NCBI RefSeq assembly: GCF_965216415.1 | Contig: NZ_CBDCFU010000001.1 | From: Marivita sp. | Lineage (GTDB): Bacteria; Pseudomonadota; Alphaproteobacteria; Rhodobacterales; Rhodobacteraceae | Direction: 5' to 3' (one strand) | Length of the DNA: 64,000 nt | Shown here: positions 1 to 64,000 of the stretch, piece by piece | Layout: each line of letters begins with the position of its first letter | Numbering within the stretch: the first letter of the stretch is position 1 | Made by a program: the position numbers and the translations under genes | The notes under the pieces: generated by a model | What the model was told of the DNA's origin: nothing | What the model saw: only the letters and a program-made list of their open reading frames with translations | The model's database searches: none

Positions 1-834
1 TATTACGTGCGCGGTGGGCAGGAACAGATGTGGCAGATGACAGAGACGCCGCGCCTTTATACCGAGGCCGAAGGCTGGCGACCCTACGCGCTCTGGGGCA
101 TGGGGATCGCCTCGCGAGATGTGACGGGCGACGGTCATCCGGAGGTCTATCTGACCTCAATGGGTGACCAGAAATTCCAAGTCTTCGATCCGGCCACCGG
201 CGGACCTACCTGGGTCGATGCGACCTACGACCGCGGCACCAGCGCGCACCGACCCCACACCGGCGTCGACGGGCGGCCGTCGACCGGCTGGCACGCTGCC
301 TTCGGCGACGTGAACAACGATACGCGAGACGATATCTTCGTGGCCAAGGGCAATGTCGAACAGATGCCAGACGCGGCGATGGATGACCCCAATTCGCTGC
401 TGGTGCAGACCGTCTCCGGCCGCTTCGAGGAACGCTCGGTCGTCGCCGGAGTCGCCTCGATGGCGCGCTCACGCGGCGCGGCGCTGGCCGATTTCGACAA
501 TGACGGTCGGCTCGACCTGGCAGTTGTCAACCGGCGCGCCAACATGGAGGTTTTCGCCAACGTGACCGAGGCCGGAAACTGGCTGCTGGTGGGGCTGTCC
601 GGCGCCGCACCCAACACAGGCGCGGTGGGCGCGGTGATCGAGGTGAAGGCACGAGGCGCCATCCAGACGCGCGAGATCACCGTCGGCGGCGGCCATGCGG
701 GCGGCCACGCTGGCCTGCAGCATTTCGGCCTGGGCAAGACAGAGGTCGCAGAGATCCGCGTGCTCTGGCCCGATGGCAAGTCAACTCAATGGCAGGATGC
801 ACAAGCAAACCGCATCCTCCGCTTGGCGCAATAA
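1..834 (+). CDS. CRTAC1/ASPIC-UnbV family protein with FG-GAP-like repeats (5' end outside window)
   Basis: Repeated DxxGDG/DxNND/DFDNDG motifs and C-terminal ASPIC-type 'HFGLG...EIRVLWPDG'; frame is open from base 1. Confidence 0.8.
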   Translation, partial: YYVRGGQEQMWQMTETPRLYTEAEGWRPYALWGMGIASRDVTGDGHPEVYLTSMGDQKFQVFDPATGGPTWVDATYDRGTSAHRPHTGVDGRPSTGWHAAFGDVNNDTRDDIFVAKGNVEQMPDAAMDDPNSLLVQTVSGRFEERSVVAGVASMARSRGAALADFDNDGRLDLAVVNRRANMEVFANVTEAGNWLLVGLSGAAPNTGAVGAVIEVKARGAIQTREITVGGGHAGGHAGLQHFGLGKTEVAEIRVLWPDGKSTQWQDAQANRILRLAQ

Positions 835-1111
835 CAGCGCCCTGATCTCTCGCCTCCGGCCTTCTTGGCCCAGCGGCGAAACAAGAACCGAAACCCGCTC
901 CGGCACACGGTCAGCGGCGTGGCACCGGTTTGGTCGGGCTCAAAGACTCCAAAATGGCTCTCACTTAACATTCTGATTTTAAAATATAAATTTTTTATCT
1001 TCGAATCTAGAAAAGAGACTTGACGGATGAAAAACAATTTAATCCTATTATATTACTTATTGGCGGAGGTTGCCGGAAAGACAGCCCGTCAAAGGCATAG
1101 GGAGGAATACC

Positions 1112-2029
1112 GTGAAACATACAAAAACCTTGTTCTCAGGGGCGGCTATGGCGTGCCTGTTGTCCACCGCAGCCTACGCGGAGGACTACACGATCGGCTT
1201 CAGCCAGGTCGGATCAGAGGGCGACTGGCGCCCAGCATTCTCGCGCAACATGCAGGACGAGGCCGGCAATTACGGCGTTGATCTGAAATTTGCCGACGCA
1301 CAGGGCCGGCAGGAAGAGCAGCTGCGCGCCGTGCGGGCCTTCATTGCCCAAGACGTCGACGCGATTATCATCGCGCCCGTTGTGGTCACCGGCTGGGAAG
1401 ACGTGCTTGAAGAAGCCAAGGATGCCGAGATTCCGGTTTTCCTCGTTGATCGCGACGTCGAAGTCGATGACCCGTCCCTTTACGTCAGCCGTATTTCTGC
1501 TGACTTCAATCTCGAAGGTAAGCTGGCCGGGGCATGGCTGGCCGCCGAAAGCCTTGGCAATTGCCAGATCGTCGAGATGCAAGGCACCACCGGGTCAGCC
1601 CCCGCCATTGAACGCAAGGGCGGTTTTGAGGCCGTGATCGATCAGTTCCCCGCAATGGAGATCGTAGCAACGCAGTCGGGTGACTTTACCACTGAAGGCG
1701 GTAAGCGCGTGATGGAGGCGTTCATCAAGTCGACCAACAACCTTGACGGTATCTGTGCCGCGTTTGCGCATAATGACAACATGCAGTTGGGCGCGATCCA
1801 AGCGATGAAGGAAGCCGGACTGAACCCGGGCGAAGACGTACTGATGGTGTCGGTCGACTACGTCCCCGCCATCGTCGATGCGATGAACGCCGGTGAGGCC
1901 AACGCTTCGGTCGAACTGCGATCGGCAGTGGCCGAGTTCATCTATCCGGTGGTGACGGGTTATCTTGAAAACCCATCCGAGCTGGACAAGTGGATCGTGA
2001 TCCCATCCGATTTGCACGTCGCTGAATAA
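1112..2029 (+). CDS. ytfQ: Sugar ABC transporter periplasmic binding protein (YtfQ/galactofuranose-like)
   Basis: Signal peptide; 'IGFSQVGSEGDWR', 'DAQGRQEEQ' motifs; GTG at 1112 follows GGAGG RBS. Confidence 0.85.
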   Translation: MKHTKTLFSGAAMACLLSTAAYAEDYTIGFSQVGSEGDWRPAFSRNMQDEAGNYGVDLKFADAQGRQEEQLRAVRAFIAQDVDAIIIAPVVVTGWEDVLEEAKDAEIPVFLVDRDVEVDDPSLYVSRISADFNLEGKLAGAWLAAESLGNCQIVEMQGTTGSAPAIERKGGFEAVIDQFPAMEIVATQSGDFTTEGGKRVMEAFIKSTNNLDGICAAFAHNDNMQLGAIQAMKEAGLNPGEDVLMVSVDYVPAIVDAMNAGEANASVELRSAVAEFIYPVVTGYLENPSELDKWIVIPSDLHVAE

Positions 2030-2068
2030 GATACGTCGCAAGATCTTGACGGTTATGACGGAACCAAT

Positions 2069-2092
2069 CGCTCTGCCTTAGAGGGCAGAGCG
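2069..2092 (+). terminator. Intercistronic stem-loop after binding-protein gene
   Basis: cgctctgcct-tag-agggcagagcg hairpin; no strong U-tract, so may be an mRNA stabiliser. Confidence 0.4.
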
Positions 2093-2147
2093 AGCGTTTC
2101 GCCATATCGCGAATACGCCGCAATGACTGAAGACTGAAGAGAGCGCC

Positions 2148-3653
2148 GTGTCGAAAAGTTCAACGAAAGTGGAAATGCGCGGTCTGAGAAAGGCGTATCC
2201 AGGCGTACTCGCCCTGGATAATGTCGATCTTGATCTCTTCGAAGGCGAGGTGCATGCGCTTCTGGGTGAAAACGGTGCGGGAAAATCCACGCTGATCAAA
2301 GTGCTGACAGGGGCGCTGGAACGTGATGCTGGCGATATCAGGATTGACGGCAAAAGCGTTTCTTTCGCCACCACGGGCGATGCTCAGGACGCTGGCATCT
2401 CGACTGTTTATCAGGAGGTGAACTTGATTCCGGCGATGTCGGTCATGCAGAATCTAACGCTTGAAAAGACCTACGGTCGTTTCGGTATCATCAACTGGCG
2501 CAAGGCTCGCCAGGACGCAAAACACAAGCTTGATCGACTCAATCTTGACCTCGATCTGGAGCGCGCGGTCTCAAGCTATTCGGTTGCCATTCAGCAAATG
2601 GTAGCCATCGCCCGTGCTCTTGATGACGACACGAGTGTACTCGTACTGGATGAACCGACGGCGTCGCTCGATTCAGACGAAACCGCGGCGCTTTTCAACG
2701 TGATCAGAAATCTGAAGGCAAATGGCATTGCCGTCGTCTTCATCACCCACTTCCTTGATCAGGTCTACGAGATTTCCGATCGCATCACGGTGCTGCGGAA
2801 TGGATGCAAAGTCGGAACCGGTCTCGCCGCAGATATTGATCGGAAGGAACTGATCGCAATGATGATCGGCCGAGAGTTGAGCGAGGTCGAAGACTCGTTC
2901 CGCAGGCGTCCACCGCAGAACTCCGGCGACATTGTGCTTGAAGCCAAGGGTGTCGGACGCAAACGAGTGCTCGCGCCATTCGACCTCTCCTTGCGAACGG
3001 GTGAAGTCGTGGGGCTTTCCGGTCTTCTCGGTTCCGGCAGGACGGAGCTTCTCAAGCTCATCTTCGGGGCCATATCTCCGGATAGCGGCCACGTTGAACT
3101 GAGACGTGGCAGCGCGGGCATCTCGCCCAAGCATTCGCTGCATGCTGGTATCGCCCTCTGCCCCGAAGACCGGAAGTCCGAGGGCTTGGTCGGTGAATTG
3201 TCGATCCGAGAAAACATTATTCTGTCGATGCAATCCAAACGCGGCTGGCTGCGCCAGATAAGCCGGGCCGAACAGGGGCGGATCGCCAATGAGATGATCA
3301 AGGCAATGTCGATCGCGACACCGGACGCGGAAAAACCGGTGAGACAGCTGTCCGGCGGGAACCAACAGAAAGTCGTGCTGGCTCGCGCTTTGGCTTCGAC
3401 CCCACGTATCATGCTGCTTGACGAACCGACGCGCGGCATAGACGTGGGCGCGCATGCTGAAATCCTGACCCTGATCCGCCAGCTTTGCGAGGATGGTCTT
3501 GCTCTTTTGGTCGCGTCATCCGAGATTGACGAAGTCGTCTCTTCTTCCGACAGGGTCGCCGTGATGCGCGATCGTCAAAAGCTAGGTGAACTAGCAGGCG
3601 ACGATATCACCCGTGACAAAATCGTAGGCATGATCGTAGGTGACCATGGCTGA
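2148..3653 (+). CDS. ytfR: Sugar ABC transporter ATP-binding protein (two ABC domains)
   Basis: GENGAGKST Walker A, LVLDEPT and MLLDEPTRG Walker B, LSGGNQQK signature. Confidence 0.92.
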   Translation: MSKSSTKVEMRGLRKAYPGVLALDNVDLDLFEGEVHALLGENGAGKSTLIKVLTGALERDAGDIRIDGKSVSFATTGDAQDAGISTVYQEVNLIPAMSVMQNLTLEKTYGRFGIINWRKARQDAKHKLDRLNLDLDLERAVSSYSVAIQQMVAIARALDDDTSVLVLDEPTASLDSDETAALFNVIRNLKANGIAVVFITHFLDQVYEISDRITVLRNGCKVGTGLAADIDRKELIAMMIGRELSEVEDSFRRRPPQNSGDIVLEAKGVGRKRVLAPFDLSLRTGEVVGLSGLLGSGRTELLKLIFGAISPDSGHVELRRGSAGISPKHSLHAGIALCPEDRKSEGLVGELSIRENIILSMQSKRGWLRQISRAEQGRIANEMIKAMSIATPDAEKPVRQLSGGNQQKVVLARALASTPRIMLLDEPTRGIDVGAHAEILTLIRQLCEDGLALLVASSEIDEVVSSSDRVAVMRDRQKLGELAGDDITRDKIVGMIVGDHG

Positions 3654-4668
3654 GACAGCGAAAGAAACAATCCCCCAAAGGATCTTCAGTAGTCGTGCGA
3701 TCTGGCCCTTGCTGGCATTGGCCGTGATCCTCATCGCTGACGGATTCATCTCTCCCGGCTTCTACGACATCCGCATTGTCGAAGGGCGTCTGTTCGGCAA
3801 CCTGATCGACATCGTTTATCGTGCGGTGCCAACAGCCCTCGTGGCGCTTGGTATGGCACTGGTGATCGGAACAAAAGGGATCGATCTGTCGGTCGGCGCC
3901 ATTGCGGCTATCGTCGGCGCTGTGATCGCCTGGCGCATCCAGGCCGGTGACCCGCATGTGTTGGTGCTGTTTTATGCCTTGGGTGCTGGCATCCTCTGCG
4001 GCATCTGGAACGGTACGCTTGTCGCGATGCTGGGCATCCAACCCATCATCGCCACGCTGATCCTGATGGTATCAGGTCGCGGGATCGGGATGCTGATCAA
4101 TGGCATTTACGGTGGCACCGACCCGAGCTTCCAAAGCGCGTTCCTTCAGGGCATGTCGACGGGATCGATCTTCTATATCCCGACACGACTCTATGTCTTT
4201 GCGATGCTGTTCCTTCTCCTGTGGTTTCTGGTGCGGCGCACAGCCTTGGGTCTTTTCATCGAGGCGACCGGCGGGAATGCGTCCGCCTCCAACCTCGCCG
4301 GGGTGAATGCGAGGCTCATCACTTTCACCGTGTATGTGATCAGTGGGTTGATGGCGGCTTGGGCCGGCGTGATCCTGACGGCCGACACTCACACCTCTGA
4401 CCCCGTGTCTGTCGCTCTATATATCGAACTGGATGCTATCCTTGCGGTCGTCATCGGCGGCGGATCACTCGCGGGAGGCCGCATTTATCTAGGCATGACA
4501 GTCATCGGGGCGCTGGTGATACAAGCGCTGACGACGTCAATCCTGATTTCCGGCCTACCACCCGAATACAACTTGATCATCAAGGCGATGGTCGTGCTTT
4601 TCGTGCTTGTCCTGCAGTCCGAAAACGCACGTCGCGGCGTGATGGCAAGACTGAAGCGAGGCGTATAA
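3646..4668 (+). CDS. ytfT: Sugar ABC transporter permease
   Basis: 'GIDLSVGA' and 'ELDAILAVVIGG' motifs; hydrophobic; overlaps neighbours. Confidence 0.88.
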   Translation: MAETAKETIPQRIFSSRAIWPLLALAVILIADGFISPGFYDIRIVEGRLFGNLIDIVYRAVPTALVALGMALVIGTKGIDLSVGAIAAIVGAVIAWRIQAGDPHVLVLFYALGAGILCGIWNGTLVAMLGIQPIIATLILMVSGRGIGMLINGIYGGTDPSFQSAFLQGMSTGSIFYIPTRLYVFAMLFLLLWFLVRRTALGLFIEATGGNASASNLAGVNARLITFTVYVISGLMAAWAGVILTADTHTSDPVSVALYIELDAILAVVIGGGSLAGGRIYLGMTVIGALVIQALTTSILISGLPPEYNLIIKAMVVLFVLVLQSENARRGVMARLKRGV

Positions 4669-5621
4669 TGTCGGCACTCATCAACAAAAAATACCTGCCC
4701 TTCTTCGCGACCGTCTTCGTGTTTGTCGCGATTTTCCTGATCGGCGGAGGGATGTACAACAACTTCCTTTCGACACGGGTGCTGGGCAATATCCTTGCCG
4801 ACAACTCCTTCATCATCATCGCCGCCATTGGCGCGACCTTCGTGATCCTGTCCGGCGGAATTGATCTATCGATCGGTTCCATGATCGGCTTTGTAGGTGT
4901 TTGTATGGCGGTGCTGGACAGCATGGGATTCGATCCGCTGACGACCACTATTCTGATGCTCATCTTCGGGTTCACCTTTGGCGCGTTTCAGGGTTGGGTG
5001 ATTGATGCGCTTGATATCCAGCCGTTCATTATCACTCTTGCAGGGCTCTTCCTGCTGAGGGGCATGTGTTTCATGGTAACGATCAATTCGGTGCCGATCA
5101 CACATGAATGGGCGGACTTTTACTCTGACATTCGGATCGACCTTCCCGGCAAGGGGCGGCTGCGCTCCTCGGCCATCGTCATGCTGATCAGCCTCGCCGC
5201 GGCGATCTTCATCGCGCATTTCACCCGCTTCGGTTCCAATGTCTACGCTATCGGCGGTGACAAGGAATCCGCCCGTCTGATGGGTGTGAACATCCGCAAG
5301 ACCACCGTGCTCATCTATGCGACAGCGGGTTTTTACTCGGCGCTGGCGGGCGTTGTGTATGCCTTGTATACAAAATCGGGCTATCCGCTCGCAGGCTCCA
5401 CGCTCGAGCTTTCGGCGATCGCCGCCGTTGTTCTGACCGGCGGCGTCGGCACCGTAGCGGGCACACTCTTCGGCGGGATGATCCTTGGGCTGATCTCGAC
5501 ACTGATCATTTTCAATGGCTCGCTCAATTCCGCATGGATCCTAATCAGCAGCGGGGTCTTGCTTTTCGTGTTCATCGTGATGCATCGGTTCCTTGTGGGA
5601 ACTTTTGGAATCAAGGGATGA
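4668..5621 (+). CDS. yjfF: Sugar ABC transporter permease (YjfF-like)
   Basis: 'ILSGGIDLSIGS', 'PFIITLAG', 'YAIGG' motifs; TAATG overlap with upstream gene. Confidence 0.88.
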   Translation: MSALINKKYLPFFATVFVFVAIFLIGGGMYNNFLSTRVLGNILADNSFIIIAAIGATFVILSGGIDLSIGSMIGFVGVCMAVLDSMGFDPLTTTILMLIFGFTFGAFQGWVIDALDIQPFIITLAGLFLLRGMCFMVTINSVPITHEWADFYSDIRIDLPGKGRLRSSAIVMLISLAAAIFIAHFTRFGSNVYAIGGDKESARLMGVNIRKTTVLIYATAGFYSALAGVVYALYTKSGYPLAGSTLELSAIAAVVLTGGVGTVAGTLFGGMILGLISTLIIFNGSLNSAWILISSGVLLFVFIVMHRFLVGTFGIKG

Positions 5622-5655
5622 GCGCGATGATGGGAACGACCGGGATGACGGGCAC

Positions 5656-6396
5656 ATGAAGAAATCGTCCGCGATGGCGCAGACAGGTCATGCTGGCCAG
5701 GGTGCTACGTTGTTTTTCGGCCACGGATCCTCGCCCGCAAGTGTGGTGAACGCGCTGGGGCGGGAAATCGTGGCGGGCACCTTTCCCGAAAGGGTCACGC
5801 TGCCGCCCGAGCCCGAGATGCTCGACCGGTTCGGCATCTCGCGTACTGCGTTGCGCGAGGCCTATTCCAAGCTGACGGCAAAGGGGTTGCTGCAGGCTCG
5901 GCCCCGGGTCGGCACCTCGGTCAGGCCACGCGCGCAGTGGAACATGCTTGATCACGACGTTCTGGCCTGGCACCTGCAGACCGTGCCCGCCGAAGAAATC
6001 GCCACCGATCTCTACGCGCTGCGACGAATGATCGAACCCTCGGCCGCAGCGCTTGCCGCGACAAGCCGGAATGAGGCGGATGTCGAGGCGATCTACACCG
6101 CGCTAGAGGCGATGAAGGTCAACTCCAAGGTCGAGGCAGACTACGGCTTTCATGTGGCTATTCTTACCGCCACCAAAAACCCTTTCATCAACGCCTTCTC
6201 ATCGCTTATCCGCGCGGCGATGCTATCGGTTTTCGAGATGTCCTGGCGTGGAGCCGAAGTGATCAAAGACGACCGCATCAAGCAGCACGAAATGGTCGCA
6301 GATGCGATTCGCGATGAGGATCCGCAAGCCGCGCACCGGCTGATGGAAGAGCTTCTGGGAGATTCGATCAAAGACGCCCGAGCAGCTGCGAAATGA
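5656..6396 (+). CDS. GntR/FadR-family transcriptional regulator
   Basis: wHTH 'FGISRTALREA...KGLLQARPRVGT'; 'WNMLDHDVLAW'; FCD 'ADYGFH'. Confidence 0.88.
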   Translation: MKKSSAMAQTGHAGQGATLFFGHGSSPASVVNALGREIVAGTFPERVTLPPEPEMLDRFGISRTALREAYSKLTAKGLLQARPRVGTSVRPRAQWNMLDHDVLAWHLQTVPAEEIATDLYALRRMIEPSAAALAATSRNEADVEAIYTALEAMKVNSKVEADYGFHVAILTATKNPFINAFSSLIRAAMLSVFEMSWRGAEVIKDDRIKQHEMVADAIRDEDPQAAHRLMEELLGDSIKDARAAAK

Positions 6397-6429
6397 CCCT
6401 GCGGCACGGCATCCACGCCAGAAGAGCGC

Positions 6430-7071
6430 CGGCATAAGCTTTGTTCCCAGACCCGGCTGCGACTCCTTTGATCGCAGGAATGAGCCAATTGTTTGGATGC
6501 TGCTGTGGGTCGCCTCAGCATTTCGCAACGCGCGAAAGCGCTGGCGATATATCAAGGGTTTCGTAGTAGCATTGTCGCTTTCAATCGGGTTGCTTCGCGA
6601 CTTGCGATCAATGTGACAAATGCTTTCGAAGTTCGGATCATATTGATGATCGAGCTCGGTAATGATGTGCCGATACCTGTCAAGGCACAGAGCCATGTCG
6701 CTGCGCAGAGAAGCCAGATATATGTGGTCCTTTCGCGTTTTCGTGCTGCCCGAAGTGCTGGTTAAAGCTATTCTCCGCTCGAAGGCGACCGGGCTGTTCC
6801 AGCCCAATGCTGAGTGGCTTCGGCACGGATTTTAGAAGCCGTTGATGTACTGAAAGATGGGCGTGTCAGCTTCGCGTCTTGTCGGCCACGATCTCCTCCA
6901 AATCGCGGTAGCAGACGGCGTAGCGGAGGTAGAAGAAAACCGCGCGCAGGATCACCGACTTCGGATAATGCACGCCCTTGAACTCGATCACGCCAACCGC
7001 CTCTTGCCAACTCCCTGACAGCGCTGAAATCTCAGAACCAACGAGGGAACCCGAAATTTGGCGATACTACC
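6430..7071 (-). mobile_element. Decayed IS6-family element (transposase pseudogene)
   Basis: From GTG 6991: 'IEFKGVHYPKSVILRAVFFYLRYAVCYRDLEE' (IS6 N-term); further on 'HIDRKSRSNPIESD...YRQRFRALRNA' (IS6 C-term); stops and frameshifts; possible end GGTAGTATCGCCAAA at 7071. Right boundary approximate. Confidence 0.75.
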
Positions 7072-7114
7072 GTTTAGATAACGATATTGTTCTCCGGCAA
7101 ACCCTTCACTGGCT

Positions 7115-8044
7115 TCACTGAGGGCCAGAACTGTTGTGTCCGTAGAGCGAAGCGCTCTTGTGTGCATTTTCCTCGTGTTCGAATTCGAGGCTGGAATGAG
7201 TGATGCCGAAGCGGTCACTCAGACGTTCTTTCATTGCGTTCTTCGTCGCCTCGATTTGCGACCAGCGGTGCGTGGTGACGACGACATGGCAGTCGAGCGC
7301 TGGCTCGTGTTCCTGTATCTGCCACAGGTGCACGTGATGGACATCCGCGACGCCATCGACTTCGCGCATCGCGTTGATAACGGCTTCGCTGTCGATGTCA
7401 GGCGGGCTGCCCAGCATCAACGTCCGGATCGGACCGGCGATTTCGGTCAAGCCGAGGTACAAGATGTAGACCGCGATGCTGATGGTGATCGCGGGATCGA
7501 CCCAGCGCAGGTCGTAGAGAATGATCAACGTACCACCGACGATCACGGCGACAGATGCGAGCACGTCGCTGAGATTGTGCAGGAAAAGCGCGCGTATGTT
7601 GACGCTGCCCTTCTGCATCGGCCACGTCAGCGCCGCCGTCAGCGCGTCAACGGCCAACGCCACGCCACCGAGGATCACGACTGTCCAGCCCTGCACCTCG
7701 GGAGGGTCGATCATCCGCATGCCGCCCTCGTAGATCAGATAGACGCCAACAAGGATCAGTGTCGTATAGTTGATGAGCGCTGCAACGATCTCGATCCGGC
7801 CGTATCCAAAGGTCATGCGCGCATCTGCGGGCCGTCGTGCGATTTTGCGGGCCGCGAAGGCGATCACCAAGGATGCCATGTCGGAGAGATTGTGCAGCGC
7901 GTCCGCGATCAGCGCAAGACTGCCCGAGACGATCCCGCCCACGATTTGCGCGACAGTCAGAAGCGCGTTAGACCAGATGGCGATTGCGACGCGTCGATCT
8001 CCGGATTTCTGATCTATATTTGCGTGCCCGCTGTCATGCGGCAT
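7115..8044 (-). CDS. czcD: Cation diffusion facilitator (CzcD-like Zn/Co/Cd exporter)
   Basis: 'ALIADALHNLSD', 'FLHNLSD', 'DVHHVHLW'; ATG 8044 with GGAGG RBS. Confidence 0.88.
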   Translation of the reverse strand: MPHDSGHANIDQKSGDRRVAIAIWSNALLTVAQIVGGIVSGSLALIADALHNLSDMASLVIAFAARKIARRPADARMTFGYGRIEIVAALINYTTLILVGVYLIYEGGMRMIDPPEVQGWTVVILGGVALAVDALTAALTWPMQKGSVNIRALFLHNLSDVLASVAVIVGGTLIILYDLRWVDPAITISIAVYILYLGLTEIAGPIRTLMLGSPPDIDSEAVINAMREVDGVADVHHVHLWQIQEHEPALDCHVVVTTHRWSQIEATKNAMKERLSDRFGITHSSLEFEHEENAHKSASLYGHNSSGPQ

Positions 8045-8507
8045 CCAAGACCTCCAAGTCGATTGGGCCGGATCGCATTCAGTCAACGATGGACCGAACC
8101 CGACGCGGGTGAATATCCCGGGTTCGAACATTCGCAAAATGCAGGACAATACCGCTGTAGATCAGGTTGCCCAGCTTGCCAAATACCCGGCGATGCTCTG
8201 CATGGAACACGGCCAGCGTATCATATGTTCCGAAATCGGGAGCGATAAAAGTATTTTAGATTTAAGTGTTGTGTCCTGTCCATTTTTGATGAAGGCGCGC
8301 TCAGTAGATTGACCTGAAAGTGGCCTAAACGAGCACCTGGAGCGGCATGAAAGCGGCACAGGATCTCAAAGGATTATCAACAATCAAGAGTGTCAGCCGC
8401 ATTTCGCTGTCCGCAAGGCGGGAATCCATGGCGACTCCACTCTGAGCGTCATCGTCGCGGCGCTTACCGCGGCAATTAAGACCGGCCACAACACGTAGAT
8501 CTGTTCC

Positions 8508-8533
8508 GGAACCTTCCAAGGAAGCATTCCGTT
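8508..8533 (+). promoter_or_regulatory. Sigma-EcfG-type promoter of DUF2892 gene
   Basis: GGAAC-N17-CGTT, 36 nt before ATG. Confidence 0.7.
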
Positions 8534-8569
8534 GTTCCAGTGACTCGTTTGATAGGAGAATGGTAAAAA

Positions 8570-8767
8570 ATGTTCGATCAAAACGTGGGACGCTGGGATC
8601 AAGCCGCTCGGATCACCATTGGACTGGTGCTGCTTGGCTTCGCGTTGTTCTGTCCTTGGGCTGCCAGTTTCGGGGCGGTCGTGACATGGCCATCCGGTAT
8701 CATAGGAGCGGTGCTTCTGTTTACGGGCCTGACACGGCGATGTCCGGCGTATCGCCTTATGCGGTGA
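8570..8767 (+). CDS. DUF2892/YgaP-like small membrane protein
   Basis: 'NVGRWDQAARI...LLFTGLTRRCPAY' pattern; AGGAG RBS. Confidence 0.85.
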   Translation: MFDQNVGRWDQAARITIGLVLLGFALFCPWAASFGAVVTWPSGIIGAVLLFTGLTRRCPAYRLMR

Positions 8768-8911
8768 TGCCTACGCTTCGACGAGGGACATGCATCTATA
8801 ACGCCGGCGCATCCCGCAGAATGGTCCAAGTCGAGGGCGAGCATGACCGGATCGGCACAGCTAGCTACGAACTCCCGTGGAAATTCGAGCCGCGATAAAT
8901 GAGATTTGCTC

Positions 8912-9808
8912 TCAGCTGCGCTCAACCAATGCAGAGGCCGCCACAGAATAGTCGCTGATCTCCGCCCACGGGTCTTCCATCTGTCCGAGGCGCCGGAAGA
9001 TTGATGAGATCGTGTATCCATCCGGCGTCAGGTCCGAGGCGAAGGCTTCCTCCCATCGGATCGGTGTAGCGACAGGCGCCCCAGGGAGCGCCCGCACGCC
9101 ATAAGGCGCAATCGCGGTTTGCCCATCGGCTGTGCGAAAGGTGTCGATCAGCACCCTGTCGCCGCGCTTGTCCTTGCGCTGCTCGGTGGTGGCAACGCTC
9201 GGATGTGCCTCGGAAACCTCGGCGGCGATCCCGCGCGCGAATGGGCGCAGCGCGTCGACATGGGCCGAGCCATCCAGTGGCAGCACGATATGCAGCCCGC
9301 GCGAACCGGTTGTGGCCACGAAGCTCTGCAGATCGCGATCTTCCAGCGCCTTGCGTACCGCGCGCGCCACCTCTTGCACCTTGGTGAAATCGTCGTCCGA
9401 TGGATCGAGGTCGAAGATCATGCGGTCAGGACGGTCCGGGCTGCCAGCATGCGCCAGCGCGAGGTGAAGCTCGACGCAGCCCTGATCGGCAAGGTAGACG
9501 GCAGTGGCCGGTTCCGTCGCCAGCGCGTGGGTTACCGTGCCGCCCTTCTTGGGCAGTTCCATGCGTGTGATCCAGTCGGGGAAATGGTCCGGTACGTTCT
9601 TCTGGAAGAAGCCTCCCTGGTCGATCCCGTCGGGAAAGCGCCGCAGCGTCAGCGGTCGGTCCTGCCAGTGCCGCAGCGCGATTTCGGCTATGCGGGCAAA
9701 ATACTGGGCGAGGTCGAGCTTGGTGATGCCATCGCCGGGGAAGAGAACCTTGTCGGCGTTGGAAATCTCGACCTCGCGGCTACCGGCGCTGACGATCTCC
9801 GTGGTCAT
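8912..9808 (-). CDS. Stand-alone LigD polymerase (primase-polymerase) domain protein
   Basis: 'RRFPDGI..FFQKN', 'MIFDLDP', 'TTGSRGLH', 'APYGVRALPGAPVATP'; likely start MTTEIV, ATGA overlap with upstream gene. Confidence 0.88.
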   Translation of the reverse strand: MTTEIVSAGSREVEISNADKVLFPGDGITKLDLAQYFARIAEIALRHWQDRPLTLRRFPDGIDQGGFFQKNVPDHFPDWITRMELPKKGGTVTHALATEPATAVYLADQGCVELHLALAHAGSPDRPDRMIFDLDPSDDDFTKVQEVARAVRKALEDRDLQSFVATTGSRGLHIVLPLDGSAHVDALRPFARGIAAEVSEAHPSVATTEQRKDKRGDRVLIDTFRTADGQTAIAPYGVRALPGAPVATPIRWEEAFASDLTPDGYTISSIFRRLGQMEDPWAEISDYSVAASALVERS

Positions 9809-10551
9809 GTCCCGGCAACCTCGCGCGTGACCTTTTCCGCACGCTTGTCCCTGCGCAAATCCAGAGGCCTTGGGTGGCGCAATTTCTCGGCCATCGTCCA
9901 TTCGGTAAAGCCGATCTCGGCAACGAGGTCCGGACGGAGCCACAGCGCGTCCTCGTCCACCGCGTCGGACAACAAGGGCGACGTATCACGGCGGTCATCC
10001 AGCATGTCGCTCGACGACGTCAGGAAGGTGTCTTCTAAGCCCGTGCCGACCTTGTCGGCGTAACGCAGCGTGCCGTTCTCGCAATCGCCTGGAAGCAATG
10101 AGCTGAAGCACGGGCTATCCGTCTTCGACTCGGTGAAACCGCCGATAACAGGCTCAACCCTAATGGCGCATTTGAACTGCAGCCATTTGCGAGAGCGGCT
10201 GTGAAGGTAGTGCGCGCCCAAGTCTTTGGCGATCAGCGCTTCCCAGCCCTTGTCGCAGGCCTCCTTGCAACCGGCCCCGCCCTCTTCGGTTCGGTGCTGT
10301 TTATAGCGCAGCGGGTCTTCGAAGTGCAGCGCAGGCTGTTCGGCCAGCGCCTGGACCCGTTCGGGCCTCGTCTCGGTCATGTCGTGCCAGTTGCGGTTGG
10401 TCAGCCGTAGCCGGTCGCAATCGCGGAAGACAAGAACGCGCGCGTAGAACCAATCTGCATCGGAGAAGTGGTCGTCGGTTAGCATCGTCCGCATCGACGG
10501 GCTTTCGGGCAGACCCTTGGTCAGCGCCGCGATGTCCGCATCTCCTGTCAT
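9805..10551 (-). pseudogene. Stand-alone LigD-type ATP-dependent ligase domain, open frame but catalytically gutted
   Basis: Keeps 'KGWEALIAK', 'VIGGFT', 'WLRPDLVAEIGFTEWT'; motif I ExKxDG absent ('DWFY|ARVL'); motifs III/IIIa absent ('EQPA|LHFEDP'). Confidence 0.75.
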
Positions 10552-11147
10552 TCACCGTCTTCCTTCACATCGTCGAGATCACGGCCGGACTGAACCGACA
10601 GCGGCTCGGTTGACACAGGGTTGCGTCGGGCGTCCGCATCGTCGTCATCCATCTTGACCAAGAGCCACTTATCCTTGTCGTCGTCGATCCGTTGAAGTGC
10701 GTATCCGCCTCGGATCTTTTCGCCATGCAGCTGCACGAGGACGTGACCCTCATCGAGCGCGTCGCGCATTGGGCGTAGGCCGTCCTCTTCCTTGGTGATA
10801 TTGTTGTATATGCCACGATCCCATATCAGGACGGTACCGCCACCGTATTCACCCTCGGGGATTACGCCCTCAAACCCTGCATAGTCCAGCGGGTGGTCCT
10901 CGGTGGCGATGGCCAGCCGCTTGTCCCGCGGATCGATCGACGGTCCCTTGGGCACGGCCCAACTCTTCAGCACGCCGTCCACTTCAAGGCGAAAATCATA
11001 ATGCAGGCTGCTGGCGTCGTGCTTCTGGATCACAAAGCAGGGCGCTTCGGTGCCTGATGTCGCATCTCCCTGAGGCTCACCGCTTCGCGAGAAGTTGCGT
11101 TTCGACCGGTAGTCTTCAAGTCTATCGGATTTATCTTCCTCTCCCAT
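10548..11147 (-). CDS. Stand-alone LigD 3'-phosphoesterase (PE) module
   Basis: 'FVIQKHDASSLHYDFRLEVDGVLKSWAVPKGPS', 'EDHPLDY', 'GEYGGGTVLIWDRG'. Confidence 0.92.
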   Translation of the reverse strand: MGEEDKSDRLEDYRSKRNFSRSGEPQGDATSGTEAPCFVIQKHDASSLHYDFRLEVDGVLKSWAVPKGPSIDPRDKRLAIATEDHPLDYAGFEGVIPEGEYGGGTVLIWDRGIYNNITKEEDGLRPMRDALDEGHVLVQLHGEKIRGGYALQRIDDDKDKWLLVKMDDDDADARRNPVSTEPLSVQSGRDLDDVKEDGE

Positions 11148-11368
11148 ATCCGCAATCTATCGCACCATAGTCGGAAATCAAAGCGACCGACCCCGCAGGC
11201 CTCGGCGCAAGCTGTCAATCGCTTGAGTTTGGGCTGTCGGACGCCTTGCCTGTGATCGGTGGGGCCGTGGTCGTGATTGCCTGCACCTGCATCACATGGC
11301 TGTCGTCGTCCCTGACGCTTTGAAGAGCCACGTTGACCGTGAAGCCGGGTTGTTTCCTCGGCAAGAGA

Positions 11369-12589
11369 TCACCCCATTGCGACTTGCCCGATCAGGGCTG
11401 CGACGCAAACAGCAACGCCGACGACTGGCACGGCTGGCCAGATATCAGGTACGTCCTCTGGCTGCGATCGTTTTTTCATGACGATCAGCGAGGCATTGAC
11501 GCCGGCGAAGACGAGCAGGATCGCGTAACTCGTGATGGTGGCCAGCTGCTTGAGCGGCACGAACAGCGCCAGGACCAGGATGATCGCGCCAATGATCAGT
11601 GTTGCCAGAACAGGGGTCTTCGTTCGGGCGTTCACCTTACCGAGGATTTGTGGCGCGCCGCGCTTATCGCGGCCGATATCGTAGAGAAGCCGCGCTGACG
11701 CGATCAGCTGTGTCAACGCGCTGTTCGCGATAACTGCGAGACTGGCGATGGCGACTGGCATCACCTGCCACCCCTCTCGTCCGACCGCGCGCACCAACGG
11801 CGCCTCAGCATCAACCAGTTCTTCGAGATCGCCCGCACCCACAAGCGCCATGGAGATCGCTAAGTAGAACACAAAGACGATGGCCAGCGACAAGAGCATC
11901 GCCTGCGGCATCACCCGCTTCACATCGCGGACTTCCTCAGCCGTCTGCGCCATGTCCCCAAAGCCGATGAAGGAATAGATCGCCAGAAAGGCCGCGCCGA
12001 ACAGAGCGGGCGCCATGGCACCGTCAAAATCGGTTATGGAATTCGCGATCTCGCTCGGAGACGCCAGTAGTCCGTCACGCAGCACCCAGAGGACGAAGAG
12101 TAGCGTTCCCATCCCGATCAACGTCGTCGCGGTCATCAGCCAGGCGCTTTCTTTCATGCCGACCGCCGAAACTGCGATGATCGCGCCCAGAAATGCTATC
12201 GTCGCCACCCATGGCGTGACATCAATGAAACTCGACATGTACGCCACAAAGCCCGTGGTGATCGTCGCTGCAGAAACGACATTAGCTGTCATCAGGGCCC
12301 AGCCCGTCCAAGACCCGAGCCATCGTCTGCCGAATGCGCGTTCCACATAATCAATCGGCCCCCCGGCCGTTGGAAAACGAGCGGCCATTTCCGAGTAGCT
12401 GAGCGCCGTCGTGATAGCGACAACCGCAGCCATGAGATAAGCCAGCGGTGAAAGACCTCCAGCCTCTCCGAGGACTTCGCCGATAACAACGAAGATCCCG
12501 GCGCCTAGGATGGTCCCCGTGCCATAAAAGATCAAAGGTATGAGCCCGACCTCTCGCGCCAGATCATCTCTCTTGTCTTGCTGTCCCAT
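11369..12589 (-). CDS. APC-family amino acid permease
   Basis: 'GTGTILGAGIF', 'YSEMAARFPTAGG', 'AEEVRD' motifs; many TM segments. Confidence 0.88.
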   Translation of the reverse strand: MGQQDKRDDLAREVGLIPLIFYGTGTILGAGIFVVIGEVLGEAGGLSPLAYLMAAVVAITTALSYSEMAARFPTAGGPIDYVERAFGRRWLGSWTGWALMTANVVSAATITTGFVAYMSSFIDVTPWVATIAFLGAIIAVSAVGMKESAWLMTATTLIGMGTLLFVLWVLRDGLLASPSEIANSITDFDGAMAPALFGAAFLAIYSFIGFGDMAQTAEEVRDVKRVMPQAMLLSLAIVFVFYLAISMALVGAGDLEELVDAEAPLVRAVGREGWQVMPVAIASLAVIANSALTQLIASARLLYDIGRDKRGAPQILGKVNARTKTPVLATLIIGAIILVLALFVPLKQLATITSYAILLVFAGVNASLIVMKKRSQPEDVPDIWPAVPVVGVAVCVAALIGQVAMG

Positions 12590-13214
12590 GCGTCTTGATC
12601 TCTGTATCCGGTTGCCTTTGACCTCTGTGAGGCCCGGTTAGTGGAAGTCTGCTGAAAAAACCATTCGCAGGTTCTTTCCCTTTATCGATGCCAGATCGTA
12701 GCCTGTCGGTGGTCATCTCGGGCATATTTGACGCCGTGGAGCACAGTGCAGCCGCACTGAGGGACCCCATTGCAGTAAATCTAACCAACCCTCTTGCTCC
12801 TCCCGCCCCTGGGAGCCTGAGATTAGAATCGAACGATGTGGGTCGCAGTATGAATGACACAATGCGGACCGCGAAGGACCGCGCTGCGGCTTTGAACTGT
12901 GATACCGGCAGCTTGGTATTGCCTGACAATCCGCCGCTGCGGCTAACCTCTGTGTGCGCAAAGCTCTGCTGCTGGAGTCCGGCCATGACAACGGCATCGT
13001 CCTGCTGCGGTTCCACTCCGGAACGGATACCGCGTCATGGCGGCATGTGGACTGTATGCCTTGGGGGCAGGTGCGGCAATCACCGTCGCTTGTCGAGCCG
13101 ACGTCGCCGGACGACACGATGCGCCACTGAAATTCGGCGTCTTTATCGCGCTTTAGGGCTGCGAAGTTGTAGTTGGTGCTACAAGAAATGTCTAAAAAAC
13201 CTCGCGCGCTAAGC

Positions 13215-14161
13215 GGCATGGGTTAAAGTTGTGAGCATGCCAGACGGATTCTCTGATAAGCAATCAACGCACTTTTTCGTGCTCCTGCCATTCGATGGAG
13301 AAGAAACAAACGCGGCATGAGGAGTTTCTCGTGGAGATGGATCCGGTTGTGCCGTTGCCACGGATTATGGTTTTGGTGCGATCCGCATTACCGGAAGGTC
13401 TAATCAAAGGGTGGACGACCACCGAAGCTCTTGGAAATGATGCTGAGCATGTATTCCCTCCAAAACTGGTATTCACTCAGCGACCCAATGTTCGAGGAGA
13501 TGCTGTACGACAGCGAAGCTCGTCGCCATTTCATGGGCATCACACTGGGTAATGATCGCATCCCTGACAAAGCAGCGATCTTGTACTGTCGCCAACTGCT
13601 GGTCCCTTTAGTTGAGCGAAAAGCTGTTTGTGGAGAGGACACTCACCTCACCGATCAAGGTATCACGCTGCGCTTGGGTACACTGATGAATACGACTATC
13701 GTTGATGCTGCGTGCGCGACCGTGAACAAGGCAAACGCGCTCGATCCCGAGATGTCGTCGACAAACAAGGCCAACAACTGGTATCTCGCCGTGAAAGCAC
13801 ATGTTGGCGTGGATGCTCTAAGCGAGATCGTATACAACTTAGAAACAACGACGACCAAGACGTAAGACAGTCAGGTTTGGGGTGACCCTCCACACGGTAC
13901 AGAAGCATCAGTCCGCGCCGACAAGGGTCATGTCAGCGTCCTAAGTATGGTGCCTGCAAGTTTTGGGGTGTGATGCGCAACGCGTCAAAGGACAGTGCGC
14001 TGAATCTTGGATGAAGACATCAATCGGATCATCGCGATTGTGGCGGCGCGGGTCGAGCATCCCTTCCGGGTGATCAAGCGCCAGTTCGGATGCATTGAAC
14101 CGAACTTGGCGCAAACTTAGAGCGCGCTGACATACATCACGATCACTTGAATCAGGCTTCA
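13215..14161 (+). mobile_element. Decayed IS5-family element (frameshifted transposase)
   Basis: 'KKQTRHEEFLVEM', 'LQNWYSLSDP..EEMLYD', 'KAHVGVD', 'RVEHPFRVIKRQFG' in different frames; boundaries approximate. Confidence 0.85.
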
Positions 14162-14236
14162 TGACGGAACAGCGTTCCGCACCAAGGACTGTTTCTGTAA
14201 CCTGCTAGACATGTAAACAACACGCATCTGATGTTT

Positions 14237-14440
14237 TCATTCATCGAGAAGGAAAGTTACTTCCATATTGACCCGGTAGCCTTTGATCGAGCCATCTTGG
14301 ACTTGGACGTTCATGTCCTTTACCCAGCAACCCTCGACGTTTCTCAAGGTTTGGTTTGCACGTTCAATCCCTTGACGAACAGCGTCATCAAAGCTCTGCG
14401 GTGAAGTTGCGGAAATTTCGGTTACGCGTGCAATAGACAT
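14237..14440 (-). CDS. Dodecin-family flavin-binding protein
   Basis: 'MSIARVTEISATSPQSFDDAVRQG...YRVNMEVTF'; GAGGAG RBS. Confidence 0.9.
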   Translation of the reverse strand: MSIARVTEISATSPQSFDDAVRQGIERANQTLRNVEGCWVKDMNVQVQDGSIKGYRVNMEVTFLLDE

Positions 14441-14468
14441 AGTGTATCTCCTCTTTGCTCTTAGGAAC

Positions 14469-14493
14469 AACGAAAGCAAAGATGGACAGTTCC
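14469..14493 (-). promoter_or_regulatory. Sigma-EcfG-type promoter of dodecin
   Basis: GGAAC-N16-CGTT on minus strand. Confidence 0.7.
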
Positions 14494-14530
14494 AAAAAAT
14501 TTATCCAAAGGGTGGCTCGCGCTTCCAGAC

Positions 14531-14745
14531 CGTTCGGGCAAGGATTGGACCGACGGTTTCGCAGCGTTTTACGCAGGGCTTAGCCCGGAGAAGGGGCGCT
14601 CATTGATGGTGAGGTGATTGCCAAGCGGATCGGCCTTTTCGTCGCTGGAATCGGCCCCTGAGGTTTTCGCGAATACCTGCCTCGCGGAGGCCAAAGGCAT
14701 TATCTCGAAACGCGCCGAAGCACTCTATCTTGGACGCATCGGCAC
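14531..14745 (+). pseudogene. Second, heavily deleted ATP-dependent DNA ligase (LigD-type) remnant
   Basis: Successive frames give 'RSGKDWTDGF', 'ALIDGEVIA', 'SAFSSLE', 'KGIISKRAEALY'. Confidence 0.55.
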
Positions 14746-14800
14746 CAGCGTTCACGAAGCGGACATGAACGCGGTTCACCGACCATCGCACCCTATTCGC

Positions 14801-15080
14801 TTACGGCCGGCCGCGCCGGTGGCCGTTCTGGTGAGGTGGGAGGACCTTGAAACGTTTGATATATTCCGCGACCTAGGACATGTGATCCCTTTGATTGTCG
14901 GAAAGATCATCCTTGTTCGTGTCCCTGATCTTGATGATGCGTCGCACTGACTCGTGGACCGTGCTCTCGTCCTCGTCGTTGTCACCAACAGATCTCGACT
15001 CCTCAATTTTTACCCAGTCTCACAGTTCGGATGTGGTCATTTTGACCAGTGCCTGCCACTCGTTCCAGATTTCTGACTTT
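14801..15080 (-). pseudogene. DUF3140-family protein pseudogene
   Basis: 'IWNEWQALVKMTTSEL*DWVKIEESRSVG..ESTVHESVRRIIKI..KDDLSD..DHMS*VAEYIKR'; in-frame stops at 15022 and 14875. Confidence 0.7.
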
Positions 15081-15351
15081 TATTTGGATGAAGATATGTG
15101 TGCTTCTGAAAAGTCCGTGTGTTGCAGAGCGAAGCTCACATTAACGAAAGGTTCCCGGCGTAATCCAACCAATCCAAGCTCTTGCGGCCGGCTCACCGTG
15201 GCGCTGTGCGATGCGCTTGCGCAGCCAGATGGGCTGTGTATCGGCGCACATGGCGAACCCGCCCAACCGTGCTTGGCAACACCGTGCCACTGCCAGATGA
15301 CCCTTACCGCTAAGCCCGAGTCACGCGCAAACATCGCCCTAGCCGGACGCG

Positions 15352-16017
15352 TCAGCCATCCTCCTCGGACTCGGGCCAAAACATGGCGTCCATTTCGTCC
15401 TGTGCTTCCGGCGCGACGGCGACGATCAGCACATCTTTGGCTTTGAGTTTCGTGTCACCCGTGGCCAGCCGATTTTCCTCGCCGCGCGTCAGCGCGATGA
15501 CCCGCGTGGCTTTGGGCAGGTCAAGATCATTGACCGTCATTCCCTCATGGTCTTCGCTCATCGGGTAGCCCAGTACATCAAACCCCTGATGCGAGCGCAG
15601 ATCCAGCGATGCATCATGCCGCGTTTCCAGCGTGTGCACGATGGACCGCGCTACAGTAGCATGCGGCGTGATCAGATTCTCCAGCCCCAGCGCATCGCAG
15701 ACCGCCAACAATTCGCGCCGAACGATCTGCGGCACGACACGCTCGAACCCCACAGACTGGCCCACCAGCGCGGCAAGGATGTTCACATCATCCACATTGG
15801 TCAGCGCCACCAGCGCATCAGCCCCGTCGCCATAGGCGTTGCGCAGTACCGAGGGCAGAGAGCCATCGCCCTCCAGCAGCCCAGCATCCAGCTCTTCAGA
15901 CAGTGCTGAAAGACGATCGCCATCATGATCGATCAGCACCACCTCGTGCCCCGCCTCGATCAGCCGTTCGGCAGTGGCCACCCCAAAGCGCGAAGCGCCC
16001 ACAATTACGATGCGCAT
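15352..16017 (-). CDS. trkA: TrkA/KtrA-type K+ uptake regulatory subunit (single RCK_N + RCK_C)
   Basis: 'MRIVIVGASRFG', 'GDGS', 'DALVALT..DDVNI'; follows trkH. Confidence 0.88.
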   Translation of the reverse strand: MRIVIVGASRFGVATAERLIEAGHEVVLIDHDGDRLSALSEELDAGLLEGDGSLPSVLRNAYGDGADALVALTNVDDVNILAALVGQSVGFERVVPQIVRRELLAVCDALGLENLITPHATVARSIVHTLETRHDASLDLRSHQGFDVLGYPMSEDHEGMTVNDLDLPKATRVIALTRGEENRLATGDTKLKAKDVLIVAVAPEAQDEMDAMFWPESEEDG

Positions 16018-16026
16018 GTCTTTCTC

Positions 16027-17478
16027 CTATCTGTGAAAAGGGGCCCATGTGCCGGGTGACAGAACAGCAATGAGCGTCACAAATTCCAACCGCCCAAGTA
16101 ACATCGCAGCGGCTAAGACGAGTTTCAGCGGCCACGCCAGATCGGGACCGGTCGCCCCTAGGCTCAGGCCAACGGTCGAAAGCGCCGATACCGTGTCGAA
16201 CAGGGCCGACATCGGGTCGATGCCGCCTAGGCATAACAGCGCCCAGACGATCAGCATCGACGCTGCATACAGGCACAGCACTGCCCCCAGAGCCACCAGC
16301 TTTGCCGCATCGACCCGGCGGCTGTTTTCCTTGAGCGGCATGACAGCACCCGGCGGGGCCTTCATCCGCAACAGCGCCACGCCGACCATGCGGCCCAATG
16401 TGGCAACACGTTCAGCCTTGACGCCGCCGGCGGTCGATCCGCTGCCGCCGCCCACCACCATCGCAGCCAGGATTGCCGCCATGACCGGTACTATGGCACC
16501 GGGATCGCCGACGCTGAACCCCGCAGTGGTTACGCCCGAGACCATATTGATCGTCGCATCCACAGCGTCGTTAAAGCTCGCTCCGCTGGCCAAGGCCAGA
16601 ACAAAGGCAAGCACCGTGGCCAAGGCTATCCCGCCCAGCACCAGCCTCGCATTCGTTCCGGTCAGGGCCTTTTTCATCCCGTCTCGCCAGAATACGATAT
16701 AGGCCATCAGCGACACGGTCGTCGCCACGCAGACTATCATCGTTGCGACTTGCGCCATGCGCGAGTAGCTCTCCAGACTGTCTGGGCGCGGAGTAAACCC
16801 GCCGGTGGAAACGGCTGTCAACGCAATGGCAACCGCCTCCCACCACGTCGGAAACAGTGGCATGAAGCCCAGCACTGCAATCCCCGTCAGCGCGCCGTAG
16901 ACAACCAGCAGCCTACGCGCCTGAACCCTAGTCGAGGACAGGATGTCCTGATCATCAATCCCAGTGCGGCCCAGTGTGCTTGCGGTCGATCGTGCACTTA
17001 CGGGACCGAGGATCAGCGCCACTCCCGCCACAGCGATGGCAAAACCGCCCGCCCATTGCATCCAACCACGCAAAGCATGACCCGTCAAAGGCCAGTCCAT
17101 CGTGCCGGACGCCACCGTCAAACCGGTTGACGTTATGGCCGAAACGCTTTCGAAGATAGCATCGACCAGCGGCAATCCCAGCATCATATAGGCTGGCACC
17201 GCAAGTGCTGCGACGCCGACAAACAGCATCACCAGGACAGCCGCAGCCTCGATCCCGCGCAAGTCGCGCGGCGGTGTGACCCGCGTGGCGCACAAAGCCG
17301 CGATCACAACCGCCAGCAGAGGCAGGCCGAGCGCGCGCACCAGCGGCCATGCTTGTTCGGCCAGCGCCACTGCAAACGGCAGCGCCAACACCATTCCCAC
17401 CACGTGAGCCTGAGAAAGCACCGCAGCCATCACCGCGCCAGGCCGGGCCGTCCATGCCACGCTGGCTTGTCCGTTCAT
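16027..17478 (-). CDS. trkH: TrkH-family K+ uptake membrane protein
   Basis: Four filter motifs (SAITSTGL, AVSTGGF, GVTTAGF, ALSTVGL); 'GGGSGSTAGGVK', 'MLLGRLE'. Confidence 0.9.
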   Translation of the reverse strand: MNGQASVAWTARPGAVMAAVLSQAHVVGMVLALPFAVALAEQAWPLVRALGLPLLAVVIAALCATRVTPPRDLRGIEAAAVLVMLFVGVAALAVPAYMMLGLPLVDAIFESVSAITSTGLTVASGTMDWPLTGHALRGWMQWAGGFAIAVAGVALILGPVSARSTASTLGRTGIDDQDILSSTRVQARRLLVVYGALTGIAVLGFMPLFPTWWEAVAIALTAVSTGGFTPRPDSLESYSRMAQVATMIVCVATTVSLMAYIVFWRDGMKKALTGTNARLVLGGIALATVLAFVLALASGASFNDAVDATINMVSGVTTAGFSVGDPGAIVPVMAAILAAMVVGGGSGSTAGGVKAERVATLGRMVGVALLRMKAPPGAVMPLKENSRRVDAAKLVALGAVLCLYAASMLIVWALLCLGGIDPMSALFDTVSALSTVGLSLGATGPDLAWPLKLVLAAAMLLGRLEFVTLIAVLSPGTWAPFHR

Positions 17479-17509
17479 CGCAATTCCTTTGCATCACGCA
17501 TCACAGTGA

Positions 17510-17535
17510 AACACCTTGCCCGCCCTATCTGTTCC
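17510..17535 (-). promoter_or_regulatory. Sigma-EcfG-like promoter of trkH-trkA
   Basis: GGAAC-N17-TGTT. Confidence 0.5.
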
Positions 17536-17543
17536 CGCTTTCG

Positions 17544-17568
17544 TGAACAAAACGCCGCCTTTCGCGTT
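17544..17568 (+). promoter_or_regulatory. Sigma-EcfG-like promoter of Na/Ca antiporter
   Basis: TGAAC-N16-CGTT, 8 nt before ATG. Confidence 0.5.
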
Positions 17569-17576
17569 GCCCTCTC

Positions 17577-18617
17577 ATGTTTGACGCGCTTTCCACCTCC
17601 CTTCTTCTCGGTCTTTTCACCATCGCGGCGCTTGTCATCGCTGTCGGTGGCACCCGCATGACCGGCATGGCCGATCGGTTGGCCGACCGAACAGGATTTG
17701 GCGAGGCACTGGTCGGAGGTGTCCTCCTGGGGGCGGCCACCTCGCTGTCGGGCACGCTCGTGTCACTGACCTCGGCGCTGGACGGACGCGCCTCTCTGGC
17801 CTTTTCCAACGGTATCGGCGGCATCGCGGCGCAGACCGCTTTTCTGGCCGTGGCCGACCTGATCTATCGTCGCGCCAATCTGGAACACGCCGCCGCCGAT
17901 CTGGCCAATGTCTTTCAAGCTTCGTTGCTGATCGTGATGTTGGGTATTCCGCTGCTGGCGTGGGCCACACCGGAATATGCAATCCTTGGCCTGCATCCCG
18001 GCTCTTTCGCCATACTCGCGATTTATATCGCAGGCGTGCGCGCTTCCCACCGCCTGCGGCAGGATCCTACATGGGAGCCCGTGGACACCCATGAGACACA
18101 GCTGGATGAACCAGACGAGCCTGCAACCAGCGACAACACCACTTGGGGGTTGGCGCTGACATTCGGCACGCTGATGCTGTTCACCGGCGTCTCGGGATAC
18201 GTCATTGCCAAATCGGCGGGTGTTCTGGTGGACCGCTGGGGTATTTCCGCCTCGGTCATCGGGGCGCTGGCCACAGCGGTCGTAACCTCCCTGCCAGAGC
18301 TTGTGACCACCCTCGCCGCCGTGCGCCGCGGCGCGCTGCAACTGGCCGTAGGCGGCATCATCGGCGGCAACACGTTTGACATGCTTTTCCTGACCGTGTC
18401 GGACGCAGGCTACCGGGACGGCTCACTCTATCACGCGATCGGACGGGCCGACCTGTTCTGGCTGGTGGTTGGGCTGCTGATGACATCGGTGATGATGCTG
18501 GGTCTGCTCCATCGGCAAGAAAAGGGCATCGGTAATATCGGCTGGGAAAGCGTCTCGATGCTGACGATCTACGTGGGTGCGATCCTGATTGCGGCACTGA
18601 CGCCTCTGGCGGTTTGA
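17577..18617 (+). CDS. Sodium:calcium antiporter (CaCA family)
   Basis: Two alpha repeats 'ATSLSGTLVS' and 'VTSLPELVTT...GIIGGNTF'. Confidence 0.88.
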   Translation: MFDALSTSLLLGLFTIAALVIAVGGTRMTGMADRLADRTGFGEALVGGVLLGAATSLSGTLVSLTSALDGRASLAFSNGIGGIAAQTAFLAVADLIYRRANLEHAAADLANVFQASLLIVMLGIPLLAWATPEYAILGLHPGSFAILAIYIAGVRASHRLRQDPTWEPVDTHETQLDEPDEPATSDNTTWGLALTFGTLMLFTGVSGYVIAKSAGVLVDRWGISASVIGALATAVVTSLPELVTTLAAVRRGALQLAVGGIIGGNTFDMLFLTVSDAGYRDGSLYHAIGRADLFWLVVGLLMTSVMMLGLLHRQEKGIGNIGWESVSMLTIYVGAILIAALTPLAV

Positions 18618-18709
18618 GTCGCGCATTATCGGGTTTCGCTGTAGCAAAGCATGGCTTTGAGCCACTTGCGATATCCTAGAAACATGCGCGCGACGCCCGA
18701 ACGCCGCAC

Positions 18710-18741
18710 AAAAAAGAGCCGCCGGAGTGATCCCCGGCGGT
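18710..18741 (-). terminator. Intrinsic terminator after degP
   Basis: ccgccgg-(loop)-ccggcgg followed by ctcttttttg on minus strand. Confidence 0.75.
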
Positions 18742-18765
18742 GCTGTTTCTGTTTCTATCCCGGTC

Positions 18766-20217
18766 TCAGCCTTCTTGCGTCTCGCTGTCATCCAGCGCGA
18801 CGGGCACAAAGCTGTAGCTGCCGTTCCGCCAGACGCGCACCAACAGCGGACGGTCCGCTTCGGCGGCCTCAACCGTCGCCTCGCGCAGCGCCTCGACACC
18901 TTCGATCGGTGCTCCGCCTACTTCGGCAATCACGTCACCTTGAGCAATTCCCGCTTCGGCAGCTGGCGATCCAGGCGAAACCTCTGCGACCAGAAGCCCG
19001 TTCACATCTTCAGGCACTCCGGCACGCCGTCTCGCCTCGCCCTGCAATGGGGCGACCGAAAGGCCAAGACGGGGCTCGGAGGGGTCGCTCTCGCTTTCCA
19101 TGGGGGGCGTAGCAGAGGCGAACAGATCGTCTGGTTGCTGTCCGATTTTGATCGAAATCTCCTGCGTCTCGCCATCGCGGATAACTGTCAGCGGTACTTC
19201 CGTTCCTGCATCCGCCCGCGCCACGGCAAAGGTTAGTGCGCGGGGGTCGTCGATGGCCTCGCCATCAACCGCCGTGATCACGTCACCGGCTTGCAGCCCG
19301 GCCTCATCTGCCGGTCCTCCGCTAGTAATATCAGCGATCAGAGCGCCATTGACATCCTCGGTCAGACCCAACGCCTCACCTAGATCGGCATCGACCGGCT
19401 GGATGCGCACACCGATATAGCCGCGTTGAACAAGACCGTCATCTTGAAGGTCCGCGACAATATCTCGTGCCACAACCGACGGCACGGCAAATCCGATGCC
19501 TACACTACCGCCCGAGGGCGAAAAGATCGCCGTGTTCACCCCGATGACCTCGCCAGAGGTGTTGAACAGCGGCCCGCCGGAATTGCCGGAGTTCACCGCT
19601 GCGTCGGTTTGCAGGAAGTTGTCATAGGGCCCGGAATTGATGTCGCGCGCCCGCGCTGACAAAATGCCAGCCGTAACGGTGCCATCAAGGCCAAAGGGGT
19701 TGCCGATAGCCACGACCCATTCGCCGATATCGGTCTCGGCTGAACTGCCCCAATCCACCGGTTCGGGCGCTTCATCGGCATCCATCCGAAGCAAGGCAAT
19801 ATCTGTGGCAGGGTCTGTGCCGACGATTTCGACCTCGTGCGTGCTGCCATCGTCAAGCTGCACCTCAACCGTTTCTGCGCCTTGCACCACATGGTTGTTG
19901 GTCACAATCAGGCCATCGTCCGACACCACAAAGCCCGAGCCCTGCGCACGGCGGGGGCGCTGGTTCTGCGGCTGCTGGCCAAAGAACTCTTCCATGCCCG
20001 GCGGCATCGTCGGCATGTTTCGCCGCGCGTTTTGCGCGGGCAGGTTCGACAGAACACCCACGACAGATGGCAACTTGTCCGCCACCATGTCCTCAAATCC
20101 GGCGGGCGTTTTGTAGGGGGCGGGGCTCTCCTGCGCAGGTACGGCGCTGCCAATGCCAAAGGCTGCGATCAGCGCAACGGCACTGGTGGCGTGACGAAGA
20201 TGGGTCGGAATATTCAT
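18766..20217 (-). CDS. degP: Do/DegP/DegQ-family periplasmic serine protease with two PDZ domains
   Basis: Triad motifs 'TNNHVV', 'TDIALL', 'NSGNSGGPL'; signal peptide; ATG 20217 after GGAGG. Confidence 0.92.
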   Translation of the reverse strand: MNIPTHLRHATSAVALIAAFGIGSAVPAQESPAPYKTPAGFEDMVADKLPSVVGVLSNLPAQNARRNMPTMPPGMEEFFGQQPQNQRPRRAQGSGFVVSDDGLIVTNNHVVQGAETVEVQLDDGSTHEVEIVGTDPATDIALLRMDADEAPEPVDWGSSAETDIGEWVVAIGNPFGLDGTVTAGILSARARDINSGPYDNFLQTDAAVNSGNSGGPLFNTSGEVIGVNTAIFSPSGGSVGIGFAVPSVVARDIVADLQDDGLVQRGYIGVRIQPVDADLGEALGLTEDVNGALIADITSGGPADEAGLQAGDVITAVDGEAIDDPRALTFAVARADAGTEVPLTVIRDGETQEISIKIGQQPDDLFASATPPMESESDPSEPRLGLSVAPLQGEARRRAGVPEDVNGLLVAEVSPGSPAAEAGIAQGDVIAEVGGAPIEGVEALREATVEAAEADRPLLVRVWRNGSYSFVPVALDDSETQEG

Positions 20218-20253
20218 TGCGTCCTCCATGACTACTGGTGGTCTTGTCCGGGC

Positions 20254-20279
20254 AATGCATCGGCAGTGCCGCACGTTCC
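20254..20279 (-). promoter_or_regulatory. Sigma-EcfG-like promoter of degP
   Basis: GGAAC-N17-CATT. Confidence 0.55.
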
Positions 20280-20922
20280 ATAACGAAACCGTGAACATAT
20301 GCTGCGCACCACCGCTTTTGCCGGTAAGCGACAGAAGCAAGGAACGGGTCAACATGGCCCCAGCGATCGTCCTAATTCGCTGGATCTGTTCATAATCGAC
20401 ATCCGTGTTGCCCGTACGAAAGCGGGCGATGTTCAGGTCGCGATGGGCCGCAGACTTATTTCATGCCCCCCTCACCCTGGTCCCAAATGATCACCCAAAG
20501 CTGAGTTGGCGAATTCGGGCGATTACCTGATCTAGACCGACCCTTACGCTTGAACCTGCAATTCAAGCGCGCGGTCGGCGGCACGAATTACGTTGCGCGG
20601 CGGCGACCGGGCGCCACCTACCAAATGACTGCCGCCTGAACTCTTTTTTGCGTGGTCCGGCGCGACTGACTCATCGGAGACGGGGATCTGAAGCGCTACT
20701 ATATCAACGCTGAAACCCGCATGGGTCGCCTCGCGCTCGATTTTTCTGTCGCCACCCGGCCTCAACTCCACTTTGACCGTCGCGGCGCTCGCGTTAAGCA
20801 CCGAGCCCGAGGTGCCGCGCCGCATCCGTGGCCCTGCCCGCCTAGGCGCAGAACTGCCCTAGCTGATGCCCTCCGGAACAGAGCCTGAAACCCACGCTAA
20901 CATCATCCGCCGCCTCGCGCCC

Positions 20923-20947
20923 GGAACCAACTCGGGTCAAAGCGGTT
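20923..20947 (+). promoter_or_regulatory. Sigma-EcfG-like promoter of disulfide oxidoreductase
   Basis: GGAAC-N16-GGTT. Confidence 0.55.
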
Positions 20948-20971
20948 GAGGATTTAACGAAAGGACATCTC

Positions 20972-22375
20972 ATGACCACTCATTCCGTCGATGTTGCCGT
21001 GATCGGCGCGGGCACCGCCGGGCTGGCCGCCGAAAGCCACGCGCGCAAGGCTGGCGCCTCGACTATTCTGATCGACCCGGCCTTTGCCGGAACCACCTGC
21101 GCGACCGTGGGCTGCATGCCGTCGAAATTGCTGATCGCCGCTGCAGATGCCGCCGACGCTGTACGCAACGCCAAAGCGTTCGGCATCCACGCCACACCCA
21201 ATATCGATGAAGCAGCCGTGATGCAGCGTGTGCGCGACATGCGCGATGGATTCGCGCAAGGCGTTCGTGACAGCATCGACAACCTGCCCGATGGCGTCGC
21301 CGTGCAGGCCCGTGCGCGGTTTGACGCGCCGGGGCGGCTTGCGCTTGACAATGGCGACACCGTTGAGGCGCGGGTGATTATAGTTGCAACCGGCGCGGCA
21401 CCGGCGCTGCCGGGTCCTTTTGACGATCTGGGAGATCGAGTGCTGACCAACGAGGATATCTTTGAACTGACCACGCTGCCCCGGCGCCTCGGCGTGATTG
21501 GCGGTGGGCCTTTGGGGCTGGAAATGGCGCAGGCAATGCATCGACTTGGTGTCGACGTCACGCTGTTCGATGCGAGCGACCGGCTTGCTGCGCTGGCCGC
21601 CGAGACCAGCGCAGCGCTGCACAAGATCCTGTCGCAGCATTTCAAGATCCACCTGAGCACGAAGCCGCAGCCAGAGATGAACGAGGACGGCGTGACGCTT
21701 GGTTGGGACGGCGAGTCCATCGCCGTCGACAAGATTTTGGTTGCCGCAGGTCGCCCCCCCTCTGTTGCCGGGTTAGAGCCTGAAAATGCCGGTCTGCCCA
21801 TGCAGGACGGCGCGCCGGTGGTGGATGAACGATCATTGCAATGGGGTGATGCGCCGGTCTTTGTCGCCGGTGACGCGAATGCCGCGCGCGCGGTCCTTCA
21901 CGAGGCCAGCACGGAAGGAGCCATCGCCGGGGCCAATGCCGTCGCTTGGCCTGAGATCGGCCAGGCCAACCGCACCGTGCCGCTAGCCATCTGTTTCTGT
22001 CGGCCCACGGCAGCCACCATCGGTACCGGGCCGGATGACAGCACGGTGACAGGCAGCACCGATTTCAGCGATCAGGGCCGTGCATCGGTCATGGCTCGGG
22101 CTGAAGGTTTGTTGCAGATCCATGCGCGCAAGTCGGATGGCCGTCTTGTTGGTGCATCGCTCTGCGTGCCCGGGGGCGAGCATCTGGCACATCTTCTGGC
22201 ATGGTGCATTGACATGGGTCTGTCCGCATCCGACGTGTTGAACCGGCCCTTTTATCACCCGACGCTTGAGGAGGGACTGCAATCGGCCCTGCGTGAGATT
22301 TGCAAAGCGGTGGGAGAGGCCACGCCTTGGCAACGCAATGACGACGACGTACCGGGCGGTCGGGCCTGCGGATAG
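20972..22375 (+). CDS. Dihydrolipoyl dehydrogenase-like pyridine nucleotide-disulfide oxidoreductase
   Basis: GAGTAG FAD motif, CATVGC redox disulfide, GGGPLG NAD motif, 'YHPTLEEG' His-Glu pair. Confidence 0.88.
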   Translation: MTTHSVDVAVIGAGTAGLAAESHARKAGASTILIDPAFAGTTCATVGCMPSKLLIAAADAADAVRNAKAFGIHATPNIDEAAVMQRVRDMRDGFAQGVRDSIDNLPDGVAVQARARFDAPGRLALDNGDTVEARVIIVATGAAPALPGPFDDLGDRVLTNEDIFELTTLPRRLGVIGGGPLGLEMAQAMHRLGVDVTLFDASDRLAALAAETSAALHKILSQHFKIHLSTKPQPEMNEDGVTLGWDGESIAVDKILVAAGRPPSVAGLEPENAGLPMQDGAPVVDERSLQWGDAPVFVAGDANAARAVLHEASTEGAIAGANAVAWPEIGQANRTVPLAICFCRPTAATIGTGPDDSTVTGSTDFSDQGRASVMARAEGLLQIHARKSDGRLVGASLCVPGGEHLAHLLAWCIDMGLSASDVLNRPFYHPTLEEGLQSALREICKAVGEATPWQRNDDDVPGGRACG

Positions 22376-22578
22376 CCGCGCGAAGCTCAGCAGCTTGCCC
22401 ATTTACGTATAGAATCCGGCAACGACCGGATTTACCTTAGCTTCGCTTGGCAAGGTCGGTGAAATTTTCACAGGATTTTATTACGTCCGACAGGCGAAGG
22501 ATCATTGGCAAAGCTGCATGAGTTATCGGCACGAGAAGCTTGTGCGGATGAGCCTCCCATCACGGCCAAATCTCTTGG

Positions 22579-23433
22579 TTAATCGCTGAGTTCCGGATGG
22601 CTTTGACGATCCGCCTTGATCTGTGCCCAAGTAAGCAGGGTATAGATCACCGTACCGCCGACAACATTGCCGATCACCGCCGGCAGAATGAAAGTGAGCA
22701 GCTTTGCGCCCAGTGCTGCCTCTCCAGCAGCAACCAGAGCGCCGACCTCAACCCCGCCTGCGATGACATGCGAGAAACCGGCGAGCGAGATGACATAAGT
22801 GATCACGGTGATCAGCGCGAAATGCCCCTGATCGGTGGTGGACATGATCCAAACCAGTGCCGCGATCAGCCAGCCCGCGCCGATGCCCATCATCAGTGTT
22901 TCGCTGAACCCGCGACCAGTGCCATGCGCCGAAATGTCTAACACCGCGTTCCACGTGGAAGGTTCCAGATGGCTTGTCAGCGCTAGCACCACCCCAAACA
23001 GGAATGCCCCAAGAAGATTAGCGCCCAGCACCAGCCCCCAAAGCCGCGCGACCTGCAGGAAGACAGTCTTGCAGGGTTTTTCCAGCGCCGGAACGACGAC
23101 AGTGATGGTGTTTTCGGTGAAAAGCTGCATCTGACCCATGATTACGATCAAAAAGCCCACCGTGTAGCCCAAGGATGTGATCAACGGGGCCCAAGTTGTC
23201 TGAGGCAGATGTGCTGTAAGCAGCGCCTTCGACAGCACGGAAAACCCCAGAGCAAGCCCCGCCACCAGCGCGGAGGCGATCAGGGCGGTGGCGGGGCGCA
23301 TCAGTTCCTGTTCGCCGCCGCGGCGGATAACCTCGAACACGGCTGGGGCGGTGATCGGTGTCTTGCTTTCGATCGCGGCCTTATCGCGTTCGGGAAAGCG
23401 GCCTTCACGAGACGTGTCGAGTTTTTCATCCAT
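22579..23433 (-). CDS. Formate/nitrite transporter (FNT, YfdC-like)
   Basis: 'QLFTENT', 'FSHVIAG', 'GNVVGG'; start MDEKLD inferred from promoter position. Confidence 0.85.
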   Translation of the reverse strand: MDEKLDTSREGRFPERDKAAIESKTPITAPAVFEVIRRGGEQELMRPATALIASALVAGLALGFSVLSKALLTAHLPQTTWAPLITSLGYTVGFLIVIMGQMQLFTENTITVVVPALEKPCKTVFLQVARLWGLVLGANLLGAFLFGVVLALTSHLEPSTWNAVLDISAHGTGRGFSETLMMGIGAGWLIAALVWIMSTTDQGHFALITVITYVISLAGFSHVIAGGVEVGALVAAGEAALGAKLLTFILPAVIGNVVGGTVIYTLLTWAQIKADRQSHPELSD

Positions 23434-23441
23434 TAAGTCGT

Positions 23442-23466
23442 AACGCGCCCACGCCGGAACCGTTCC
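23442..23466 (-). promoter_or_regulatory. Sigma-EcfG-type promoter of FNT gene
   Basis: GGAAC-N16-CGTT, 8 nt before ATG. Confidence 0.7.
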
Positions 23467-24024
23467 ATGACCAAGCCGGATAAAAAATTGCCACCGCACG
23501 CAACGATAGACTGCCGCCACGGCTTTTGCAAAAACCCTTGCGAGCGTGTCCTTGCCCAAGCGGCGATTGGGATCGCTTCTACCGGCGCCTTTCCTGGGCA
23601 GAGTACACGTCCACTGGAACGAGCTTATCTGCGTTTATGACCAGTTCAGGGATCATGAGAGCGTCGAGTTGCACATGAAAAGGCACGTTTCGAGCGTCGA
23701 TAAAGCGCTATTAGCAAGAAGGCGACCGATGTCACCTGGCTCGATAAACAGGGAGCGCGCGGTGTTTCAGCGCTCCGATGTGGTCTTCCTTGGTAGCTAT
23801 GTGTCAAATCTCGGCCAATCAAACCCACGGTCGGCCGATCAACTACCAGCGCACCTAACCAGACACCCCCGCGTGGAGCCAACACAATAAAATCGTGGCG
23901 ATCGAAGACGCTATCGCTTTCATCGGTCAGCCCGCCAGCAGTGCAGCGCGATTGACCGGTTTGACCCGATGGTGCGCGCGAAGCCCATCGTGCGCTACAC
24001 CATTTCACCGGACATCATCGGCCA

Positions 24025-25884
24025 TCAGGCTTCTGTTCGTGTCATGCGTTCGCCAAAGCGTCTCAGCGCTCCGCGTAGAGCCCACTTCGACAATCCTCCG
24101 TCAACATCCGGGCCAAAGCCCATCCGATCCAGCGCCTCTTTCTCGCAGGGATGCGGCCTGCATATCAGAGCATCTCTAAGCAACGTCAGCTTGCCCGTCC
24201 ATGTGGCCGACATGTTTTTGAGTTCGGATAGAACAGGCAACAAAAAGCGTTCGGTATCGTCGAAATCGGTGCCGAAGGGAAAGGCCGGCAAAGCGTCCGA
24301 AAAGGGATCGAGCCACTCTGCGAGCACTTCGGGGGTGTTTCGACGATGTCTTTCGGGCACGCGGTAGCTGTCGGGCAACTTGCCGGCGCCCTTTGCCTTG
24401 TCCGCAAGTTGCTCTTGGAAACGGCTGTCGGCAATTCCGATCATCGCGGAGATTGATGCGGCGTCCGTTTTGCCGCGCAGATCGGCCACGCCGTATTCGG
24501 TGATGATGATATCCCGCATGTGCCAAGGTATCGTGCAGTGCGGAAAGTCCCAAACGATGTTGCTTTCCGTCTTTCCGCCGGACGTCCGCGTCGCGTTCAG
24601 AGTGATGATGGAACGCCCGCCTTCCAAGGCAAAGGCTTGATCGACAAAGTTGAACTGACCGCCGACGCCACTCACAACCTGACCGTCCTCGACCGCATCC
24701 GAAATCACGGCGCCCAGCACTGTGGCTTTCATCCCGGCATTGACGAACCGTGCGCCCCGTCGTGCGGCACGTTTGGCCTCCTCGTCGCCATAAAGCGCAT
24801 TGGTAAAACTCACGGGTTTCATGTGGATCTTGTGGCGCTGCTCGGGCGGCAAGTCTCGCAGCCGTTGGTAAAAGTCACGGCACTCCAAGAAAAAACCGGC
24901 ATGGATTGCCGCTCCATCAACCTCACGCTTGACGATACCGGCCTCGAGCAACCGCAGCATGCCATCGACCAGCATTTCCGTCACACCGTAGAGGCCGGTC
25001 TCGAATGGCTCTGTCCAGCCCTCTGCGCCCACCGGGAATGGGCACGCAGCCTGAATGGTCCGTGTCTTTCCGGCTTGGCGCAGCGTCATCGCGTGGGCAA
25101 CAGCATCGCCGAGTTCGCCGATGCCGATCTGCAGCGTACCACCGTCGGGGATAAGGCCCGCCACATGCAGGCTTATGGCATGATCGGCCCGTGAAACCGG
25201 CATTTTGGGCAAGGAGAAGAGTTCGAACGGCTCGGGAGGATCAAGCCAAATCGCCACCTCATCTGGGACGATCGGTGCGTCTCCGTGAAGAACGGGCAGC
25301 GCTTTGTTGCGCTCTCCCGCAAGAAGAAAGTCCATCTCGCCCTTTGCCCTGAGTCGGAGCAAGTCGGCAGATATGTCGGTGTTGCAAGACAGGTTCGGCG
25401 CTCCCGCCGATCCAGCCATCAATTGCAACAGCAGGTTTGGCCGCTTGCCAACCAGAATATCGAGCGCATGCGTATAATTGGCGGGAACATAATGCTCTTG
25501 CGCGTAACGATTCCCAAGGAGCCGCCCCGCCATAAGAAAGAACTCTTGCACCCTGATATTCTCCGGCAGGATGCCTTCTCTGCGCAATCGGGCGTATAGG
25601 ATTTCGGGGTAGGCTCCGAACAGTCGATCAGATGCCGGCTCCAAGAATCGGCGGCGCAGGCCTTGAGGACGGGGGACTTCAAGCGTCAGCGCCGTGAAGA
25701 TCGTCAGGCGCATATCCGGGTTGTCACAGGCAAGCCTGGTCAGCGCATTTAGCAGTGTGACCGGCTTTCCAAGACCCAAGGGCAAAGCCACACGGATGTC
25801 GGTGCCAAGCCGCTCGACGATGGCTTCAGCTGCGGCCTCTGCATCGGTGAAACGCTGTGGCTCACCTCTCAAAATCGGTCCCAC
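24025..25884 (-). CDS. Acetyl-CoA hydrolase/CoA-transferase family protein
   Basis: 'TLQIGIG', 'VSGVGGQFNF', 'IITEYGVADLRGKTD'. Confidence 0.85.
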   Translation of the reverse strand: MGPILRGEPQRFTDAEAAAEAIVERLGTDIRVALPLGLGKPVTLLNALTRLACDNPDMRLTIFTALTLEVPRPQGLRRRFLEPASDRLFGAYPEILYARLRREGILPENIRVQEFFLMAGRLLGNRYAQEHYVPANYTHALDILVGKRPNLLLQLMAGSAGAPNLSCNTDISADLLRLRAKGEMDFLLAGERNKALPVLHGDAPIVPDEVAIWLDPPEPFELFSLPKMPVSRADHAISLHVAGLIPDGGTLQIGIGELGDAVAHAMTLRQAGKTRTIQAACPFPVGAEGWTEPFETGLYGVTEMLVDGMLRLLEAGIVKREVDGAAIHAGFFLECRDFYQRLRDLPPEQRHKIHMKPVSFTNALYGDEEAKRAARRGARFVNAGMKATVLGAVISDAVEDGQVVSGVGGQFNFVDQAFALEGGRSIITLNATRTSGGKTESNIVWDFPHCTIPWHMRDIIITEYGVADLRGKTDAASISAMIGIADSRFQEQLADKAKGAGKLPDSYRVPERHRRNTPEVLAEWLDPFSDALPAFPFGTDFDDTERFLLPVLSELKNMSATWTGKLTLLRDALICRPHPCEKEALDRMGFGPDVDGGLSKWALRGALRRFGERMTRTEA

Positions 25885-27935
25885 CCCTTATCCGGTTTAA
25901 ACCGCGGACCGTGCTTTTCTTCGAACTTCTCGAGCTGCCGAACGATATCTTCGACGCCGCGCGCTCGAGCATAGTGCAAGGGTCCGCCTCGAAACGGCGC
26001 GAAGCCTGTGGCAAAGGTCATTGTGCCGTCAACTTCGTCTTCCTCGGCAACCACGCCAAGCCGCAGGCATTCCACGCAGGCATCAAGCATGGGCAGGATC
26101 ATTCGATCCGCAAGCGCGTCATCGCGCTTCTGCTCTGGGTCCGGCTCGCCGTCGGACCAATTCCACAAGCCTTTGCCAGATTTCTTTCCGGTTTCACCCG
26201 CCTCGACCTTGTCGCGCAGCAATCTTGGCGTGTCGGCCATCGGCTTGTCGAGATCGTCGCGCATGCTTTCGGCCACGTCGACGCAGATATCGAGCCCCAC
26301 GTGGTCTGCCAAGGTGATCGGTCCCATCGGCATCCCGAAGGCCAGCGCGGCACCGTCGATCCGCTCCTTGTCGACGCCCTCCTCCATCAGCAGGAGCGCC
26401 TCCATCAGGTAGGGCATCAACGCGCGGTTCACGAGAAATCCGGGGTGATCCGTCACGACTACCGGCAACCTGTCGATATCGCCACAAAACGCGGTAAGCC
26501 GGTCAAGCGTCTCTTCCGATGTGACGTCTTGTCTCACCACTTCCACCAACTGCATTTTCGGTACCGGGTTGAAAAAGTGAAGACCCGCAAAGCGCTCCGG
26601 ATCCGGCGCCGCCAGCGCAAGACGGCTAAGCCGCAAACTGGACGTATTGCTCACAAGGATCGCTGTATCCTTCAATCCGGAAAGACTTTCATACACATCA
26701 GTCTTGAGCTCGAGCTTTTCGGGCACCGCCTCGATGACCAGATCCGCCTGCCGCACGCCGACACCCTTGGGGTCGGGCATCAAACGATCCATCGCGTCAC
26801 GCGTTTCAAGTGACGACAGATGCGCGCCCGCGCATGTCTTGCGCGCATCACCGATGGCCTGGCCGATTTGGGCGTTTTCTACATCGAAGAGTGTCACCTG
26901 CGCTCCCTGGATCGCCGCCCAAGCGGCAATGTCAGCACCCATGGCACCGGCACCGATGACATGGACATGATGGATTTCACTGTCGCCGCGTGCCGCCGTC
27001 TTGAGTCTCTGCCGAAGGAAAAACACGCGCGCGAGATTGCGGCAGGCGTCGGTCTCCAAGAGCCGCGCGAATGACGCTATCTCGGCCGTCTGCATGGCTT
27101 CGCGGTTTCCACCATGCTCTTCCCACAGATCGATAAGGCCATGCGGCGCGGGGAAATGCTCTTTTGGCGCTTTTTCTTCGGTCTGCTTGCGCATCTGGCG
27201 CGCCGCGAGGCTGCGGCCCGGCTTAGTCTGCACCGCGCGTGACTTGAGCCCTGCAGGGGATTTCTCGAAGCGCTTCGCGGCGATGTCGCGAAGAGCATTG
27301 CCAAGATGGCGTTCCTCAATCACTGCATCGGCGATGCCGAGCTTCTCGGCCTTCATCGTATGTGCCGATTTGCCGGTCAGCATCAGAGTCATCGCTTCAG
27401 TCGGCTCTATCAATTCTGTAAGGCGAAATGTTCCACCGAGCCCGGGATGAAGGCCCAGCCGTACTTCGGGAAATCCGAAAGACGCGCCTTTGATGGCAAT
27501 CCTATGATCGCAAGCCAGCGCAATCTCAAAGCCCGCGCCGAGTGCCGCGCCATGTACGACGGCCACGGTTGGGAAGGGCAACGCTTCAAGCCGGTCGAGC
27601 ACCGCATGGCCTCTGCGTAGCATGTCGGCGGCGCTTTCCTCGTTCAGGTCGGAAAACCGTTTGATATCCGCGCCGGTAGCAAACCCGCTTTGCTTGGCCG
27701 AGCGGATAACCAGTGCAGTGGGCTCTTCTTGCTCCAAAAGTTCAATATGGGCGTCGAGTTCGCTTATCACCGCTTCGGAAATGGTGTTGGTCCCGCTGTC
27801 CGGGCAGTCCAATACCAGCCAGACGATCCCTTGTTCGTCGGTACCAACGCGCCATTTGTCGTCCGCTTCTGCTTTTTGAACCGGCCCGAGGGCCTGACGC
27901 GTCTCGCCTATATAGCTCAGAACTGGACCAACCAT
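25869..27935 (-). CDS. fadJ: Fatty-acid oxidation complex alpha subunit (enoyl-CoA hydratase/3-hydroxyacyl-CoA dehydrogenase)
   Basis: 'GAGFEIALAC', 'FPEVRLG', 'GAGAMG', 'GLHFFNPV', 'PGFLVNR'; TGATG overlap with thiolase. Confidence 0.88.
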   Translation of the reverse strand: MVGPVLSYIGETRQALGPVQKAEADDKWRVGTDEQGIVWLVLDCPDSGTNTISEAVISELDAHIELLEQEEPTALVIRSAKQSGFATGADIKRFSDLNEESAADMLRRGHAVLDRLEALPFPTVAVVHGAALGAGFEIALACDHRIAIKGASFGFPEVRLGLHPGLGGTFRLTELIEPTEAMTLMLTGKSAHTMKAEKLGIADAVIEERHLGNALRDIAAKRFEKSPAGLKSRAVQTKPGRSLAARQMRKQTEEKAPKEHFPAPHGLIDLWEEHGGNREAMQTAEIASFARLLETDACRNLARVFFLRQRLKTAARGDSEIHHVHVIGAGAMGADIAAWAAIQGAQVTLFDVENAQIGQAIGDARKTCAGAHLSSLETRDAMDRLMPDPKGVGVRQADLVIEAVPEKLELKTDVYESLSGLKDTAILVSNTSSLRLSRLALAAPDPERFAGLHFFNPVPKMQLVEVVRQDVTSEETLDRLTAFCGDIDRLPVVVTDHPGFLVNRALMPYLMEALLLMEEGVDKERIDGAALAFGMPMGPITLADHVGLDICVDVAESMRDDLDKPMADTPRLLRDKVEAGETGKKSGKGLWNWSDGEPDPEQKRDDALADRMILPMLDACVECLRLGVVAEEDEVDGTMTFATGFAPFRGGPLHYARARGVEDIVRQLEKFEEKHGPRFKPDKGWDRF

Positions 27936-29221
27936 CAGACCGCCTCCAACATCATCGCCCCGGCTTGCCCACCACCGATGCATTCGGTGGCGATGCTGCG
28001 GCGCTCTCCCAGCCGTTTCATTGCGTTTGCCGCATGCAGCACGATCCGATTTCCACTGGTCCCCACCGGATGACCCAGCGAAATCGCCCCGCCGTCGACA
28101 TTGAGCCGCGTCCGCTCAATCCGTCCGAACGCCCCATCGAGCCCAAGAAGGTCGCGGCAGAACGCTTCGTCCTCCCACGCGGCAAGACAGGCCAGCACTT
28201 GGGCCGCGAAGGCTTCATTCAGTTCCCAGACGCCGACATCTTCGCGCGCCAAGCCATGCCGCGCCATCATTGGGGTCACTGCCATGACCGGCCCGAGTCC
28301 CATGATCGATGGATCAACCCCGGCCCACTCGCTGTCCACGATCTTCGCGAGCGGCTCCAATTCGTGTTCCTCCACCACGTTCTCCGAGGCCAGTATGACC
28401 CAAGATGCGCCATCCGTGATCTGAGAGGCATTACCCGGCGTTACCTTTCCATAAGGCTTCTCAAAGGCCGGCTTAAGCTTGGCGAGGTCCTCCATGCTAT
28501 TGTCCGGCCGTACGCCATCATCCGTTTCGTAAACCTGTCCGCTCTCGTCGAAGGCGGCCTCGACCTCTGCGTCAAGCAGGCCTTCTTTCTGCGCATCGGC
28601 AAGCCTTTGATGACTTTGCAACGCGTAGGCATCCGCTTGCTCGCGCGAGATCCCGAACCGATATGCCAGCACCTCTGCGGTTTGGCCCATGTTGAGGTCC
28701 GTGATCGGATCGGTCAGGCCGCGTTCCAGCCCCAGCACGGGCTTCAGGGACCCGGGCCGAAAGTCCTTCATGGCATGGGCCTTGTCCATCATGGTTTTAG
28801 CCTGATTGAACCGTGCGAGCCATTCCACGGCCTCTTGCCGAAGCGTCAGTGGCGCATGACTGAGCGCCTCAGCGCCACCGGCTAATATCAGGTCATGATC
28901 GCCGTCCCGGATATAGCGATAGGCGGTGTCGATGGATTGCATGCCAGAGCCACAGTTAATCTGCACCGTGAAGGCCGTCATGGGGGCACCCATTCCCAAC
29001 CGTAGTGATGCCACGCGTGCCGGGTTCATTTCGTCAGCCACGACATTGACGCATCCCAAGATAACCAGATCAAAGGCGCACCGGTCAAAAGGCTGCCTTG
29101 TCAGCAGTGGCCTTCCACATTGCACGGCAAGATCGACAGGTGTGAACGGTCCAGGCTTCCCGCGCGCTTTCAGAAATGGCGTGCGCGCGCCGTCGACCAA
29201 ATAGACGGGACGTGCGGTCAT
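27935..29221 (-). CDS. fadI: Acetyl-CoA C-acyltransferase (thiolase)
   Basis: 'NCGSG', 'NEAFA', 'GHPVG', 'CIGGGQ' thiolase motifs. Confidence 0.9.
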   Translation of the reverse strand: MTARPVYLVDGARTPFLKARGKPGPFTPVDLAVQCGRPLLTRQPFDRCAFDLVILGCVNVVADEMNPARVASLRLGMGAPMTAFTVQINCGSGMQSIDTAYRYIRDGDHDLILAGGAEALSHAPLTLRQEAVEWLARFNQAKTMMDKAHAMKDFRPGSLKPVLGLERGLTDPITDLNMGQTAEVLAYRFGISREQADAYALQSHQRLADAQKEGLLDAEVEAAFDESGQVYETDDGVRPDNSMEDLAKLKPAFEKPYGKVTPGNASQITDGASWVILASENVVEEHELEPLAKIVDSEWAGVDPSIMGLGPVMAVTPMMARHGLAREDVGVWELNEAFAAQVLACLAAWEDEAFCRDLLGLDGAFGRIERTRLNVDGGAISLGHPVGTSGNRIVLHAANAMKRLGERRSIATECIGGGQAGAMMLEAV

Positions 29222-31467
29222 TGGGCACTCTCCTTAGAAGTTCGTGTGTCGTGCTCATAGCCGGGAAAAAGTCGCGCCAACTCTCCCGGTGCAAAGTCGT
29301 CGACGGCCACCACGGCCTGCACAGCTTTGTCCATCTCGGTCAGTTGGTCGCGCTCATCCTGGCTGATCGTGCCGGCCCTCAGGCCGTCCTCCGGTGATTG
29401 GTTGGCCTCACGCAAACGCTTGCGGATCGGCTCCGCCTCGACCACTTTGGCAAAGGCCAAGTTGATCAATTCGACCCCGTCGCGGTCGCACCCCTCGTAG
29501 AGCTTGCCGACGATCCGCTCGCGTGTCGCCGATGTCTCCATCATCAGTTCGGCACACTGTTTGGTCAGTCTGTCATTCGGACCGTGAACACAGGCCTTGC
29601 TGCGGATCATGACGCGCAGAACGCCGGAAACCGCGCGGTTGGGGAAATTGATCAGCACCTCGTCCAATGATGTTTGTATATGCGAAAGGGCATCTTGCGC
29701 GGCGTAATGCACCACGGGTAGGTCGGCTTTCTGTCGGCCCTCGTCTTCCCACCGCTTGAGGACTGCAGAGAGAAAGTAGAGATCGGACAATACGTCGCCC
29801 ATGCGCGCCGAAATCAACTCGTTTCGCTTTAGCGCGCCGCCCAAGGTCAGAAATGCCATGTCTGCCACCAGAGCAAAAGCCGCGGACCATCTGCCCATCT
29901 GTGCGTAATAGTCGGTCACGGCGCCAGCAGATGGCGTCGGTGCGCTGCGCGCGCCGGTCCACGCTCGCGCCACGGCCCGGCCAGTTGTCGCGAGTGTATG
30001 CCCTATGTGACGCCAGAAATGCCGGCTGAATTCATTTAGCGAGGCATCGTCGTCCACGTCGGACAGCGCCAGCATCTCATCGAGCATATGCGGGTGCGCC
30101 CTGACCGAGCCTTGGCCGAAGATAATCAAACTACGGGTGACGATGTTTGCGCCCTCGACCGTGATTCCGATCGGTGTCGCATTGTAGAGGGGAGAGAGAT
30201 AATTCAGTGGGCCATCAATCACGGCCTTGCCGGAATGTACATCCATCGCATACTGAAGCGCGTCACGCATGCGATAGGTCGCGTGTGCCTTCATGATCGC
30301 CGATATTAACGAAAGCGAGCGCCCCTCATCGAGGCCTGCGCAAGTCAGGTGTCGCGCGGCATCGAGTGTATATGCGCTTGCAGCAAGCTGCGCCATCGGT
30401 GCCTGAACGCCACCGAACTTGCCGATGGGGATACCGAATTGCTCGCGTATGCGGGCATAGGCCCCGGTCGTGTGCGCCGCAAGCGCTGTGGCCGCCGCAG
30501 ATAGCGACGGCAGGGAAATGCCGCGTCCTGCTGCCAGCGCGCTCATCAGCATGCGCCAGCCCTGCCCTGCCTGGTCGGGCCCGCCGATAATGCTGTCGAC
30601 AGGGATAAAAACATCTTCACCGGAAATCGGACCGTTCTGGAACATGGTTGCGCCGGGTATGTGACGGTGCCCGCGCAACACCCCCGGCAGATCTGCGGGG
30701 ACCAGTGCGCAGGTAAAGCCAAGATCCTCGCGACCGCCCAAAAGTCCGTCCGGATCCGACAGCTTGAAAGCAAGCCCGAGGACCGTGCAAACCGGGGCAA
30801 GCGTGATATAACGCTTGGCAAAGTTGAGCCTTATGCCAATCACCTCTTCGTCGTTCCAAGTGCCCCTGCAAACAACACCACTATCGGTCATGGCGGACGC
30901 GTCCGACCCGGCTTCTTCGCTGGTCAAGCCGAACGCGGGCAATTCGCGTCCATTTGCAAGACGTGGCAACCAGTAATCCTGCTGCTCTTCCGTTCCAAAT
31001 TGCAGAAGCAACTCACCTGGCCCCAAGGAATTAGGCACCATGACGGTCACGGCAGCCGCAACTGACCGGGACGACAACAGGCGCAAAACCTCTGAATGCG
31101 CATACGCGGAAAAGCCCAGACCGCCATGCTTTTTCGGTATGATCATCCCGAAAAAGCGGTGCTCTCGCAGAAATTCCCAAGCTTCGGTTGGTAGGTCCGC
31201 CGTCTCGTTATTGATCTTCCAATCGTCGATCATGCGGCAGAAGTCCTGACACGGGCCGTCTATGAATGCTTCTTCTTCTTTAGTGAGTTCGGGTTTTTCC
31301 ACGGACCGCAGCTGAGCCCAATCGGGATTGCCTGAGAATAGTTCGCCTTCCCACCAGATCTCACCAGCGTTCATTGCTTCGCGTTCAGTCTCAGAAAGTT
31401 GTGGCAGAGCTGTGCGCGCCCATTTGTGGATGGGCCGCGTTAGCGACCTGCGGATGGTTGGGAACAT
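29218..31467 (-). CDS. fadE: Acyl-CoA dehydrogenase (FadE-type, long form)
   Basis: 'VMVPNSLGPGELL', 'FGLTSEEAGSDA', 'ITVEGANI', C-terminal DUF1974-like region. Confidence 0.9.
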   Translation of the reverse strand: MFPTIRRSLTRPIHKWARTALPQLSETEREAMNAGEIWWEGELFSGNPDWAQLRSVEKPELTKEEEAFIDGPCQDFCRMIDDWKINNETADLPTEAWEFLREHRFFGMIIPKKHGGLGFSAYAHSEVLRLLSSRSVAAAVTVMVPNSLGPGELLLQFGTEEQQDYWLPRLANGRELPAFGLTSEEAGSDASAMTDSGVVCRGTWNDEEVIGIRLNFAKRYITLAPVCTVLGLAFKLSDPDGLLGGREDLGFTCALVPADLPGVLRGHRHIPGATMFQNGPISGEDVFIPVDSIIGGPDQAGQGWRMLMSALAAGRGISLPSLSAAATALAAHTTGAYARIREQFGIPIGKFGGVQAPMAQLAASAYTLDAARHLTCAGLDEGRSLSLISAIMKAHATYRMRDALQYAMDVHSGKAVIDGPLNYLSPLYNATPIGITVEGANIVTRSLIIFGQGSVRAHPHMLDEMLALSDVDDDASLNEFSRHFWRHIGHTLATTGRAVARAWTGARSAPTPSAGAVTDYYAQMGRWSAAFALVADMAFLTLGGALKRNELISARMGDVLSDLYFLSAVLKRWEDEGRQKADLPVVHYAAQDALSHIQTSLDEVLINFPNRAVSGVLRVMIRSKACVHGPNDRLTKQCAELMMETSATRERIVGKLYEGCDRDGVELINLAFAKVVEAEPIRKRLREANQSPEDGLRAGTISQDERDQLTEMDKAVQAVVAVDDFAPGELARLFPGYEHDTRTSKESAQ

Positions 31468-31487
31468 TTAGAAACCTCCAGCAAAAT

Positions 31488-31513
31488 AACGTCATCGCTG
31501 CGACATCGGTTCC
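31488..31513 (-). promoter_or_regulatory. Sigma-EcfG-type promoter of fadE operon
   Basis: GGAAC-N17-CGTT, 20 nt before ATG with GGAGG RBS. Confidence 0.72.
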
Positions 31514-31710
31514 AAAAAGAGCTTTCCGGGTCCTCGGGGGATATGGGCGCATCGGATGAAAACCTTATACCCCTTGCGGTGGAAACGTGTTGGATGCTCC
31601 TGCTTCGCTAGGGGCCGACAGAGGTCTTTTGGGATCAAAGTTTTGGATGAAGAGCGCTGGCCAAGCCTCGATCTCCGTCGGCACGAGCCGCACGCTCGCG
31701 AAGTAGATTT

Positions 31711-31735
31711 GGAACCTTGATCGACGATAATGGTT
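31711..31735 (+). promoter_or_regulatory. Sigma-EcfG-like promoter of permease
   Basis: GGAAC-N16-GGTT. Confidence 0.55.
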
Positions 31736-31766
31736 GAGTTCGTGCCCAATCTTTGAGGAGTGACGC

Positions 31767-32990
31767 ATGTTCGACGGTGGATTTTTCGCAACTTGGGCCG
31801 AAGCCACGAAGACCGCCTTTGGTTTTTTCTGGAAATCGGGCTGGGCTTTTGTTCTGGGTTATGCCGTAAGCGCCATGATCCAGGCATTCGTGCCGAAAGC
31901 AAAGCTGACGCGGTTTATGGGTGGAGCCGACGCGCGTTCTGTTGCGCTCGCCACAGTGTTCGGCGCCGCATCGTCTTCTTGCTCGTTCGCCGCACTCGCG
32001 ACAGCGCGATCTCTCGTTCTGAAAGGCGCCCACTTTGCTGCGGCCGTCGCCTTCATGTTCGCATCGACCAATTTGGTAATCGAGTTAGGCATTCTGATCC
32101 TGATCTTTCTCGGATGGCAGTACCTTTTGGCTGAAATCATCGGCGGGCTCATCCTGATCCTCATCTCGAGCGTGCTGATCCGCCTGACCTATCCGCGCAA
32201 CTGGCTCGAAAGTGCTCGCGAGAAGGTGGAAGAGGAAGGCAGCGCGGAAGAAAACGATTTCGACTGGCGTGAGCGCATAGCATCGAAGGAAGGCTGGCAA
32301 ATGGTCGGGATGAACTTCGTCCACGATTGGCAGATGGTCTGGAAGGAAATCTTGATTGGTTTCACCATAGCGGGTTTCGTGGCGGCGCTTGTCCCTGCAG
32401 AGTGGTGGGCCGCCATTTTCCTGACGGGATATCAGGATGAGCTTCCCGGCTGGGTGATCGCGTTAGAGAACGCTATGGTTGGACCCTTCGTCGCTGCGGC
32501 CACTTTCATCGGGTCCATGGGGAATATCCCACTTGCGACCGTTCTGAACGCCAATGGCGTGCTGTTTGCCGGAATCATGGGATTCATCTATTCGGACTTG
32601 ATGGTTCCACCTCTCGTCGCGGTTAACGCCAAGTACTATGGTCTGCGCGTCGCGCTATATATTGCTGTAGTCATGTATGTGAGTATCGTTGCAACCGCGT
32701 TGATCCTGACCGGCAGCTTTGAATTGCTCGATCTAGTACCTGAAAGTGGCAGAGCCGTCACTGACGTCGTGCAGTTCAAGATTGATTACACATTCTGGAT
32801 GAACTTGGTCTTTCTTTTCGTTGCAGCGGTCTTGGTCTGGTTGTTCCGCGGTCACATTCGCCAGCACGGGCACATGCACCACGATATGGAAGGAGACGGT
32901 CCTCTCAAACGCGGTGCCGCTCTCGTTGCGATGGCGGTTCTTGCGATCGGTCTCGTCGCTCTTGCACTGCATGGGTGGTCCGTTTCCTGA
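31767..32990 (+). CDS. Predicted permease (DUF318/ArsP-like) with His-rich C-terminal loop
   Basis: 'ASSSCSFAA', 'FMFASTNL', 'FIGSMGNIPLA'; HIRQHGHMHHDM; GAGGAG RBS. Confidence 0.82.
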   Translation: MFDGGFFATWAEATKTAFGFFWKSGWAFVLGYAVSAMIQAFVPKAKLTRFMGGADARSVALATVFGAASSSCSFAALATARSLVLKGAHFAAAVAFMFASTNLVIELGILILIFLGWQYLLAEIIGGLILILISSVLIRLTYPRNWLESAREKVEEEGSAEENDFDWRERIASKEGWQMVGMNFVHDWQMVWKEILIGFTIAGFVAALVPAEWWAAIFLTGYQDELPGWVIALENAMVGPFVAAATFIGSMGNIPLATVLNANGVLFAGIMGFIYSDLMVPPLVAVNAKYYGLRVALYIAVVMYVSIVATALILTGSFELLDLVPESGRAVTDVVQFKIDYTFWMNLVFLFVAAVLVWLFRGHIRQHGHMHHDMEGDGPLKRGAALVAMAVLAIGLVALALHGWSVS

Positions 32991-33314
32991 ATAATTACGC
33001 GCGACATCCAAGTTCCCCAACGAAACAATTCCCGTAAGTTTTTTGCGGACGGCGGCGCAGTTTGATTGAATGCAGCGGAGAGTTCCGGCTCATTCGAAAC
33101 GAATATGCTTGAGCGCCTGATAGCGACCGTATCTGGTACGGCAGTCGCTCGACAGAAGTACGCCTTGGCCCTTTTCTGCTCGGAGCAGCCGCTCGCGGCA
33201 GCAAGGCTGTCATGCGTTCGAGCGTACTAGCCGACATGCGCGGGACGAACGACCCTTGGTCGCGCAGATTGCTAGGAATATGCGCAGGCGCAGCACAATT
33301 CAAATTTGCTCAGC

Positions 33315-33338
33315 GAGAGGCAGAGAGGCAGAGAGGCA
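33315..33338 (+). repeat. 8-bp tandem repeat (GAGAGGCA)x3
   Basis: gagaggca-gagaggca-gagaggca read directly. Confidence 0.8.
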
Positions 33339-33650
33339 GAAAAGTCCGCAAAATGCTGAAGTATGTGCGACGGCCATTGCTTCATTCTTTGGGTAATAGG
33401 GGAAGTTTGCACCGCGATCGGCGCGTTCGACATTGCGTTTGGATGACGCTCACGACAGTGTCTGAACTTCGACGCGCCATCGCAACCAAAGCACGAAGCA
33501 TGCCTTCTGGAGAACTTGACGCCGAGCGAATTCGCGGCCCAACTGAACAAAAATGAAAGGTCGCATGACAATCCGGCCAAATATGGGCTGTGCCCCGAAC
33601 CCGCAGCGCACCAACCATCAAACCGGACCAACCAATAAGAGCGTGGCAGA

Positions 33651-33676
33651 GGAACCAACGAACAGTAGCCCACGTT
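33651..33676 (+). promoter_or_regulatory. Sigma-EcfG-type promoter with no adjacent ORF
   Basis: GGAAC-N17-CGTT about 360 nt upstream of the SLC13 start. Confidence 0.55.
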
Positions 33677-34038
33677 ACTTAACTAAGCCATCGGACGTGT
33701 AGGCAGGTTTAGGAAGATAGACAGATTGCGCAATCAGCGGAACCAAAACAACTGAAGACGGCAAAGCACTCTGCGCGACCTGAATTTTTTCGCCTGTACC
33801 ACACGGAGAGTTATGCGGACCAAGCCCGTCTGACATGATCCGTACCATGCTCCGCGGCCCGTAACGAGTACCGAAAATCGTGCGTTGCAGGAGCTTTTAA
33901 TTTGGCCCATGTCAGGAGAATGCCCAATCGTACCCCTGCAGATACGCAAAATAGCGAGACGCCTCCTGACACGCGGTGAGAAATCATCTTCTATTACGGG
34001 ATCCGAAGATCCTATCCACGAACTACAGGCATACTAAC

Positions 34039-35829
34039 ATGACGAACATTCTGCCCATGATGCATGCCTTTACAAGCGAGTATCAGGCGTTCATCGCTCT
34101 CGCGCTTATCGTTGCGCTATTCTCGGTCATGTTTTTGGAACTCTATCCGCCAGAAGTATCGGCCGCTGGCTTTGCTGCCGTTTTCGTGGCGCTTGGTTAT
34201 GTCAGCCCGGATGAATTACTGGAGGTCTTCTCCAATCCTGCGCCGCTCACCATAGGCGCGATGTTCGTGCTCTCTGGAGCATTGGTCAGGACCGGCGTCC
34301 TTGAGGCAATTTCAAATGTCGCGATTTCCCAAGTGCAAACCCGGCCATACATCGCGCTTGGCATGATCTTGGGGGTCACGATGGTGACCTCGAGTTTCGT
34401 AAACAATACCGCTGTGGTTCTTGTGCTCATTCCGGTGGTTATCCGATTGGCCGCTGCGCTGGACATCGGGCCGACTCGTCTACTTATGCCACTGTCCTAT
34501 GTGGCTATACTCGGTGGGACCTGCACGTTGATCGGTACCTCCACAAACCTTCTGGTGGATGGCGTAGCCCGCGATCAGGGGCTGGAAGCATTCGGCATAT
34601 TCGAGATGACGCCCGTAGGCATTCTTGTGGCCATTGCCGGTGCGCTGACGCTTGCGCTGTTGGGTCGTTTTTTGCTGCCAGACCGGGATGGCAGCGATCC
34701 TGACCAGATGCTTGGAGAGACGCATTTCTTGTCTGAGGCGGTTATTGGGGAAAAGTATGCAGGGCAGCGCCTATGCGAAATCAATCCCTTTAACCGATCG
34801 GGCGTGCAGATCATCGCGTTGCACCAAGATGGCAAAGTCTGGAGAGATTCTCCGGGGGATCGAATTGTCGCAGAAGGTGACAAGGTGATACTGCGCGCGC
34901 CCACCTCGGAACTCCTGACAATGGACGAAGACGCGGATCTCATGTTGGGTTTGAGCGGTACCGAGATGCGAGACGACGACCTAGTGACAGTCGAGGTTGT
35001 AGTTTCTCCCCACAAAGCAACCACGAGACGCAAGTTGCGCGGCATGGCGCTTGGGCAGCGATTTGGAGTGCGGGTGCTGGGAGGCTCTCGTCCCGGTCGG
35101 GAGCTGAACTCGGCGCTGGGAGAAATGCAATTGCGTCCTGCCGACAAGCTTCTGCTGGAAGGTCCACCTGAAGCATACCAAATGCTGGAGGACGAGGCCG
35201 AACTGGTCTCGGTCAGCCGACCGACTGGCCGCGCCTTCCGTCGCAGGCGCGCCCCGCTAGCGCTAATCGCCATGGTCGCGGTAATCGGCTTGGCAGCCTT
35301 CGGCTTCTTCGATATCGCGACGCTGGCCATTCTCGCGGTCAGCGCCAGCCTTGTCTTCCGCTGTATAGACGCCGACGAAGCCTGGAACTCGGTCGACGGG
35401 TCGATTCTTGTGCTGATTTTCGCCATGCTCGTCATCGGCCGTGGTATGCAGCAGACTGGTACGGTCGAATTTCTTGTCGACCAACTCTCTTGGATGATTT
35501 CCGGGTTCTCGCCCTTTTTTATGCTGTTTTCTGTCTACCTTTTGGCCTCGGTGCTTACAGAAACAGTCACCAATAACGCAGTGGCGGTTGTTTTCACGCC
35601 GATTGCCATCGGTTTAGCCGACACCACAGGTCTCGATCCGCGCGCACTGACGTTGGCCGTGATGTTCGGCGGTTCGGCCAGCTTTGCCACGCCGATCGGC
35701 TACCAGACCAATACACTGATCTATGGCACTGCCAATTACCGTTTCGCAGATTTCCTTAAGATCGGTCTGGTGATGAATTTGGTGACGGCTGTTGCGGCTT
35801 GCGTTGGGATCATGTGGATGTTTTCCTGA
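34039..35829 (+). CDS. SLC13/DASS-family permease with central TrkA-C domains
   Basis: 'SSFVNNTAVV', 'ILGGTCTLIGTSTNL', 'SFATPIGYQTN'; start could also be 33976 or slightly downstream. Confidence 0.88.
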   Translation: MTNILPMMHAFTSEYQAFIALALIVALFSVMFLELYPPEVSAAGFAAVFVALGYVSPDELLEVFSNPAPLTIGAMFVLSGALVRTGVLEAISNVAISQVQTRPYIALGMILGVTMVTSSFVNNTAVVLVLIPVVIRLAAALDIGPTRLLMPLSYVAILGGTCTLIGTSTNLLVDGVARDQGLEAFGIFEMTPVGILVAIAGALTLALLGRFLLPDRDGSDPDQMLGETHFLSEAVIGEKYAGQRLCEINPFNRSGVQIIALHQDGKVWRDSPGDRIVAEGDKVILRAPTSELLTMDEDADLMLGLSGTEMRDDDLVTVEVVVSPHKATTRRKLRGMALGQRFGVRVLGGSRPGRELNSALGEMQLRPADKLLLEGPPEAYQMLEDEAELVSVSRPTGRAFRRRRAPLALIAMVAVIGLAAFGFFDIATLAILAVSASLVFRCIDADEAWNSVDGSILVLIFAMLVIGRGMQQTGTVEFLVDQLSWMISGFSPFFMLFSVYLLASVLTETVTNNAVAVVFTPIAIGLADTTGLDPRALTLAVMFGGSASFATPIGYQTNTLIYGTANYRFADFLKIGLVMNLVTAVAACVGIMWMFS

Positions 35830-36439
35830 CCACGGCCACTGACCGTTGTCAGAGGGAAACAGTCGCTTATGACGGCCGATTGGCGCGTCACTCACATGCA
35901 GTGAAGGCGTAGCCATGACCTTGATCCGATTGATCACTGAAGTCAGCCTGTTCAAGGCTCTACCCTACAAATCAAGCAGCGTATTGTCTGGAGCGTCGGC
36001 GCCTATGTTCGCTCTGAAGATGAAATGGAAGACGATCATCAAACTCCGAGACCAGGATATGTGCCATCAGATCTAGCCCCGTTGTGCTGCCGGTGTCCGG
36101 CCGAGAAAGCATCCAAGCTCGCGGATCTTTTGATCCAGACAGAAGCGTTGGCTATATCAGTATAGCAGCTTTAGGCGGTCACCCTAATGGCCATGGCCCC
36201 AAAGATCGCGCTGCCCACCGCCCCCTCGCTCCTAAAGTTCTGCGCTAAGGCAGAGAGTCCCGCGATTCCCTTCCTCATGTTGATCGCGCAGCACGCCGGA
36301 TAGACCGGAGCACCTGTGACGGAACCGATCAAGCGCCCTTTCTACCACTCAGCGATGTAGTGTCCTCCGAAGTGTTCGATTTTATTGCCATATCTCCGGT
36401 ATTCAGCACGGAAATCCGCGCTCCGAAGACCAATTTACG

Positions 36440-36670
36440 TCAACCGGCGCCAACGGGTGACGCCGCCCAGGGCCAAGCAATGGCCAGCAAGCCAAGCCAG
36501 AAGAAGAAAAGAAGCAATACGGCGAGCCCGGCTGCCGTGGCGCTGGTCGCGTAGCGATAGCCGCCGCCGTAGCGGTAAGGCCAGCGCTCGTAGGTGTAGG
36601 GCCAAGTTGGCCAAGCAAAAACCGTCACTAGCAGGAGTAACATGAAAAACCAGAAGAAGAAGTCAGCCAT
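36440..36670 (-). CDS. Small aromatic-rich two-TM membrane protein
   Basis: Strong AAGGAGG RBS; two hydrophobic helices flanking WPTWPYTYERWPYRYGGGYRY. Confidence 0.7.
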   Translation of the reverse strand: MADFFFWFFMLLLLVTVFAWPTWPYTYERWPYRYGGGYRYATSATAAGLAVLLLFFFWLGLLAIAWPWAASPVGAG

Positions 36671-36723
36671 TTTTTGTATCCTCCTTGTATTCAGTAATCT
36701 TCGCGGCGTGAACGGATCATCAG

Positions 36724-37263
36724 TCAGGACCCACCCGTCTCTTTCACGTCGCCGAACGCTTTCTCAAGTTCAGCCATATCGCTGTAGCGGCGATCTGGAA
36801 GGCAGGAGATGAGATCCATTTCATGATCGTTGGCCTCGCCACGCGCGTGGGCTGTCAACTCCTCGACGGAGGCCGGAAATTCGATGCCGGAAAAGAGGCT
36901 CGCGAAGCGCGCCGCCGAAAGTGACTTGGAGTGCATGGCAGCATTGCCACCACGGATGCTGGGTTTGTCAGTCGGTTTGTCTTCGCGGGCGCGCAGACCC
37001 CCAAAGGCCCGCGCAACGTCAGCGGCATCCCGATATTCACGGTCAGGTAATGCTTCCAATATATCGGCGATCTCGTCCGCACCGTTGTCTCGCGCATGCT
37101 CAACCAGCGCATCCCGAGTCGCTGGATAAGCTATTCCAGACAAGGACCCTTCGAGATCGGCCGCCGAGGGCGCACGCTCTGGATGTGACGTCTGCATGTG
37201 ACGGCGATATTCCGAGAGCGTGCCAAATTCGGCGCCGCAGATATCACAACGGTGCTGGGCCAT
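36724..37263 (-). CDS. C2H2 zinc finger fused to two DUF2795 domains
   Basis: C-x2-C-x3-F-x5-Y-x2-H-x4-H at N-terminus; two 'YPA/FPA...L...A...LPDR.Y' repeats. Confidence 0.8.
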   Translation of the reverse strand: MAQHRCDICGAEFGTLSEYRRHMQTSHPERAPSAADLEGSLSGIAYPATRDALVEHARDNGADEIADILEALPDREYRDAADVARAFGGLRAREDKPTDKPSIRGGNAAMHSKSLSAARFASLFSGIEFPASVEELTAHARGEANDHEMDLISCLPDRRYSDMAELEKAFGDVKETGGS

Positions 37264-38258
37264 CAGCGCACCTCTCCGACAGCTTTGGTCACATCGGCCA
37301 TCGTTTCGAACTGGCGGTCCGGCATGGTCTTGATCAGGTCAACAACCTCTTCTGGAGCGTCATTATCGCGCGCCTGCCGAGCAAGCGTGGCACGGTCGGA
37401 TGGAAACGATACTCCCTTGAGCGCGGAAGTCACTCCAGCTGCAGAGTCGGTTTTTGCTGCAGCTGGTCCGCCGAGCCGACCACCTTTGCTGCGGTCGCCC
37501 TCGGATTCCACCGGCTCGGCCTCGCCGGTCGCCGAGGCGAAGTTGCCATTTTCCAACGGATCGTCGGGCCAGTTATCCCGATCCAGTCCGAAAGTCTCGA
37601 ATGGGTCGACCTTGCCGTTGGACCCTATTTCGATGGGGTCGGTCTCCGGCTCGGCACCAATCAAGACCAGCTGTGCATTCTCGTAGTCCAGAAGGCGCGA
37701 GTCCGATATGTTGATCCACCGCTCATCCGCAAATTTCTCGAACAGTTCTTTGGGATAATCCGGCTCTGCGTCTGGGAATCCCGGCACATTGATCGAAGGA
37801 TTTCTCACCGAAATGACATAGCGTGCTTCATTCTGAATATTCAGAGCCTTTTGCGCCGCACCAATGTTTTTTGGAGCGTTTAGTCGATAGGCGAGTTGTG
37901 TGGAGCTGTCGCGCGAAGCGATCACGTAACGACCAAAAGCAACGGGGATAGCCTGCGGCGTCTGACGCTCGCCGCGCGTCTTGGTTTCATACTCAACTGG
38001 GTGCAGCGCTTTGCCAAGCTCTGTCGGCGTGCCAACCTCGGACAGTAGAAGCCAATGCCGCTCTGACGGGTCCGATTCTCCTGGTATGATTTCCGGCATT
38101 AGCTTGCGGCCCACAATGAACAGCCGAGCCTTTTTCCGTTCGTCAGGAACCAGCGCTAGATACATCCTTTGCAGATCGTCCACTTCCGAAGGCGTATCAA
38201 TGTCGATCTTTGCCCTATAGAAAAAGTGAATTTCGCCAGTTTCGATAATCTTAGTCAT
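37263..38258 (-). CDS. Conserved hypothetical protein with C-terminal DUF2795 domain
   Basis: N-term 'ETGEIHFFYRAK...LQRMY'; C-term 'LKGVSFPSDRATL...MPDRQFETMADV'; GGAGG RBS; TGATG overlap. Confidence 0.75.
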   Translation of the reverse strand: MTKIIETGEIHFFYRAKIDIDTPSEVDDLQRMYLALVPDERKKARLFIVGRKLMPEIIPGESDPSERHWLLLSEVGTPTELGKALHPVEYETKTRGERQTPQAIPVAFGRYVIASRDSSTQLAYRLNAPKNIGAAQKALNIQNEARYVISVRNPSINVPGFPDAEPDYPKELFEKFADERWINISDSRLLDYENAQLVLIGAEPETDPIEIGSNGKVDPFETFGLDRDNWPDDPLENGNFASATGEAEPVESEGDRSKGGRLGGPAAAKTDSAAGVTSALKGVSFPSDRATLARQARDNDAPEEVVDLIKTMPDRQFETMADVTKAVGEVR

Positions 38259-38446
38259 TTTGGCCTCCATTAAGGCGAAGAGCGCCGACACTCACGTTGT
38301 GGGCCGTATTGATCAAACGGACGTCGTGCACTGGACCAATTCGACATTTCTATTCACCAGGTTTTGTTCGCCTTCGTCGTGCGGGAACACGATCTTTCAA
38401 TATTGGCTAGCAGAATATCTCGCTTATTCGCCTTCCTTTGGTGAAA

Positions 38447-38472
38447 AACATCGCGGTTCGCATTAAGGTTCC
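38447..38472 (-). promoter_or_regulatory. Sigma-EcfG-like promoter of DUF2795 operon
   Basis: GGAAC-N17-TGTT, about 190 nt upstream of start. Confidence 0.45.
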
Positions 38473-38590
38473 AAGAAATATGTTTCTGGATGCTGATCGC
38501 TTGAAAAGCGGCAGTTTTTGCCTGCAGCCAGTCGTCATTTGACACAGCCAAGAACGCTGAGGCCCTCAACGCGATGAGTTTGGTTTGGGT

Positions 38591-38616
38591 GGAACCATAC
38601 CGAATAGTAGCACGTT
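38591..38616 (+). promoter_or_regulatory. Sigma-EcfG-type promoter of PRC-barrel gene
   Basis: GGAAC-N17-CGTT. Confidence 0.72.
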
Positions 38617-38649
38617 TCCATCTAAACCCGTTTATAAAAGGAGTTTGAT

Positions 38650-39393
38650 ATGAGACCGTTCAACATCGCCAAGACCGCAACTAGCGCATTCGCACTCGTT
38701 CTGGCAGTTCCAGCCGCAGCGCAGGACAATGAAGAAGTCGAGGTACTAGCTAACTGGAGTTACACTTCGCTCTATTCAGACGGTTGGAGCGTCGAAAACG
38801 TGTTTGCCATGACCGAAGCCGTTGGTGCGAATGGAAACGAAATTGGCGACGTCGAGAATGTCATCTTTTCCAATGATGGCCAGGTGCTCGGTATCATCGC
38901 CGAGGTCGGTGGCTTTTGGGACATACTGGACACGCATGTGTTTGTTCCTTGGGACGAGGTTACTCGCGAAAGAGGAATTGAGCAGATGCGAATTCCGGTG
39001 ACAGAAGAGACAGTCGATGACTACGACGTATTCGGCGGTTACTCACTTGACGAGCAGACCATCAACAGTGCCGATACCAATTCCACGCAGCAGGTCGATG
39101 ACGATCTGGCCGCTGGATCAAACATCTTCAAGGCGACTGATTTGATTGGGGACTACGCTTATCTCTCTGACGGTGCGCGGTATGGCTACATTGCCGACTT
39201 GATCGTCCAAGACGGGGAAATCTCTTCGATTGTGACCGACGCTGCCGCCTACGGTCGCAGCGGCTACTATGCTTATCCTTATGCCTACCGTGGCGATATG
39301 AACAACGGCTACAGACTTCCCTACGATCCAGTGGAAATCGATACGCTTGAGACCTTTGATTACGAACGGCTTCAGTCTCGCGGCAATCCTTGA
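38650..39393 (+). CDS. Secreted protein with two PRC-barrel domains
   Basis: Signal peptide; 'GNEIGDVENVIF...VGGFW...VPW' and 'GYIADLIV'; AAGGAG RBS. Confidence 0.78.
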   Translation: MRPFNIAKTATSAFALVLAVPAAAQDNEEVEVLANWSYTSLYSDGWSVENVFAMTEAVGANGNEIGDVENVIFSNDGQVLGIIAEVGGFWDILDTHVFVPWDEVTRERGIEQMRIPVTEETVDDYDVFGGYSLDEQTINSADTNSTQQVDDDLAAGSNIFKATDLIGDYAYLSDGARYGYIADLIVQDGEISSIVTDAAAYGRSGYYAYPYAYRGDMNNGYRLPYDPVEIDTLETFDYERLQSRGNP

Positions 39394-39413
39394 TGTGATG
39401 GCGGTTCGATAGA

Positions 39414-39440
39414 CCGACAGGCCTCATTGAGGCCTGTTGG
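39414..39440 (+). terminator. Hairpin after PRC-barrel gene
   Basis: ccgacaggcctca-t-tgaggcctgttgg near-perfect inverted repeat. Confidence 0.55.
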
Positions 39441-39888
39441 GTCAGCAATTTTCAAGCCGCCGAACTTTCTAGTTTGAACATTATAGTGTCGAGAGTTGGA
39501 CGTTCGCCGGTGCGAGCAGTTTTTTGAGCAGCATCCTGCTCAACTGCCAATGTGGGCAGTTTACCTGCACGGCGGGCTTGAAATCCCAAGCTGCAATTCG
39601 TCTGTGTTGAGGTCATGAAGGTAGAGGTTGCCACCATATGGTGAGCCGAGGTCCGTAGGTACGGCGCATATGGGCTCGGCAGTGACCACCAAGAACGTCT
39701 GCAAGCGAGAGCGTTCAGAGGCGCCTCAAAGATTGCGGCCTGTCATTTCGTAAGCGTAGCAACACTTCGTTTAAACGGTTTAGGGGGTATGCCTCGGAGG
39801 TTCATCCGATTGCACTCGGTCGCGGCGGAGTGGATCACGTGCTCCCCGAGGTTCGCCTCCTTGGCTTGCTCTACAAATAACATACTAA

Positions 39889-40037
39889 CAGGCTGCTGAA
39901 AAAGGTTTGGCGGGCGCACTTCTCGTCTTGCTCGTCAGTCCCCGACACGATCCATTTTCGTCAGCTCGACGAGCGGGTCCAAAAAATGACGCACTTTCGG
40001 GTCGAAAAGCCTCTGCCCGGAATTTTTCAGCAGCCTG
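39889..40037. mobile_element. 149-bp MITE with 15-bp perfect TIRs and CTAA target duplication
   Basis: CAGGCTGCTGAAAAA...TTTTTCAGCAGCCTG flanked by CTAA at 39885-39888 and 40038-40041; no ORF. Confidence 0.85.
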
Positions 40038-40381
40038 CTAAGACGTTATTCTGTCTGATTTACGGTATCCTGCCCGATCTCAGAAGTGCTAATGTGAGGC
40101 AAGCAACGAGCTGCAGAACATTTCCGGCACTAAATGGGCATCGGCGCTAGAGCTCCTCAAATTTCTCCCCCGTTACTCGCAAGAATTTTGGAAAATAGAG
40201 GAGTTCTTCAGTGAATACTCGATCGATCACACTGGAGCCAAGTAAGCAGAATTCAACCTAAAACGGTCCTGTGCCTTGTTCGGGTTACGGATTTTCCAGC
40301 ATTGACGCAGTTCATCCAAAAACAGCACACACCAAATTCTTCTATAGGCGCTGATCTCTGACAAGATTCGTCCAGAATTAT

Positions 40382-41143
40382 TTACGAGTTGTCCTTGCGA
40401 TCCTTACTTTGCTCTTTCGATTTTTCTTCCGCGTGCTCGCGCTTCGCTTGGTCATGTGCGGCCTCGTCTGCCTTCCTTCGATCTCGCAACTCTTTAAGCC
40501 GGCTATCTTTGCCGTAGACAATCAACCTGTCACCTGCACCAGGCTCGTCCTTAGTGGCCGGGGCGCCGAGGAAATTCCCTTCCTTTCTTTCTATCCCAAG
40601 AACCTTCACCCCCTCGTCTTCAAGATCCAGTGCCTCAATCGAACGCCCGGAAAGCCAGCTGTCTTTCTCGACTTCAATAACGGCTATTTGCCAGTCCTTC
40701 TGAAGACGTAATAGTCCAGCGTAATCCCGCAATTCCAATGTCGTGAAACGTTGAAGACCGCGCCGGATAATCGGCGTTGCCCACCTGCTAAGGCTGTCAG
40801 ACCGCGCCAATAAGATGATCCCTGCACATCCTATAAGTAGCCCAATGAGCTTCTGCAAAGCGTTCTCTTCCGGCGTTACGAAGGTCAAGACGGCTGTCGC
40901 GATAGTCGATACCGCGCCTACCGAGCCCGCACGTATCAACAACATTATGACGCGTCGCCTTGCCGTTTCTACCAGCACGCTCTCCGCCTCGGAGGTCGTG
41001 TATCCGGCACCAGAAAATGCTGAAAGTGCTTGAAAACGCGCAATTTCTTCGGATAGCCCCGTCATGACCAACGCAATTGTACCCAACCTTACTACAAAGA
41101 GAGACAATGCAATAATGACGAGAAATGAAGCCAGCGCGGTCAT
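40382..41143 (-). CDS. Membrane protein with C-terminal TrkA-C (RCK_C) domain
   Basis: 'ARFQALSAFSGAGYTTSEAE...RRRVI' and 'GVKVLGIERK...GDRLIVYG'. Confidence 0.82.
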   Translation of the reverse strand: MTALASFLVIIALSLFVVRLGTIALVMTGLSEEIARFQALSAFSGAGYTTSEAESVLVETARRRVIMLLIRAGSVGAVSTIATAVLTFVTPEENALQKLIGLLIGCAGIILLARSDSLSRWATPIIRRGLQRFTTLELRDYAGLLRLQKDWQIAVIEVEKDSWLSGRSIEALDLEDEGVKVLGIERKEGNFLGAPATKDEPGAGDRLIVYGKDSRLKELRDRRKADEAAHDQAKREHAEEKSKEQSKDRKDNS

Positions 41144-41151
41144 GCGAGTAA

Positions 41152-41176
41152 AACGTAAAGGTTGCAGTTTCGTTCC
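41152..41176 (-). promoter_or_regulatory. Sigma-EcfG-type promoter of TrkA-C membrane gene
   Basis: GGAAC-N16-CGTT, 8 nt before ATG. Confidence 0.72.
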
Positions 41177-41289
41177 CGGTTGTTGAGAGATTTGGTCCGT
41201 TTCAGATGGACAAGCATTTGTAGGATCGTAGCTCGGCCATCAAACCTCTCAGCGATCGTAATTGCAGGCGCAGAGGCATTGAAACCAGC

Positions 41290-41830
41290 GTTGCTATGAA
41301 TGGCGTAAGGTCTGCCCAACGAAGATCTGTCGTTTGTGAAATAGCATAGCGCGGGCCTGCTGGTCTTCCGTCTTCACCGCAACAAAGCGCATAGTCGGAC
41401 GTAAGGCCGCCTCCACAATCGCCTCAGCGTCCGCTGCATCCTTTTTTCTGCCGTTTGAGGAAAAGCTTCACATAGACCGGTGGGAACAAACGGACTTGCT
41501 GTGCCAGTTTCTCGAACTCGCAGCCCCAGCCATACGCCGTCGCGCAGGCCTCCATGGCAACAACGCATCTGGGTTGCTCGGCAATGAACGCCAATTCTTG
41601 GCCTTGCGAAAGCTACTTGCGAAAAGCGATCGACCCGTCTTTGTGCGTGCCTTGAACCGGCTTTCAAGAATGTGAGATGGAAGGTTTCGGACTTATCCCG
41701 CCGTTCCGCTTTCTGAGTTCCTTAAACGGCAACATTTTAACGGTATTTGTGACAATGACGCGCCGCTCGCGCTTGTCGTTGTCACAACAAGCGCGCACTT
41801 TTTGTTTCCTGCGCAGCCCGCCCGGACTTT
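41290..41830 (-). mobile_element. IS110-family remnant (5' part of transposase plus upstream non-coding end)
   Basis: 'AEQPRCVVAMEACATAYGWG', 'PPVYVKLFLKRQK', 'DAEAIVEAALRPTMRFVAVKTEDQQA' with frameshift; boundaries approximate. Confidence 0.85.
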
Positions 41831-41851
41831 GCCCTTCTCGGGGAATGCAAG

Positions 41852-43369
41852 TCAGTCCTGCTGAAACGCTGTGGCGAACCTGTCGCGTAGCTGATTTTTT
41901 TGAACCTTTCCCATCGTATTGCGCGGCAACACTTCCATCAGCTCGATCTTTCGCGGGCGCTTGAACCCTGCCAGATCACGCTTTATCGCCGCATATACCG
42001 CGGAAAGGTCCAGGTTCGCACCGGTTTCGGGAACCAGGACAGCGATGACACTTTCGCCAAAATCGGGATGCGGCGCGCCGATCACCGCGCTTTCCTTAAC
42101 GCCGGGCAGCGAATCCAGAAAAAGTTCGATTTCCTTGGGGTATATGTTGAACCCGCCTGAAATAATGAGATCCTTCCCGCGCCCGACGATATGAACATAG
42201 CCGTCCTCATCGATCATCGAGAGATCTCCGGTGATGAAGAACCCGTCCTCGCGCAACTCCTCGCGGGTTTTCTCGGGCATGTTCCAATAGCCCTTGAACA
42301 CGTTTGGTCCACGCACCCAGAGCACCCCGATCTCACCGTGCGGAAGTTCATCGCCCGTCTCGGGATCACAGATTTTTACATTTACCCCGGGCAGCGGAAA
42401 GCCTACCGTTCCGGCCCGTCGCTCGCCGTCATACGGGTTCGATGTGTTCATCGAGGTTTCTGTCATACCGTAGCGTTCGAGGATGCGGTGCCCGGTACGC
42501 GCCTCGAACTGACGGTGCGTTTCGGCCAAAAGCGGAGCAGAGCCCGAGATGAAGAGCCGCATATGCGCGGCCAGATCGCTATCGAAGCGCGCGTCTTCCA
42601 GAAGGCGGGTGTAGAATGTCGGGACACCCATCATTGTTGTCGCCTTCGGCAGCCAGCTCAGCACCGCTTCCAGATCGAATTTCGGCAGGAAAATCATTGC
42701 CCCGCCCGAAAGCAAAATCACGTTTGTCGCGACGAAAAGCCCGTGGCTGTGAAAGATCGGCAGCGCGTGCAGCAGAACGTCGTTGCTCGTAAATTGCCAG
42801 CTCTCGACCAGAACCTCGGCGTTCGACAGCAGGTTCTTCTGCGTGAGCATCGCGCCTTTCGCGCGTCCTGTCGTTCCCGAGGTGTAGAGCAACGCTGCCA
42901 GATCGTCTTCTGAACGCGGCACTGTGGCAAACGTGGCTTCTTGGCCTCGCGCGAGATCAGCCAGGGTTCCATCTCCGTCCGGACCGAGCGTCTTTAGAAT
43001 AGCGCCGGACCCATCTGCGAGCTCGCGAAGCTCCGCTTCCTCGGAGGTATCGCAAACGAAGAGCGCGGCACCGCTGTCATTGACGAAGTAGTCCAACTCG
43101 CGGGTCGTATAAGCTGTGTTAAGCGGCAAGAGGACCACGCCAGCCTTGACACAAGCAGCGTATAGCATGAGCGCCTGCGGGGATTTCTGGACGTGGACAG
43201 CCACCCGGTCTCCCGGTCCGATACCCAGCGAGGAAAGCGCGTTTGCCATCCTGGAAGCTTCTTCCAGGAAAGTCTCGTAAGACAATGTATGTCCGTCTGC
43301 GAGATGTAAAAACGGGGACGTGCGACCTTCATGCGGCGCGAACAGGGCATCATAGAGAGGGTTCGTCAT
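41852..43369 (-). CDS. matB: Malonyl-CoA synthetase-like acyl-CoA ligase
   Basis: 'YTSGTTGRAKG', 'LHALPIFHSHGL', 'ILERYGMTET', 'PRNTMGKVQK'. Confidence 0.88.
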   Translation of the reverse strand: MTNPLYDALFAPHEGRTSPFLHLADGHTLSYETFLEEASRMANALSSLGIGPGDRVAVHVQKSPQALMLYAACVKAGVVLLPLNTAYTTRELDYFVNDSGAALFVCDTSEEAELRELADGSGAILKTLGPDGDGTLADLARGQEATFATVPRSEDDLAALLYTSGTTGRAKGAMLTQKNLLSNAEVLVESWQFTSNDVLLHALPIFHSHGLFVATNVILLSGGAMIFLPKFDLEAVLSWLPKATTMMGVPTFYTRLLEDARFDSDLAAHMRLFISGSAPLLAETHRQFEARTGHRILERYGMTETSMNTSNPYDGERRAGTVGFPLPGVNVKICDPETGDELPHGEIGVLWVRGPNVFKGYWNMPEKTREELREDGFFITGDLSMIDEDGYVHIVGRGKDLIISGGFNIYPKEIELFLDSLPGVKESAVIGAPHPDFGESVIAVLVPETGANLDLSAVYAAIKRDLAGFKRPRKIELMEVLPRNTMGKVQKNQLRDRFATAFQQD

Positions 43370-43437
43370 GTATCTGAAAATCCGAGGATGAATGAACTCA
43401 ATTCAGAGTGTGCCGGCAGGATAACTTGGGTGGTGAG

Positions 43438-43857
43438 TCACCCGGTTTCCGCCGTCAGACCCTGTGCCTCGATGGCAGCTACGGCGCAAGTTTCGTCATT
43501 GTCGGAACTGTCTCCCGTGATGCCAATCGCACCGATCAGAGCACCATCCTGCTTGATCAGCACACCGCCGGGTACGGGTACAAGCGCGCCGCCGTTTAGT
43601 GCGTTCATTGAGTCAATGAAATAGGGCTGCTCCTGCGCACGGTTAAACAGTGCCCGCGAACCCAGCCCCATGGCCACCGCGCCCTTTGCTTTGCCCTGCG
43701 CAATCGCGGCACGCAGGTTGCTTGTTCCGTCTTCGCGTTGCAGCGCCACGAGATGACCGCCGCCATCGATCACCGCTATGGTCAGCGGCTTTAGACCATG
43801 CGCCCTGCGATAGTCGAGAGCGGAGGATATGAGAGCATTGGCAAGGTCGAGGTTCAT
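43438..43857 (-). CDS. GlcG/HbpS-family heme-binding protein
   Basis: 'AVIDGGGHL', 'IAQGKA', 'GGVLI...IGAIGITGD..D'. Confidence 0.85.
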   Translation of the reverse strand: MNLDLANALISSALDYRRAHGLKPLTIAVIDGGGHLVALQREDGTSNLRAAIAQGKAKGAVAMGLGSRALFNRAQEQPYFIDSMNALNGGALVPVPGGVLIKQDGALIGAIGITGDSSDNDETCAVAAIEAQGLTAETG

Positions 43858-43878
43858 ACGACATCTTTCATTGTATGA

Positions 43879-43916
43879 GGTGACCCCGTCCGCTTCCGCG
43901 TCGCGACGGGGTCACC
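43879..43916. repeat. 12-bp perfect inverted repeat between dctM and glcG-like gene
   Basis: ggtgaccccgtc-N14-gacggggtcacc. Confidence 0.7.
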
Positions 43917-43921
43917 GTGTC

Positions 43922-45202
43922 CTAGCCGTAGAAGTAATCTACGAGGAAGAGTGGGATCGCCGGAATGTAGGTACACATCAAAAGCACCGTCAGAAGGACT
44001 GCGATGAAGTAAATGTTTACCTTGGTAACGTCCCAGATATTGGCCCGCGCCACTGCGCAGGCGGTGATCAGAACGCTGGCTACAGGTGGCGTCTGCTGCC
44101 CAATGGCAAGATTTAGTGTCACCACCAGGCCGAAGTGGATCGGATTGATCCCTACTGCGTCGATCAGCGGGATTACGATGGGCACCACGAGGATGATCGC
44201 AGCGGCCGAGTGCAGGAAGAACCCGATCACGAGAAAGAAGAAGTTCAGTATCAGCAGGACCAACCATTTGTTGTCCGTGATGCTGAGAATTGCCTGCGCC
44301 AGTTCCTGCGGATATTGCGCGCGGGTCAGGAAGCCGCCCATCACAACCGAGGCCGCGACCAGCAGCATCACCACCGCCGTCTGCATGCCACCGTCCAGCA
44401 TCGAGCGCTGAAGGTGCTTCAGATCGACTTGCCGATACCACAGGCTGATCGCGATGGCCGCAAGAACCGCCAGACCCGCCGCTTCCGTCGCGGTGACATA
44501 GCCGCCGAAGATGCCGCCCAGAATGATCACCGGCAGGGCAAAGGTCGGCAGAGCGTCCTTGAAGGCCTCCCACAAGCGACGGCCCGAAAACGCCTCTTCG
44601 CGCGGCAGATCATAGCGTACGGCGAAGTAGTAGGCGACGCCCATCAGACCTGCGGCCCCCATCACGCCTGGGATCACACCCGCCACGAACAGCTGTTCGA
44701 CCGAGACGTTTGCAGAAGTGGCGTAAAGGATCATCGGGATCGACGGTGGAATGATGATGGCGAGCGACGCCGACGACGATGTCACCGCCGCGGACAGCGC
44801 GCCCGAGTATCCACGCTTTTTCATTTGTGGGATCATTACCGACCCCATCGCAGCCACGTCCGCCACGGCAGAGCCAGAGATCTCGGCGAAGAACAGCGAC
44901 ACACCGATATTCACATGCGCCAGACCGCCCCGGACAAAGCCGATCAGCGCTGCCACGAAATTGATCAGACGGTCCGTGATGCCGCCCGCGTTCATGATTG
45001 CGCCGGCCAGGACGAACATCGGGATCGCGATCAGCGAAAACTTGGTCGCGCCGCCGTACATATCGAGCGCCACATTGACCAGCGACCCCGCGCCTTCCAG
45101 CGCCAGAAGCCCCAGGATCGCGGACACGGCCAAGGCCACGGCGATCGGGACGTTGAGACAGATCATCGCCACCATCGCGATGAAGATCCCCAGCATCAGC
45201 AT
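43922..45202 (-). CDS. dctM: TRAP transporter large permease
   Basis: 'AIPMFVLAG', 'GGLAHVN', 'ISGSAVAD', 'IIPPSIP', 'QTPPV'; start MLMLGI with TGATG overlap. Confidence 0.92.
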   Translation of the reverse strand: MLMLGIFIAMVAMICLNVPIAVALAVSAILGLLALEGAGSLVNVALDMYGGATKFSLIAIPMFVLAGAIMNAGGITDRLINFVAALIGFVRGGLAHVNIGVSLFFAEISGSAVADVAAMGSVMIPQMKKRGYSGALSAAVTSSSASLAIIIPPSIPMILYATSANVSVEQLFVAGVIPGVMGAAGLMGVAYYFAVRYDLPREEAFSGRRLWEAFKDALPTFALPVIILGGIFGGYVTATEAAGLAVLAAIAISLWYRQVDLKHLQRSMLDGGMQTAVVMLLVAASVVMGGFLTRAQYPQELAQAILSITDNKWLVLLILNFFFLVIGFFLHSAAAIILVVPIVIPLIDAVGINPIHFGLVVTLNLAIGQQTPPVASVLITACAVARANIWDVTKVNIYFIAVLLTVLLMCTYIPAIPLFLVDYFYG

Positions 45203-45744
45203 CAGGCGTTCCCCGCTTTCTTGAGTTCTGTTTCGACTTCTTCCTCGATCTCGGCGTGTTCGAGCGAAACGCCGGAGGCCGTCTTGCGCCAATATTCGGG
45301 AAGGCTGAGGGCCTGACAAATGAGGAACAGGACCGCGCCGATGGGGATAACCGATTGCGTAAAGCTGATCGGCACCCATGTCAGCGAGGTGAGCGTCATA
45401 CCACCAAGAACCGTCATCACCACATAGCCAGCCCAGGCCAGCAGGATGAAGAAGCCCGCCGTAACGGCCTCGGCCAACAGCACGGCCCACATCCGGGTCG
45501 GCATCGGAATGGCAAGCAGAACGCTGTCGAAGCCGATATGACGGCGTCTGAGCGCCGCCAGGGCCGAGCCGTAGTAGGTGATCCAAGCAAGCAGGATCGC
45601 CGCAACCTCGTCATACCACGACAGGCTCGATCCAACGAGGCGGTAAATCACGGCAACGATCACCGTAACGGTGAGAATAACCATGAGGAAAATCACCAGA
45701 TATTCGAGCACAAACTCGAAAAAACTGCGCAGTGAGTTGAGCAT
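45202..45744 (-). CDS. dctQ: TRAP transporter small permease
   Basis: 'SWYDEVA..LLAWITYYG...RRRHI'; 4 TM. Confidence 0.88.
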   Translation of the reverse strand: MLNSLRSFFEFVLEYLVIFLMVILTVTVIVAVIYRLVGSSLSWYDEVAAILLAWITYYGSALAALRRRHIGFDSVLLAIPMPTRMWAVLLAEAVTAGFFILLAWAGYVVMTVLGGMTLTSLTWVPISFTQSVIPIGAVLFLICQALSLPEYWRKTASGVSLEHAEIEEEVETELKKAGNA

Positions 45745-45846
45745 AAGATGTCCTGACCGGAGATCGCTCCCGGTGTGTGCAAACTTCGTGATATCGTGAG
45801 ACCATTGGGAACGGAGGGCCTAACATGGCCCTCCGCCGGTATCGCT

Positions 45847-46827
45847 TCAGGAACCCGATGCCAGGCTCTGAATGCGTTCTACCATCTCCGCGCCGCCTTC
45901 GACGGTGTTGGAGAACTCTTCGTAGATCGGACCCGACGCCTCGATAAAGGCCGCGTTGTCGGCTTCGTTCACCTCGACGCCCGCATCGCGGATGACCTGC
46001 AGCAGCTCTTCTTCCAGTTTGGCTGCGTGCTCGTAAACGAAATCCTGGGTCTCGGACCCGCAGGCCTCAAGATCGGCGCGCACGTCTTCGGGCAGCTTCT
46101 GCCACTGGTTCTCGGCCACTAGGACATAAGCCGGCGTGTAGACATGGCCGGTGATCGACAGGTAATCTTGAACTTCCTGGAACTTGGCGGAAGCGATCTG
46201 GGCGTACGGGTTTTCCTGCCCGTCGATCACGTTCGTTTGCAGCGCGGTGAACACTTCTGAGAAAGCCATCGGCGTTGGGTTCGCACCGTAGAGCTGGAAC
46301 ATCTTCACGCGCCATTCGCCGTTCGGCGTCCGCAGTTTGACGCCCTGCAGGTCCTCGGGTGTGTTGATCGGACGCACATTGTTGGTGATGTGGCGGAAGC
46401 CGTTCTCGAAATAGCCGATGATGCGGTAGCCCTCGCCCAATGCCGCTTCTTGGAACGTGTCGCCCAGTTCGGTCTGAATGGCGCGCATGTGGTCGCGGTC
46501 CTGTACGATATAGGGCATTTCGAAAACGCCGAATTCCGGCGCGACCGACGACATGACCGACGACGGCAGGGCAAAGTGAACCTGTCCAAGCTTCAGCTTC
46601 TGCAGCAGCTCTCGATCATTTCCCAACTGGCTGGATCCAAAGGTCTGGACCTCGGCTCGGTTGCCCAGCTTGCCATTTGCGCATTCCGCGAATGCGTTGA
46701 CAGAGGCTTCGAACAGCGATCCTGGATTGCCGACGTGGCCAAAGCGCAGGGTCATATCCTGTGCGCTCGCGACCAGGGGCATCGCGATTGCTGCGGCGCT
46801 TGCGATAAGTGTTGCCTTCAGTTTCAT
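45847..46827 (-). CDS. dctP: TRAP transporter substrate-binding protein
   Basis: 'ENGFRH', 'GVKLRTP', 'FSEVFTALQT.VIDGQEN'; conserved carboxylate-binding Arg. Confidence 0.92.
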   Translation of the reverse strand: MKLKATLIASAAAIAMPLVASAQDMTLRFGHVGNPGSLFEASVNAFAECANGKLGNRAEVQTFGSSQLGNDRELLQKLKLGQVHFALPSSVMSSVAPEFGVFEMPYIVQDRDHMRAIQTELGDTFQEAALGEGYRIIGYFENGFRHITNNVRPINTPEDLQGVKLRTPNGEWRVKMFQLYGANPTPMAFSEVFTALQTNVIDGQENPYAQIASAKFQEVQDYLSITGHVYTPAYVLVAENQWQKLPEDVRADLEACGSETQDFVYEHAAKLEEELLQVIRDAGVEVNEADNAAFIEASGPIYEEFSNTVEGGAEMVERIQSLASGS

Positions 46828-46861
46828 AGTGCTTTCCTCCCTTTGCGCCCGTGTCCGGGCC

Positions 46862-48049
46862 TTATTCAGCGGCGAACCGCTCTTCCGTGGTCTCTTTGAG
46901 ATGCTCCATCGCAGCCTGCGCTCCTCCCGATTGGTGCGGAATACCGGCCTTTGTCAGTCCCATTTCGACGCCAGACAGCGTCGCCATCAGCATCAGGTCG
47001 TTGAAATCACCCAAGTGGCCGATGCGGAACACCTTATCGGCCACCTTTGACAGGCCATTGCCGAGCGAGATGTCATAGTACTTAAGCGTGGTGGCACGGA
47101 ACGCGTCGGCGGAATGACCATCCGGCACCAGGACCGCCGTCAGTACGCCCGATTCCTGTCCTTGTCGTGCGCACAGTACTTCTAGTCCCCAGGCGCGCAC
47201 CGCCGCCCGCGTCGCCGCGCCATGCCGTGCATGGCGGGCGAATACGTTGTCCAGCCCTTCTTCATGCAGCATGGCGATGGCTTCGTTCAGACCGTAGAGC
47301 AAGTTGGTCGCCGGTGTGTACGGAAAGTAGCCAATGGCGTTAGGACCGACCATGTCGTGCCAGTCCCAGTAGCTGCGCGGCATCGTGGCGGATTTCGCGT
47401 GTTCCAGAGCTTTTTCGCTAACGGCATTGAAGCTCAGCCCTGGAGGCAGCATCAAGCCCTTTTGCGAGCCGGAAACGCAGACATCGACGCCCCATTCGTC
47501 AAACCGAAAGTCGATCGACGCGAGGCCGGAGATCGAATCTACCATCAGAAGCGCCGGATGCCCCGCCGCGTCGATAGCCTTGCGCACCTCGGCAATAGGC
47601 GACACCGACCCTGTCGAGGTCTCGTTATGCACTACGCAAACTGCCTTGATCTCGTGTGCCGTGTCTTCACGCAGACGCGTCTCGATCCGATCCGGCTCGG
47701 CCCCGCCGCGCCAGTCGCCTTCCAGGAACTCGGGCACCAGCCCGATCTTGCGCGCCATTTTGCTCCACAACGTTGCGAAATGCCCGGTCTCAAACATCAG
47801 CACCTTGTCGCCGGGCGACATCGTGTTGACCAGCGCCGCTTCCCAAGCGCCCGTGCCAGACGAGGGATAGATGACGACATGCTGCTTGGTCTTGAAGATG
47901 GTCTTCATGCCTTCCAGCGCGGTCTTGCCCACATCGGCGAAATCAGGGCCGCGATGGTCGATGGTCTGCTGCCCAATAGCCTTCAGAATACGGTCCGGCA
48001 CGGCGCTTGGGCCAGGGATTTGCAGGAAATGTCTGCCAGCTTGGCGCAT
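46862..48049 (-). CDS. Class V PLP aminotransferase (serine/aspartate-glyoxylate aminotransferase-like)
   Basis: 'FLQIPGP', 'VHNETSTG', 'VDSISG', 'SGSQKGLMLPPG'. Confidence 0.88.
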   Translation of the reverse strand: MRQAGRHFLQIPGPSAVPDRILKAIGQQTIDHRGPDFADVGKTALEGMKTIFKTKQHVVIYPSSGTGAWEAALVNTMSPGDKVLMFETGHFATLWSKMARKIGLVPEFLEGDWRGGAEPDRIETRLREDTAHEIKAVCVVHNETSTGSVSPIAEVRKAIDAAGHPALLMVDSISGLASIDFRFDEWGVDVCVSGSQKGLMLPPGLSFNAVSEKALEHAKSATMPRSYWDWHDMVGPNAIGYFPYTPATNLLYGLNEAIAMLHEEGLDNVFARHARHGAATRAAVRAWGLEVLCARQGQESGVLTAVLVPDGHSADAFRATTLKYYDISLGNGLSKVADKVFRIGHLGDFNDLMLMATLSGVEMGLTKAGIPHQSGGAQAAMEHLKETTEERFAAE

Positions 48050-48116
48050 AGAATCAAATTTCTCCCTTTGGCGCCGTGAGTCGGGGGGCGGCGCGATTGC
48101 TTGTTGTCAAACGGTA

Positions 48117-48132
48117 ATTATGAATTCATAAT
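48117..48132. promoter_or_regulatory. Perfect 16-bp palindrome, likely GntR operator in divergent promoter
   Basis: ATTATGAATTCATAAT flanked by ttgttgtc / gtcaacaa. Confidence 0.6.
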
Positions 48133-48193
48133 GCAGTCAACAAAAAACTTGGTGCCGCAGCATCGGCACGACTAGGGGGAGATTCTTCGACTG

Positions 48194-51067
48194 ATGCGCG
48201 AGAACACACGTCTTGGGAGCCGTTTGCGCACCGCCGTTTCGGGCGACGTTCTGGGAGATGCCGCCTCACGCGCGCGGTACGCGACAGATGCTTCAATCTA
48301 CCAGATGGTTCCTGAAGCTATTGTCATTCCGCGCAGCGAAGAGGATGTGCAGGCTGCAATGCAGATCGCCCGCGAAGAGGAGGCGCCGGTTCTGCCCCGA
48401 GGCGGAGGCACGTCCCAATGCGGACAAACCGTCAATCGGGCGGTGGTGCTTGACAACACGCGGCATCTGAATGGCATCCTGGACATTGACGCCGAAAACC
48501 TGACCGCCCGCGTGCAACCCGGCCTGGTGCTGGATGAACTTAATCGCGCGCTCAAGCCACACGGGCTCTGGTTTCCGGTCGATCCCTCAACCGCGTCGCG
48601 CTGCACGCTGGGGGGAATGGCCGCGAACAATTCCTCTGGCGGAAAATCCCTGCGCTTCGGAATCATGCGCGACAATGTCCGCGCCATTACTGCAATTCTG
48701 CCGGACGGCACCAAGGCGAGGTTCAACGGGACAACACCCGAACCGGGGCCTTACGCCGATCTGGTCACCGACATGCGCGCGCTGGGGCGCCGTGAGGCCG
48801 ATGAGATCGACGCACGCTTTCCGAAGGTGCAGCGTCGCGTCGGTGGCTACAATATTGACGCGCTCGTCGGCAATGACGTGAACATGGCGCATCTACTGGT
48901 CGGCTCCGAAGGCACGCTGGCCTATTTCACCGAGCTGGAGCTGAGCCTTGCCCCCCTGCCCGGCGAGAAGGTGACAGGCGTTTGCCATTTCCCGAGCTTC
49001 TATGCTGCGATGGAAGCCACCCAGCATCTCGTCAGGTTGAACCCGCAAGGCGTTGAACTGATCGATGATACGATGATCGAACTGGGCCGCGACATTCCGC
49101 TCTTTCGCAAGACGATCGAAGCCTTTGTCCAAGGTGATCCGGCCGCCCTCTTGCTCGTTGAGTTCGCCGAAGGCAGTGCAGACGGCAATGCCGCCAAGCT
49201 CGCTGAGCTGTCTCAGCTAATGGGGGATATCGGTTTTTCCTTCACGGGCACCGGACAGGCCTGGGGCGGTGTCGTTCCAGTGACGGACAATGCGTTGCAG
49301 GGTGCGATCGCTGAATATCGCAAATCTGGCCTCAACGTGATGATGTCCATGAAGGAAGCCGGCAAACCCATTTCCTTTGTCGAGGATTGCGCCGTCGCGC
49401 TACCGGACCTCGCGGAGTACACACAGGGCCTTACAGATATTTTTGCCCGTCATGGGACAAAGGGCACGTGGTACGCCCATGCTTCGGTCGGATGTCTGCA
49501 CGTGCGCCCGGTCCTCAACATGCGGCAGGACAAGGATGTCCAGACCATGCGCGCCATCGCGGAGGAGGCGTTTGACCTGGTCAAGCGCTACAAGGGCTCG
49601 CATTCCGGCGAACACGGCGACGGAATCGTACGCTCCGAATTCCACGAAAAAATGTTTGGCAGGCGGATTGTCTCTGCCTTCGAGGAGGTAAAGGCGCGAT
49701 TTGATCCGCATGGGCTCATGAACCCCGGCAAGATCGTCCATGCGCCCGCGATGGATGACCGTCGGGTGTTCCGTTATGGTCCCAATTATACGGTTCCGGA
49801 GTTCGAGACCGCCCTTGACTGGTCCGCATGGCCGGGCGCGGCGGGCGGTTTTCAGGGCGCCGTCGAAATGTGCAATAACAACGGAGCCTGTCGCAAGCTC
49901 AAGGGTGGCGTCATGTGCCCCTCTTTCCGCGCCACACGAAACGAACGCGATGCTACGCGCGGGCGGGCGAATACGCTGCGTTTCGCTATCAGCGGCCAGA
50001 TGCCCGGAGGTCTGACCTCGGACGCGATGGCCGATACGATGAAATATTGCGTGTCCTGCAAAGGCTGCCGCCGCGAATGCCCCACGGGGGTCGACATGGC
50101 CCGGATGAAGATCGAAGTCCTGGCCGCGCGCCGCAAGGAAAACGGGCTGACGCTGGCAGACAAGCTAGTGGGCTACCTGCCCCGCTATGCGCCCAAGGCT
50201 GCCAGGGCCGCGTGGCTGATGAACCTGCGCAACAGGATCGGCCCGGTCCGCAAATTCACGGAAAGACTTACTGGAATTTCCCATCGCAGAGACCTGCCGG
50301 TTTGGTCCTCGACCCCGTTTCGCGATGACGAGGCACAGGATACAGATCCGCAGGTCCTGCTTTTTGCCGATGTTTTCAATCGGTATTTCGAGCCCGAGAA
50401 CCTGCGTGCGGCGCTCCGCGTTCTGCGCGCCGCCGGGCTACGCGTCGCGGTTGCGCAGGATGGCAGCGGTCGGGCACTCGATTGCGGACGCACGATGCTC
50501 GCGATCGGCTGCGTCGACGAAGCGCGGTCCGAGGCACGGCGCGTGATCGAGGCAACCAAGGACGCGGTGGCGCGCGGCATTCCGATCGTGGGTTTGGAGC
50601 CGTCTTCTATCCTCACCTTCCGTGATGAATTTCTGGCGCTTTGCCCAGGACCGGAAACCGAGGCGTTGGCCGCCGTCACGCACACGTTCGAAGAGTTCCT
50701 CGCCAAGCGCCCTGATCTTCCGATGAAGCCTCTGGAACGACCAATCTACATACATGGCCATTGCCATCAAAAAGCGCAGGAGGCGGTGACGCCGATGCTT
50801 GACCTGCTGCGGCGCATTCCGGGAGCTGATATAACCATGATCGAAAGCTCCTGCTGCGGCATGGCGGGGGCCTTTGGCTATGCCCCCGATACGATAGATG
50901 TGTCTCTCAAGATGGCTAATCTGGATCTTTTCCCGGCCCTCGAGAGCGCCCCGGAGAACGCTATCATCGTGGCAGACGGCACATCCTGCCGCCATCAAAT
51001 TGCCGACGGCACACCGCGCCGCGCAATTCATGTCGCTCGTTTGCTCGACCAAATCCTTTGTGAATAG
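48194..51067 (+). CDS. FAD-binding and Fe-S oxidoreductase (GlcD/GlcF-like fusion, 2-hydroxyacid dehydrogenase family)
   Basis: 'YATDAS', 'RGGGTS', 'SGEHGDG', 'CNNNGAC', 'CVSCKGC..C', 'CCGMAG'. Confidence 0.88.
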   Translation: MRENTRLGSRLRTAVSGDVLGDAASRARYATDASIYQMVPEAIVIPRSEEDVQAAMQIAREEEAPVLPRGGGTSQCGQTVNRAVVLDNTRHLNGILDIDAENLTARVQPGLVLDELNRALKPHGLWFPVDPSTASRCTLGGMAANNSSGGKSLRFGIMRDNVRAITAILPDGTKARFNGTTPEPGPYADLVTDMRALGRREADEIDARFPKVQRRVGGYNIDALVGNDVNMAHLLVGSEGTLAYFTELELSLAPLPGEKVTGVCHFPSFYAAMEATQHLVRLNPQGVELIDDTMIELGRDIPLFRKTIEAFVQGDPAALLLVEFAEGSADGNAAKLAELSQLMGDIGFSFTGTGQAWGGVVPVTDNALQGAIAEYRKSGLNVMMSMKEAGKPISFVEDCAVALPDLAEYTQGLTDIFARHGTKGTWYAHASVGCLHVRPVLNMRQDKDVQTMRAIAEEAFDLVKRYKGSHSGEHGDGIVRSEFHEKMFGRRIVSAFEEVKARFDPHGLMNPGKIVHAPAMDDRRVFRYGPNYTVPEFETALDWSAWPGAAGGFQGAVEMCNNNGACRKLKGGVMCPSFRATRNERDATRGRANTLRFAISGQMPGGLTSDAMADTMKYCVSCKGCRRECPTGVDMARMKIEVLAARRKENGLTLADKLVGYLPRYAPKAARAAWLMNLRNRIGPVRKFTERLTGISHRRDLPVWSSTPFRDDEAQDTDPQVLLFADVFNRYFEPENLRAALRVLRAAGLRVAVAQDGSGRALDCGRTMLAIGCVDEARSEARRVIEATKDAVARGIPIVGLEPSSILTFRDEFLALCPGPETEALAAVTHTFEEFLAKRPDLPMKPLERPIYIHGHCHQKAQEAVTPMLDLLRRIPGADITMIESSCCGMAGAFGYAPDTIDVSLKMANLDLFPALESAPENAIIVADGTSCRHQIADGTPRRAIHVARLLDQILCE

Positions 51068-51076
51068 GAGGACGCT

Positions 51077-51757
51077 ATGCCTCTGACCGAAACCATTCAC
51101 CGCGCTACGCTGCATGAGGAACTTGTCGAACGACTGCGCAATCTCGTCGTCGAGGATACGCTGAAACCCAATGAAAAGGTGCCCGAAAAAGAGCTCTGCG
51201 AAGCTTTCGGAGTTTCGCGGACTCCGCTCCGTGAGGCGCTCAAGGTGCTGGCCTCCGAGGGGCTGATCGTGTTGCATGCTAATCGCGGCGCACGCGTGGC
51301 AACGGTAACACGCGAAGAGCTGGAAAAAACCTTCCCGATCATTGCTGTTCTGGAACAGCTGGCTGGCGAACTGGCCTGCCAAAATCTTACCGACGCCGAG
51401 ATCGAGAGTATCCAGAAACGCCACGACGCGATGATCAATGCCTATCGTTCGAAGGATCGCCAAGCTTATTTCCAAGCAAATCAGGACATCCATAACGCTC
51501 TGATCGAGGGCGCACGCAACGACATTCTTGAAACGCATCACCGACTTCTTGCGTCCCGCGTACGCCGGGCTCGATTCATGGCCAACCTGTCTGATGACCG
51601 CTGGGCGCAGGCCATCCACGAACACGAGCAGATGATGGAAAAGCTGCGCGACCGCGATTCCCAGGGCCTGGGCAAACTCATGAAGAGTCACATGATGAAC
51701 AAATACGCGGCCCATACCAAGGCAATGGATGCACATTCCGAAGACCCGGTCGAGTGA
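51077..51757 (+). CDS. GntR-family (FCD) transcriptional regulator
   Basis: 'FGVSRTPLREAL', 'NQDIH', 'HEH'. Confidence 0.9.
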   Translation: MPLTETIHRATLHEELVERLRNLVVEDTLKPNEKVPEKELCEAFGVSRTPLREALKVLASEGLIVLHANRGARVATVTREELEKTFPIIAVLEQLAGELACQNLTDAEIESIQKRHDAMINAYRSKDRQAYFQANQDIHNALIEGARNDILETHHRLLASRVRRARFMANLSDDRWAQAIHEHEQMMEKLRDRDSQGLGKLMKSHMMNKYAAHTKAMDAHSEDPVE

Positions 51758-51823
51758 TAAGCCGCAGCGCGGAACCGCGACAGAAAACAGACAATACCTA
51801 ACATTCGGGAGGAATATCGGGAT

Positions 51824-52600
51824 ATGACCAGCGACATCTCGTCGGAACAACGGGGCACGGCTCTTTGGGTGCAGTTCAATCGTCCAGAGGCACGCAATGC
51901 CATGACCTTTGCCATGTACAAGGAATTAGCCCGGCTGTGTGACGAGATGCCCACGGACGGATCCATCCGTGCGATGGTCGTCTCCGGTGTAGGAGGCAAA
52001 GCCTTCGCGGCAGGCACAGACATGACGCAATTCCGCGCCTTCGAGACGGCTCAGGATGCGTTGGATTACGAAGCCGAGATCGACCGCGTGCTAACTGCCG
52101 TGGAGCGCTGCCCGGTCCCGACCGTAGCGGCAATCCACGGCGCCTGTACCGGGGGAGGCGCATCGATCGCAGCGGCATGCGATGTCCGCATCGCCAGCGA
52201 AACGTTGAAATTCGGCTTTCCGATCGCTCGCACCTTGGGGAATTGCCTGAATGCCGGGAATCTGGCCCGGCTTAGCGAACTCATGGGCGCGGGGCGTGTG
52301 CGTGAACTCATCTTCACAGCGCGGTTGATGGGCGCCAAAGAGGCAAAGGAAGCCGGTTTGGTATCGGAAATTCTGCCTGACGAGGACGCGCTGATGGCAC
52401 GCGCGGACGAGTTGGCGGATCATCTGGCCAGCATGGCACCTCTTACGTTGCGTGCAACAAAGGAAGCCATGCGCCGCAACCGGGCGGCGCTGGCCGCCGA
52501 GGACAGTGACCTCATCACAATGTGCTACATGAGCCGCGATTTCAAACACGGGCTCGAAGCCTTTCTAAACAAGACCAAACCAGAGTGGAGCGGAACATGA
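51824..52600 (+). CDS. Crotonase-superfamily protein (non-canonical)
   Basis: 'FNRPEARNA', 'AFAAGTDM', 'GGGASIAAACD', 'GFPIARTLG'; both hydratase Glu absent. Confidence 0.85.
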   Translation: MTSDISSEQRGTALWVQFNRPEARNAMTFAMYKELARLCDEMPTDGSIRAMVVSGVGGKAFAAGTDMTQFRAFETAQDALDYEAEIDRVLTAVERCPVPTVAAIHGACTGGGASIAAACDVRIASETLKFGFPIARTLGNCLNAGNLARLSELMGAGRVRELIFTARLMGAKEAKEAGLVSEILPDEDALMARADELADHLASMAPLTLRATKEAMRRNRAALAAEDSDLITMCYMSRDFKHGLEAFLNKTKPEWSGT

Positions 52601-53799
52601 GCAAGAGTGGTCCCCTGACCGGAATGAAAGTAATCGAACTGGCCCATATCATGGCCGGCCCCGCTTGCGGAATGATGCTGGCCGACATGGGGGCCGATGT
52701 CATCAAGGTCGAAAAGCCGGATGGTGACGACAGCCGCCGCTTCCTTCCCCCCGAAATCAAGGGCGAAAGCGCCGCTTACATGATGATGAACCGCAACAAG
52801 CGCGGCATTGCACTGAACCTCAAGGACCCGGACGCCATCAAGGTACTGCGGACGCTTCTGGACAGCGCCGATGTGGTAGTCGAAAACTACCGTCATGACA
52901 CGATGGACCGGCTCGGACTTGGTTACGAGACGCTGCGCAAAAGCAATCCGAAGCTGGTCTATTGCTCTATCAGCGGCTTTGGCAGGACCGGACCTTATGC
53001 CGAGCGTGGTGGGTTCGATCTTATTGCGCAAGGCATGTCAGGACTCATGTCGATTACCGGCGAGGGGCCCGGTCGTCCGCCAGTCAAGCCCGGTGCGCCA
53101 ATTGCAGATATTACAGCAGGGTTTTTGGCTGCGCTCGGCTGTGTGGCGGCCTACACCAATGCACAGCAAACCGGCGAAGGACAGATGGTCGACACCTCGC
53201 TTTTCGAGGCGGGCATTTCTCTCACATATTGGCAATCAGCCATTGCATTCGCGACTGGCACGGCACCTGGCCCTCTCGGTTCGGCACATCCTCTGAACGC
53301 GCCGTATCAGTCCTTTCGAGCGCGCGACGGCTGGATCAATATTGGCGCGGCCAATCAACGCAATTGGACCCGGCTGCTTGAAGTCGTTGGTGCCAGTGAG
53401 CTTCAGGATGATCCACGTTTCGGCAGCAATGCAGATCGGATAAAAAATCTTGCTGAACTTGTACCGATTCTGGAGGAGCACCTGCAAAAGCGCGATACGC
53501 ACGATTGGCTTCGCCTGATGGATAAGGCCGGACTGCCCGCAGGGCCGGTGATGAACGTGTCAGAGATGCACCGCGATGAACAGGCGCTGGCCAGGGAAAT
53601 GATCGTGGAGACCGATCATCCTGTCGCCGGACCGGTCAAGGCCATCGGCTTGCCAGTAAAATTCAGCGGAACACCGGGGAGCGTTAATCGTCCCGCTCCT
53701 ACCCTTGGCCAGCATGGACACGAAATTCTGTCTGAATACGGCTTTTCGTCTGATCGCATCGCAGAACTGGAACGATCTGGCGCAGTAATCAAGGGCTAG
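52597..53799 (+). CDS. CaiB/BaiF class III CoA-transferase
   Basis: 'ADMGADVIKVE', 'NRNKR', 'ENYR', 'APIADI'; ATGA overlap. Confidence 0.9.
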   Translation: MSKSGPLTGMKVIELAHIMAGPACGMMLADMGADVIKVEKPDGDDSRRFLPPEIKGESAAYMMMNRNKRGIALNLKDPDAIKVLRTLLDSADVVVENYRHDTMDRLGLGYETLRKSNPKLVYCSISGFGRTGPYAERGGFDLIAQGMSGLMSITGEGPGRPPVKPGAPIADITAGFLAALGCVAAYTNAQQTGEGQMVDTSLFEAGISLTYWQSAIAFATGTAPGPLGSAHPLNAPYQSFRARDGWINIGAANQRNWTRLLEVVGASELQDDPRFGSNADRIKNLAELVPILEEHLQKRDTHDWLRLMDKAGLPAGPVMNVSEMHRDEQALAREMIVETDHPVAGPVKAIGLPVKFSGTPGSVNRPAPTLGQHGHEILSEYGFSSDRIAELERSGAVIKG

Positions 53800-53879
53800 G
53801 ATCTCACCTTCGCCAACGGGTCCCGCTTCGTTAGCGATACGCGATAGACCGCCCCAGTCTACAAAACGCCTGTGGGCGA

Positions 53880-54030
53880 GTCCTCCTATCGATGAACGTC
53901 AAAGAATACTGGTTCTGGCGGGCGGTCGATGCGAGCAGGGGTGTGCTGAAAACTCTCATTCAGGCCTAGCGAAACGCGAGGCCGGCAAGGCGATCACTTG
54001 CTTGGCCAGACAGCAGGCTCGGCGACGCTT
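53880..54030 (+). mobile_element. Short IS6-family transposase remnant
   Basis: 'KEYWFWRAVDASRGVLKTLIQA*RNARPAR' resembles the IS6 'YLWRAVD..G..LD..VQ.RR' core. Confidence 0.6.
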
Positions 54031-54304
54031 GTGGCGAAATAACCCATTCATCACGTTAATATCATTGGCCTTATTCGACTTCTTCCAATTTCTCCAAGCT
54101 GGAAAAGTTCGGAACCCTTCGAAAACATGGTAAGGGCCCGTGCGCTTCTACACCGCCGGCACCATATCGTGGCGACGAAGAACCTGCGAGCGTCGCTGTA
54201 AGCAACTCGGACCGGTGCATCGGTCTGATGGCGGAGAGACCGTCGCCGAAGGAATTCACATTCTTATGCGGCGCGTTGATACCAAAGCTGAGGCAACGCG
54301 CGAG

Positions 54305-54683
54305 TGTGAATCGGCATGCAAAATTGACCCACCTGTTTTCGTTAACGTCCGCTCGAAAGTGCGGAGGAAAGAGCAGGTGTTATTGATGGAAAGCGTATCG
54401 AAGATCCGACGATAGCTATTGGTTGATGGTCGCAGCATCCGATCTGTTTCGTCATCGACAGGATTATCGCGGAACACGATCAAGAAGTATCTGAAGGGCA
54501 TTGATCTAAAGAAATGCGGGCCACGTACCCAACACAAACAGGATCGTGGTAGCTGTCCACAAATGGCAATGCACACCACAAAGCAGCGCCCGGACCCGGG
54601 ATCGCGTAAGCGATGTGCCTGCGAATACCGCTTCAAAGCCAATTCCGGATTCTCCCGGTCCACGGCAACCTGAAACACCGACA
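54305..54683 (+). mobile_element. Internally deleted IS21-family element
   Basis: Left end TGTGAATCGGCATGCAAAATTGACCC; IstA-like 'MESVSKIRR*LLVDGRSIRSVSSSTGLSRNTIKKYL'; possible IstB tail 'EYRFKAN'; right end uncertain. Confidence 0.6.
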
Positions 54684-54733
54684 GCGCGCTCTTGCGCAGT
54701 GAGGGCATTCTGAATTTTCAGCAAAATGAAGAC

Positions 54734-55813
54734 TCAGCGTTCGCCGTGATGCAGTCCGACTTTCTGTGGCGGCGGCGCTGTGGTCTGACGCAGAATCAGT
54801 TGTACCTCGACCGAGCGTGGCTGAGACACGTCCTTACCGTCCAACCGGTCAAGAATATAGGCCGCAGCGGTGTCGCCCATCTGTTCGGTGGGGACATCGA
54901 CCGTGGTAAGCGGCGGGTTAGAATGTTTGGACAGTTCCAGGTTGTCGAAGCCGACGATGGAGATGTCCTCGGGTATTCGCAGGCCTCGTTCCCGACATTC
55001 GACGATAGCACCAAGCGCCAAAACATCATTCCCGCAGATCATCGCCGTCGGCAAAGGTCGGATGCGCGACAAAAGTGCCGCGCAAGCTTCGCGACCATTA
55101 GCGATGGAATAAGGGCGCTCGATGATCCGTTCGGGTTCAAGCTCAATCCCGTGATGCAAGAGCTCCTTTCGAATGCCATTCAGACGATCAAGCGTACGAT
55201 CATTGTCATGTGTGCGACCCGAAATAACGCAAAAATTGCGATGACCCAGATGCACCAGATGGCGCGTGATGTCCGCAGTTGCAGCCTCATTATCGAAGCC
55301 AACACTGGGGTGGTCTCGTTGTGGGTCAAGCGTATAGGTACACACGAAACACACGTCGTGCTGGTGCAGCAGGTCGTAAAGCGCCGGATCATGCTTTTGA
55401 CCGATCAGAATCAACCCCTCGGCGCCGCGTTCAATCAGAAGCCTTGCTTCCTTTAATTCGGTCTCCAGATCGTATTCAAAAGTCGCGACCAACGCCGAAA
55501 TCCCGGCCGCAGAAAGGCGCCGCGTGGCCGCGCCGACAAGGCTTGCATACAGCGCATAATCGAGCGTCGGGATCAGCGCGCCCACCATATGAGAGCGCTG
55601 CGAGCGCAGGGCCCGGGCCGCATGGTTGCGTACATACCCCAGTTCCTTCATCGCGTTTTCAACGCGGATGCGCTTGTCGGGCGACACCTTGCCTGGGTTG
55701 TTGAGCACGCGTGAGACTGTTGCTGGCGCACAGCCAGCCAGTCGGGCGACGTCCGTCACGCGGACCTTAAGCGTAAAATCTTGCAATCGATTTCTTAATT
55801 CTGAGGTCTTCAT
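54734..55813 (-). CDS. LacI-family transcriptional regulator
   Basis: 'VTDVARLAGCAPATVSRVLN', 'ICGNDVLALG', 'SIVGFDN', 'PLTTV'; start could be TTG 55786. Confidence 0.92.
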   Translation of the reverse strand: MKTSELRNRLQDFTLKVRVTDVARLAGCAPATVSRVLNNPGKVSPDKRIRVENAMKELGYVRNHAARALRSQRSHMVGALIPTLDYALYASLVGAATRRLSAAGISALVATFEYDLETELKEARLLIERGAEGLILIGQKHDPALYDLLHQHDVCFVCTYTLDPQRDHPSVGFDNEAATADITRHLVHLGHRNFCVISGRTHDNDRTLDRLNGIRKELLHHGIELEPERIIERPYSIANGREACAALLSRIRPLPTAMICGNDVLALGAIVECRERGLRIPEDISIVGFDNLELSKHSNPPLTTVDVPTEQMGDTAAAYILDRLDGKDVSQPRSVEVQLILRQTTAPPPQKVGLHHGER

Positions 55814-55898
55814 ATCGTCTTTTTCAGGCTGCAAGTCGGATTCTATCAGGGTTTTACCCACAAGAACAAATAAATATTGACTCAAAATGAGAGTTAGT

Positions 55899-55914
55899 TT
55901 GAAATCGATTTCAA
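55899..55914. promoter_or_regulatory. LacI-type operator overlapping TRAP operon promoter
   Basis: Perfect palindrome TTGAAATCGATTTCAA with central CG; TTGACT 17 bp upstream; weaker copy at 55781-55796. Confidence 0.72.
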
Positions 55915-55955
55915 TTTATTAGCGCCCCGGAGAAGAGGGTGTAGGGAGGGATGTC

Positions 55956-56450
55956 ATGAAGAGGCAAAGACACTCGATCATGCTCAGGGCTTTGCTGGGA
56001 CTCACGAAAGCATCCATCATCGTGATCTCGATCGTCATGGTCCTCGTCACGCTGGCGCAAGTGGTATTTCGATATGTGATCGCCGCGCCGCTGCCATGGT
56101 CCGAAGAGCTGGCGCGTTATTGTTTCGTCTGGATTGTCTTTCTAGGTGGCGCGGTCGGTTTGTCGAAAGGCATCCATCTTGGTGTCGATCTGGTCGTCAA
56201 CTTGCTACCTGAAACGGCGCGTCGCGTCATGGATGGCCTCACAACGGCGCTTATCGCGATCTTTGCGGGCACCATGATCTACGCCAGCCTTCCCGTCCTG
56301 AGCATGAACATGTTCCAACGCTCACCGGCTCTTGGGGTGCAGATGACCTGGATTTACATGGCGATCCCGGTCTCGATGGGTCTGATCGTTTTGATCTGCG
56401 TCGAACGTTTGGTCGCCAACGCCGTACCACCAAAATGGTCAGAGGATTGA
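55956..56450 (+). CDS. dctQ: TRAP transporter small permease
   Basis: 'PWSEELARYCFVWIVFLG...HLGVD'. Confidence 0.9.
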   Translation: MKRQRHSIMLRALLGLTKASIIVISIVMVLVTLAQVVFRYVIAAPLPWSEELARYCFVWIVFLGGAVGLSKGIHLGVDLVVNLLPETARRVMDGLTTALIAIFAGTMIYASLPVLSMNMFQRSPALGVQMTWIYMAIPVSMGLIVLICVERLVANAVPPKWSED

Positions 56451-56456
56451 TCCCGC

Positions 56457-57734
56457 ATGCTGATAATCCTCTTCCTTACCTTTTTCGTTTTGCTGCTGAT
56501 CAATATGCCGATTGCCTTTGCACTGGGCATCGCGACGCTAACGACATTGCTATTCAACGACACGCTTCCCATCAACAGCATCGTCACGCGTGCCTTTGTC
56601 GGCGTCGACTCCTTCACTCTTCTGGCCATCCCGTTTTTCATCATTGCCGGAGAGTTGATGAACGCCTGCGGCATCACCGAGCGGATCGTGGCCTTCGCCA
56701 GATCACTGGTCGGCCACATACGCGGCGGGCTCGCGCATGTCTCGATCGTGTCCAGCATGTTCTTTGCGGGCATATCGGGATCGGCAACGGCAGATGCTTC
56801 CGCGCTCGGCTCGATGATTATCCCCGCGATGAAAAAGAACGGTTTCGACGCGGATTACGCCGTCGCGGTCAATGCCTCTTCCAGCGCAATCGGCCCGATC
56901 ATCCCGCCGAGCATCATGATGGTCATATATGGATCAATTGCGAATGTTTCGATCGCACAACTCTTTCTCGCCGGTTTTGTGCCGGGTGTCGCCATGGGGC
57001 TGGGACTGATGGGTGTGGCCTATTACATCGCAAAAAAGCGCAACTATCCTGCCCCGCCCCGAAACGAACTGCCGCCAGTCCTGCGGTCTTTCGGAGAGGC
57101 TGCCATCGCACTGTTGATGCCTGTCATCATCCTTGGGGGCATTTTCTCGGGAGTTTTTACCGCGACCGAAGCGGGAGTTGTGGCAGTCGCCTATGCGGCG
57201 ATTGTCGGGACGTTCGTCTATAAGACTCTAAGCTTCAAGCTGGTCGGGGAGCTTCTGGTCAACGCTGCGGTCACGACGGCGGCCGCGATGTTCCTGATCG
57301 CCATGGCCACGTCTTTTGCTTGGCTTCTAGCCTGGGCCGGGTTCGGTGCCGCCGTGCTAGAAGTGCTTGGTGGCATATCAAGCAATCCAACCTTTGCGCT
57401 TCTGCTGATCGTCCTGTTCATCCTGATCCTTGGGCTGTTCATCGAAGGCATTCCGATCCTGATCATCTTCACGCCAGTACTGCTGCCTGTCATTCTCGGT
57501 TTGGGGATCGATCCGGTATTTTTCGGGGTGATCATGGTCATGTCCGTGGTCATCGGGTCGGTCACGCCGCCGGTCGGCATCTTGACATATATCTCCTGTT
57601 CCATTGGCGGCATCACGATATCGCAGGCGATCCGAGGTCTGCTACCGTTCTGCGCGGTGCTGATCACGGTTCTGCTGATCTGCACTGTCTTCCCCGCAAT
57701 CGTCATGACGGTGCCGACGCTGTTCGGGAACTGA
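56457..57734 (+). CDS. dctM: TRAP transporter large permease
   Basis: 'AIPFFIIAG', 'GGLAHV', 'ISGSATAD', 'IIPPSI', 'TPPVG'. Confidence 0.92.
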   Translation: MLIILFLTFFVLLLINMPIAFALGIATLTTLLFNDTLPINSIVTRAFVGVDSFTLLAIPFFIIAGELMNACGITERIVAFARSLVGHIRGGLAHVSIVSSMFFAGISGSATADASALGSMIIPAMKKNGFDADYAVAVNASSSAIGPIIPPSIMMVIYGSIANVSIAQLFLAGFVPGVAMGLGLMGVAYYIAKKRNYPAPPRNELPPVLRSFGEAAIALLMPVIILGGIFSGVFTATEAGVVAVAYAAIVGTFVYKTLSFKLVGELLVNAAVTTAAAMFLIAMATSFAWLLAWAGFGAAVLEVLGGISSNPTFALLLIVLFILILGLFIEGIPILIIFTPVLLPVILGLGIDPVFFGVIMVMSVVIGSVTPPVGILTYISCSIGGITISQAIRGLLPFCAVLITVLLICTVFPAIVMTVPTLFGN

Positions 57735-57765
57735 CAAATCCAACACAATAAAAGGGAAAACTGCT

Positions 57766-58923
57766 TTGGGCATTTCAACCGACGAACTTAAGCAACGCAC
57801 CGAAAATCTTCGCAGCCGAATGAAGGCCGAAGGCTATGACGCGCTGATCATCTATTCCGACGAATATCGTTCGGGCCATTCGACCTATGTCACCAACTAC
57901 AAGCCGATAAACGTGATCGAAGAGTCGCCGCAATTGGTGCTGATTGTCGGTGACAATGCGCCGGTGGTCTTTCTTGGCCGTCTGAATGCCTATGCGGCCA
58001 AGGACATGTGCTGGATCGAGGATGTACGTGGCATCCATCGTCCCTATACGGACTTTCCTCAGGTTTTTGAGCCGATTGTCGGACAGGCTAGCAAAATCGG
58101 ACTGATCGGCAAGAACATCCTGCCCTTCGAAATCTATGAACAGCTTGTCCATGCCGTGCCGGAAGCGGCAATCGAGAACCGCGACGACATCATGCTTGAT
58201 CTGCGAAAGATCAAGACCTCTGACGAGATTGACTTGATGGAGCAGGCCGCCGAAATCAACGATACTGTGCTTAAGCGCGCCGCACGTGAGGTTAAGGTCG
58301 GCATGACCGAGATTCAGGTCGCCGGACTGGCCGAAGGCATCGCGCGCGAGATGAACGCGGATATCGGATCGGCCACCGTCGTCATGTCGGGCCCGAATAC
58401 AAACTACCCAGCCTGGCGGGCGACCGACCGCAAGATCCAGCCCGGCGAATACGTCATGCTCGATTTCAACCCCGCCATCGGCCACTACTGCAACGATGGC
58501 GGCATCACCATCCTGATGCCCGGTGCCGATCCCGAACAGGAACGCGCGCTGATCGTTGGCCACAAGGCCCTTAAAAAGGTGATTCCGACCATCCGGCCCG
58601 GCATCACCGCCCGATCGATTTTTGATACGCTTCTGAAAGAACTGGAGCCGCATGGCTTTGCTGACAATTTCACCCCTTATGCCAAAGGCTTGCGCGGTGT
58701 TGGACATGCGGTTGGCCTGGATGTTGTCGAACCGCCGAACCTAAGCTCGGACAGCGATTTCGAACTGGAGGCGGGCATGACGCTGGCCGTGAAGCTTGAT
58801 CTTCACGACTTGCCTGGCGGCGGCTACCGGATCGAAGTGGTGGTTGCTGTCACCGAAGATGGCGTGCGTCCGCTCAACAAACTGGTTCTCGAGGAGCCGG
58901 ATGATTTCGCCGTTCAGCGCTGA
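57766..58923 (+). CDS. M24 (pita-bread fold) hydrolase, Xaa-Pro peptidase/creatinase-like, atypical active site
   Basis: Creatinase-type N-domain; 'LDF...YCND', 'GHAVGLDVVE', 'LAVKLD', 'RIEVV'; TTG start. Confidence 0.8.
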   Translation: MGISTDELKQRTENLRSRMKAEGYDALIIYSDEYRSGHSTYVTNYKPINVIEESPQLVLIVGDNAPVVFLGRLNAYAAKDMCWIEDVRGIHRPYTDFPQVFEPIVGQASKIGLIGKNILPFEIYEQLVHAVPEAAIENRDDIMLDLRKIKTSDEIDLMEQAAEINDTVLKRAAREVKVGMTEIQVAGLAEGIAREMNADIGSATVVMSGPNTNYPAWRATDRKIQPGEYVMLDFNPAIGHYCNDGGITILMPGADPEQERALIVGHKALKKVIPTIRPGITARSIFDTLLKELEPHGFADNFTPYAKGLRGVGHAVGLDVVEPPNLSSDSDFELEAGMTLAVKLDLHDLPGGGYRIEVVVAVTEDGVRPLNKLVLEEPDDFAVQR

Positions 58924-59016
58924 ACCTTGCAGGTGAAGCGTCACAAACGCGTGAAACGCCGGTCGCAAGCCGGAGGAACAGGCGAAGAAACTAACTCAAA
59001 AGGGAGGAAATCCATC

Positions 59017-60000
59017 ATGATTAGAAGAACACTTTTCAAGACGCTCGGCGCGGCAGCTGTGCTTTCACTGGGAGCAATCGCCAATCCGGCATTGGCGCAG
59101 GACAAGACGATCCGTGTGGCCTCAGTCACAGGTCCCTCGCATCACCACAACGTTTCACTGCGCTGGTTCGCCGATCAGGTGGCCGCACGCGATGTGGGCC
59201 TCAACATCGAGGTTCTAGACGGCGCCCAATTGGGCGGAGAAAGGGACTATATTGAAGGCATGATGCTGGGCAGCATCCAGATGGCACAGGTGTCGACCGC
59301 GCCAGTCGCGGGATTCATACCGGAATTCGACCTGTTTAGTCTGCCCTACCTGATCCGCGACACCGAACACTTCAAAGCGGTCGTTTCGGGTCCCGTCGGC
59401 GAGAAATTTAATGCTCTGGCCGAAGACCGCGGTCTCAAAATCCTTGCGTGGTTCGACAATGGGTATCGCAATGTTTTTAACAAGGAACGCCCAATCGTGA
59501 CGCCTGAGGATATGGATGGGCTGAAAATTCGCGTGATGGAAAGCCCGCTGATGGTCAACACCGTTAATGCAATGGGCGGCTCGGCGACGCCGATGTCCTA
59601 TAGCGAACTTTACACTGCGCTTGAGCAGGGTGTGCTGGATGGCGGAGAAAATGCGGCCGGGAACGTACTGAACGATCGCTTCTACGAGGTCAGCAGCTAT
59701 CTGTCTATGACCCAGCATTTCCGCCCGCCGGGCATCGTGGCAATCAGCATGTCCACCTGGAACGGCCTGAGCGAAGAGCAGCAGCAGGCGCTGATTGAGG
59801 AAGGTGCACGGCTTCAGGAGTACGAAATTGCCCTGACTGCCGAAGTTGGCGCCGCCGCGCTGGCGGAACTCGAAGCCAAAGGCATGAAGATCAACGAGGC
59901 GGATGTTGGCGCCTTCCGCGACCGGATGGGCCCGGTCTACGAAGACTTCACGGCCAAGCACGGTGCAGAGCTGCTCGAAGCGGTTCAGAACACGCAATAA
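59017..60000 (+). CDS. dctP: TRAP transporter substrate-binding protein
   Basis: Signal peptide; 'DNGYRN', 'GLKIRV', 'YSELYTALEQGVLDGGEN'; GGAGG RBS. Confidence 0.92.
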   Translation: MIRRTLFKTLGAAAVLSLGAIANPALAQDKTIRVASVTGPSHHHNVSLRWFADQVAARDVGLNIEVLDGAQLGGERDYIEGMMLGSIQMAQVSTAPVAGFIPEFDLFSLPYLIRDTEHFKAVVSGPVGEKFNALAEDRGLKILAWFDNGYRNVFNKERPIVTPEDMDGLKIRVMESPLMVNTVNAMGGSATPMSYSELYTALEQGVLDGGENAAGNVLNDRFYEVSSYLSMTQHFRPPGIVAISMSTWNGLSEEQQQALIEEGARLQEYEIALTAEVGAAALAELEAKGMKINEADVGAFRDRMGPVYEDFTAKHGAELLEAVQNTQ

Positions 60001-60012
60001 CCACACCAACCA

Positions 60013-60046
60013 GCGCGGGCGGCAGTTTGCCGCCCACGCCTTTTCT
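60013..60046 (+). terminator. Intrinsic terminator-like hairpin after dctP
   Basis: gggcggca-gtt-tgccgccc followed by ttttct. Confidence 0.6.
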
Positions 60047-60103
60047 ATTTGCGACTCGTACCGCAGCCGCTCGCCAGATCCACGATCTTCAAGGAAATAC
60101 ATT

Positions 60104-60907
60104 ATGCTGCGCAAGCTTCTGATCACCGGCGCCAACGGAAACTTGGGGTCGATCTGCCGCCAGCGACTTGGCCATATTGCAGAAACCATCCGTTTGAATG
60201 CCCGGAAGGGGTTGGGTGACGCAGGTCCGAATGAAGAGATCGTTTATTGCGACCTGAGCGACAAGGCGGCTGTCGAGGCGATGGTCGACGGCTGCGACGG
60301 CATCGTTCATATGGGGGGGCGCGCGGTAGAGGGTCCGTGGGAGATGGTTAAGGCGGCCAATATCGATGGCATGTTCAATCTCTACGAAGGGGCGCGGAAT
60401 TCCTCGGTTCAGCCGCGCATATTCTTTGCAAGCTCTCACCATACGACTGGATTTCACACGCAGACGACGCGCCTTGACCCCAGTTCCACCCCGCCGCGTC
60501 CCGATGGTCTTTACGGAGTCTCAAAGGTATTTGGCGAGGCGCTGGCGCGGATGTATTTCGACAAGTTCGGAATCGAAACCGCCAGCGTGCGCATCGGCTC
60601 TTGTTTTCCCGAACCACCCAGCCACCGGATGCTGTCGTCCTGGCTGAGCGCAGATGACATGATCGCGCTGATCGAACGGATATTCAGCGTTCCACGGCTT
60701 GGCTGCCCGGTGCTGTACGGCGTGTCAAATAATGACGCCAGATGGTGGGACAACAGCAGCATCGATTATCTGGGCTGGCGCCCAAAGGACAACTCCGAAC
60801 GCTTCCGTGCCAAACTAAATGCCGAACAGACACCGCCGAGACGCGATGAGCCGGATGCGATCTATCAGGGTGGTCTGTTCTGCACAGATGGTATCCACGA
60901 AGAGTGA
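60104..60907 (+). CDS. udh: Uronate dehydrogenase (NAD-dependent, extended SDR)
   Basis: 'LITGANGNLG', 'ASSHHTTG', 'RPDGLYGVSK', 'RIGSCF', 'SSWLS'. Confidence 0.82.
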   Translation: MLRKLLITGANGNLGSICRQRLGHIAETIRLNARKGLGDAGPNEEIVYCDLSDKAAVEAMVDGCDGIVHMGGRAVEGPWEMVKAANIDGMFNLYEGARNSSVQPRIFFASSHHTTGFHTQTTRLDPSSTPPRPDGLYGVSKVFGEALARMYFDKFGIETASVRIGSCFPEPPSHRMLSSWLSADDMIALIERIFSVPRLGCPVLYGVSNNDARWWDNSSIDYLGWRPKDNSERFRAKLNAEQTPPRRDEPDAIYQGGLFCTDGIHEE

Positions 60908-60937
60908 TCCGGTGATCATGCAAGCAAAAGGAAGCGT

Positions 60938-61729
60938 ATGATGCGCGCTAACAGATTGAAACAGATTTGGGCCTCGGGTGGGGCTGCGGTGAATGGCTGG
61001 CTGGCCGTTCCGAATGGGTTTTCGGCTGAGACCATGGCCAATCAGGGCTGGGATTCTCTGACCGTCGATATTCAGCACGGAGTCGTCGATTATCAGGCCG
61101 CTGTCGCGATGCTGACCGCGATTTCCACGACCGAAACGGTGCCCGTTGTCCGCGTGCCCTGGCTAGACCCTGCGCACCTCATGAAGGCGCTTGATGCCGG
61201 CGCTTATGGAATAATCTGCCCGATGGTGAACACTCGTGAGGATGCCAAAAAACTTGTAGCCTACACCAAATACCCACCCCTTGGTACCCGAAGTTTTGGC
61301 CCGATCCGTGGACTTCTATATGGCGGTGCGGATTACCCCGAGCACGCCAACGACACCGTCGTCGTTTTTGCCATGATCGAAACGCAGCAGGGGCTGGATG
61401 AACTCGACGAAATCCTCGCGACCCCCGGTATTGATGCAGTCTATGTCGGCCCGTCCGATCTTTCGCTGGCTTTAGGCTGCCGCCCGACATTTGACGATGT
61501 GGATCCGCCCGTCGCCGAGGCCATCGCGCATATTGCCGCCAAAGCCAAAGAACGGGGCAAGGTCTGCGGGATACATAACGGAACACCCGAGGTCGCGCTA
61601 AGACGGATCGAGATGGGATACCAGTTTGTCACCATCTCGTCAGACGCACGTCTGATGGCGGCAGGATCGCAGGCGATTCTGAAGCGGATGCGCGCCATAC
61701 CAAGCGCATCACAGACATCCGGTTACTAA
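60938..61729 (+). CDS. garL: HpcH/HpaI aldolase (5-keto-4-deoxy-glucarate aldolase-like)
   Basis: 'VDIQHG', 'VRVPW', 'MIET', 'YVGPSDL'. Confidence 0.8.
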   Translation: MMRANRLKQIWASGGAAVNGWLAVPNGFSAETMANQGWDSLTVDIQHGVVDYQAAVAMLTAISTTETVPVVRVPWLDPAHLMKALDAGAYGIICPMVNTREDAKKLVAYTKYPPLGTRSFGPIRGLLYGGADYPEHANDTVVVFAMIETQQGLDELDEILATPGIDAVYVGPSDLSLALGCRPTFDDVDPPVAEAIAHIAAKAKERGKVCGIHNGTPEVALRRIEMGYQFVTISSDARLMAAGSQAILKRMRAIPSASQTSGY

Positions 61730-61753
61730 CCGTCCGGAGAAGAGGAGTAAGAC

Positions 61754-62641
61754 ATGAGCAAAGTAGGTTTCATCGGGCTGGGAATCATGGGCGCGCCTAT
61801 GGCAGGGCAATTGATTGAGGCGGGGCACGACGTGTTCCTGCATTCGCGTAGCGGTGTTCCGGGACATCTGACCGATGCTGGTGGTACGGCCTGTAAATCG
61901 CCGCAGGCGGTGGCCGAGGCATCAGACACGATCATCCTGATGGTGCCGGACACGCCGCATGTCGAAGCGGTCCTGTTCGCCGAAAGCGGCGTGTCTGCCG
62001 GGTTGAGCGCGGGGAAATGTGTGATTGACATGAGCTCGATATCACCGCTGGCAACCAAGGAATTTGCGCGAAAGATCAATGATCTGGAATGTGATTATGT
62101 AGATGCGCCTGTCTCCGGCGGAGAGGTCGGTGCCAAGGCGGCCAGCCTGACGATCATGTGCGGCGGGTCTGATGCGGGATTTGCGAGGGCGCTGCCGCTG
62201 CTGGAGCAGATGGGCAAAAATATCACCCATGTTGGCGACATTGGGAGCGGCCAGGTCTGTAAAGTCGCCAATCAGATCATCGTGGCGCTGAACATCGAAG
62301 CCGTCAGCGAGGCGCTGGTGTTCGCATCCAAGGCCGGAGCCGACCCGGAAAAGGTGCGTCAGGCGCTTATGGGGGGCTTTGCTTCGTCGAAAATCCTGGA
62401 AGTGCACGGCGAGCGCATGGTTAAACGCACTTTCGATCCTGGTTTTCGCATCGAATTACATCAAAAGGACCTTGGCCTCGCGCTCTCCAATGCCCGTCAA
62501 ATGGGGCTGAGCCTGCCAAACACCGCCACGGCGATGGAATTGTTCAACGCCTGCGTTGCCAATGGCGGGGCCGCGTGGGACCATTCCGGCATGATCCGAG
62601 CCCTTGAACTGATGGCCAGTCACGAAATCGGGCGCTCGTAA
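61754..62641 (+). CDS. garR: 2-hydroxy-3-oxopropionate (tartronate semialdehyde) reductase
   Basis: 'GFIGLGIMGAPMA', 'DAPVSGGE', 'CKVANQ', 'PGFRIELHQKDL'. Confidence 0.88.
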   Translation: MSKVGFIGLGIMGAPMAGQLIEAGHDVFLHSRSGVPGHLTDAGGTACKSPQAVAEASDTIILMVPDTPHVEAVLFAESGVSAGLSAGKCVIDMSSISPLATKEFARKINDLECDYVDAPVSGGEVGAKAASLTIMCGGSDAGFARALPLLEQMGKNITHVGDIGSGQVCKVANQIIVALNIEAVSEALVFASKAGADPEKVRQALMGGFASSKILEVHGERMVKRTFDPGFRIELHQKDLGLALSNARQMGLSLPNTATAMELFNACVANGGAAWDHSGMIRALELMASHEIGRS

Positions 62642-62644
62642 GCC

Positions 62645-64000
62645 ATGGCGCGCACGCCCCGCCTGATCCGCATGCATGCGTCAGATAACGTCGCTGTCGT
62701 TGCCAATGATGGCGGGCTGCCCGCAGGCACAGAGGTGGACGGATTGACACTGATCGACGACGTGCCGCAGGCCCACAAGGTGGCGCTGACCGATTTGAAA
62801 ATGGGAGATTCAGTAGTTCGTTACGGGGTCCTGATCGGGCATGCTGAACAGGCGCTGTCGGCCGGTGCCTGGGTGAATGAAACCAACCTCGCCATGCCCG
62901 CACCTCCGGATCTTTCCGATCTGACAATGCCCGCCAAAATGCTCGCCAACCCCAAACCTCTGGACGGATATACCTTTGAGGGGTTTCGCAATCGCGATGG
63001 CAGTGTCGGCACACGCAACATCCTCGCCATTACGAACACGGTGCAATGCGTTTCCGGTGTGGTCGAACATGCGGTGGATCGTATTCGGCGCGAGATGCTG
63101 CCCAAGTTTCCCAATGTCGATGATGTTGTTGCGTTGGATCATACTTATGGCTGCGGCGTTGCGATTGATGCGCCGGGCGCGGCTGTGCCGATCCGGACCC
63201 TGCACAACATCGCGCGCAATCCGAATTTTGCCGGATCGACAATGGTTGTCAGTCTTGGCTGCGAGAAATTGCAGCCAACCCGGCTGTTCCCTGAATTAAC
63301 CTTGGGCCCAGGCGCTGAAGACAGCCTTGTCACCCTTCAGGACGAAACCCACGTCGGTTTCGAGGCCATGATCGCTTCAATCCTCCGTTCGGCTGAAACC
63401 CACCTGTTTGCTCTGAACTCCAGGGTGCGCGAAACCTGCCCCGTGTCTGATCTGATTGTGGGCATGCAATGCGGTGGCAGCGATGCGTTGTCCGGTGTCA
63501 CCGCAAACCCCGCCCTTGGTGTCGCTGCGGACCTGATCGTGCGAGCGGGCGGCACGGTGCTGTTCTCCGAAGTGACAGAGGTGCGCGATGGTATTGATCA
63601 ACTGGTCTCGCGCGCTGCAGATGAGAAGGTGGCGAACGAACTCATTCGCGAAATGATCTGGTATGACGACTATCTTGCCGCGGGCGGTTCCGACCGCAGC
63701 GCCAACACGACACCCGGCAACAAGAAAGGCGGGCTGTCGAACATTGTTGAAAAGGCAATGGGCTCGATCAGCAAATCGGGGTCCATGCCAATATCCGGCG
63801 TTGTTCCCGCAGGCGAGCGCGCAACGCGCAAGGGGCTCTTGTTTGCCGCAACCCCTGCCTCTGATTTCATCTGCGGCACGTTGCAACTGGCCGCAGGGAT
63901 GAACCTGCATGTTTTCACCACCGGTCGGGGCACGCCCTATGGTCTAGCCGAGGTCCCTGTGGTCAAACTGGTCACACGCAGTGATTTGGCGCGGCGATGG
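62645..64000 (+). CDS. garD: Galactarate dehydratase (runs off window end)
   Basis: SAF domain 'DNVAVV...HKVAL', 'GTRNIL', 'HTYGCG', 'QCGGSD', 'PGNKKGGL'; open to base 64000. Confidence 0.88.

Follow-up and report, generated by a model that had tools for sequence, protein, structure and literature searches.

In the 64-kb stretch of DNA analysed here (the window), two-box motifs of the type GGAAC-N16/17-CGTT crowd into a region between positions 7115 and 41176, hereafter the island, that is bordered by remnants of insertion sequences (IS). This raises the question of whether the motifs are promoters of the general stress sigma factor EcfG and whether the genes behind them were acquired together, as an earlier note had proposed in describing a portable stress-tolerance cargo comparable with the enterobacterial locus of heat resistance (LHR). 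Judged from the sequence, the motifs are very probably real σEcfG promoters, on which a complete PhyR–NepR–EcfG system encoded by the chromosome acts in trans, and the island is best interpreted, at roughly three chances in four, as a mosaic of individually wired general-stress-regulon genes on a chromid-like, repABC-type extrachromosomal replicon.

The seven exact sites listed in the earlier note were all found at their positions and strands and its six one-mismatch variants are all present, to which an eighth exact site (12990-13014, minus strand) and a palindrome (8204-8231) have to be added. Eight exact sites in the window compare with 1.13 expected, a count reached by none of 100 dinucleotide shuffles, and all of them lie within 8508-41176. 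The relaxed form GGAAC-N16/17-nGTT, in which the motif has been published, occurs 14 times against 3.30 expected (0/100 shuffles), always within 8204-41176; the impression that the flanks are devoid of the motif was correct, with zero exact or nGTT sites in the rest of the window. The density of nGTT sites amounts to 4.1 per 10 kb in the island versus 0.49 in the remaining genome. When only non-coding DNA is considered, 15.9 sites per 10 kb contrast with 1.12 elsewhere in the genome, a 14-fold excess over other intergenic DNA (Poisson P 2e-11), as the proposal had implied, although these denominators are approximate because the gene map derives from a crude codon-usage caller. The island makes up 0.8% of the genome's length but accommodates about 14% of its intergenic sites, and the two densest windows genome-wide are the island and the chromosomal phyR-nepR-ecfG locus. 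Outside both hot spots, the genome yields ~0.55 exact sites per 33 kb, close to the ~0.5 originally estimated for chance.

An origin of the clustering in chance, base composition, extended intergenic stretches or some repeated element could draw on the larger share of non-coding DNA in the island (24% versus a genome average of ~14%) and on the generic one-mismatch class, which as a whole stands at chance level (22 versus 15.7 and 20 versus 14.7 expected). However, the shuffles and the excess within non-coding DNA alone contradict it, the spacers between the boxes all differ, no repeat family takes in the sites, and the orientation, start-codon distance and ortholog conservation described below would be left unexplained. 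Thus, this explanation is effectively refuted. Among the listed variants, four (17510-, 20923+, 31711+ and 38447-) belong to the enriched nGTT subclass, and two, 17544+ (TGAAC) and 20254- (CATT), are weaker candidates; CATT variants are known among EcfG-dependent genes of S. melonis.

The orientation noticed previously is also borne out (Table 1), since about 15 transcription units possess a correctly oriented site, almost all genes of the stretch thereby lying behind a putative EcfG promoter, and 12 sites lie within 60 nt of a start codon, namely 8-56 nt from a credible one. A spacing of 8 nt to the ATG is over-represented in the genome (6/34, P 0.003) and in independent loci (6/32, P 0.002), while control motifs are flat in the same test, and at least three transcripts probably lack a leader, their ATG following the -10 box at exactly 8 nt. 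The starts of the CitMHS gene and the DUF2795 operon are those of the gene calls in a same-strain assembly. Three sites are poorly placed, namely the doubtful site 12990- (400 nt from the permease), 38447- (188-nt leader) and 33651+, where the ~360-nt stretch that follows may be a long leader or a small RNA and gave no match in an Rfam search. The palindrome reads GGAAC-N17-TGTT on either strand, and a palindromic bidirectional EcfG site has been described in E. litoralis. The 112-aa ORF overlapping the YgaP-like gene returned no match in a family search. The split LigD unit, in which the ligase core (PF01068) reaches E 3e-4 at best, lacks a dedicated site, and its transcription may result from read-through out of the permease unit.

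Table 1. Coordinates of genes, EcfG-type sites and IS remnants in and around the island.
Position	Strand	Feature	Evidence or remark
6223-7066	-	Decayed IS fragments, left boundary: IS3-like C-terminal end, IS6/IS240-like DDE and N-terminal pieces	PF13610 E 0.006, below curated cut-off
7115-8149	-	CDF-family cation efflux transporter	PF01545 E 3e-46, PF16916
8204-8231	.	Perfect palindrome GGAAC-N17-GTTCC, EcfG-type; 56 nt upstream of CDF gene	
8508-8533	+	Exact EcfG-type promoter, 36 nt upstream of YgaP-like gene	
8570-8767	+	YgaP-like (DUF2892) membrane protein, 65 aa; AGGAGA ribosome-binding site	PF11127 E 3e-17
8912-11147	-	LigD in three ORFs: phosphoesterase, weak ligase remnant, primase-polymerase	PF13298, PF04679, PF21686
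11369-12589	-	Amino-acid permease	PF13520 E 9e-41
12990-13014	-	Exact site; 3 nt before unsupported 140-aa ORF, upstream of permease	
13431-13865	+	Internal transposase fragment (DUF772, IS5/IS1182-type)	PF05598 E 2e-10
14237-14440	-	Dodecin, 67 aa; GAGGAG ribosome-binding site	PF07311 E 2e-24
14469-14493	-	Exact EcfG-type promoter, 28 nt upstream of dodecin	
15352-17478	-	trkH-trkA potassium uptake operon	PF02386, PF02254, PF02080
17510-17535	-	GGAAC-N17-TGTT site, 31 nt upstream of trkH	
17544-17568	+	Weak candidate TGAAC-N16-CGTT; Na/Ca exchanger ATG 8 nt downstream	-35 box deviates
17577-18617	+	Na+/Ca2+ exchanger family protein	PF01699, TIGR00367
18766-20217	-	DegP/HtrA-like periplasmic serine protease, two PDZ domains; start MNIPTH (signal peptide)	PF13365, PF13180
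20254-20279	-	Weak candidate GGAAC-N17-CATT, 36 nt upstream of protease start	
20923-20947	+	GGAAC-N16-GGTT site, 24 nt upstream of disulfide oxidoreductase	
20972-22375	+	Pyridine nucleotide-disulfide oxidoreductase (dihydrolipoyl dehydrogenase-like)	PF07992; NF004939 488 bits, cut-off 435
22579-23433	-	Formate/nitrite transporter family channel	PF01226 E 1e-41
23442-23466	-	Exact site, ATG exactly 8 nt downstream (leaderless geometry)	
24025-31467	-	fadE-fadA-fadB-CoA transferase beta-oxidation operon	PF09317, PF00108, PF02737/PF00378, PF13336
31488-31513	-	Exact site, 20 nt upstream of fadE	
31711-31735	+	GGAAC-N16-GGTT site, 31 nt upstream of ArsP-family permease	
31767-32990	+	ArsP_1-family permease	PF03773 E 7e-57
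33651-33676	+	Exact site, then ~360 nt without ORF before CitMHS gene	
34039-35829	+	CitMHS/SLC13-type anion transporter with TrkA_C domains	PF03600, PF02080
36440-38258	-	DUF2795 operon: 331-aa DUF2795 protein, zinc-finger protein with two DUF2795 copies, 76-aa membrane peptide	PF11387
38447-38472	-	GGAAC-N17-TGTT site upstream of DUF2795 operon	
38591-38616	+	Exact site, 33 nt upstream of PRC-barrel gene	
38650-39393	+	Secreted PRC-barrel domain protein	PF05239
40382-41143	-	253-aa membrane protein with TrkA_C (RCK_C) domain	PF02080
41152-41176	-	Exact site, ATG exactly 8 nt downstream	
41294-41612	-	Frameshifted IS110-family transposase fragment, right boundary	PF01548 E 5e-4, below curated cut-off

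The contig that carries the island is a 389-kb plasmid-like replicon of a marine Roseobacter-group bacterium, with repABC present and a base composition that matches the chromosome's. The GC skew of the second contig closes on itself; therefore, the latter is a complete chromosome and the island's contig a separate element. In D. shibae, a 153-kb chromid carries stress-induced kinase and sigma genes. The window does lack phyR, nepR and ecfG, as first noticed, and all three are located on the chromosome instead: nepR (PF18557), phyR (NF006623, 352 bits versus a cut-off of 240) and an ECF sigma gene adjoining nepR (NF009198, 313 bits versus a cut-off of 270). Likewise, the sigma-70-family genes are all chromosomal (7/7). 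In the phyR/nepR intergenic region, a CGTT site and a TGTT site face each other; the TGTT variant, seen upstream of trkH as well, is used at the genome's own nepR-ecfG promoter. With 14 nGTT sites in ~33 kb, the phyR locus equals the island in density, but the island includes no regulator, kinase or sigma gene.

The promoters could be real and yet be read by another ECF sigma factor, or many of them could be non-functional look-alikes, considering that at least two or three further ECF-type sigma genes occur in the genome and that GGAAC-type -35 boxes are common to several ECF groups. This is, however, quite improbable. The motif flanks the phyR/nepR-ecfG locus, as expected of an autoregulated EcfG system, and the two boxes with such spacing constitute the published EcfG consensus (GGAAC-N16-CGTT in R. 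etli, GGAAC-N17-20-GTT in S. melonis). Moreover, experiments in other species have shown that PRC-barrel and non-homologous end-joining (NHEJ) genes depend on EcfG/RpoE2: PRC-barrel genes in S. melonis and S. meliloti, a Ku gene within the S. melonis regulon, and ligD4 and ku under RpoE2 control in S. meliloti. Orthologs of the PRC-barrel gene show a site with at most one mismatch at 37 of 61 alphaproteobacterial loci, against a null of 8%, whereas none of 18 gammaproteobacterial homologs has one upstream. The PhyR–NepR–EcfG system is not known outside Alphaproteobacteria, which would likewise speak against a different sigma factor.

The σEcfG (ECF15) regulons of S. melonis (EcfG), S. meliloti (RpoE2), R. 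etli (EcfG1) and C. crescentus (SigT) share with the island the two-box promoter GGAAC-N16/17-(n)GTT, the set of regulators found in its genome, an autoregulated core locus with the motif, and PRC-barrel and NHEJ genes as target families. Their sites similarly lie mostly less than 100 nt from the start codon, some at only 2-10 nt. Unlike in those regulons, the island sites are concentrated away from the regulators on another replicon, and the cargo, known here from sequence, adds numerous ion transporters and an entire beta-oxidation operon.

Several of the island promoters recur at orthologs elsewhere. All eight dodecin orthologs have GGAAC-N16-nGTT 2-36 nt upstream, and a site lies 20-33 nt upstream at each of five fadE homolog loci (four exact nGTT, one with one mismatch); the gene order fadE-fadA-fadB-CoA transferase is common to five other genera and the long fadE is widely conserved across Roseobacter-group genera. 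Homologs of the TrkA_C protein have a site in two of three cases, both with the identical 8-nt spacing, one exact and the other with GAAAC, and the single Roseovarius permease ortholog (1/1) has an exact site with the ATG 8 nt downstream. An exact site also precedes two of three DUF2795 operon orthologs, and the DUF2795 block is kept beside the PRC-barrel gene at three loci. Among the few loci available, upstream sites were mostly not conserved for homologs of ArsP, the Na/Ca exchanger, DegP and LigD, the exchanger site being absent at four homolog loci and the ArsP site at three. Because sites stay with a given gene even where its chromosomal surroundings are unrelated, the wiring is ancestral to the individual gene or operon.

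This bears directly on the possibility that the whole 34 kb arrived as one horizontally acquired, LHR-like unit, which would work in any alphaproteobacterium on the strength of a shared EcfG promoter consensus. As this consensus is conserved across families, transferred genes would indeed be read by the recipient, and the location on a repABC replicon fits such a history. The IS scars bracket the region, as the earlier note had seen, and do so exactly, with IS3-like and IS6/IS240-like pieces on the left and IS110 on the right (both Pfam matches below cut-off), and another lies inside; however, the flanking remnants are of different families, and a search for terminal repeats or an intact transposase or integrase at the island found none. 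The stretch 6725-7034 is repeated at 76-86% elsewhere on the island's replicon and on the chromosome. Codon composition is mixed: at the right end (36.7-41.1 kb), GC3 falls short of the host mean by one to two standard deviations, but most island genes are host-like in GC3 and are the genome's sole copies, including the long fadE; a paralog of the CDF gene was sought in the genome and none was found. Near-identical or syntenic copies were absent from 72,556 plasmids, where signature proteins are at most 46% identical, and none of 79 genomic loci examined contained more than one island module. Island genes pair in differing combinations elsewhere, so synteny is modular, and the suggested search for syntenic islands found the whole island in no other genome. 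Together with the promoters that orthologs possess elsewhere, these results make arrival as a unit unlikely. The stress-type cargo, the IS scars and the repABC replicon of the original proposal stand, but a single unit that plugs into its host does not; the island is probably neither a discrete element transferred in one piece nor a new mobile element.

The LHR (or tLST) of Enterobacteriaceae is likewise a multi-gene stress-tolerance block, in which genes for cation transport, redox functions and a DegP-type protease are associated with mobile-element remnants, and it is a conserved syntenic unit, near-identical in many hosts, whose gene families differ from those of the island. In contrast, the island has no syntenic copy, its decayed IS scars belong to different families, and its promoters would depend on the EcfG of the host. 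Other counterparts are S. meliloti LMB1 pC, which is conjugative, and Sulfitobacter indolifex pDSM14862_d. These site-dense stress clusters, counted in favour of portability, contain PRC-barrel genes, ion transporters, IS elements and nGTT sites like the island, with seven correctly placed sites on pC and four on pDSM14862_d. Nevertheless, their gene sets differ except for the PRC-barrel gene, TrkH, the Na/Ca exchanger and an SLC13-type permease, protein identity does not exceed the above 46%, and site density is 1.4-2.5 per 10 kb versus 4.1.

Under the preferred reading of a mosaic of individually wired genes, stress would lead to phosphorylation of PhyR, which would then bind NepR and free σEcfG, and EcfG-RNA polymerase would initiate at ~13-15 GGAAC-N16/17-nGTT promoters of the island, most transcripts having predicted leaders of 20-56 nt with ribosome-binding sites. 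The products would suit ionic and osmotic stress as well as stress on the envelope and the redox state. TrkAH, the CDF metal exporter, the Na/Ca exchanger and the transporters of the formate/nitrite, ArsP and SLC13 types would serve ion transport, the DegP-type protease, the disulfide oxidoreductase and dodecin would act in envelope and redox functions, and the beta-oxidation operon in lipid turnover, while the DUF2795, PRC-barrel and TrkA_C membrane proteins may be stress proteins of unknown function. The promoter-gene modules would be self-contained, each with a promoter that orthologs in other genera and contexts would also carry, and were probably gathered by recombination and IS activity, of which scars alone are left. 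The bracketing by IS scars and the similar plasmid clusters, one of them conjugative, leave room for acquisition in larger blocks, and similar EcfG-site clusters look common.

Eight exact sites of the form GGAAC-N16/17-CGTT are found in the window, where 1.13 would be expected and 0 of 100 shuffles reached eight, and all of them lie within 8508-41176, inside the island, the ~34-kb cluster of EcfG-type promoter sites at 7115-41176. The seven exact sites and the six one-mismatch sites listed in the earlier note are all present in the sequence, to which an eighth exact site at 12990-13014(-) was added. The class with up to one mismatch is not enriched (22 vs. 15.7 expected and 20 vs. 14.7 expected). 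In the enriched subclass, GGAAC-N16/17-nGTT (hereafter nGTT sites), variation is confined to the initial base of the -10 box. It comprises 14 sites where 3.30 would be expected, a count that 0 of 100 shuffles reached, namely the eight exact ones and six further nGTT sites, all inside 8204-41176. This relaxed form is also in use at the genome's own nepR-ecfG promoter, and the motif derived from EcfG-dependent genes of Sphingomonas melonis is GGAAC-N17-20-GTT.

At the genome scale, the 90 exact sites show two hot spots, the island region and 1.155-1.188 Mb of the chromosomal contig C2, while 14 nGTT sites apiece make the phyR locus and the island the two densest ~34-kb windows. The density of nGTT sites reaches 4.1 per 10 kb in the island vs. 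0.49 elsewhere in the genome, and 15.9 vs. 1.12 when only non-coding DNA is considered (Poisson P about 2e-11). Thirteen of the 14 island sites are non-coding, and the island accounts for 13 of the 91 intergenic nGTT sites of the genome (14%) in 0.8% of its length. Every site has a spacer of its own and none belongs to a repeat family, so the sites did not arise by copying of a mobile repeat; together with the shuffles, this led to the rejection of a chance or repeat-element origin of the cluster. An extended position weight matrix derived from 22 sites on the chromosome was hardly more informative than the nine fixed bases and, thus, does not discriminate the island sites.

Moreover, the sites have the intergenic position, the orientation and the start-codon proximity of EcfG-type promoters. 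A candidate site is available for about 15 of the roughly 17 real transcription units of the island (Table), at 8-56 nt from the start in 12 units, including the weak sites of the Na/Ca exchanger and the DegP-type protease, and at 188-400 nt in three more. Gene coordinates were obtained with a crude codon-usage caller that misses small genes, and the starts near sites were checked by hand.

Table. Located features: island transcription units with their candidate sites (window position and strand; distance from -10 box to start codon), insertion sequence remnants, the replication module, and cases of 8-nt spacing.
Feature	Location	Site form or domains	Distance
CDF cation exporter	palindrome 8204-8231		56 nt
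65-aa YgaP-like membrane protein	8508+		36 nt
Amino-acid permease, perhaps with a three-piece LigD remnant behind	12990-		400 nt
Dodecin	14469-		28 nt
trkH-trkA	17510-	TGTT	31 nt
Na/Ca exchanger	17544+	TGAAC, weak	8 nt
DegP-type protease	20254-	CATT, weak	36 nt
Disulfide oxidoreductase	20923+	GGTT	24 nt
Formate/nitrite-family channel	23442-		8 nt
fadE-fadA-fadB-CoA transferase	31488-		20 nt
ArsP-family permease	31711+	GGTT	31 nt
CitMHS/SLC13 transporter	33651+		about 362 nt
DUF2795 operon	38447-	TGTT	188 nt
PRC-barrel protein	38591+		33 nt
TrkA_C membrane protein, 253 aa, 40382-41143	41152-		8 nt
IS3/IS6-like scars, left end	6223-7066
IS5-type fragment, inside island	13431-13865
IS110 scar, right end	41294-41612
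RepA	C1 26650-30111 module	PF13614 + PF01656
RepB	C1 26650-30111 module	PF02195 + PF07506
RepC	C1 26650-30111 module	PF03428 + PF11800
ATG 8 nt past an nGTT site	this genome (G000), genome-wide; loci L009, L012, L038, L076, L077, L089		8 nt

Several units deserve a closer description. A perfect palindrome, GGAAC-N17-GTTCC, absent from the list of the earlier note, lies between the divergent cation-efflux and YgaP-like genes and could be a bidirectional EcfG site; such a site has been described for nepR-ecfG/gsrP of E. litoralis. A 112-aa ORF at 8560 was rejected as a real gene, the Pfam match there belonging to the YgaP-like ORF. LigD (8912-11147) is split into three overlapping ORFs, with intact phosphoesterase and polymerase domains and a weak ligase core (PF01068, E 3e-4), and no Ku gene is found within the window. 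Three nt past the exact site ahead of the permease begins a 140-aa ORF (12564-13014) without family match and without homolog in the compared loci, while the Roseovarius permease ortholog has an exact site directly at the gene, with its ATG 8 nt downstream. An insertion or rearrangement may have come between promoter and permease in the window. Finally, ~360 nt free of ORFs (33677-34038) separate the exact site from the CitMHS/SLC13 gene; this stretch may serve as an extended regulatory leader or encode a small RNA induced by stress, and an Rfam search of the window and of the 33.6-34.05 kb leader gave no match.

The cargo also has a salt-adaptation flavour. Homologs of the TrkA_C protein, 45-50% identical to it, occur throughout haloarchaea (among them Haloarcula, Natrinema and Halomarina) and in Rhodothermaceae, and many relatives of the PRC-barrel gene come from saline isolates. 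Between these two genes extends ~1 kb of DNA of lower GC (~52%) with no ORF above 100 aa (39400-40380), in which a 28-nt inverted repeat pairs 39876-39903 with 40023-40050 (86% complementary, 119-nt loop).

The regulators that govern the general stress response (GSR) are encoded on the chromosome. The nepR gene (C2:1176722-1176823; PF18557, E 7e-13) has phyR on one side (NF006623, 352 bits, cut-off 240, plus PF22029 and PF22233) and an ECF sigma gene on the other (NF009198, 313 bits, cut-off 270), and all seven sigma-70-family genes are located on C2. The phyR-nepR intergenic region contains two sites face to face, GGAAC-N16-CGTT toward phyR and GGAAC-N16-TGTT toward nepR-ecfG, a pair that, judged from its sequence, is the putative classical autoregulated architecture. 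Its presence at these promoters indicates that this organism makes use of the EcfG-type motif. A further exact site, C2:3576042(-), lies 92 nt upstream of an RpoH-like sigma gene (3575072-3575950, 297 aa), and suggests a possible EcfG-to-RpoH sigma cascade in this genome. This would resemble S. meliloti, where rpoH2 is under RpoE2 control.

The genome consists of two contigs, and the window corresponds to 126079-190078 of the smaller one, C1 (389,286 bp). The cumulative GC skew of C2 (4.09 Mb) peaks near 1.97 Mb and is back to zero at the contig end, so that C2 is a closed chromosome and C1 a separate element. Adjacent repA, repB and repC genes were identified on C1 by tblastn and Pfam, which overturned an apparent absence of ParA in a Walker-motif regex search, RepA having the deviant motif KGGSSKT. 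GC is 0.585 in C1 vs. 0.587 in the chromosome, and GC3 0.690 vs. 0.682. C1 is a repABC megaplasmid of chromid-like composition. By its protein matches, the organism belongs to the Roseobacter group of Rhodobacterales.

The same type of site recurs at orthologs of several island genes in other genomes. A scan anchored on the PRC-barrel protein covered 79 loci, of which 61 are alphaproteobacterial and 18 belong to Halomonadaceae or Marinobacter. Within 250 nt upstream of the PRC-barrel ortholog, 37 of the 61 alphaproteobacterial loci have a site with one mismatch or none, vs. none of the 18 gammaproteobacterial ones, the null from random windows being 8%, and almost all one-mismatch cases were GGAAC-N16/17-(G/T/A)GTT. 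In the gammaproteobacterial halophiles (Halomonas, Vreelandella, Marinobacter and Modicisalibacter, L040-L073), where the PRC-barrel homologs show 33-42% identity and often number several per genome, no EcfG-type site was present upstream of them. Around PRC-barrel genes, nGTT sites occur at 1.75 per 10 kb in other alphaproteobacteria vs. 0.29 in the gammaproteobacterial loci. At each of the eight dodecin orthologs, GGAAC-N16-nGTT is found 2-36 nt upstream; the dodecin and PRC-barrel genes, often next to each other, rank as near-universal predicted EcfG targets. EcfG or RpoE2 dependence has been published for PRC-barrel genes, ku and ligD.

Likewise, fadE operon homologs have a site 20-33 nt upstream of the ATG in five of five loci (L091-L095), four of them exact nGTT sites and one GGACC...CGTT with a single mismatch. 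These loci come from a metagenome-assembled genome, Oceanicola, Roseovarius, Roseivivax and Marivita, and the neighbours differ in each. The long fadE is widely conserved in genera of the Roseobacter group, mostly on Mb-scale contigs, and, judged from these upstream sequences, beta-oxidation appears to belong to the conserved general-stress targets of the group. Two of three TrkA_C homologs have a site among housekeeping genes, GGAAC-N16-CGTT (L089) and GAAAC-N16-CGTT (L088), with the ATG exactly 8 nt past it as at the window gene; at the Sphingomonadales homolog no site was found. For ArsP, the Na/Ca exchanger, DegP and LigD, for which few homolog loci were available, upstream sites were mostly not conserved. 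By this comparison, the island promoters would be older than the island that now contains them.

The earlier note had described the island as portable stress cargo pre-wired to EcfG. As a claim for a discrete mobile element this is partly supported: the replicon carries repABC, IS scars sit exactly at both ends, GC3 is lower at 36.7-41.1 kb (0.56-0.61), and comparable stress clusters exist on other plasmids (pC and pDSM14862_d, described below). However, the island contains no intact mobility genes, only decayed IS fragments of different families, no meaningful repeats were detected at its ends, and a tRNA scan of the window found none. A composite transposon was rejected because the flanking scars belong to different families. 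Most island genes are sole copies in the genome, and for most of them GC3 lies at 0.64-0.74, the host mean being 0.68-0.69 (sd 0.065).

The syntenic islands that portability had led one to look for elsewhere were not recovered: there was no plasmid megablast match, and none of the 79 loci contained more than one island module. The only copies are those in same-strain assemblies (99.97-99.99% identity). Beyond the same strain, the best plasmid match is 75% to matB on the R. pomeroyi megaplasmid, which shares matB only and none of the flanking gene order and, thus, provides no empty site; plasmid homologs of the island signature proteins reach at most 46% identity. The neighbours of the PRC-barrel gene vary by locus, being dodecin in eight, the Na/Ca exchanger in four, DegP in four, the DUF2795 pair in three, ArsP in three, LigD in two and the fad operon in one. 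Because synteny is modular, high-identity gene order was not found in the plasmids and loci compared, GC3 is mostly host-like, intact mobility genes are lacking and the promoters seem to predate the island, it is best read as a mosaic, in which modules that each have their own wiring came together on a replicon of chromid-like character.

Comparable clusters give this mosaic some context. The conjugative 338-kb plasmid pC of S. meliloti LMB1 (L082, 202903-239562) bears nine nGTT sites in 36.7 kb, and its stress cluster of about 30 kb includes three PRC-barrel genes, Mn-catalase/DsbA, MgtC/YetF/ion channel, LysM, DUF305 and DUF982 genes; seven of the sites, of the form GGAAC-N16-nGTT, are well placed upstream of PRC-barrel, Mn-catalase, MgtC, LysM and other genes. 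Sulfitobacter pDSM14862_d has five nGTT sites, four well placed, together with TrkH, two PRC-barrel genes, a Na/Ca antiporter and an SLC13 permease. Some loci of 12-20 kb also reach 4-5 nGTT sites per 10 kb, e.g., in Loktanella (L020) and Paracoccus saliphilus (L065). The distinctive traits of the island are its 34-kb length, the location of its regulators on another replicon, and the near-complete coverage of its units. Plasmid- and chromid-borne RpoE2 targets have been published for S. meliloti, and we found no description in the literature of a regulator-less EcfG cluster on a plasmid.

The island is another case in which members of a regulon have gathered on a secondary replicon, apart from their regulator, with a bearing on how chromids gain core-like functions. 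For a Roseobacter-group bacterium, it also offers a clean prediction of much of the EcfG regulon; literature searches found no EcfG regulon study for the Roseobacter group proper, the nearest publications dealing with PhyR and kinases in R. sphaeroides and Rubellimicrobium. A broader and quite tentative proposal, to which we would give about one chance in four, is that alphaproteobacterial GSR genes behave as self-contained promoter-plus-gene cassettes that accumulate on plasmids and chromids as regulator-less "stress hubs", among them the island, pC and pDSM14862_d. Since EcfG specificity is conserved across the class, any recipient would read such cassettes, and multi-stress tolerance would be transferable between species without transfer of the regulator.

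A last observation concerns the distance between sites and start codons. For ATG codons located up to 24 nt past an nGTT site and heading ORFs of 100 aa or more, the modal spacing is 8 nt both in this genome (6 of 34, P 0.003 vs. uniform expectation) and at independent alphaproteobacterial loci (6 of 32, P 0.002), and scrambled control motifs gave a flat distribution. In the published S. melonis table, EcfG-dependent genes with a site 2-10 nt from the coding sequence are also listed. This spacing suggests that a subset of EcfG-dependent mRNAs may be leaderless, with transcription starting at the A of the ATG, 8 nt past the box, which agrees with the 5-9 nt that the earlier note had anticipated.

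Follow-up and report, generated by a model that had tools for sequence, protein, structure and literature searches.

A Marivita locus pairs a DUF2795-tailed protein with a C2H2 finger protein in a candidate two-gene stress module

Why would a bacterial operon join DUF2795, a domain without a described function and mentioned only in passing in the literature searched, to a eukaryote-style zinc finger and to a large unannotated domain? The question is raised by positions 36440–38472 of a 64,000-nucleotide stretch of DNA from Marivita sp. (hereafter the window), where the locus features described earlier were all confirmed to be present. As the first-pass annotation had stated, three co-oriented and tightly linked genes occupy 36440–38258 on the minus strand: g1 (37263–38258, minus strand), encoding an N-terminal domain (N-dom) and one copy of DUF2795; g2 (36724–37263, minus strand), encoding a C2H2 finger and two DUF2795 copies; and g3 (36440–36670, minus strand), whose hydropathy profile indicates a 76-aa, aromatic-rich, two-helix membrane peptide that is DUF3309-like.

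The start of g1 was placed at ATG 38258, preceded with a 5-nt spacer by the Shine–Dalgarno sequence GGAGG (38264–38268, minus strand) and equivalent to the Met at which g1 homologues begin in the alignment; GTG 38291 was ruled out as the start. The stop codon TGA of g1 (37263–37265, minus strand) shares its A with the ATG of g2 (TGATG), and this one-base overlap, also seen at most orthologous loci, implies translational coupling of the two genes.

N-dom spans g1 residues 1–245 (37524–38258, minus strand) and is modelled by AF2 as a beta-rich domain with pLDDT mostly above 90. An unknown domain of ~270 aa had been proposed here; its existence holds, and its size is corrected to about 245–250 aa. 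The domain carries the signature motifs LExG(D/E)IxFFYR, YETKTRGER, GxGRY and SVRNP, and residues E6, Y14, R15, R31, R45, K52, R67, W69, Y111, Y124 and N153 are invariant or nearly invariant across bacteria and archaea. Identity to distant archaeal and bacterial members that consist of N-dom only is ~35–40%. The family comprises 2,323 cluster representatives, among them eukaryotic proteins from chytrid and glomeromycete fungi, Capsaspora, Chara and Balamuthia, which keep the signature motifs and bear low-complexity extensions; their tails are highly charged and disordered, and some are strongly basic. Across 20 long N-dom homologues examined, no additional domain other than DUF2795 and the zinc finger appeared. 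No Pfam model matched N-dom, and sequence-profile searches of the PDB with the domain found nothing; Pfam matches to DUF3105 were weak, confined to the N-terminal hairpin and judged uninformative. N-dom represents a large unannotated domain family common to bacteria, archaea and eukaryotes; with its many conserved Arg, Lys, Tyr and Glu residues, it probably serves in ligand binding or catalysis.

A profile search of the genome placed three DUF2795 copies at the g1–g2 locus, all of them above the curated PF11387 cut-off of 25 bits. Copy 1 (g1 residues 271–331, including the leading SAA helix; 37266–37448, minus strand) scores 60.6 bits (E=1.3e-16) and is modelled as helical. Copies 2 (g2 residues 31–92; 36988–37173, minus strand; pLDDT ~90) and 3 (g2 residues 114–175; 36739–36924, minus strand) are the two stretches over which g2 scores 89.9 bits (E=9e-26). 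The SAA motif noted in front of each copy is indeed there, and in the AF2 model it forms the first helix of the domain. Equally well founded was the report of Gly-rich linkers, which in both proteins contain a (K/R)GG element that is nearly invariant across homologues. The g1 linker (residues 246–270; 37449–37523, minus strand) is disordered, with pLDDT below 50 at residues 255–264, and contains DRSKGGxxGG, in which conservation among homologues is 90% or more at D255, G259, G260, G263 and G264. Its counterpart in g2 (residues 93–113; 36925–36987, minus strand), likewise disordered with pLDDT below 50 at residues 96–112, contains PSxRGG, and P101, G105, G106 and A109 are nearly invariant among homologues.

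The remaining domain of g2 is a single classical C2H2 finger at residues 4–27 (37183–37254, minus strand), recognised by its residue pattern and predicted fold, with the spacing C6-x2-C9-x3-F13-x5-Y19-x2-H22-x4-H27. Its PF00096 score of 23.7 bits falls just below the gathering cut-off of 25.2; the fused homologue P0265 passes at 27.2 bits, and several homologues have precomputed PF00096 matches. Residues C6, C9, F13, H22 and H27 are conserved, the predicted zinc ligands being invariant or nearly so across 28 homologues, and so are helix positions +2 (Ser17) and +6 (Arg21). The predicted fold is beta-beta-alpha: the AF2 model superimposes on a finger of ZNF524 (7ysf) with an rmsd of 0.6 Å over 29 residues (prob 0.97). 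Among the 60 best matches listed in a PDB profile search with the finger, only eukaryotic classical C2H2 fingers and no Ros chain were present. The earlier assignment to the eukaryote-style consensus rather than to Ros/MucR is borne out by the 12-residue Cys–His spacing and by the eukaryotic-type PDB matches. Classical C2H2 fingers have been described as almost exclusively eukaryotic (PMC3541406), and g2 adds a conserved example from bacteria, where such fingers are thought rare.

What connects the two proteins? A gene for a finger–DUF2795 protein adjoins g1 in 45 of 53 loci in which N-dom carries a DUF2795 tail, with one further case of fusion, whereas such a partner occurs at none of the 28 loci with a tail-less N-dom. 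The adjacency spans Rhodobacteraceae, Halomonadaceae, Alteromonadales, Thiotrichales, Bdellovibrionota and Thaumarchaeota, a range that runs from bacteria of the sea to archaea of the soil. Single-chain fusions were also found in several lineages, five with the order N-dom–DUF2795–finger–DUF2795–DUF2795 (P0107, P0085, P0219, P0265 and P0289) and one with the order N-dom–finger–DUF2795 (P0208). The consistent absence of the finger partner beside tail-less N-dom supports DUF2795 as a docking module, and the suggestion that DUF2795 serves as a shared assembly module gains from this co-variation, from the natural fusions and from the translational coupling of g1 and g2. Co-conservation of the genes holds for g1 and g2 across bacteria and archaea; g3 is retained in the closest relatives only. 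Six genomes with a DUF2795-tailed g1 lack the finger partner genome-wide, so g2 is dispensable in some lineages. Beyond g2, no conserved neighbours were found across taxa, and no DNA-repair or RNA-metabolism gene recurs nearby; the module was absent from the plasmid database searched, and PADLOC defence-system models matched none of g1, g2 and g3. Among the lineages returned by the searches, halophilic and soil ones frequently carry the module.

An EcfG-like promoter, GGAACcttaatgcgaaccgcgaTGTT (GGAAC-N17-TGTT; 38447–38472, minus strand), precedes the g1 ATG by 189 nt, at −214 to −189 relative to the g1 start. The distance agrees with the ~190 nt first given; the match is one base off GGAAC-N16/17-CGTT, with TGTT for CGTT. 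Both this deviation and the distance from the start weigh against the two-gene stress reading favoured below. The window motif fits the EcfG motif of S. melonis, GGAAC-N17-20-GTT (PMC6599016). Exact motifs (GGAAC-N15-18-CGTT) precede g1 at four of eight alphaproteobacterial (Rhodobacteraceae) orthologous loci (P~5e-5), which supports control by the EcfG general stress response. NepR is encoded in the genome, and nearby PRC-barrel, dodecin and YgaP-like genes bear perfect EcfG motifs. That of the divergent PRC-barrel gene (38650–39393, plus strand), a neighbour that recurs only in close relatives (L011, L012 and L013), is GGAAC-N17-CGTT at 38591–38616 (plus strand), 33 nt before the gene; the EcfG targets of S. 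melonis include a gene of the PRC-barrel type (PMC6599016). The single DUF entry shown there for the EcfG regulon is unrelated, and neither DUF2795 nor the g1–g2 operon was found in an EcfG context in the literature searched. No conserved 5′ leader or RNA element was found before g1. Judged by its promoter motifs, the g1–g2 module is probably switched on by the EcfG general stress response; this probable regulon membership, taken with the frequency in halophilic and soil lineages, makes it a candidate player in osmotic or desiccation tolerance.

We tentatively favour a reading of the locus as a two-gene stress module in which DUF2795 docks g1 to g2 and the finger targets N-dom. The two proteins would form a co-translated core module transcribed by EcfG, with contact between them provided by their DUF2795 domains. 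The finger subunit, presumed to bind zinc, would act as an adaptor that brings N-dom, and whatever activity it holds, to a target during osmotic, desiccation or stationary-phase stress. Nucleic acid appears the most plausible target, and another protein a less plausible one; a single C2H2 finger seldom recognises DNA specifically on its own and might have a protein as its docking partner. A bolder formulation, which we consider possible but on the unlikely side, is that N-dom forms the catalytic or ligand-binding core of an unrecognised family spanning the three domains of life, whose prokaryotic form recruits the finger through DUF2795–DUF2795 contacts and, in stressed cells, acts on nucleic acid or on a ligand rich in phosphate. 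If true, DUF2795 would have a function for the first time, that of a heterodimerisation module, and a new stress-response activity would be defined. For a widespread domain the locus suggests one concrete role, the attachment of a zinc-finger subunit to a partner protein.

A different view of the pair is that g1 and g2 are abundant, acidic, hydrophilin- or LEA-like protectants, loosely akin to the KGG/GsiB type, that stabilise macromolecules without specificity, with a purely structural finger and self-associating DUF2795. We regard this as unlikely, although several properties suit it: the stress promoter, the conserved Gly-rich (K/R)GG linkers, the acidic pI of the window proteins (4.8 for g1 and 5.0 for g2) and the fact that DUF2795 proteins can be very abundant, making up 0.37% of the Nitrosospira multiformis proteome (PMC5960693). 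The Pfam KGG model (PF10685), however, matched neither g1 nor g2 at E<=0.1 despite their SKGG and RGG motifs, and the finger is conserved at its recognition-helix positions. N-dom, moreover, has a compact, high-confidence fold, with polar residues invariant in bacteria and archaea, and is recognisable in eukaryotes; features of this kind usually mark a specific site for binding or catalysis and count against a protectant role. For the two-gene reading the acidic charge of the window proteins is itself unfavourable. Orthologues of g1 have pI values between 4.5 and 9.8, and those of g2 between 4.8 and 10.6; net charge is thus unconserved, and general electrostatic binding of nucleic acid is not a property of the family.

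The place of g3 bears on a further proposal, that g1, g2 and g3 form a single dormancy or desiccation complex, with g3 as the membrane anchor of the DUF2795 proteins. Aromatic residues make up 29% of the peptide, which has two hydrophobic segments; its gene begins 53 nt past g2 with its own Shine–Dalgarno sequence, AGGAGG (36680–36685), no terminator-like site was found between the two, and in four close Rhodobacteraceae loci (L011, L012, L013 and L015) g3 homologues remain near the pair despite varying position and orientation. These four are the only loci with a g3 homologue, and the gene is missing from ~40 other pair loci, including that of a same-genus relative (L054/G023). Such confinement to the closest relatives means that g3 is not a core anchor, the role in which the first-pass annotation had cast it. 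It also lacks DUF2795, is fused to neither g1 nor g2, and is related to the small membrane proteins of DUF3309: the window g3 has no PF11752 match of its own, and homologues at 61–64% identity pass the cut-off of 22.3 bits (P0367 at 29.8 and P0368 at 29.1). The three-protein complex is accordingly improbable. g3 is an accessory gene, DUF3309-like and confined to the closest relatives, and within the two-gene reading it would be a co-regulated peptide gained in one Rhodobacteraceae subclade rather than a subunit of the module.

More improbable still is that N-dom is a far-diverged member of the triphosphate tunnel metalloenzymes (TTM) with a CYTH-like barrel, acting on triphosphate, polyphosphate or nucleotides and regulated or targeted by the finger subunit. 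A Foldseek search with N-dom gave no significant match in the PDB or BFVD, and its resemblance to TTM/CYTH is weak. The best PDB matches were nevertheless the TTM members 1yem, 2dc4 and 7nsd (prob 0.66–0.80) and a phage CYTH protein was matched in BFVD (prob 0.54), so that in both of these independent libraries TTM members alone reach a non-trivial probability; a VTC-like polyphosphatase (0.12) and an mRNA 5′-phosphatase (0.08) also appear in the BFVD list, at near-noise probability. In the model, too, the long antiparallel strands of N-dom bear many of its conserved Arg, Lys and Glu residues. Against this, all E-values exceed 0.1, the fold alignments reach target-normalised TM-scores of at most 0.39 with rmsd above 6 Å, and hhalign of N-dom against 31 CYTH domains gives a probability of 0.1%. 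Strand 1 carries LExG(D/E)IxFFYR and has no ExExK motif. Membership in CYTH/TTM (PF01928) was rejected on the hhalign result, and the resemblance remains a low-odds fold analogy.

Least probable of all is that g2 acts as a transcription factor through its zinc finger, with g1 as its ligand-sensing partner, and that the two regulate local genes: the predicted classical C2H2 fold, the conserved +6 Arg and the DNA binding of a single-C2H2 protein of an archaeal virus (PMC3541406) would suit such a role, but the finger is single, neighbours and upstream sequence are unconserved across taxa, some genomes lack the partner, and the N-dom proteins of eukaryotes, like many of those in prokaryotes, function with no finger.

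The favoured two-gene module can finally be set against the systems it resembles. With the PhyR–NepR–EcfG regulon it shares GGAAC...GTT motifs before g1 and its orthologues and a PRC-barrel neighbour of a known target type; it differs in occurring also in Gammaproteobacteria and archaea, where other regulators must serve. Its three DUF2795 copies pass the PF11387 cut-off and are predicted to be small helical units like other members of that family, most of which are single-domain proteins, whereas those of g1 and g2 are joined to N-dom and to a C2H2 finger, and the g1 tail co-varies with the partner gene. N-dom recalls CYTH/TTM proteins in its long antiparallel beta-strands with conserved charged residues, and they provide its best, though weak, fold matches; it lacks their sequence-profile similarity and ExExK motif, and TM-scores stay below 0.4. 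As for DUF3309 (PF11752), homologues of g3 score above the cut-off and share the two-helix layout and WPY-rich loop, while the window g3 is unscored and its branch stands out by a greater length (76 aa) and an unusually high aromatic content.

The finger itself agrees with TFIIIA/Zif268-type C2H2 domains, such as those of ZNF524 and the archaeal viral AFV1p06, in its C-x2-C-x12-H-x4-H pattern and its conserved Phe and second aromatic residue; it departs from them in standing alone, in a bacterial stress operon, within five residues or fewer of a DUF2795 domain. With Ros/MucR it has in common a putative bacterial Cys2His2 zinc site in an alphaproteobacterium, but the Ros finger has a shorter Cys–His spacing and belongs to a globular domain of ~58 aa with a different fold, whereas the g2 finger keeps the classical 12-residue spacing.

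The locus carries a conserved two-gene module, not previously described, to which a DUF3309-like peptide is an optional addition. Its first gene, g1 (38258 to 37263, minus strand, 331 aa), encodes a beta-rich N-terminal domain (N-dom, residues 1–245) followed by a DUF2795 tail, and g2 (37263..36724, minus strand, 179 aa) overlaps it by one base, the final A of the g1 stop codon opening the g2 ATG (TGATG). The third gene, g3 (36670..36440, minus strand), encoding a 76-aa membrane peptide, lies 53 nt after g2 behind an AGGAGG of its own; on the coding strand, no terminator-like site was found between the three genes. The g1 start was set at the Met at 38258, which has GGAGG 5 nt upstream and is where all homologues start, ruling out the GTG at 38291 chosen by the ORF finder. 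A Pfam scan detected one DUF2795 copy in g1 and two in g2, with a C2H2 finger at g2 residues 4–27 scoring slightly under the cut-off, while an NCBIfam scan gave no match for g1, g2 or g3. The first-pass annotation had thus described the genes, DUF2795 copies and finger correctly, needing minor corrections only, and the “SAA” motif, (K/R)GG linkers and C-x2-C-x3-F-x5-Y-x2-H-x4-H pattern it listed were all found and are kept in homologues.

A scan of species-representative genomes yielded 78 loci, which were annotated together with other fetched loci using HMMs from our own alignments. The g1 homologues, found in Rhodobacteraceae, Halomonadaceae and other lineages, are almost constant in length at 331 aa, with g2 homologues on the same contigs. 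Where N-dom carried the DUF2795 tail (53 loci), a ZnF-DUF2795 gene was adjacent in 45, mostly sharing a 1-nt overlap; where the tail was missing (28 loci, from Nitrososphaeraceae, Actinobacteria, Planctomycetota, Spirochaetota, Pseudidiomarina and others), it was adjacent in none. One further locus had a single fused gene, for which an adjacent partner is not applicable. Six genomes with a tailed g1 and no adjacent g2 also had no unlinked g2 elsewhere. Full N-dom-DUF-ZnF-DUF-DUF fusions of about 510 aa formed five distinct clusters, and a shorter N-dom-ZnF-DUF fusion formed one. That DUF2795 domains would join the g1 and g2 proteins, the central idea of the earlier annotation, is supported most strongly by the co-variation of tail and partner, together with the fusions and the translational coupling.

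Two thaumarchaeal (Nitrososphaeraceae) loci, L063 (1041–2145) and L066 (1344–2343), represent an intermediate architecture, in which N-dom adjoins a separate single-DUF2795 gene and no zinc finger is present. In one locus, L065 of Halomonas sulfidaeris ATCC BAA-803 (AP019514, 4001–5504), the module is broken up into numerous short ORFs, three of them covering N-dom and others the separated ZnF and DUF2795 portions, reflecting either a decayed copy or assembly frameshift errors.

The membrane peptide does not belong to this core. Homologues of g3 occurred at only four loci, all in close Rhodobacteraceae, either downstream or upstream of the g1-g2 pair or divergent from it, and were absent from the locus of a same-genus relative and from every other lineage examined. 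The interpretation in the first-pass annotation is partly supported: DUF2795 as a shared assembly module has support, g3 as a core membrane anchor does not. Homologues 61–64% identical to g3 exceed the DUF3309 cut-off, whereas g3 itself does not. The place of g3-like genes varies: L013 carries them at 1485–1724 and 3524–3694, with an additional copy upstream of g1 and the downstream one truncated or frameshifted; in L015 the copy (3440–3676) is divergent from g1.

The EcfG-like promoter reported upstream of g1 (GGAAC-N17-TGTT, 38472..38447, minus strand) fits the published motif, and its TGTT -10 element also occurs in a validated S. melonis EcfG target (PMC6599016). Four of eight other alphaproteobacterial loci have exact GGAAC-N15-18-CGTT motifs in the 600 nt preceding g1 (P~5e-5, given a local background of 0.03 per 600 nt). 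NepR is encoded in the same genome, and a perfect EcfG motif (38591–38616, plus strand) precedes the start of the divergent PRC-barrel gene by 33 nt. Judged from these motifs, the module is very likely stress-regulated in Alphaproteobacteria.

The window as a whole looks like a general-stress gene island, holding eight exact EcfG-type motifs against 2.4 expected, among them 8508–8533(+), 14469–14493(-), 23442–23466(-), 31488–31513(-), 33651–33676(+) and 41152–41176(-). Most are well placed before genes, which encode a YgaP-like TM protein, a dodecin, a formate/nitrite-type (FNT) transporter, an acyl-CoA dehydrogenase, a CitMHS/TrkA-C transporter, the PRC-barrel protein and a TrkA-C membrane protein. 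The window spans C1:126079–190078 of a 389,286-bp contig, on which EcfG motifs number 4.6 per 100 kb, versus 1.8 on the 4.09-Mb contig C2. C1, a secondary replicon, encodes RepC (C1:27238–27642) and has a weak DnaA-domain match (35 bits, C1:47858–48160), while the full-scoring dnaA is on C2. This location fits the patchy distribution of the module, present in 1 of 24 same-genus genomes. The dodecin gene with an EcfG motif (14237–14440) has a parallel in Mycoavidus (L091), where a dodecin gene (5851–6054) lies immediately 3' of a stand-alone N-dom gene; this may be coincidence.

N-dom was modelled by AF2 with long antiparallel strands (g1 pLDDT 86.7, N-dom mostly above 90). Pfam scanning of 34 diverse members gave no family match, PDB sequence searches gave none, and Foldseek, a check proposed in the first-pass annotation, returned no significant fold relative in PDB or BFVD at E<=0.001. 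CYTH/TTM proteins were the only Foldseek matches of meaningful probability; because TM-scores were at most 0.39 and 31 CYTH domains gave no match in a profile-profile test, N-dom was not assigned to the TTM proteins. Searching 1.84 billion representatives with a profile recovered 2,323 relatives, of which 595 fell below 1e-30. Eukaryotic ones (P0223, P0263, P0290, P0347, P0266), all on large scaffolds, come from chytrid and glomeromycete fungi (Rhizophlyctis, Geosiphon), Capsaspora, Chara and Balamuthia, and have long, highly charged, disordered N-terminal tails, some strongly basic; in one annotated as a “BTB domain transcription factor”, a domain scan found no BTB. The pattern of (near-)invariant residues (E6, Y14, R15, R31, R45, K52, R67, W69, Y111, Y124, N153) suggests a site for specific binding or for catalysis.

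A general DNA-coating role is disfavoured, since the g1 and g2 proteins of the window are acidic and net charge differs widely among orthologues. When the window was compared with L064, L048, L050 and L052, g2 pI was 10.6 in a thaumarchaeon and 5.0 in the window, acidic orthologues coming from halophilic or marine lineages. We tentatively prefer, at somewhat less than an even chance, a complex in which DUF2795 domains would dock g1 and g2 together and the finger subunit would bring N-dom to nucleic acid or another partner. In the literature searched, DUF2795 receives passing mentions only, in two papers. The g2 model (pLDDT 80.5) has two such units of four helices each, with no PDB match, and conserved, disordered (K/R)GG motifs precede two of the DUF2795 copies. 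In the finger helix, positions +2 (Ser17) and +6 (Arg21) hardly vary, which is compatible with nucleic-acid recognition while not proving it. The predicted finger has a beta-beta-alpha fold and superposes on a ZNF524 finger at 0.6 Å.

Follow-up and report, generated by a model that had tools for sequence, protein, structure and literature searches.

Introduction

Enoyl-CoA hydratases (EC 4.2.1.17) carry a pair of catalytic glutamates, which are Glu144 and Glu164 in the rat enzyme. Within the crotonase fold catalytic residues are often recruited from new positions, and crotonase-fold decarboxylases that act on malonyl-type thioesters exist (methylmalonyl-CoA decarboxylase, MMCD). Crotonase lyases such as HCHL keep a catalytic Glu, and EchA6 of M. 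tuberculosis is a crotonase in which the catalytic residues are absent.

This study concerns a crotonase-fold protein encoded in a 64,000-nucleotide stretch of Marivita sp. DNA, referred to here as the window, together with the CoA-transferase gene that follows it and the surrounding catabolic genes. A description of the pathway encoded by this crotonase/CoA-transferase island was not found in the literature, and literature searches for a crotonase-using pathway through glycolyl-, tartronyl-, tartryl-, erythronyl- or sulfo-acyl-CoA returned nothing relevant.

A crotonase without the hydratase glutamates

The ATG of the crotonase gene is preceded by a Shine-Dalgarno-like GGGAGG. The gene and the positions within it that are discussed below are as follows.

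51824..52600, + strand: crotonase-fold protein of NCBIfam NF004796/PRK06144, 258 aa, open reading frame translated without stops
52016-52018, + strand: Thr65, first oxyanion-hole position of the crotonase
52163-52165, + strand: Ser114, at the first hydratase Glu column
52223-52225, + strand: Ile134, at the second hydratase Glu column
52220-52246, + strand: residues 133-141, the family motif P-I-A-R-T-L-G-N-C

The protein matches Pfam ECH_1 (PF00378) at full length (residues 14-257, 160 bits against a cut-off of 27, E 6e-47), and with 378.7 bits against a cut-off of 272 it is a member of NF004796 (PRK06144), a subfamily that carries the name 'enoyl-CoA hydratase'. Both oxyanion-hole segments are intact, AFAAGTDM at residues 60-67 and GGG at residues 110-112. 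At the places where a hydratase has its glutamates, the crotonase reads GGGAS (residues 110-114) and FPI (residues 132-134). When aligned by HMMER with the hydratases 5z7r and 5zai, GGGCE stands opposite GGGAS and FGQPE or LGLPE stands opposite FGFPI, which places Ser114 and Ile134 in the two catalytic Glu columns. The Glu pair that defines an enoyl-CoA hydratase proper is not present in this protein.

An AlphaFold2 model, for which a 54-sequence alignment of the family was used, gave a confident crotonase fold (mean pLDDT 96.4). Foldseek searches with this model returned crotonases only, many of them with a probability of 1.00, and identity to the PDB entries was 27-32% among the matches listed. 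No solved structure of a PRK06144-family member was found in the PDB, where the best sequence match had an E-value of 9e-38.

Conservation of the altered active site

To compare the crotonase across organisms, 29 orthologous loci were fetched from other genomes of the same class and phylum. Both Glu columns were non-acidic in all 29 orthologues; the second column held Ile in 28 and Val in one, and the first was mostly A, G or S, with L, I or N in the rest. A family search was also run over 1.84 billion cluster representatives (50% identity clusters). About 115 of the best 150 representatives combine G-[TS]-D, at the first position of the oxyanion hole, with P-[IV]-A-[RK]-T-L-G-N-x-L-S following the second Glu column. 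In the PRK06144 pattern the first Glu site is occupied by a small residue and the second by Ile or Val. Judging from these alignments, the loss of both glutamates is a family trait and neither decay nor chance. The initial annotation had noted the intact oxyanion hole and the GGGAS and FPI segments, which were confirmed by the ORF translation and the HMMER alignment. It had further concluded that the protein is not a hydratase, and this conclusion is well supported by inference, the Glu columns being non-acidic across a conserved family. The crotonase is therefore probably not a hydratase.

The 54-sequence alignment, which reaches down to 35% identity, shows which residues have been kept. Pro133, Thr137, Gly139 and Asn140 of the motif are invariant, as are G64, D66, G110 and G112, and Tyr82, Glu83, Ala135 and Leu142 are conserved in at least 90% of the sequences. 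Among the best 150 representatives, position 136 is nearly constant as Arg or Lys (135 of 150), and Cys is the commonest residue at position 141 (87 of 150). The motif loop, which is polar and cationic, aligns with the Glu164-Gly172 segment of ECH and with the Tyr140 loop of MMCD, from which it can be deduced that the loop is probably turned towards C-beta of the acyl group. Two residues were considered and rejected: Ser114 as a catalytic replacement, since its column is A, L, G, S or M across the family, and Cys141 as a universal catalytic residue, since T, A, V and I variants occur.

Members that score above the NF004796 cut-off were detected in 27 of 401 sampled Pseudomonadota genomes and in none of 14 control genomes. 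This tally and a further genome tally each include one unpublished genome; neither contributed a locus, and none of the conclusions depends on them.

The CoA-transferase partner

The gene immediately downstream of the crotonase encodes a CoA-transferase.

52597..53799, + strand: family III (CaiB/BaiF) CoA-transferase, 400 aa, conserved functional partner of the crotonase

The crotonase stop codon and the transferase ATG overlap by 4 nt (ATGA), and the same 4-nt overlap recurs in relatives. Of the 29 distant loci, drawn from Alphaproteobacteria and from other classes, 15 have a transferase orthologue (44-83% identity) adjoining the crotonase gene. In two cluster representatives (P0153, 642 aa, and P0194, 648 aa) CoA_transf_3 and a crotonase domain bearing the family motif are naturally joined in one protein; P0153 has 41% identity to the window enzyme in its transferase half. 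For about half of the orthologues (e.g. loci L006-L011 and L016-L020) no CoA-transferase was found within 10 kb; these are mostly the alphaproteobacterial orthologues with 51-61% identity. The link between crotonase and transferase is therefore strong, yet not universal. In the window the crotonase is very probably coupled to the CoA-transferase.

According to profile scores, the nearest named families of the transferase all act on C2-C6 dicarboxylates. It matches the Frc/YfdE models with 260-280 bits and also resembles mesaconate and hydroxymethylglutarate transferases.

Gene neighborhood

The crotonase and transferase genes belong to an operon that faces a divergent set of genes across a shared promoter region. 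The further features are listed from the crotonase outward.

51077..51757, + strand: GntR/FCD-family regulator, inside the operon between the dehydrogenase and crotonase genes
48194..51067, + strand: fused FAD-linked oxidase and 4Fe-4S/GlpC-like protein, 957 aa, with the architecture of a quinone-type D-2-hydroxyacid dehydrogenase
48117..48132, no strand: perfect 16-bp palindrome ATTATGAATTCATAAT in the divergent promoter region
46862..48049, - strand: class V aminotransferase, 395 aa
45847..46827, - strand: TRAP solute-binding protein DctP, nearest solved relative 4nq8
43922..45744, - strand: TRAP membrane subunits, DctQ at 45202-45744 and DctM from 43922 to about 45202
43438..43857, - strand: GlcG/HbpS-like protein (PF03928), 139 aa, encoded by an accessory gene that recurs in the module
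41852..43369, - strand: MatB-type malonyl-CoA synthetase paralogue, 505 aa, 808 bits against NF005702

A 14-bp core of the palindrome is found at the same place in five relatives, and it is plausible that the palindrome is a GntR operator. The FAD/Fe-S dehydrogenase is 30% identical to the YdiJ-like enzyme of this genome and is separate from its glcDEF genes. Two identities were ruled out for this protein, that of the only glycolate oxidase of the genome, as glcDEF is present, and that of YdiJ itself, given the 30% identity to the YdiJ-like enzyme. The closest characterized relatives of the aminotransferase are a serine-glyoxylate aminotransferase (6pk1) and BhcA, both of which use glyoxylate. 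DctP matches 4nq8 with 216 bits and modest identity.

Recurrent neighbors were identified by all-against-all clustering of the locus ORFs followed by family scans, and antisense ORF artefacts in high-GC loci (e.g. 'Z_L030') were discarded. Near the crotonase orthologues, a GntR/FCD regulator was found in 13 loci, a class V aminotransferase in 11, a fused FAD/Fe-S dehydrogenase of 950-1000 aa in 8, and a GlcG/HbpS-like gene in at least 6. The transporter of the module is either TRAP (DctPQM) or TTT (TctABC). Some loci additionally have nearby genes of the FAH superfamily, for succinate-semialdehyde-type aldehyde dehydrogenase, for Fe-alcohol dehydrogenase, or of the HIBADH/tartronate-semialdehyde-reductase family. 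In one operon (L030) the genes for an Fe-ADH, an SSADH-like aldehyde dehydrogenase, a GntR regulator, the transferase, the crotonase and a HIBADH/TSR-like dehydrogenase are followed by DctPQM, and in another locus (L024) a HIBADH-aldehyde dehydrogenase pair lies near the transporter, crotonase and transferase genes.

The aminotransferase has orthologues (at least 65% identity) in 16 of the 121 Rhodobacteraceae genera sampled. The FAD/Fe-S gene stands beside it as a divergent pair in 14 of the 15 fetched Rhodobacteraceae loci; in the exception (L048) the sequence stops some 1.7 kb past the aminotransferase gene. The crotonase-transferase pair is also present in six of these 15 loci, and the two pairs occur together in several classes. 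At locus L050 gcvTHP adjoins the pair, and at locus L049 two TauE-type permeases flank the aminotransferase-dehydrogenase pair.

Discussion

The explanation put forward here, tentatively and at somewhat less than even confidence, is that the crotonase is a non-hydratase that breaks a C-C bond in the product of the transferase. It is possible, though short of an even chance, that the enzyme is a decarboxylase, with a 2-substituted malonyl-CoA as the favored substrate. The CoA-transferase would make an acyl-CoA, and the crotonase would act on that compound rather than on the product of MatB in particular. The oxyanion hole of the crotonase would stabilize the thioester enolate as the C-C bond is broken, and in a crotonase without glutamates the oxyanion hole alone may be enough for the decarboxylation of a malonyl-type thioester. 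If the substrate were hydroxymalonyl (tartronyl)-CoA, the crotonase would convert it to glycolyl-CoA and CO2, and the transferase would then pass the CoA to the next substrate molecule in an ATP-free cycle like that of Frc/Oxc. The released 2-hydroxy acid (glycolate) would be oxidized by the FAD/Fe-S dehydrogenase, and the resulting 2-oxo acid (glyoxylate) would be aminated by the SGAT/BhcA-like aminotransferase. Decarboxylation is favored because a route from tartronate to glycolate would give the FAD/Fe-S dehydrogenase, GlcG and the aminotransferase a role each. Tartronyl-CoA is the most economical candidate substrate, but this specific choice is improbable as yet, and among the literature matches listed, which cover part of that literature, the compound appeared in synthetic-pathway papers only.

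The nature of the substrate can be approached through the neighboring genes. Two independent contexts, the recruited MatB paralogue and operons of the L030 and L024 type, point to a malonate-type diacid. The enzymes of the latter turn 3-hydroxy acids, via aldehydes of the malonic-semialdehyde type, into malonates, which suggests a malonate-type substrate. The relatives of the transferase and the presence of TRAP DctP or TTT TctC transporters would likewise argue for a dicarboxylate or malonate-type substrate.

Several observations do not fit decarboxylation as well. The conserved Arg/Lys could form a salt bridge to a carboxylate, and such a contact would be no less in keeping with a lyase, which retains the group, than with an enzyme that removes it. 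Tyr82-Glu83, being nearly invariant, could supply acid/base chemistry, and the crotonase resembles MMCD no more closely than it resembles ordinary hydratases. With glcDEF present in the genome, the additional FAD/Fe-S enzyme may have a role other than that of a glycolate dehydrogenase. The FAH-superfamily genes in some loci point to a 2-oxo acid larger than glyoxylate, and the TauE-type permeases of L049 hint at a sulfonate.

The main rival to decarboxylation, itself rather unlikely, is a retro-aldol cleavage. Here the transferase would make a 3-hydroxy-3-carboxyacyl- or 2,3-dihydroxyacyl-CoA of the malyl-, tartryl-, 3,3-dimethylmalyl- or erythronyl-CoA type, the crotonase would cleave it into an acyl-CoA and glyoxylate or another aldehyde, and the aminotransferase would remove the glyoxylate. 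The glyoxylate-specific relatives of the aminotransferase agree with such a reaction, as do the aldehyde dehydrogenases that recur near crotonase loci and the resemblance of the transferase to mesaconate and hydroxymethylglutarate enzymes, and a conserved pocket of Arg/Lys136, Thr137, Asn140 and Ser143 could bind the departing glyoxylate by its carboxylate. However, no conserved general base for the 3-OH is evident, and the known crotonase lyases have retained a catalytic Glu (HCHL). The nearest solved relatives of DctP, 4nq8 and 4p9k/4pak, are TRAP proteins that we take to be bound to pantoate or D-erythronate, which would also suit a retro-aldol substrate. The pantoate/D-erythronate ligand class of TRAP binding proteins is confirmed in the literature. 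However, ligands that co-purify with TRAP proteins may differ from the native ones, and the 216-bit match of DctP to 4nq8 is of modest identity.

It is also unlikely that the crotonase carries out proton-transfer chemistry through other residues, whether as a 2-hydroxyacyl-CoA epimerase or isomerase, as a hydratase or beta-eliminase with a relocated base (releasing sulfite, for example), or as a thioesterase. An epimerase or isomerase would feed the D-specific FAD/Fe-S dehydrogenase, and the TauE-type permeases beside the aminotransferase-dehydrogenase pair of L049 would accord with an elimination of sulfite. The readiness of crotonases to place catalytic residues at new positions makes the near-invariant Tyr82-Glu83 of interest, as well as Cys141, which is common in the loop that probably faces C-beta. 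However, many members have another residue in place of Cys141 (Thr, Ala or Val, for example), Glu83 aligns to a distal acyl-pocket loop of ECH and so would probably lie away from the catalytic center, and next to a CoA-transferase there would be no need for a thioesterase.

The initial annotation had proposed that the crotonase replaces MatA and decarboxylates the product of MatB, i.e. that it acts on malonyl-CoA or an analogue made by the neighboring MatB in place of a missing MatA. This is very unlikely. A MatB-family gene does end the divergent operon, there is no matA within the window, and MMCD provides a precedent for decarboxylation of malonyl-type thioesters on this fold. However, contig 2 of the genome contains a malonate-utilization locus with a GntR gene, TRAP genes, a 416-aa MatA of the Pfam MCD family (PF05292) at 2982 kb and, directly downstream of it, a second MatB (826 bits against NF005702) that is 68% identical to the MatB of the window. 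Given this canonical matA-matB locus there is no MatA in need of replacement, and the Pfam scan found no MCD (PF05292) match in the crotonase. A MatB-like gene lies beside the module in only two of about 40 loci examined, those of the window and of Marivita sp. GX14005. It is missing at the locus with a crotonase 90% identical to that of the window, in Roseobacter sinensis, in Sulfitobacter sp. D35, in one Devosia genome, at ten further Rhodobacteraceae loci that carry the module or its aminotransferase-dehydrogenase core, and at all 29 more distant loci. The adjacency of MatB is thus a single lineage-specific event at the end of an operon and no conserved part of the module, and at most it is a weak hint that the pathway substrate is malonate-like. 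MatB as a conserved partner and the absence of MatA were both ruled out by these comparisons, and the partner to which the crotonase is coupled, or in some proteins fused, is the CoA-transferase. The proposal of the initial annotation is therefore unsupported in both of its parts, while decarboxylation as such is a reasonable candidate chemistry and the leading one.

It is extremely unlikely that the protein is a non-catalytic acyl-CoA-binding protein that hands substrates to the transferase. The best full-length superpositions of the model are with EchA6, which shares the lack of catalytic residues, and similar self-closing crotonases (TM 0.85-0.90). Catalysis is indicated, however, by the polar motif that is invariant at the catalytic loop, by the oxyanion-hole glycines, which have been kept, and by relatives fused to an enzyme.

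C-C bond cleavage coupled to the transferase is thus retained as the preferred explanation, and its consequences extend beyond this genome. Thousands of PRK06144 database entries are named 'enoyl-CoA hydratase', and the hydratase mechanism would be open to none of them. Assigning a reaction to PRK06144 would correct the annotation of a probably mis-named subfamily and would explain a conserved catabolic island that occurs in marine Rhodobacteraceae and also in Alpha- and other Proteobacteria of soils. The family would also be a clean example in which to study how the crotonase scaffold is re-tooled. A broader proposal, which is decidedly speculative and improbable as it stands, is that PRK06144 consists of cofactor-free, transferase-coupled, C-C-cleaving crotonases that yield glycolyl-CoA, either as tartronyl-CoA decarboxylases or as 2,3-dihydroxyacyl-/tartryl-CoA retro-aldolases. 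If this were true, a hydroxy-dicarboxylate or acid sugar would be converted to glycine by way of glycolate and glyoxylate, without ATP and by a pathway so far undescribed, and this pathway would operate in marine Roseobacter-group bacteria, in Alphaproteobacteria with genomes of Bradyrhizobium size and in other classes of Pseudomonadota. If glycolyl-CoA does arise from tartronyl-CoA or from dihydroxyacyl-CoAs, these would be natural enzymes for intermediates that, among the literature matches listed, appeared in synthetic photorespiration bypasses only.

Comparison with known systems

The enoyl-CoA hydratases compared here (rat ECH 1dub, 5z7r of C. acetobutylicum and 5zai, the 3-hydroxypropionyl-CoA dehydratase of M. 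sedula) have the same fold and length as the window crotonase and 31-38% identity to it, and they share its oxyanion-hole segments and CoA-binding scaffold. The differences are in the active site, where the catalytic glutamates of the hydratases are replaced by Ser114 and Ile134 and where the window crotonase has a one-residue insertion after the second site, reading A-R-T-L-G-N-C-L whereas the hydratases read L-G-x-x-P-G-x-G.

ScpB/YgfG of E. coli (NF008506), an MMCD, has the crotonase fold as well. The initial annotation had cited MMCD-type enzymes as crotonases without the Glu pair, and this holds for the second site of ScpB, where the glutamate is missing as in the window crotonase, but not for the first, where ScpB keeps its glutamate and the window crotonase does not. 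The ScpB gene, too, has a CoA-transferase gene (scpC) as its neighbor, giving a decarboxylase-transferase pair like the one proposed here, although ScpC is not a family III transferase, unlike the window partner. The window crotonase scores 119.9 bits against the MMCD model NF008506 (cut-off 257) and is 26% identical to ScpB, and MMCD His66 and Tyr140 align with its Thr65 and Leu142. An MMCD relationship was ruled out on the basis of the HMM score and these aligned catalytic residues. The malonyl-CoA decarboxylase MatA (Pfam MCD) would catalyze the same type of reaction as the crotonase if the decarboxylase reading is right, but its fold is unrelated.

Frc-Oxc (formyl-CoA transferase and oxalyl-CoA decarboxylase) and CaiB-CaiD of carnitine metabolism likewise pair a family III CoA-transferase with a second enzyme, which converts the CoA ester and gives back an acyl-CoA that serves as donor. 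However, Oxc is ThDP-dependent and not a crotonase, and CaiD is a true (de)hydratase that keeps its catalytic glutamates. EchA6 has lost its catalytic residues like the window protein (29-30% identity), but it is without the PRK06144 family motif, and nothing ties the window protein to long-chain acyl-CoA. Measured against these systems, the crotonase of the window represents a widespread, probably mis-named subfamily with a re-tooled active site inside a catabolic island.

Pairing of the crotonase with a CoA-transferase

In two protein cluster representatives from the search, metagenomic or genomic in origin, P0153 (642 aa) and P0194 (648 aa), a family III CoA-transferase is naturally fused to a crotonase domain in one polypeptide, and the crotonase domain of both bears the PRK06144 motif. 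Additionally, a relative (L012:18631-19886) encodes another Glu-less crotonase, which is more divergent at 35% identity and has Ala at both catalytic Glu columns; it adjoins a family III CoA-transferase (31% identical) in a locus that also holds a PRK06144-like gene. Partnership between Glu-less crotonases and CaiB-type transferases may be a broader pattern.

Neighboring genes and the possible substrate or product

FAH-superfamily proteins were recurrent neighbors of the module and are of two types. Their genes lie at the following positions in the loci of relatives:
L033:1196-1879, FAH-superfamily gene
L036:12082-12765, FAH-superfamily gene
L025:8946-9620, FAH-superfamily gene
L034:11996-12775, FAH-superfamily gene
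The first type (227 aa) scores 171 bits against the NF007967 FAH-family model, which has a cut-off of 201. The second (259 aa) has no Pfam match on record and no NCBIfam match, and its sequence may resemble MhpD-type hydratases. The presence of these neighbors suggests that the pathway of some lineages passes through a 2-oxo acid larger than glyoxylate.

In one Rhodobacteraceae genome (L049:5812-11355) the aminotransferase and FAD/Fe-S pair occurs without the crotonase and transferase. TauE/SafE-type (TSUP) permease genes flank this pair on either side, a hint that the substrate of the pair is a sulfonated compound, for instance sulfolactate or cysteate. In another locus, glycine-cleavage genes (L050:908-5271; gcvT and ORFs the size of gcvH, 119 aa, and gcvP, 946 aa) directly adjoin a GntR, FAD/Fe-S and aminotransferase unit, which is consistent with glycine being the product.

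In the window, a perfect 16-bp palindrome, ATTATGAATTCATAAT (48117-48132), is flanked by the divergent aminotransferase and FAD/Fe-S genes. Its 14-bp core is identical and in the same position in five relatives (L033, L036/L040, L038, L039 and L054). The palindrome is a candidate operator for the GntR regulator encoded inside the operon.

Related genes elsewhere in the genome

A HIBADH-family dehydrogenase gene (window 61754-62641), 36% identical to its counterpart in the crotonase operon of a relative (L030), sits in a separate downstream TRAP region of uronate type and is probably unrelated to the crotonase module. Contig 2 (L055:4877-11803) encodes the genome's YdiJ-like homologue of D-2-hydroxyglutarate dehydrogenase (1011 aa, 937 bits); genes for an IS66 transposase and a gamma-glutamyltransferase lie nearby, as does a pipecolate-oxidase-like gene.

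Contig 2 also carries a malonate-utilisation locus of the canonical type (L003:5320-11844), consisting of:
GntR gene, divergent
TRAP DctP/Q/M-like genes
MatA, 416 aa, Pfam MCD
MatB, 826 bits against NF005702
The MatB encoded in the window is therefore a second copy.

Follow-up and report, generated by a model that had tools for sequence, protein, structure and literature searches.

We find that the M24-family gene in a hexuronate operon of Marivita sp. is the obligate partner of one specialised TRAP solute-binding protein, and that its product, judged from a rebuilt active site, is probably no longer the Xaa-Pro peptidase that public annotations label it as. We infer, with a probability of roughly 45% and hence slightly short of even odds, that this cytoplasmic protein is a non-peptidase M24 enzyme carrying out the first step on a hexuronate-related compound delivered by its partner TRAP transporter, and that this step, most likely a hydrolysis, supplies the Udh or UxaC routes with a sugar acid.

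The window, the whole stretch of 64,000 nucleotides analysed here, holds the gene between dctM and dctP and upstream of udh, garL, garR and garD. Open reading frames together with profile matches reproduced this gene order as given in a preliminary description of the sequence (Table 1). Gene calls in GC-rich loci were GC3-filtered or precomputed ones (the longest open reading frames there included antisense ones).

Table 1 Genes and operator sites of the Marivita sp. locus, with positions in the window.
Feature	Position	Strand	Assignment and remarks
lacI-family regulator	54734-55813	-	divergent from the operon; probable start ATG at 55813, listed open reading frame to 55885
operator-like site O2	55782-55795		TGCAATCGATTTCT; within the first lacI codons, 118 bp from O1
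operator O1	55900-55913		TGAAATCGATTTCA, perfectly palindromic; a -35-like box (TTGACT) lies 17 nt upstream
dctQ, TRAP small membrane subunit	55956-56450	+	PF04290, 126 bits
dctM, TRAP large membrane subunit	56457-57734	+	PF06808, 395 bits
M24 gene	57766-58923	+	TTG start, 385 aa, M24B fold (Creatinase_N + pita-bread)
dctP, TRAP solute-binding protein	59017-60000	+	DctP-type, signal peptide present
udh, uronate dehydrogenase	60104-60907	+	332 bits to uronate dehydrogenase 3RFT
garL-like HpcH/HpaI aldolase (2-dehydro-3-deoxyglucarate aldolase type)	60938-61729	+	below equivalog cut-offs
garR, tartronate semialdehyde (2-hydroxy-3-oxopropionate) reductase	61754-62641	+	TIGR01505, 396 bits, above cut-off
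garD, galactarate dehydratase	62645-64000	+	TIGR03248, 747 bits, above cut-off; open at the window end, stop ~177 nt beyond
SGL (SMP-30/gluconolactonase) gene	from ~200 bp beyond position 64000; 18 bp separate it from the garD stop		PF08450, 194 bits

We propose that lacI and dctQ-dctM-M24-dctP constitute a LacI-repressed uptake-and-conversion module. A lacI-family gene is present in 45 of the 57 M24 loci, the alphaproteobacterial modules carry an identical O1 ahead of dctQ, and O2 is kept at the DNA level in many other M24 loci. Within the 4.48-Mb genome O1 occurs once, apart from the nearby O2. Its sole one-mismatch site (C2:3770715) lies among unrelated genes, and the idea of a wider regulon was discarded; the genome search with O1 likewise returned no additional co-regulated enzyme that could name the substrate. 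In genomes with a stand-alone module, the operator is absent from the Udh loci.

The M24 protein lacks a signal peptide and matches Creatinase_N at residues 11–149 (PF01321, 43 bits) and Peptidase_M24 at residues 157–364 (PF00557, 131 bits), exhibiting the pita-bread domain with amino-terminal Creatinase_N domain of the M24B Xaa-Pro peptidases. HMMER alignments to the prolidases 1pv9, 1wy2 and 5cdl place D233, D244, H314 and E357 at metal-ligand positions, i.e. four of the five ligands of the dinuclear centre (Asp, Asp, His, Glu, Glu) are kept. In all three alignments the first Glu, belonging to the 'EPG' motif, is replaced by K343 (AVKLD) and the His of the 'HE' motif by V321 (DVVEPP), confirming what had been read from the letters before. 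Two further substrate-side histidines are replaced, with PHG becoming P-A216-W and HxxGH becoming R310-GVG-H314; the A216, R310 and V321 positions are presumably those taken by the substrate histidines of aminopeptidase P and prolidase. Furthermore, D345 and H347 sit two and four residues past K343 on a predicted strand. The pocket appears to have acquired side chains suited to a polyhydroxy acid (Arg, Lys, Asp and His). The scores lie far under the equivalog cut-offs for PepQ (107 vs 630 bits), YpdF (102 vs 393 bits) and PepP (44 vs 465 bits).

Structure prediction, which had been suggested as a check, yielded an M24B fold. The AF2 model based on 45 sequences reached a pLDDT of 85.7, with the active-site loop 305–322 below 50, and was better than an earlier model from 13 sequences in which the active-site loops were weak. 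A Foldseek search with this model gave TM-scores of about 0.8 to prolidases, creatinase and DoeA (0.79–0.88 for the prolidases) and found nothing beyond the expected M24B enzymes.

The residues D233, D244, H314, E357, K343, V321, A216 and R310 are invariant in all 57 genomic homologues, covering 49–100% identity, as well as in the 45-sequence alignment, and the changes can therefore be ascribed neither to chance nor to decay. The mean column identity over the 45 sequences is 72%, indicating strong purifying selection, and some 25 polar residues of the pocket do not vary among the homologues. This conservation delineates a clade signature comprising A216-W217-R218, D233-x-N235, N243-D244, R310, H314, D319-x-V321-E322, K343-x-D345-x-H347 and R355-x-E357, invariant in the 57 loci. 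In sister clades at 35–42% identity, Lys likewise replaces the 'EPG' Glu and (A/T)WR recurs; of five sister-clade loci looked up, two (L065 and L087) adjoin dctP. The family was found in Rhodobacterales, Hyphomicrobiales, SAR11, Acidobacteriota, Burkholderiales and others; Roseovarius azorensis DSM 100674 and Palleronia caenipelagi JBTF-M29 are carriers that can be cultivated.

The linkage to the transporter is visible at the gene level. In 52 of the 57 loci, spanning Rhodobacterales, SAR11, Acidobacteriota and Burkholderiales, the M24 gene is followed immediately by dctP, whereas udh is near it in only 20; a lack of linkage in other genomes, which the preliminary description had named as speaking against its view, was thus not observed. 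Among the 301 genera of Marivita's own family, M24 and the close relatives of its binding protein (defined by E <= 1e-70) occur in the identical three genera and are adjacent there. The same replicon carries a second locus, uxaC-dctP2QM-kduI-kduD-uxuB-uxuA, devoid of an M24 gene, whose binding protein (C1:320087-321067) reaches 473 bits against 4X8R and 337 bits against 4MHF, a binder of glucuronate/galacturonate; for the M24-linked binding protein the values are 180 and 140 bits, respectively. The latter keeps the carboxylate-binding Arg (GLKIRV), a second Arg 21 residues upstream and an Asn 40 residues downstream, residues with described roles in glucuronate binders (PMC7660916). Retaining this triad of plain-glucuronate binders, the M24-linked DctP could simply bind a free hexuronate such as galacturonate, which would speak against a modified compound as its ligand.

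What follows the module downstream varies between Udh/GarL/GarR/GarD, a Udh-family dehydrogenase with an enolase-type enzyme and an aldolase in SAR11, uxaC, and none of these. In two lineages uxaC stands directly after dctP, and stand-alone LacI-TRAP-M24 modules exist in genomes that encode Udh elsewhere. A strong Udh is present in nine of the 15 module genomes and UxaC in four others, where the apparent absence of Udh from the uxaC-linked genomes rests on possibly incomplete metagenome-assembled genomes, two of the four holding a Udh-family homologue of 37–38% identity. From these arrangements, the M24-TRAP module appears to feed any of three hexuronate routes. Some Paracoccaceae metagenome-assembled genomes have urease genes adjoining the module, which we considered as a sign of urea release and rejected as shared synteny of close relatives.

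In the scheme that we favour, the TRAP transporter would import a carboxylate-bearing compound akin to, yet distinct from, free D-glucuronate or D-galacturonate. M24 would act first inside the cell and convert it to a free hexuronate or a close sugar acid, which the host route would then take up, here via Udh, the SGL lactonase, GarD, GarL and GarR, elsewhere via UxaC or via Udh and an enolase-type enzyme. The most likely chemistry would be hydrolysis of an amide- or ester-type substituent at the D233/D244/H314/E357 site, operating either with one metal or with K343 replacing the lost Glu in its role. Family members that carry the same active-site residues and lack TRAP genes adjoin an aminotransferase, hydantoinase A/B, an M19 dipeptidase and an amidohydrolase, and these amide-handling neighbours hint at C–N bond chemistry. 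A hydrolase of uronate conjugates had been one of two earlier suggestions for this gene. It fits the pairing of M24 with its binding protein, the three hexuronate routes, the separate M24-less TRAP system and the amide-gene neighbours of the TRAP-less members; the specific substrate named at the time, an N-uronoyl amino acid, is pointed to by nothing in our data.

The other earlier suggestion, an aldaro-lactonase, started from the premise that no lactonase is visible in the window. This is literally true, but the SGL-family gene begins shortly past the window end (Table 1), so that the premise of an absent lactonase was wrong and the proposed look downstream turned up the very gene held to contradict this suggestion. 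An SGL-family gene also follows garD in six related M24 loci. Moreover, M24 is absent from 60 of the 63 Udh-bearing genera of Marivita's family and is therefore not a core step of uronate oxidation, and the UxaC route, to which the module is joined in two lineages, involves no lactone. With the stand-alone modules pointing the same way, the plain lactonase reading was downgraded.

A more restricted lactone role, in which M24 hydrolyses or isomerises the galactaro- or glucaro-lactone made by Udh and complements the SGL lactonase, is in our estimate unlikely. Its likely target would be the stable 1,4-lactone, untouched by the known 1,5-lactonases; UxuL and UxuF were reported to have no activity on 1,4-lactones (PMC6353982). 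A dehydrogenase of the Udh, Gfo/Idh/MocA or Zn-ADH type is found near many M24 members. Besides TRAP and M24, the SAR11 clusters encode a dehydrogenase of the Udh family, an enolase-type enzyme, an aldolase and a reductase, with no other lactone-handling gene in the stretches examined, and a lactone role for M24 would thus fill a gap there. The sister locus L087 (SDR, GntR, M24, DHDPS-type, TRAP, enolase-type enzyme, aldehyde dehydrogenase) likewise contains no other lactone-handling gene. Its interpretation as a Udh-Gci-KdgD pathway was rejected, since the SDR, at 26% identity, is no orthologue of Udh, a point that also weakens the lactone role. The L087 enolase-type enzyme resembles 4GGB/4HPN about as closely as 5OLC, which we take to be galactarolactone and anhydro-galactonate cycloisomerase, respectively, and because of this ambiguity and the nature of the SDR the locus was not used as uronate evidence. 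Besides the SGL genes and the many M24-less Udh genera, the lactone role is at odds with the preference of M24 for dctP over udh, with stand-alone modules whose Udh is encoded elsewhere without the operator, and with uxaC directly 3' of the module.

Hydrolysis itself may not have been retained, as M24 hydrolases are proposed to shuttle protons with the Glu that is replaced here. M24 could then be a non-hydrolytic epimerase, isomerase or lyase that uses the new Lys/His pair and an enolate stabilised by metal to make a Udh or UxaC substrate from an unusual imported uronate, such as mannuronate, guluronate, iduronate or one substituted at position 4, a possibility we regard as rather doubtful. 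It accounts for the same linkage data as hydrolysis of an imported compound and agrees with the uronate-carboxylate residues retained in the binding protein, with the loss of the shuttle Glu, and with the invariant new K343, D345 and H347 alternating along one strand. The M24 fold already includes one lyase, DddP, which acts next to a carboxylate. On the other hand, the TRAP-less members reside among amide- and peptide-handling genes, and no epimerase or sugar isomerase with the M24 fold is known.

Improbable by comparison is a non-catalytic partner, either a ligand sensor or a cytoplasmic TRAP accessory similar to non-enzymatic M24-fold proteins such as Ebp1 or the Spt16 amino-terminal domain. 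The lost metal ligand and catalytic-site histidines as well as the occurrence of Spt16 among the distant matches would be compatible with it, but invariance extends to four of the five metal ligands and some 25 polar residues of the pocket, some members exist without any TRAP genes, and a dedicated LacI regulator is already in place. Finally, an ordinary Xaa-Pro dipeptidase or aminopeptidase placed in the operon by chance, or an inactive relic, is scarcely credible: prolidases are the best sequence and fold matches and the public annotation follows them, but the invariant replacement of the metal-ligand Glu and three substrate histidines, the low PepQ and YpdF scores, the strict association with a sugar-acid TRAP in different phyla and the strong purifying selection all oppose it, and the rebuilt site argues against the plain prolidase activity that had been named beforehand as a refuting outcome.

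Should the favoured first-step role apply, the annotation 'Xaa-Pro peptidase' would be wrong for a well-conserved family, and this family would mark a substrate class absent from reconstructions of hexuronate catabolism built on Udh, UxuL/UxuF, Gli/Gci, GarD and UxaC. It would also extend the range of non-peptidase chemistries of the pita-bread fold, here with Lys replacing a metal-ligand Glu. Among the carriers of the M24-TRAP pair is SAR11, an abundant ocean group, and the complete cluster in its streamlined genomes suggests that the imported compound is relevant to marine dissolved organic carbon. A full-text literature search on M24 or peptidase proteins with TRAP, uronate or SAR11 found no published description. 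More tentatively, M24 may be the founding member of an unrecognised sugar-acid-specific M24B branch with a Lys-rebuilt metal centre, mononuclear or bridged by a carbamylated Lys, which together with its private TRAP binding protein would form a new hexuronate entry route, present even in streamlined SAR11, for an environmentally common modified uronic acid. Such a compound might derive from bacterial and algal polysaccharides, as a uronic acid amidated with an amino acid or substituted in another way. As the binding protein and the M24 enzyme are small and soluble and the latter can be coupled to Udh, the question is directly testable.

Compared with known systems, M24 has the two-domain architecture in common with the prolidases (M24B; P. 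furiosus 1PV9 and P. horikoshii 1WY2), which represent its best sequence match (130 bits; TM about 0.8–0.88) and whose metal site agrees with that of M24 in the two Asp, the His and the final Glu. In contrast, their SD(I/M)TRT motif reads NDGGIT in M24, their 'EPG' Glu is Lys, their three substrate-binding histidines are Ala, Arg and Val, and the gene context is sugar-acid uptake rather than peptide metabolism. Creatinase (1CHM, 7YTO) also has the two-domain fold (TM about 0.8) and is likewise a non-peptidase M24B protein whose metal site is altered and whose substrate bears a carboxylate, but M24 scores 47 bits to 1CHM, its locus shows no guanidino-compound context, and the PHG-position His, presumably the creatinase catalytic residue, is A216. 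For the DMSP lyase DddP, M24 reaches 28.4 bits against an NCBIfam cut-off of 600.

The aldarolactone hydrolases UxuL and UxuF and the lactone isomerase Gli occur in the same operon type (udh, garD or gci) and would fill the step first proposed for M24; an SGL-family gene is, however, already part of the Marivita operon, and M24, unlike these enzymes, tracks the TRAP binding protein and not Udh. Their folds, a beta-propeller or an amidohydrolase, are unrelated to M24, and the SMP-30/gluconolactonase beta-propeller domain of the UxuL-type SGL proteins is absent from the M24 protein. With the UxuPQM-type hexuronate TRAP systems (4X8R, 4MHF, 4N15), the M24-linked DctP shares the sugar-acid branch and the Arg/Arg/Asn residues, at about 140–180 bits versus 307–473 for the second binding protein on the replicon, whereas the canonical UxuPQM-type systems have no M24 gene.

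The ectoine hydrolase DoeA/EutD (6TWJ, 6TWK, 6YO9) is set apart by scores of 54.6 and 31.2 bits against NCBIfam cut-offs of 575 and 613, by a score of 34 bits between 6TWK and the M24 family profile, by an ectoine instead of a hexuronate gene context and by a different binding-protein clade. None of the ectoine genes (eutABCE/doeBCD) was present among the Pfam-annotated or tblastn-identified M24 neighbours examined, a subset of the 57 loci. Nevertheless, DoeA/EutD likewise adopts the M24B fold (TM about 0.8) and handles a small carboxylate-bearing non-peptide substrate; its genes lie with a TRAP system that imports this substrate, and the enzyme catalyses the first catabolic step. By analogy, DoeA/EutD thus appears to be the closest functional counterpart of the M24 protein.

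The M24 gene opens with a TTG codon and encodes a 385-residue protein, in which Pfam matched Creatinase_N and Peptidase_M24 domains. Some database relatives are annotated 18 residues shorter (367 aa; stretch 57766–57822), starting at a Met aligned to M19; as these amino-terminal 18 residues are kept in most homologues, the TTG at 57766 appears to be the favoured start. HMMER alignments to three solved prolidases concordantly indicated that the metal-ligand positions D233, D244, H314 and E357 are retained, with K343 occupying the Glu position of the 'EPG' motif and V321 the His position of the 'HE' motif. The substrate-pocket histidines are likewise swapped, for A216 (PHG to PAW) and R310 (HxxGH to RGVGH). 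All these residues lacked variation among 13 or 45 aligned family members and were constant in 57/57 genomic homologues, as were W217, R218, N235, Y241, N243, D319, E322, D345, H347 and R355. The altered active site noted in the preliminary description was thus correctly read, and its constancy at 49–100% identity identifies it as a selected trait rather than decay. The invariant residues K343, D345 and H347 make up a new set, placed at every second position of one predicted β-strand; one may speculate that K343 carries a carbamyl group or serves in acid/base catalysis.

An AlphaFold2 model based on a 45-sequence alignment reached a mean pLDDT of 85.7 and a pTM of 0.85, with values below 50 for the loop 305–322 containing R310, H314 and V321. 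Foldseek returned TM scores of 0.79–0.88 to prolidases and ~0.8 to creatinase and the ectoine hydrolase DoeA; the family profile scored prolidases at 130 bits, creatinase at 47 and DoeA at 34. The protein stayed below all curated NCBIfam cut-offs, the top scores being archaeal PepQ (107 bits against 630) and YpdF (102 against 393). Fold and profile scores place it as an M24B protein nearest to prolidases and outside every characterised subfamily.

The gene is part of a tightly spaced, co-directional row with a divergent LacI-family gene. The palindrome TGAAATCGATTTCA is identical across the alphaproteobacterial modules and has a single occurrence in the 4.48-Mb genome, so that the LacI regulon is local and offers no extra substrate clue. 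Together with the related site 118 bp away, it would make a pair of LacI-type operators. Since the genome has GarD and lacks a GudD-type glucarate dehydratase, the operon looks galactarate-directed.

Features of the M24 operon and of related loci on the 389-kb replicon (C1); bare coordinates are window positions
Feature	Position	Strand	Remark
LacI-family gene	54734-55813	divergent from operon row	
Operator-like site TGCAATCGATTTCT	55782-55795		related to palindrome; within first lacI codons
Perfect palindrome TGAAATCGATTTCA	55900-55913		17 nt after TTGACT box; overlaps dctQ promoter
dctQ	55956-56450	+	
dctM	56457-57734	+	
M24	57766-58923	+	
dctP	59017-60000	+	
udh	60104-60907	+	332 bits to uronate dehydrogenase 3RFT
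garL	60938-61729	+	
garR	61754-62641	+	
garD	from 62645	+	
SGL (SMP-30/gluconolactonase family) gene	C1:190274-191263 = window 64196-65185; L061:1477-2466		completes operon udh-garL-garR-garD-lactonase
Canonical hexuronate locus	C1:313765-323389		gntR; uxaC-dctP2-dctQ2-dctM2-small cupin-kduI-kduD-uxuB-uxuA

A scan of the genome collection for M24 homologues yielded 57 loci; several of the genomes drawn on in the analysis are metagenome assemblies. Linkage in other genomes, whose absence was to count against the proposal of the preliminary description, was very strong: dctP lies directly 3' of the M24 gene in 52/57 loci, and a contig end cuts one more. The common core is lacI divergent from dctQ-dctM-M24-dctP; SAR11 loci place M24-dctP divergently to a dctQM-udh-like-enolase-type-aldolase row, and among solved proteins Udh is clearly the closest to the SAR11 dehydrogenase (177 bits). 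The genes after the core differ between loci: Udh (11 loci; a further 9 have the SAR11-type Udh), GarD (17), an enolase-superfamily enzyme (14), uxaC immediately 3' of dctP (two lineages, L008 and L090) or no related gene. Among 15 module-bearing genomes, nine carry a strong Udh somewhere, four others UxaC and two neither; where the module stands alone, Udh lies among unrelated genes without the operator. Close DctP relatives (E ≤ 1e-70) were present in exactly the 3/301 genomes that have M24, and the two genes are adjacent there: the binding protein is inherited along with M24.

The genome comprises two contigs, one of 389,286 bp carrying the window and one of 4.09 Mb; the former is probably a megaplasmid or chromid, which fits the patchy distribution of the module (3/301 genera). 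In locus L008, a mannitol-dehydrogenase-family (UxuB/UxaB-like) gene after uxaC (13666–15168) is split into parts of 289 and 210 aa by a single in-frame stop and may represent a pseudogene or reflect misassembly. SAR11-type loci (L043–L047, L056) carry a conserved ~120-aa ORF directly 3' of dctP (e.g. L047:12276-12644), the sole gene of those clusters without assignment, for which Pfam gave no significant match. In several Paracoccaceae MAGs, urease and urea-transporter genes adjoin the stand-alone module (L059:13370-18449; L067:1-6853), probably reflecting shared synteny of close relatives.

The premise that a lactonase is missing was not borne out, as an SGL gene (PF08450, 194 bits) begins 18 bp past the garD stop, ~200 bp beyond the window end. 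Six related loci, that of Roseovarius azorensis among them, repeat the order garD–SGL; the SGL protein of this species as query also detected a paralogue at C1:109342-110223 (54% identity). When the window's own family was sampled at one genome per genus, 63/301 genomes had Udh (E ≤ 1e-60) and 3/301 had M24, so that uronate oxidation normally proceeds without M24.

The canonical hexuronate locus, ~131 kb from the window on the same replicon, contains no M24 gene. Its binding protein DctP2 scores 473 bits to 4X8R, 337 to 4MHF and 307 to 4N15, against 180, 140 and 163 bits for the M24-linked DctP, whose best solved relatives reach 194; 4MHF is Bpro_3107, a binder of D-glucuronate and D-galacturonate (PMC7660916). 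By these scores, a standard TRAP for free hexuronates is already available to the cell, and the M24-linked TRAP is a second, divergent system. As a caveat, the M24-linked DctP keeps the Arg/Arg/Asn triad that grips glucuronate in characterised binders (PMC7660916), indicating a carboxylate ligand that may be very uronate-like.

Two gammaproteobacterial members lack the TRAP genes (57–58% identity, same signature residues); their neighbours encode a sugar-type ABC transporter, class-III aminotransferase, hydantoinase A/B, M19 dipeptidase, an Amidohydro_3 protein and an NHL propeller, a context hinting that the family has kept C–N bond chemistry. Two Chloroflexota-like TRAP-less loci adjoin genes for an NHL propeller, isochorismatase-family hydrolase, PfkB kinase, BtpA, Zn-ADH and aldo-keto reductase. 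Throughout the TRAP-less loci (L052, L057, L053, L042; e.g. L052:3128-18742) the active-site signature is unchanged and an NHL β-propeller of ~285 aa lies beside the gene. Sister clades (35–42% identity) likewise have Lys at the Glu position, in the contexts GntR-M24-DctP and GntR-M24-DHDPS-DctPQM-enolase-Aldedh, beside Zn-ADH or, in an archaeon, beside GH88. The archaeal contig, with a thermosome gene near, carries the Lys variant (38% identity) and, in divergent orientation, a gene for a GH88 unsaturated glucuronyl hydrolase (L088:7839-10173), with UxuA and an HpcH aldolase nearby.

Taken together, M24 appears tied to the binding protein rather than to Udh and to feed three distinct hexuronate routes. 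A canonical hexuronate TRAP and an SGL lactonase are encoded in the same genome, and most Udh-bearing relatives lack M24. The simplest account of this pattern is that the partner TRAP imports a hexuronate-related compound, on which M24 would perform the first intracellular step, giving a sugar acid usable by Udh or UxaC. The most likely chemistry is hydrolysis, in view of known M24-fold chemistry and the amide-handling genes around TRAP-less members; we give this modest weight, since K343 replaces the Glu proposed to act as proton shuttle in M24 hydrolases. Perhaps M24 is instead a lactone hydrolase or isomerase, possibly with 1,4-lactones as substrates, on which UxuL and UxuF are reportedly inactive (PMC6353982); such a role would supply the one step visibly missing from the SAR11 clusters and sister locus L087 but leaves the uxaC-linked and stand-alone modules unexplained. 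Rival readings are a non-hydrolytic epimerase, isomerase or lyase acting on an unusual uronate, and a non-catalytic partner. An ordinary peptidase is very unlikely.

In public annotation the names are generic ('Xaa-Pro peptidase family protein', 'M24 family metallopeptidase'), and the openly readable full-text literature searched yielded no description of M24 or a peptidase with TRAP, uronate or SAR11. Assignment to DoeA/EutD, prolidase, creatinase or DddP was rejected, because defining features are lacking or scores fall short of the cut-offs. By analogy, the enzyme closest to M24 in its working would be DoeA/EutD, in which the M24B fold acts on a non-peptide acid; DoeA/EutD is also encoded together with the TRAP system importing its substrate.
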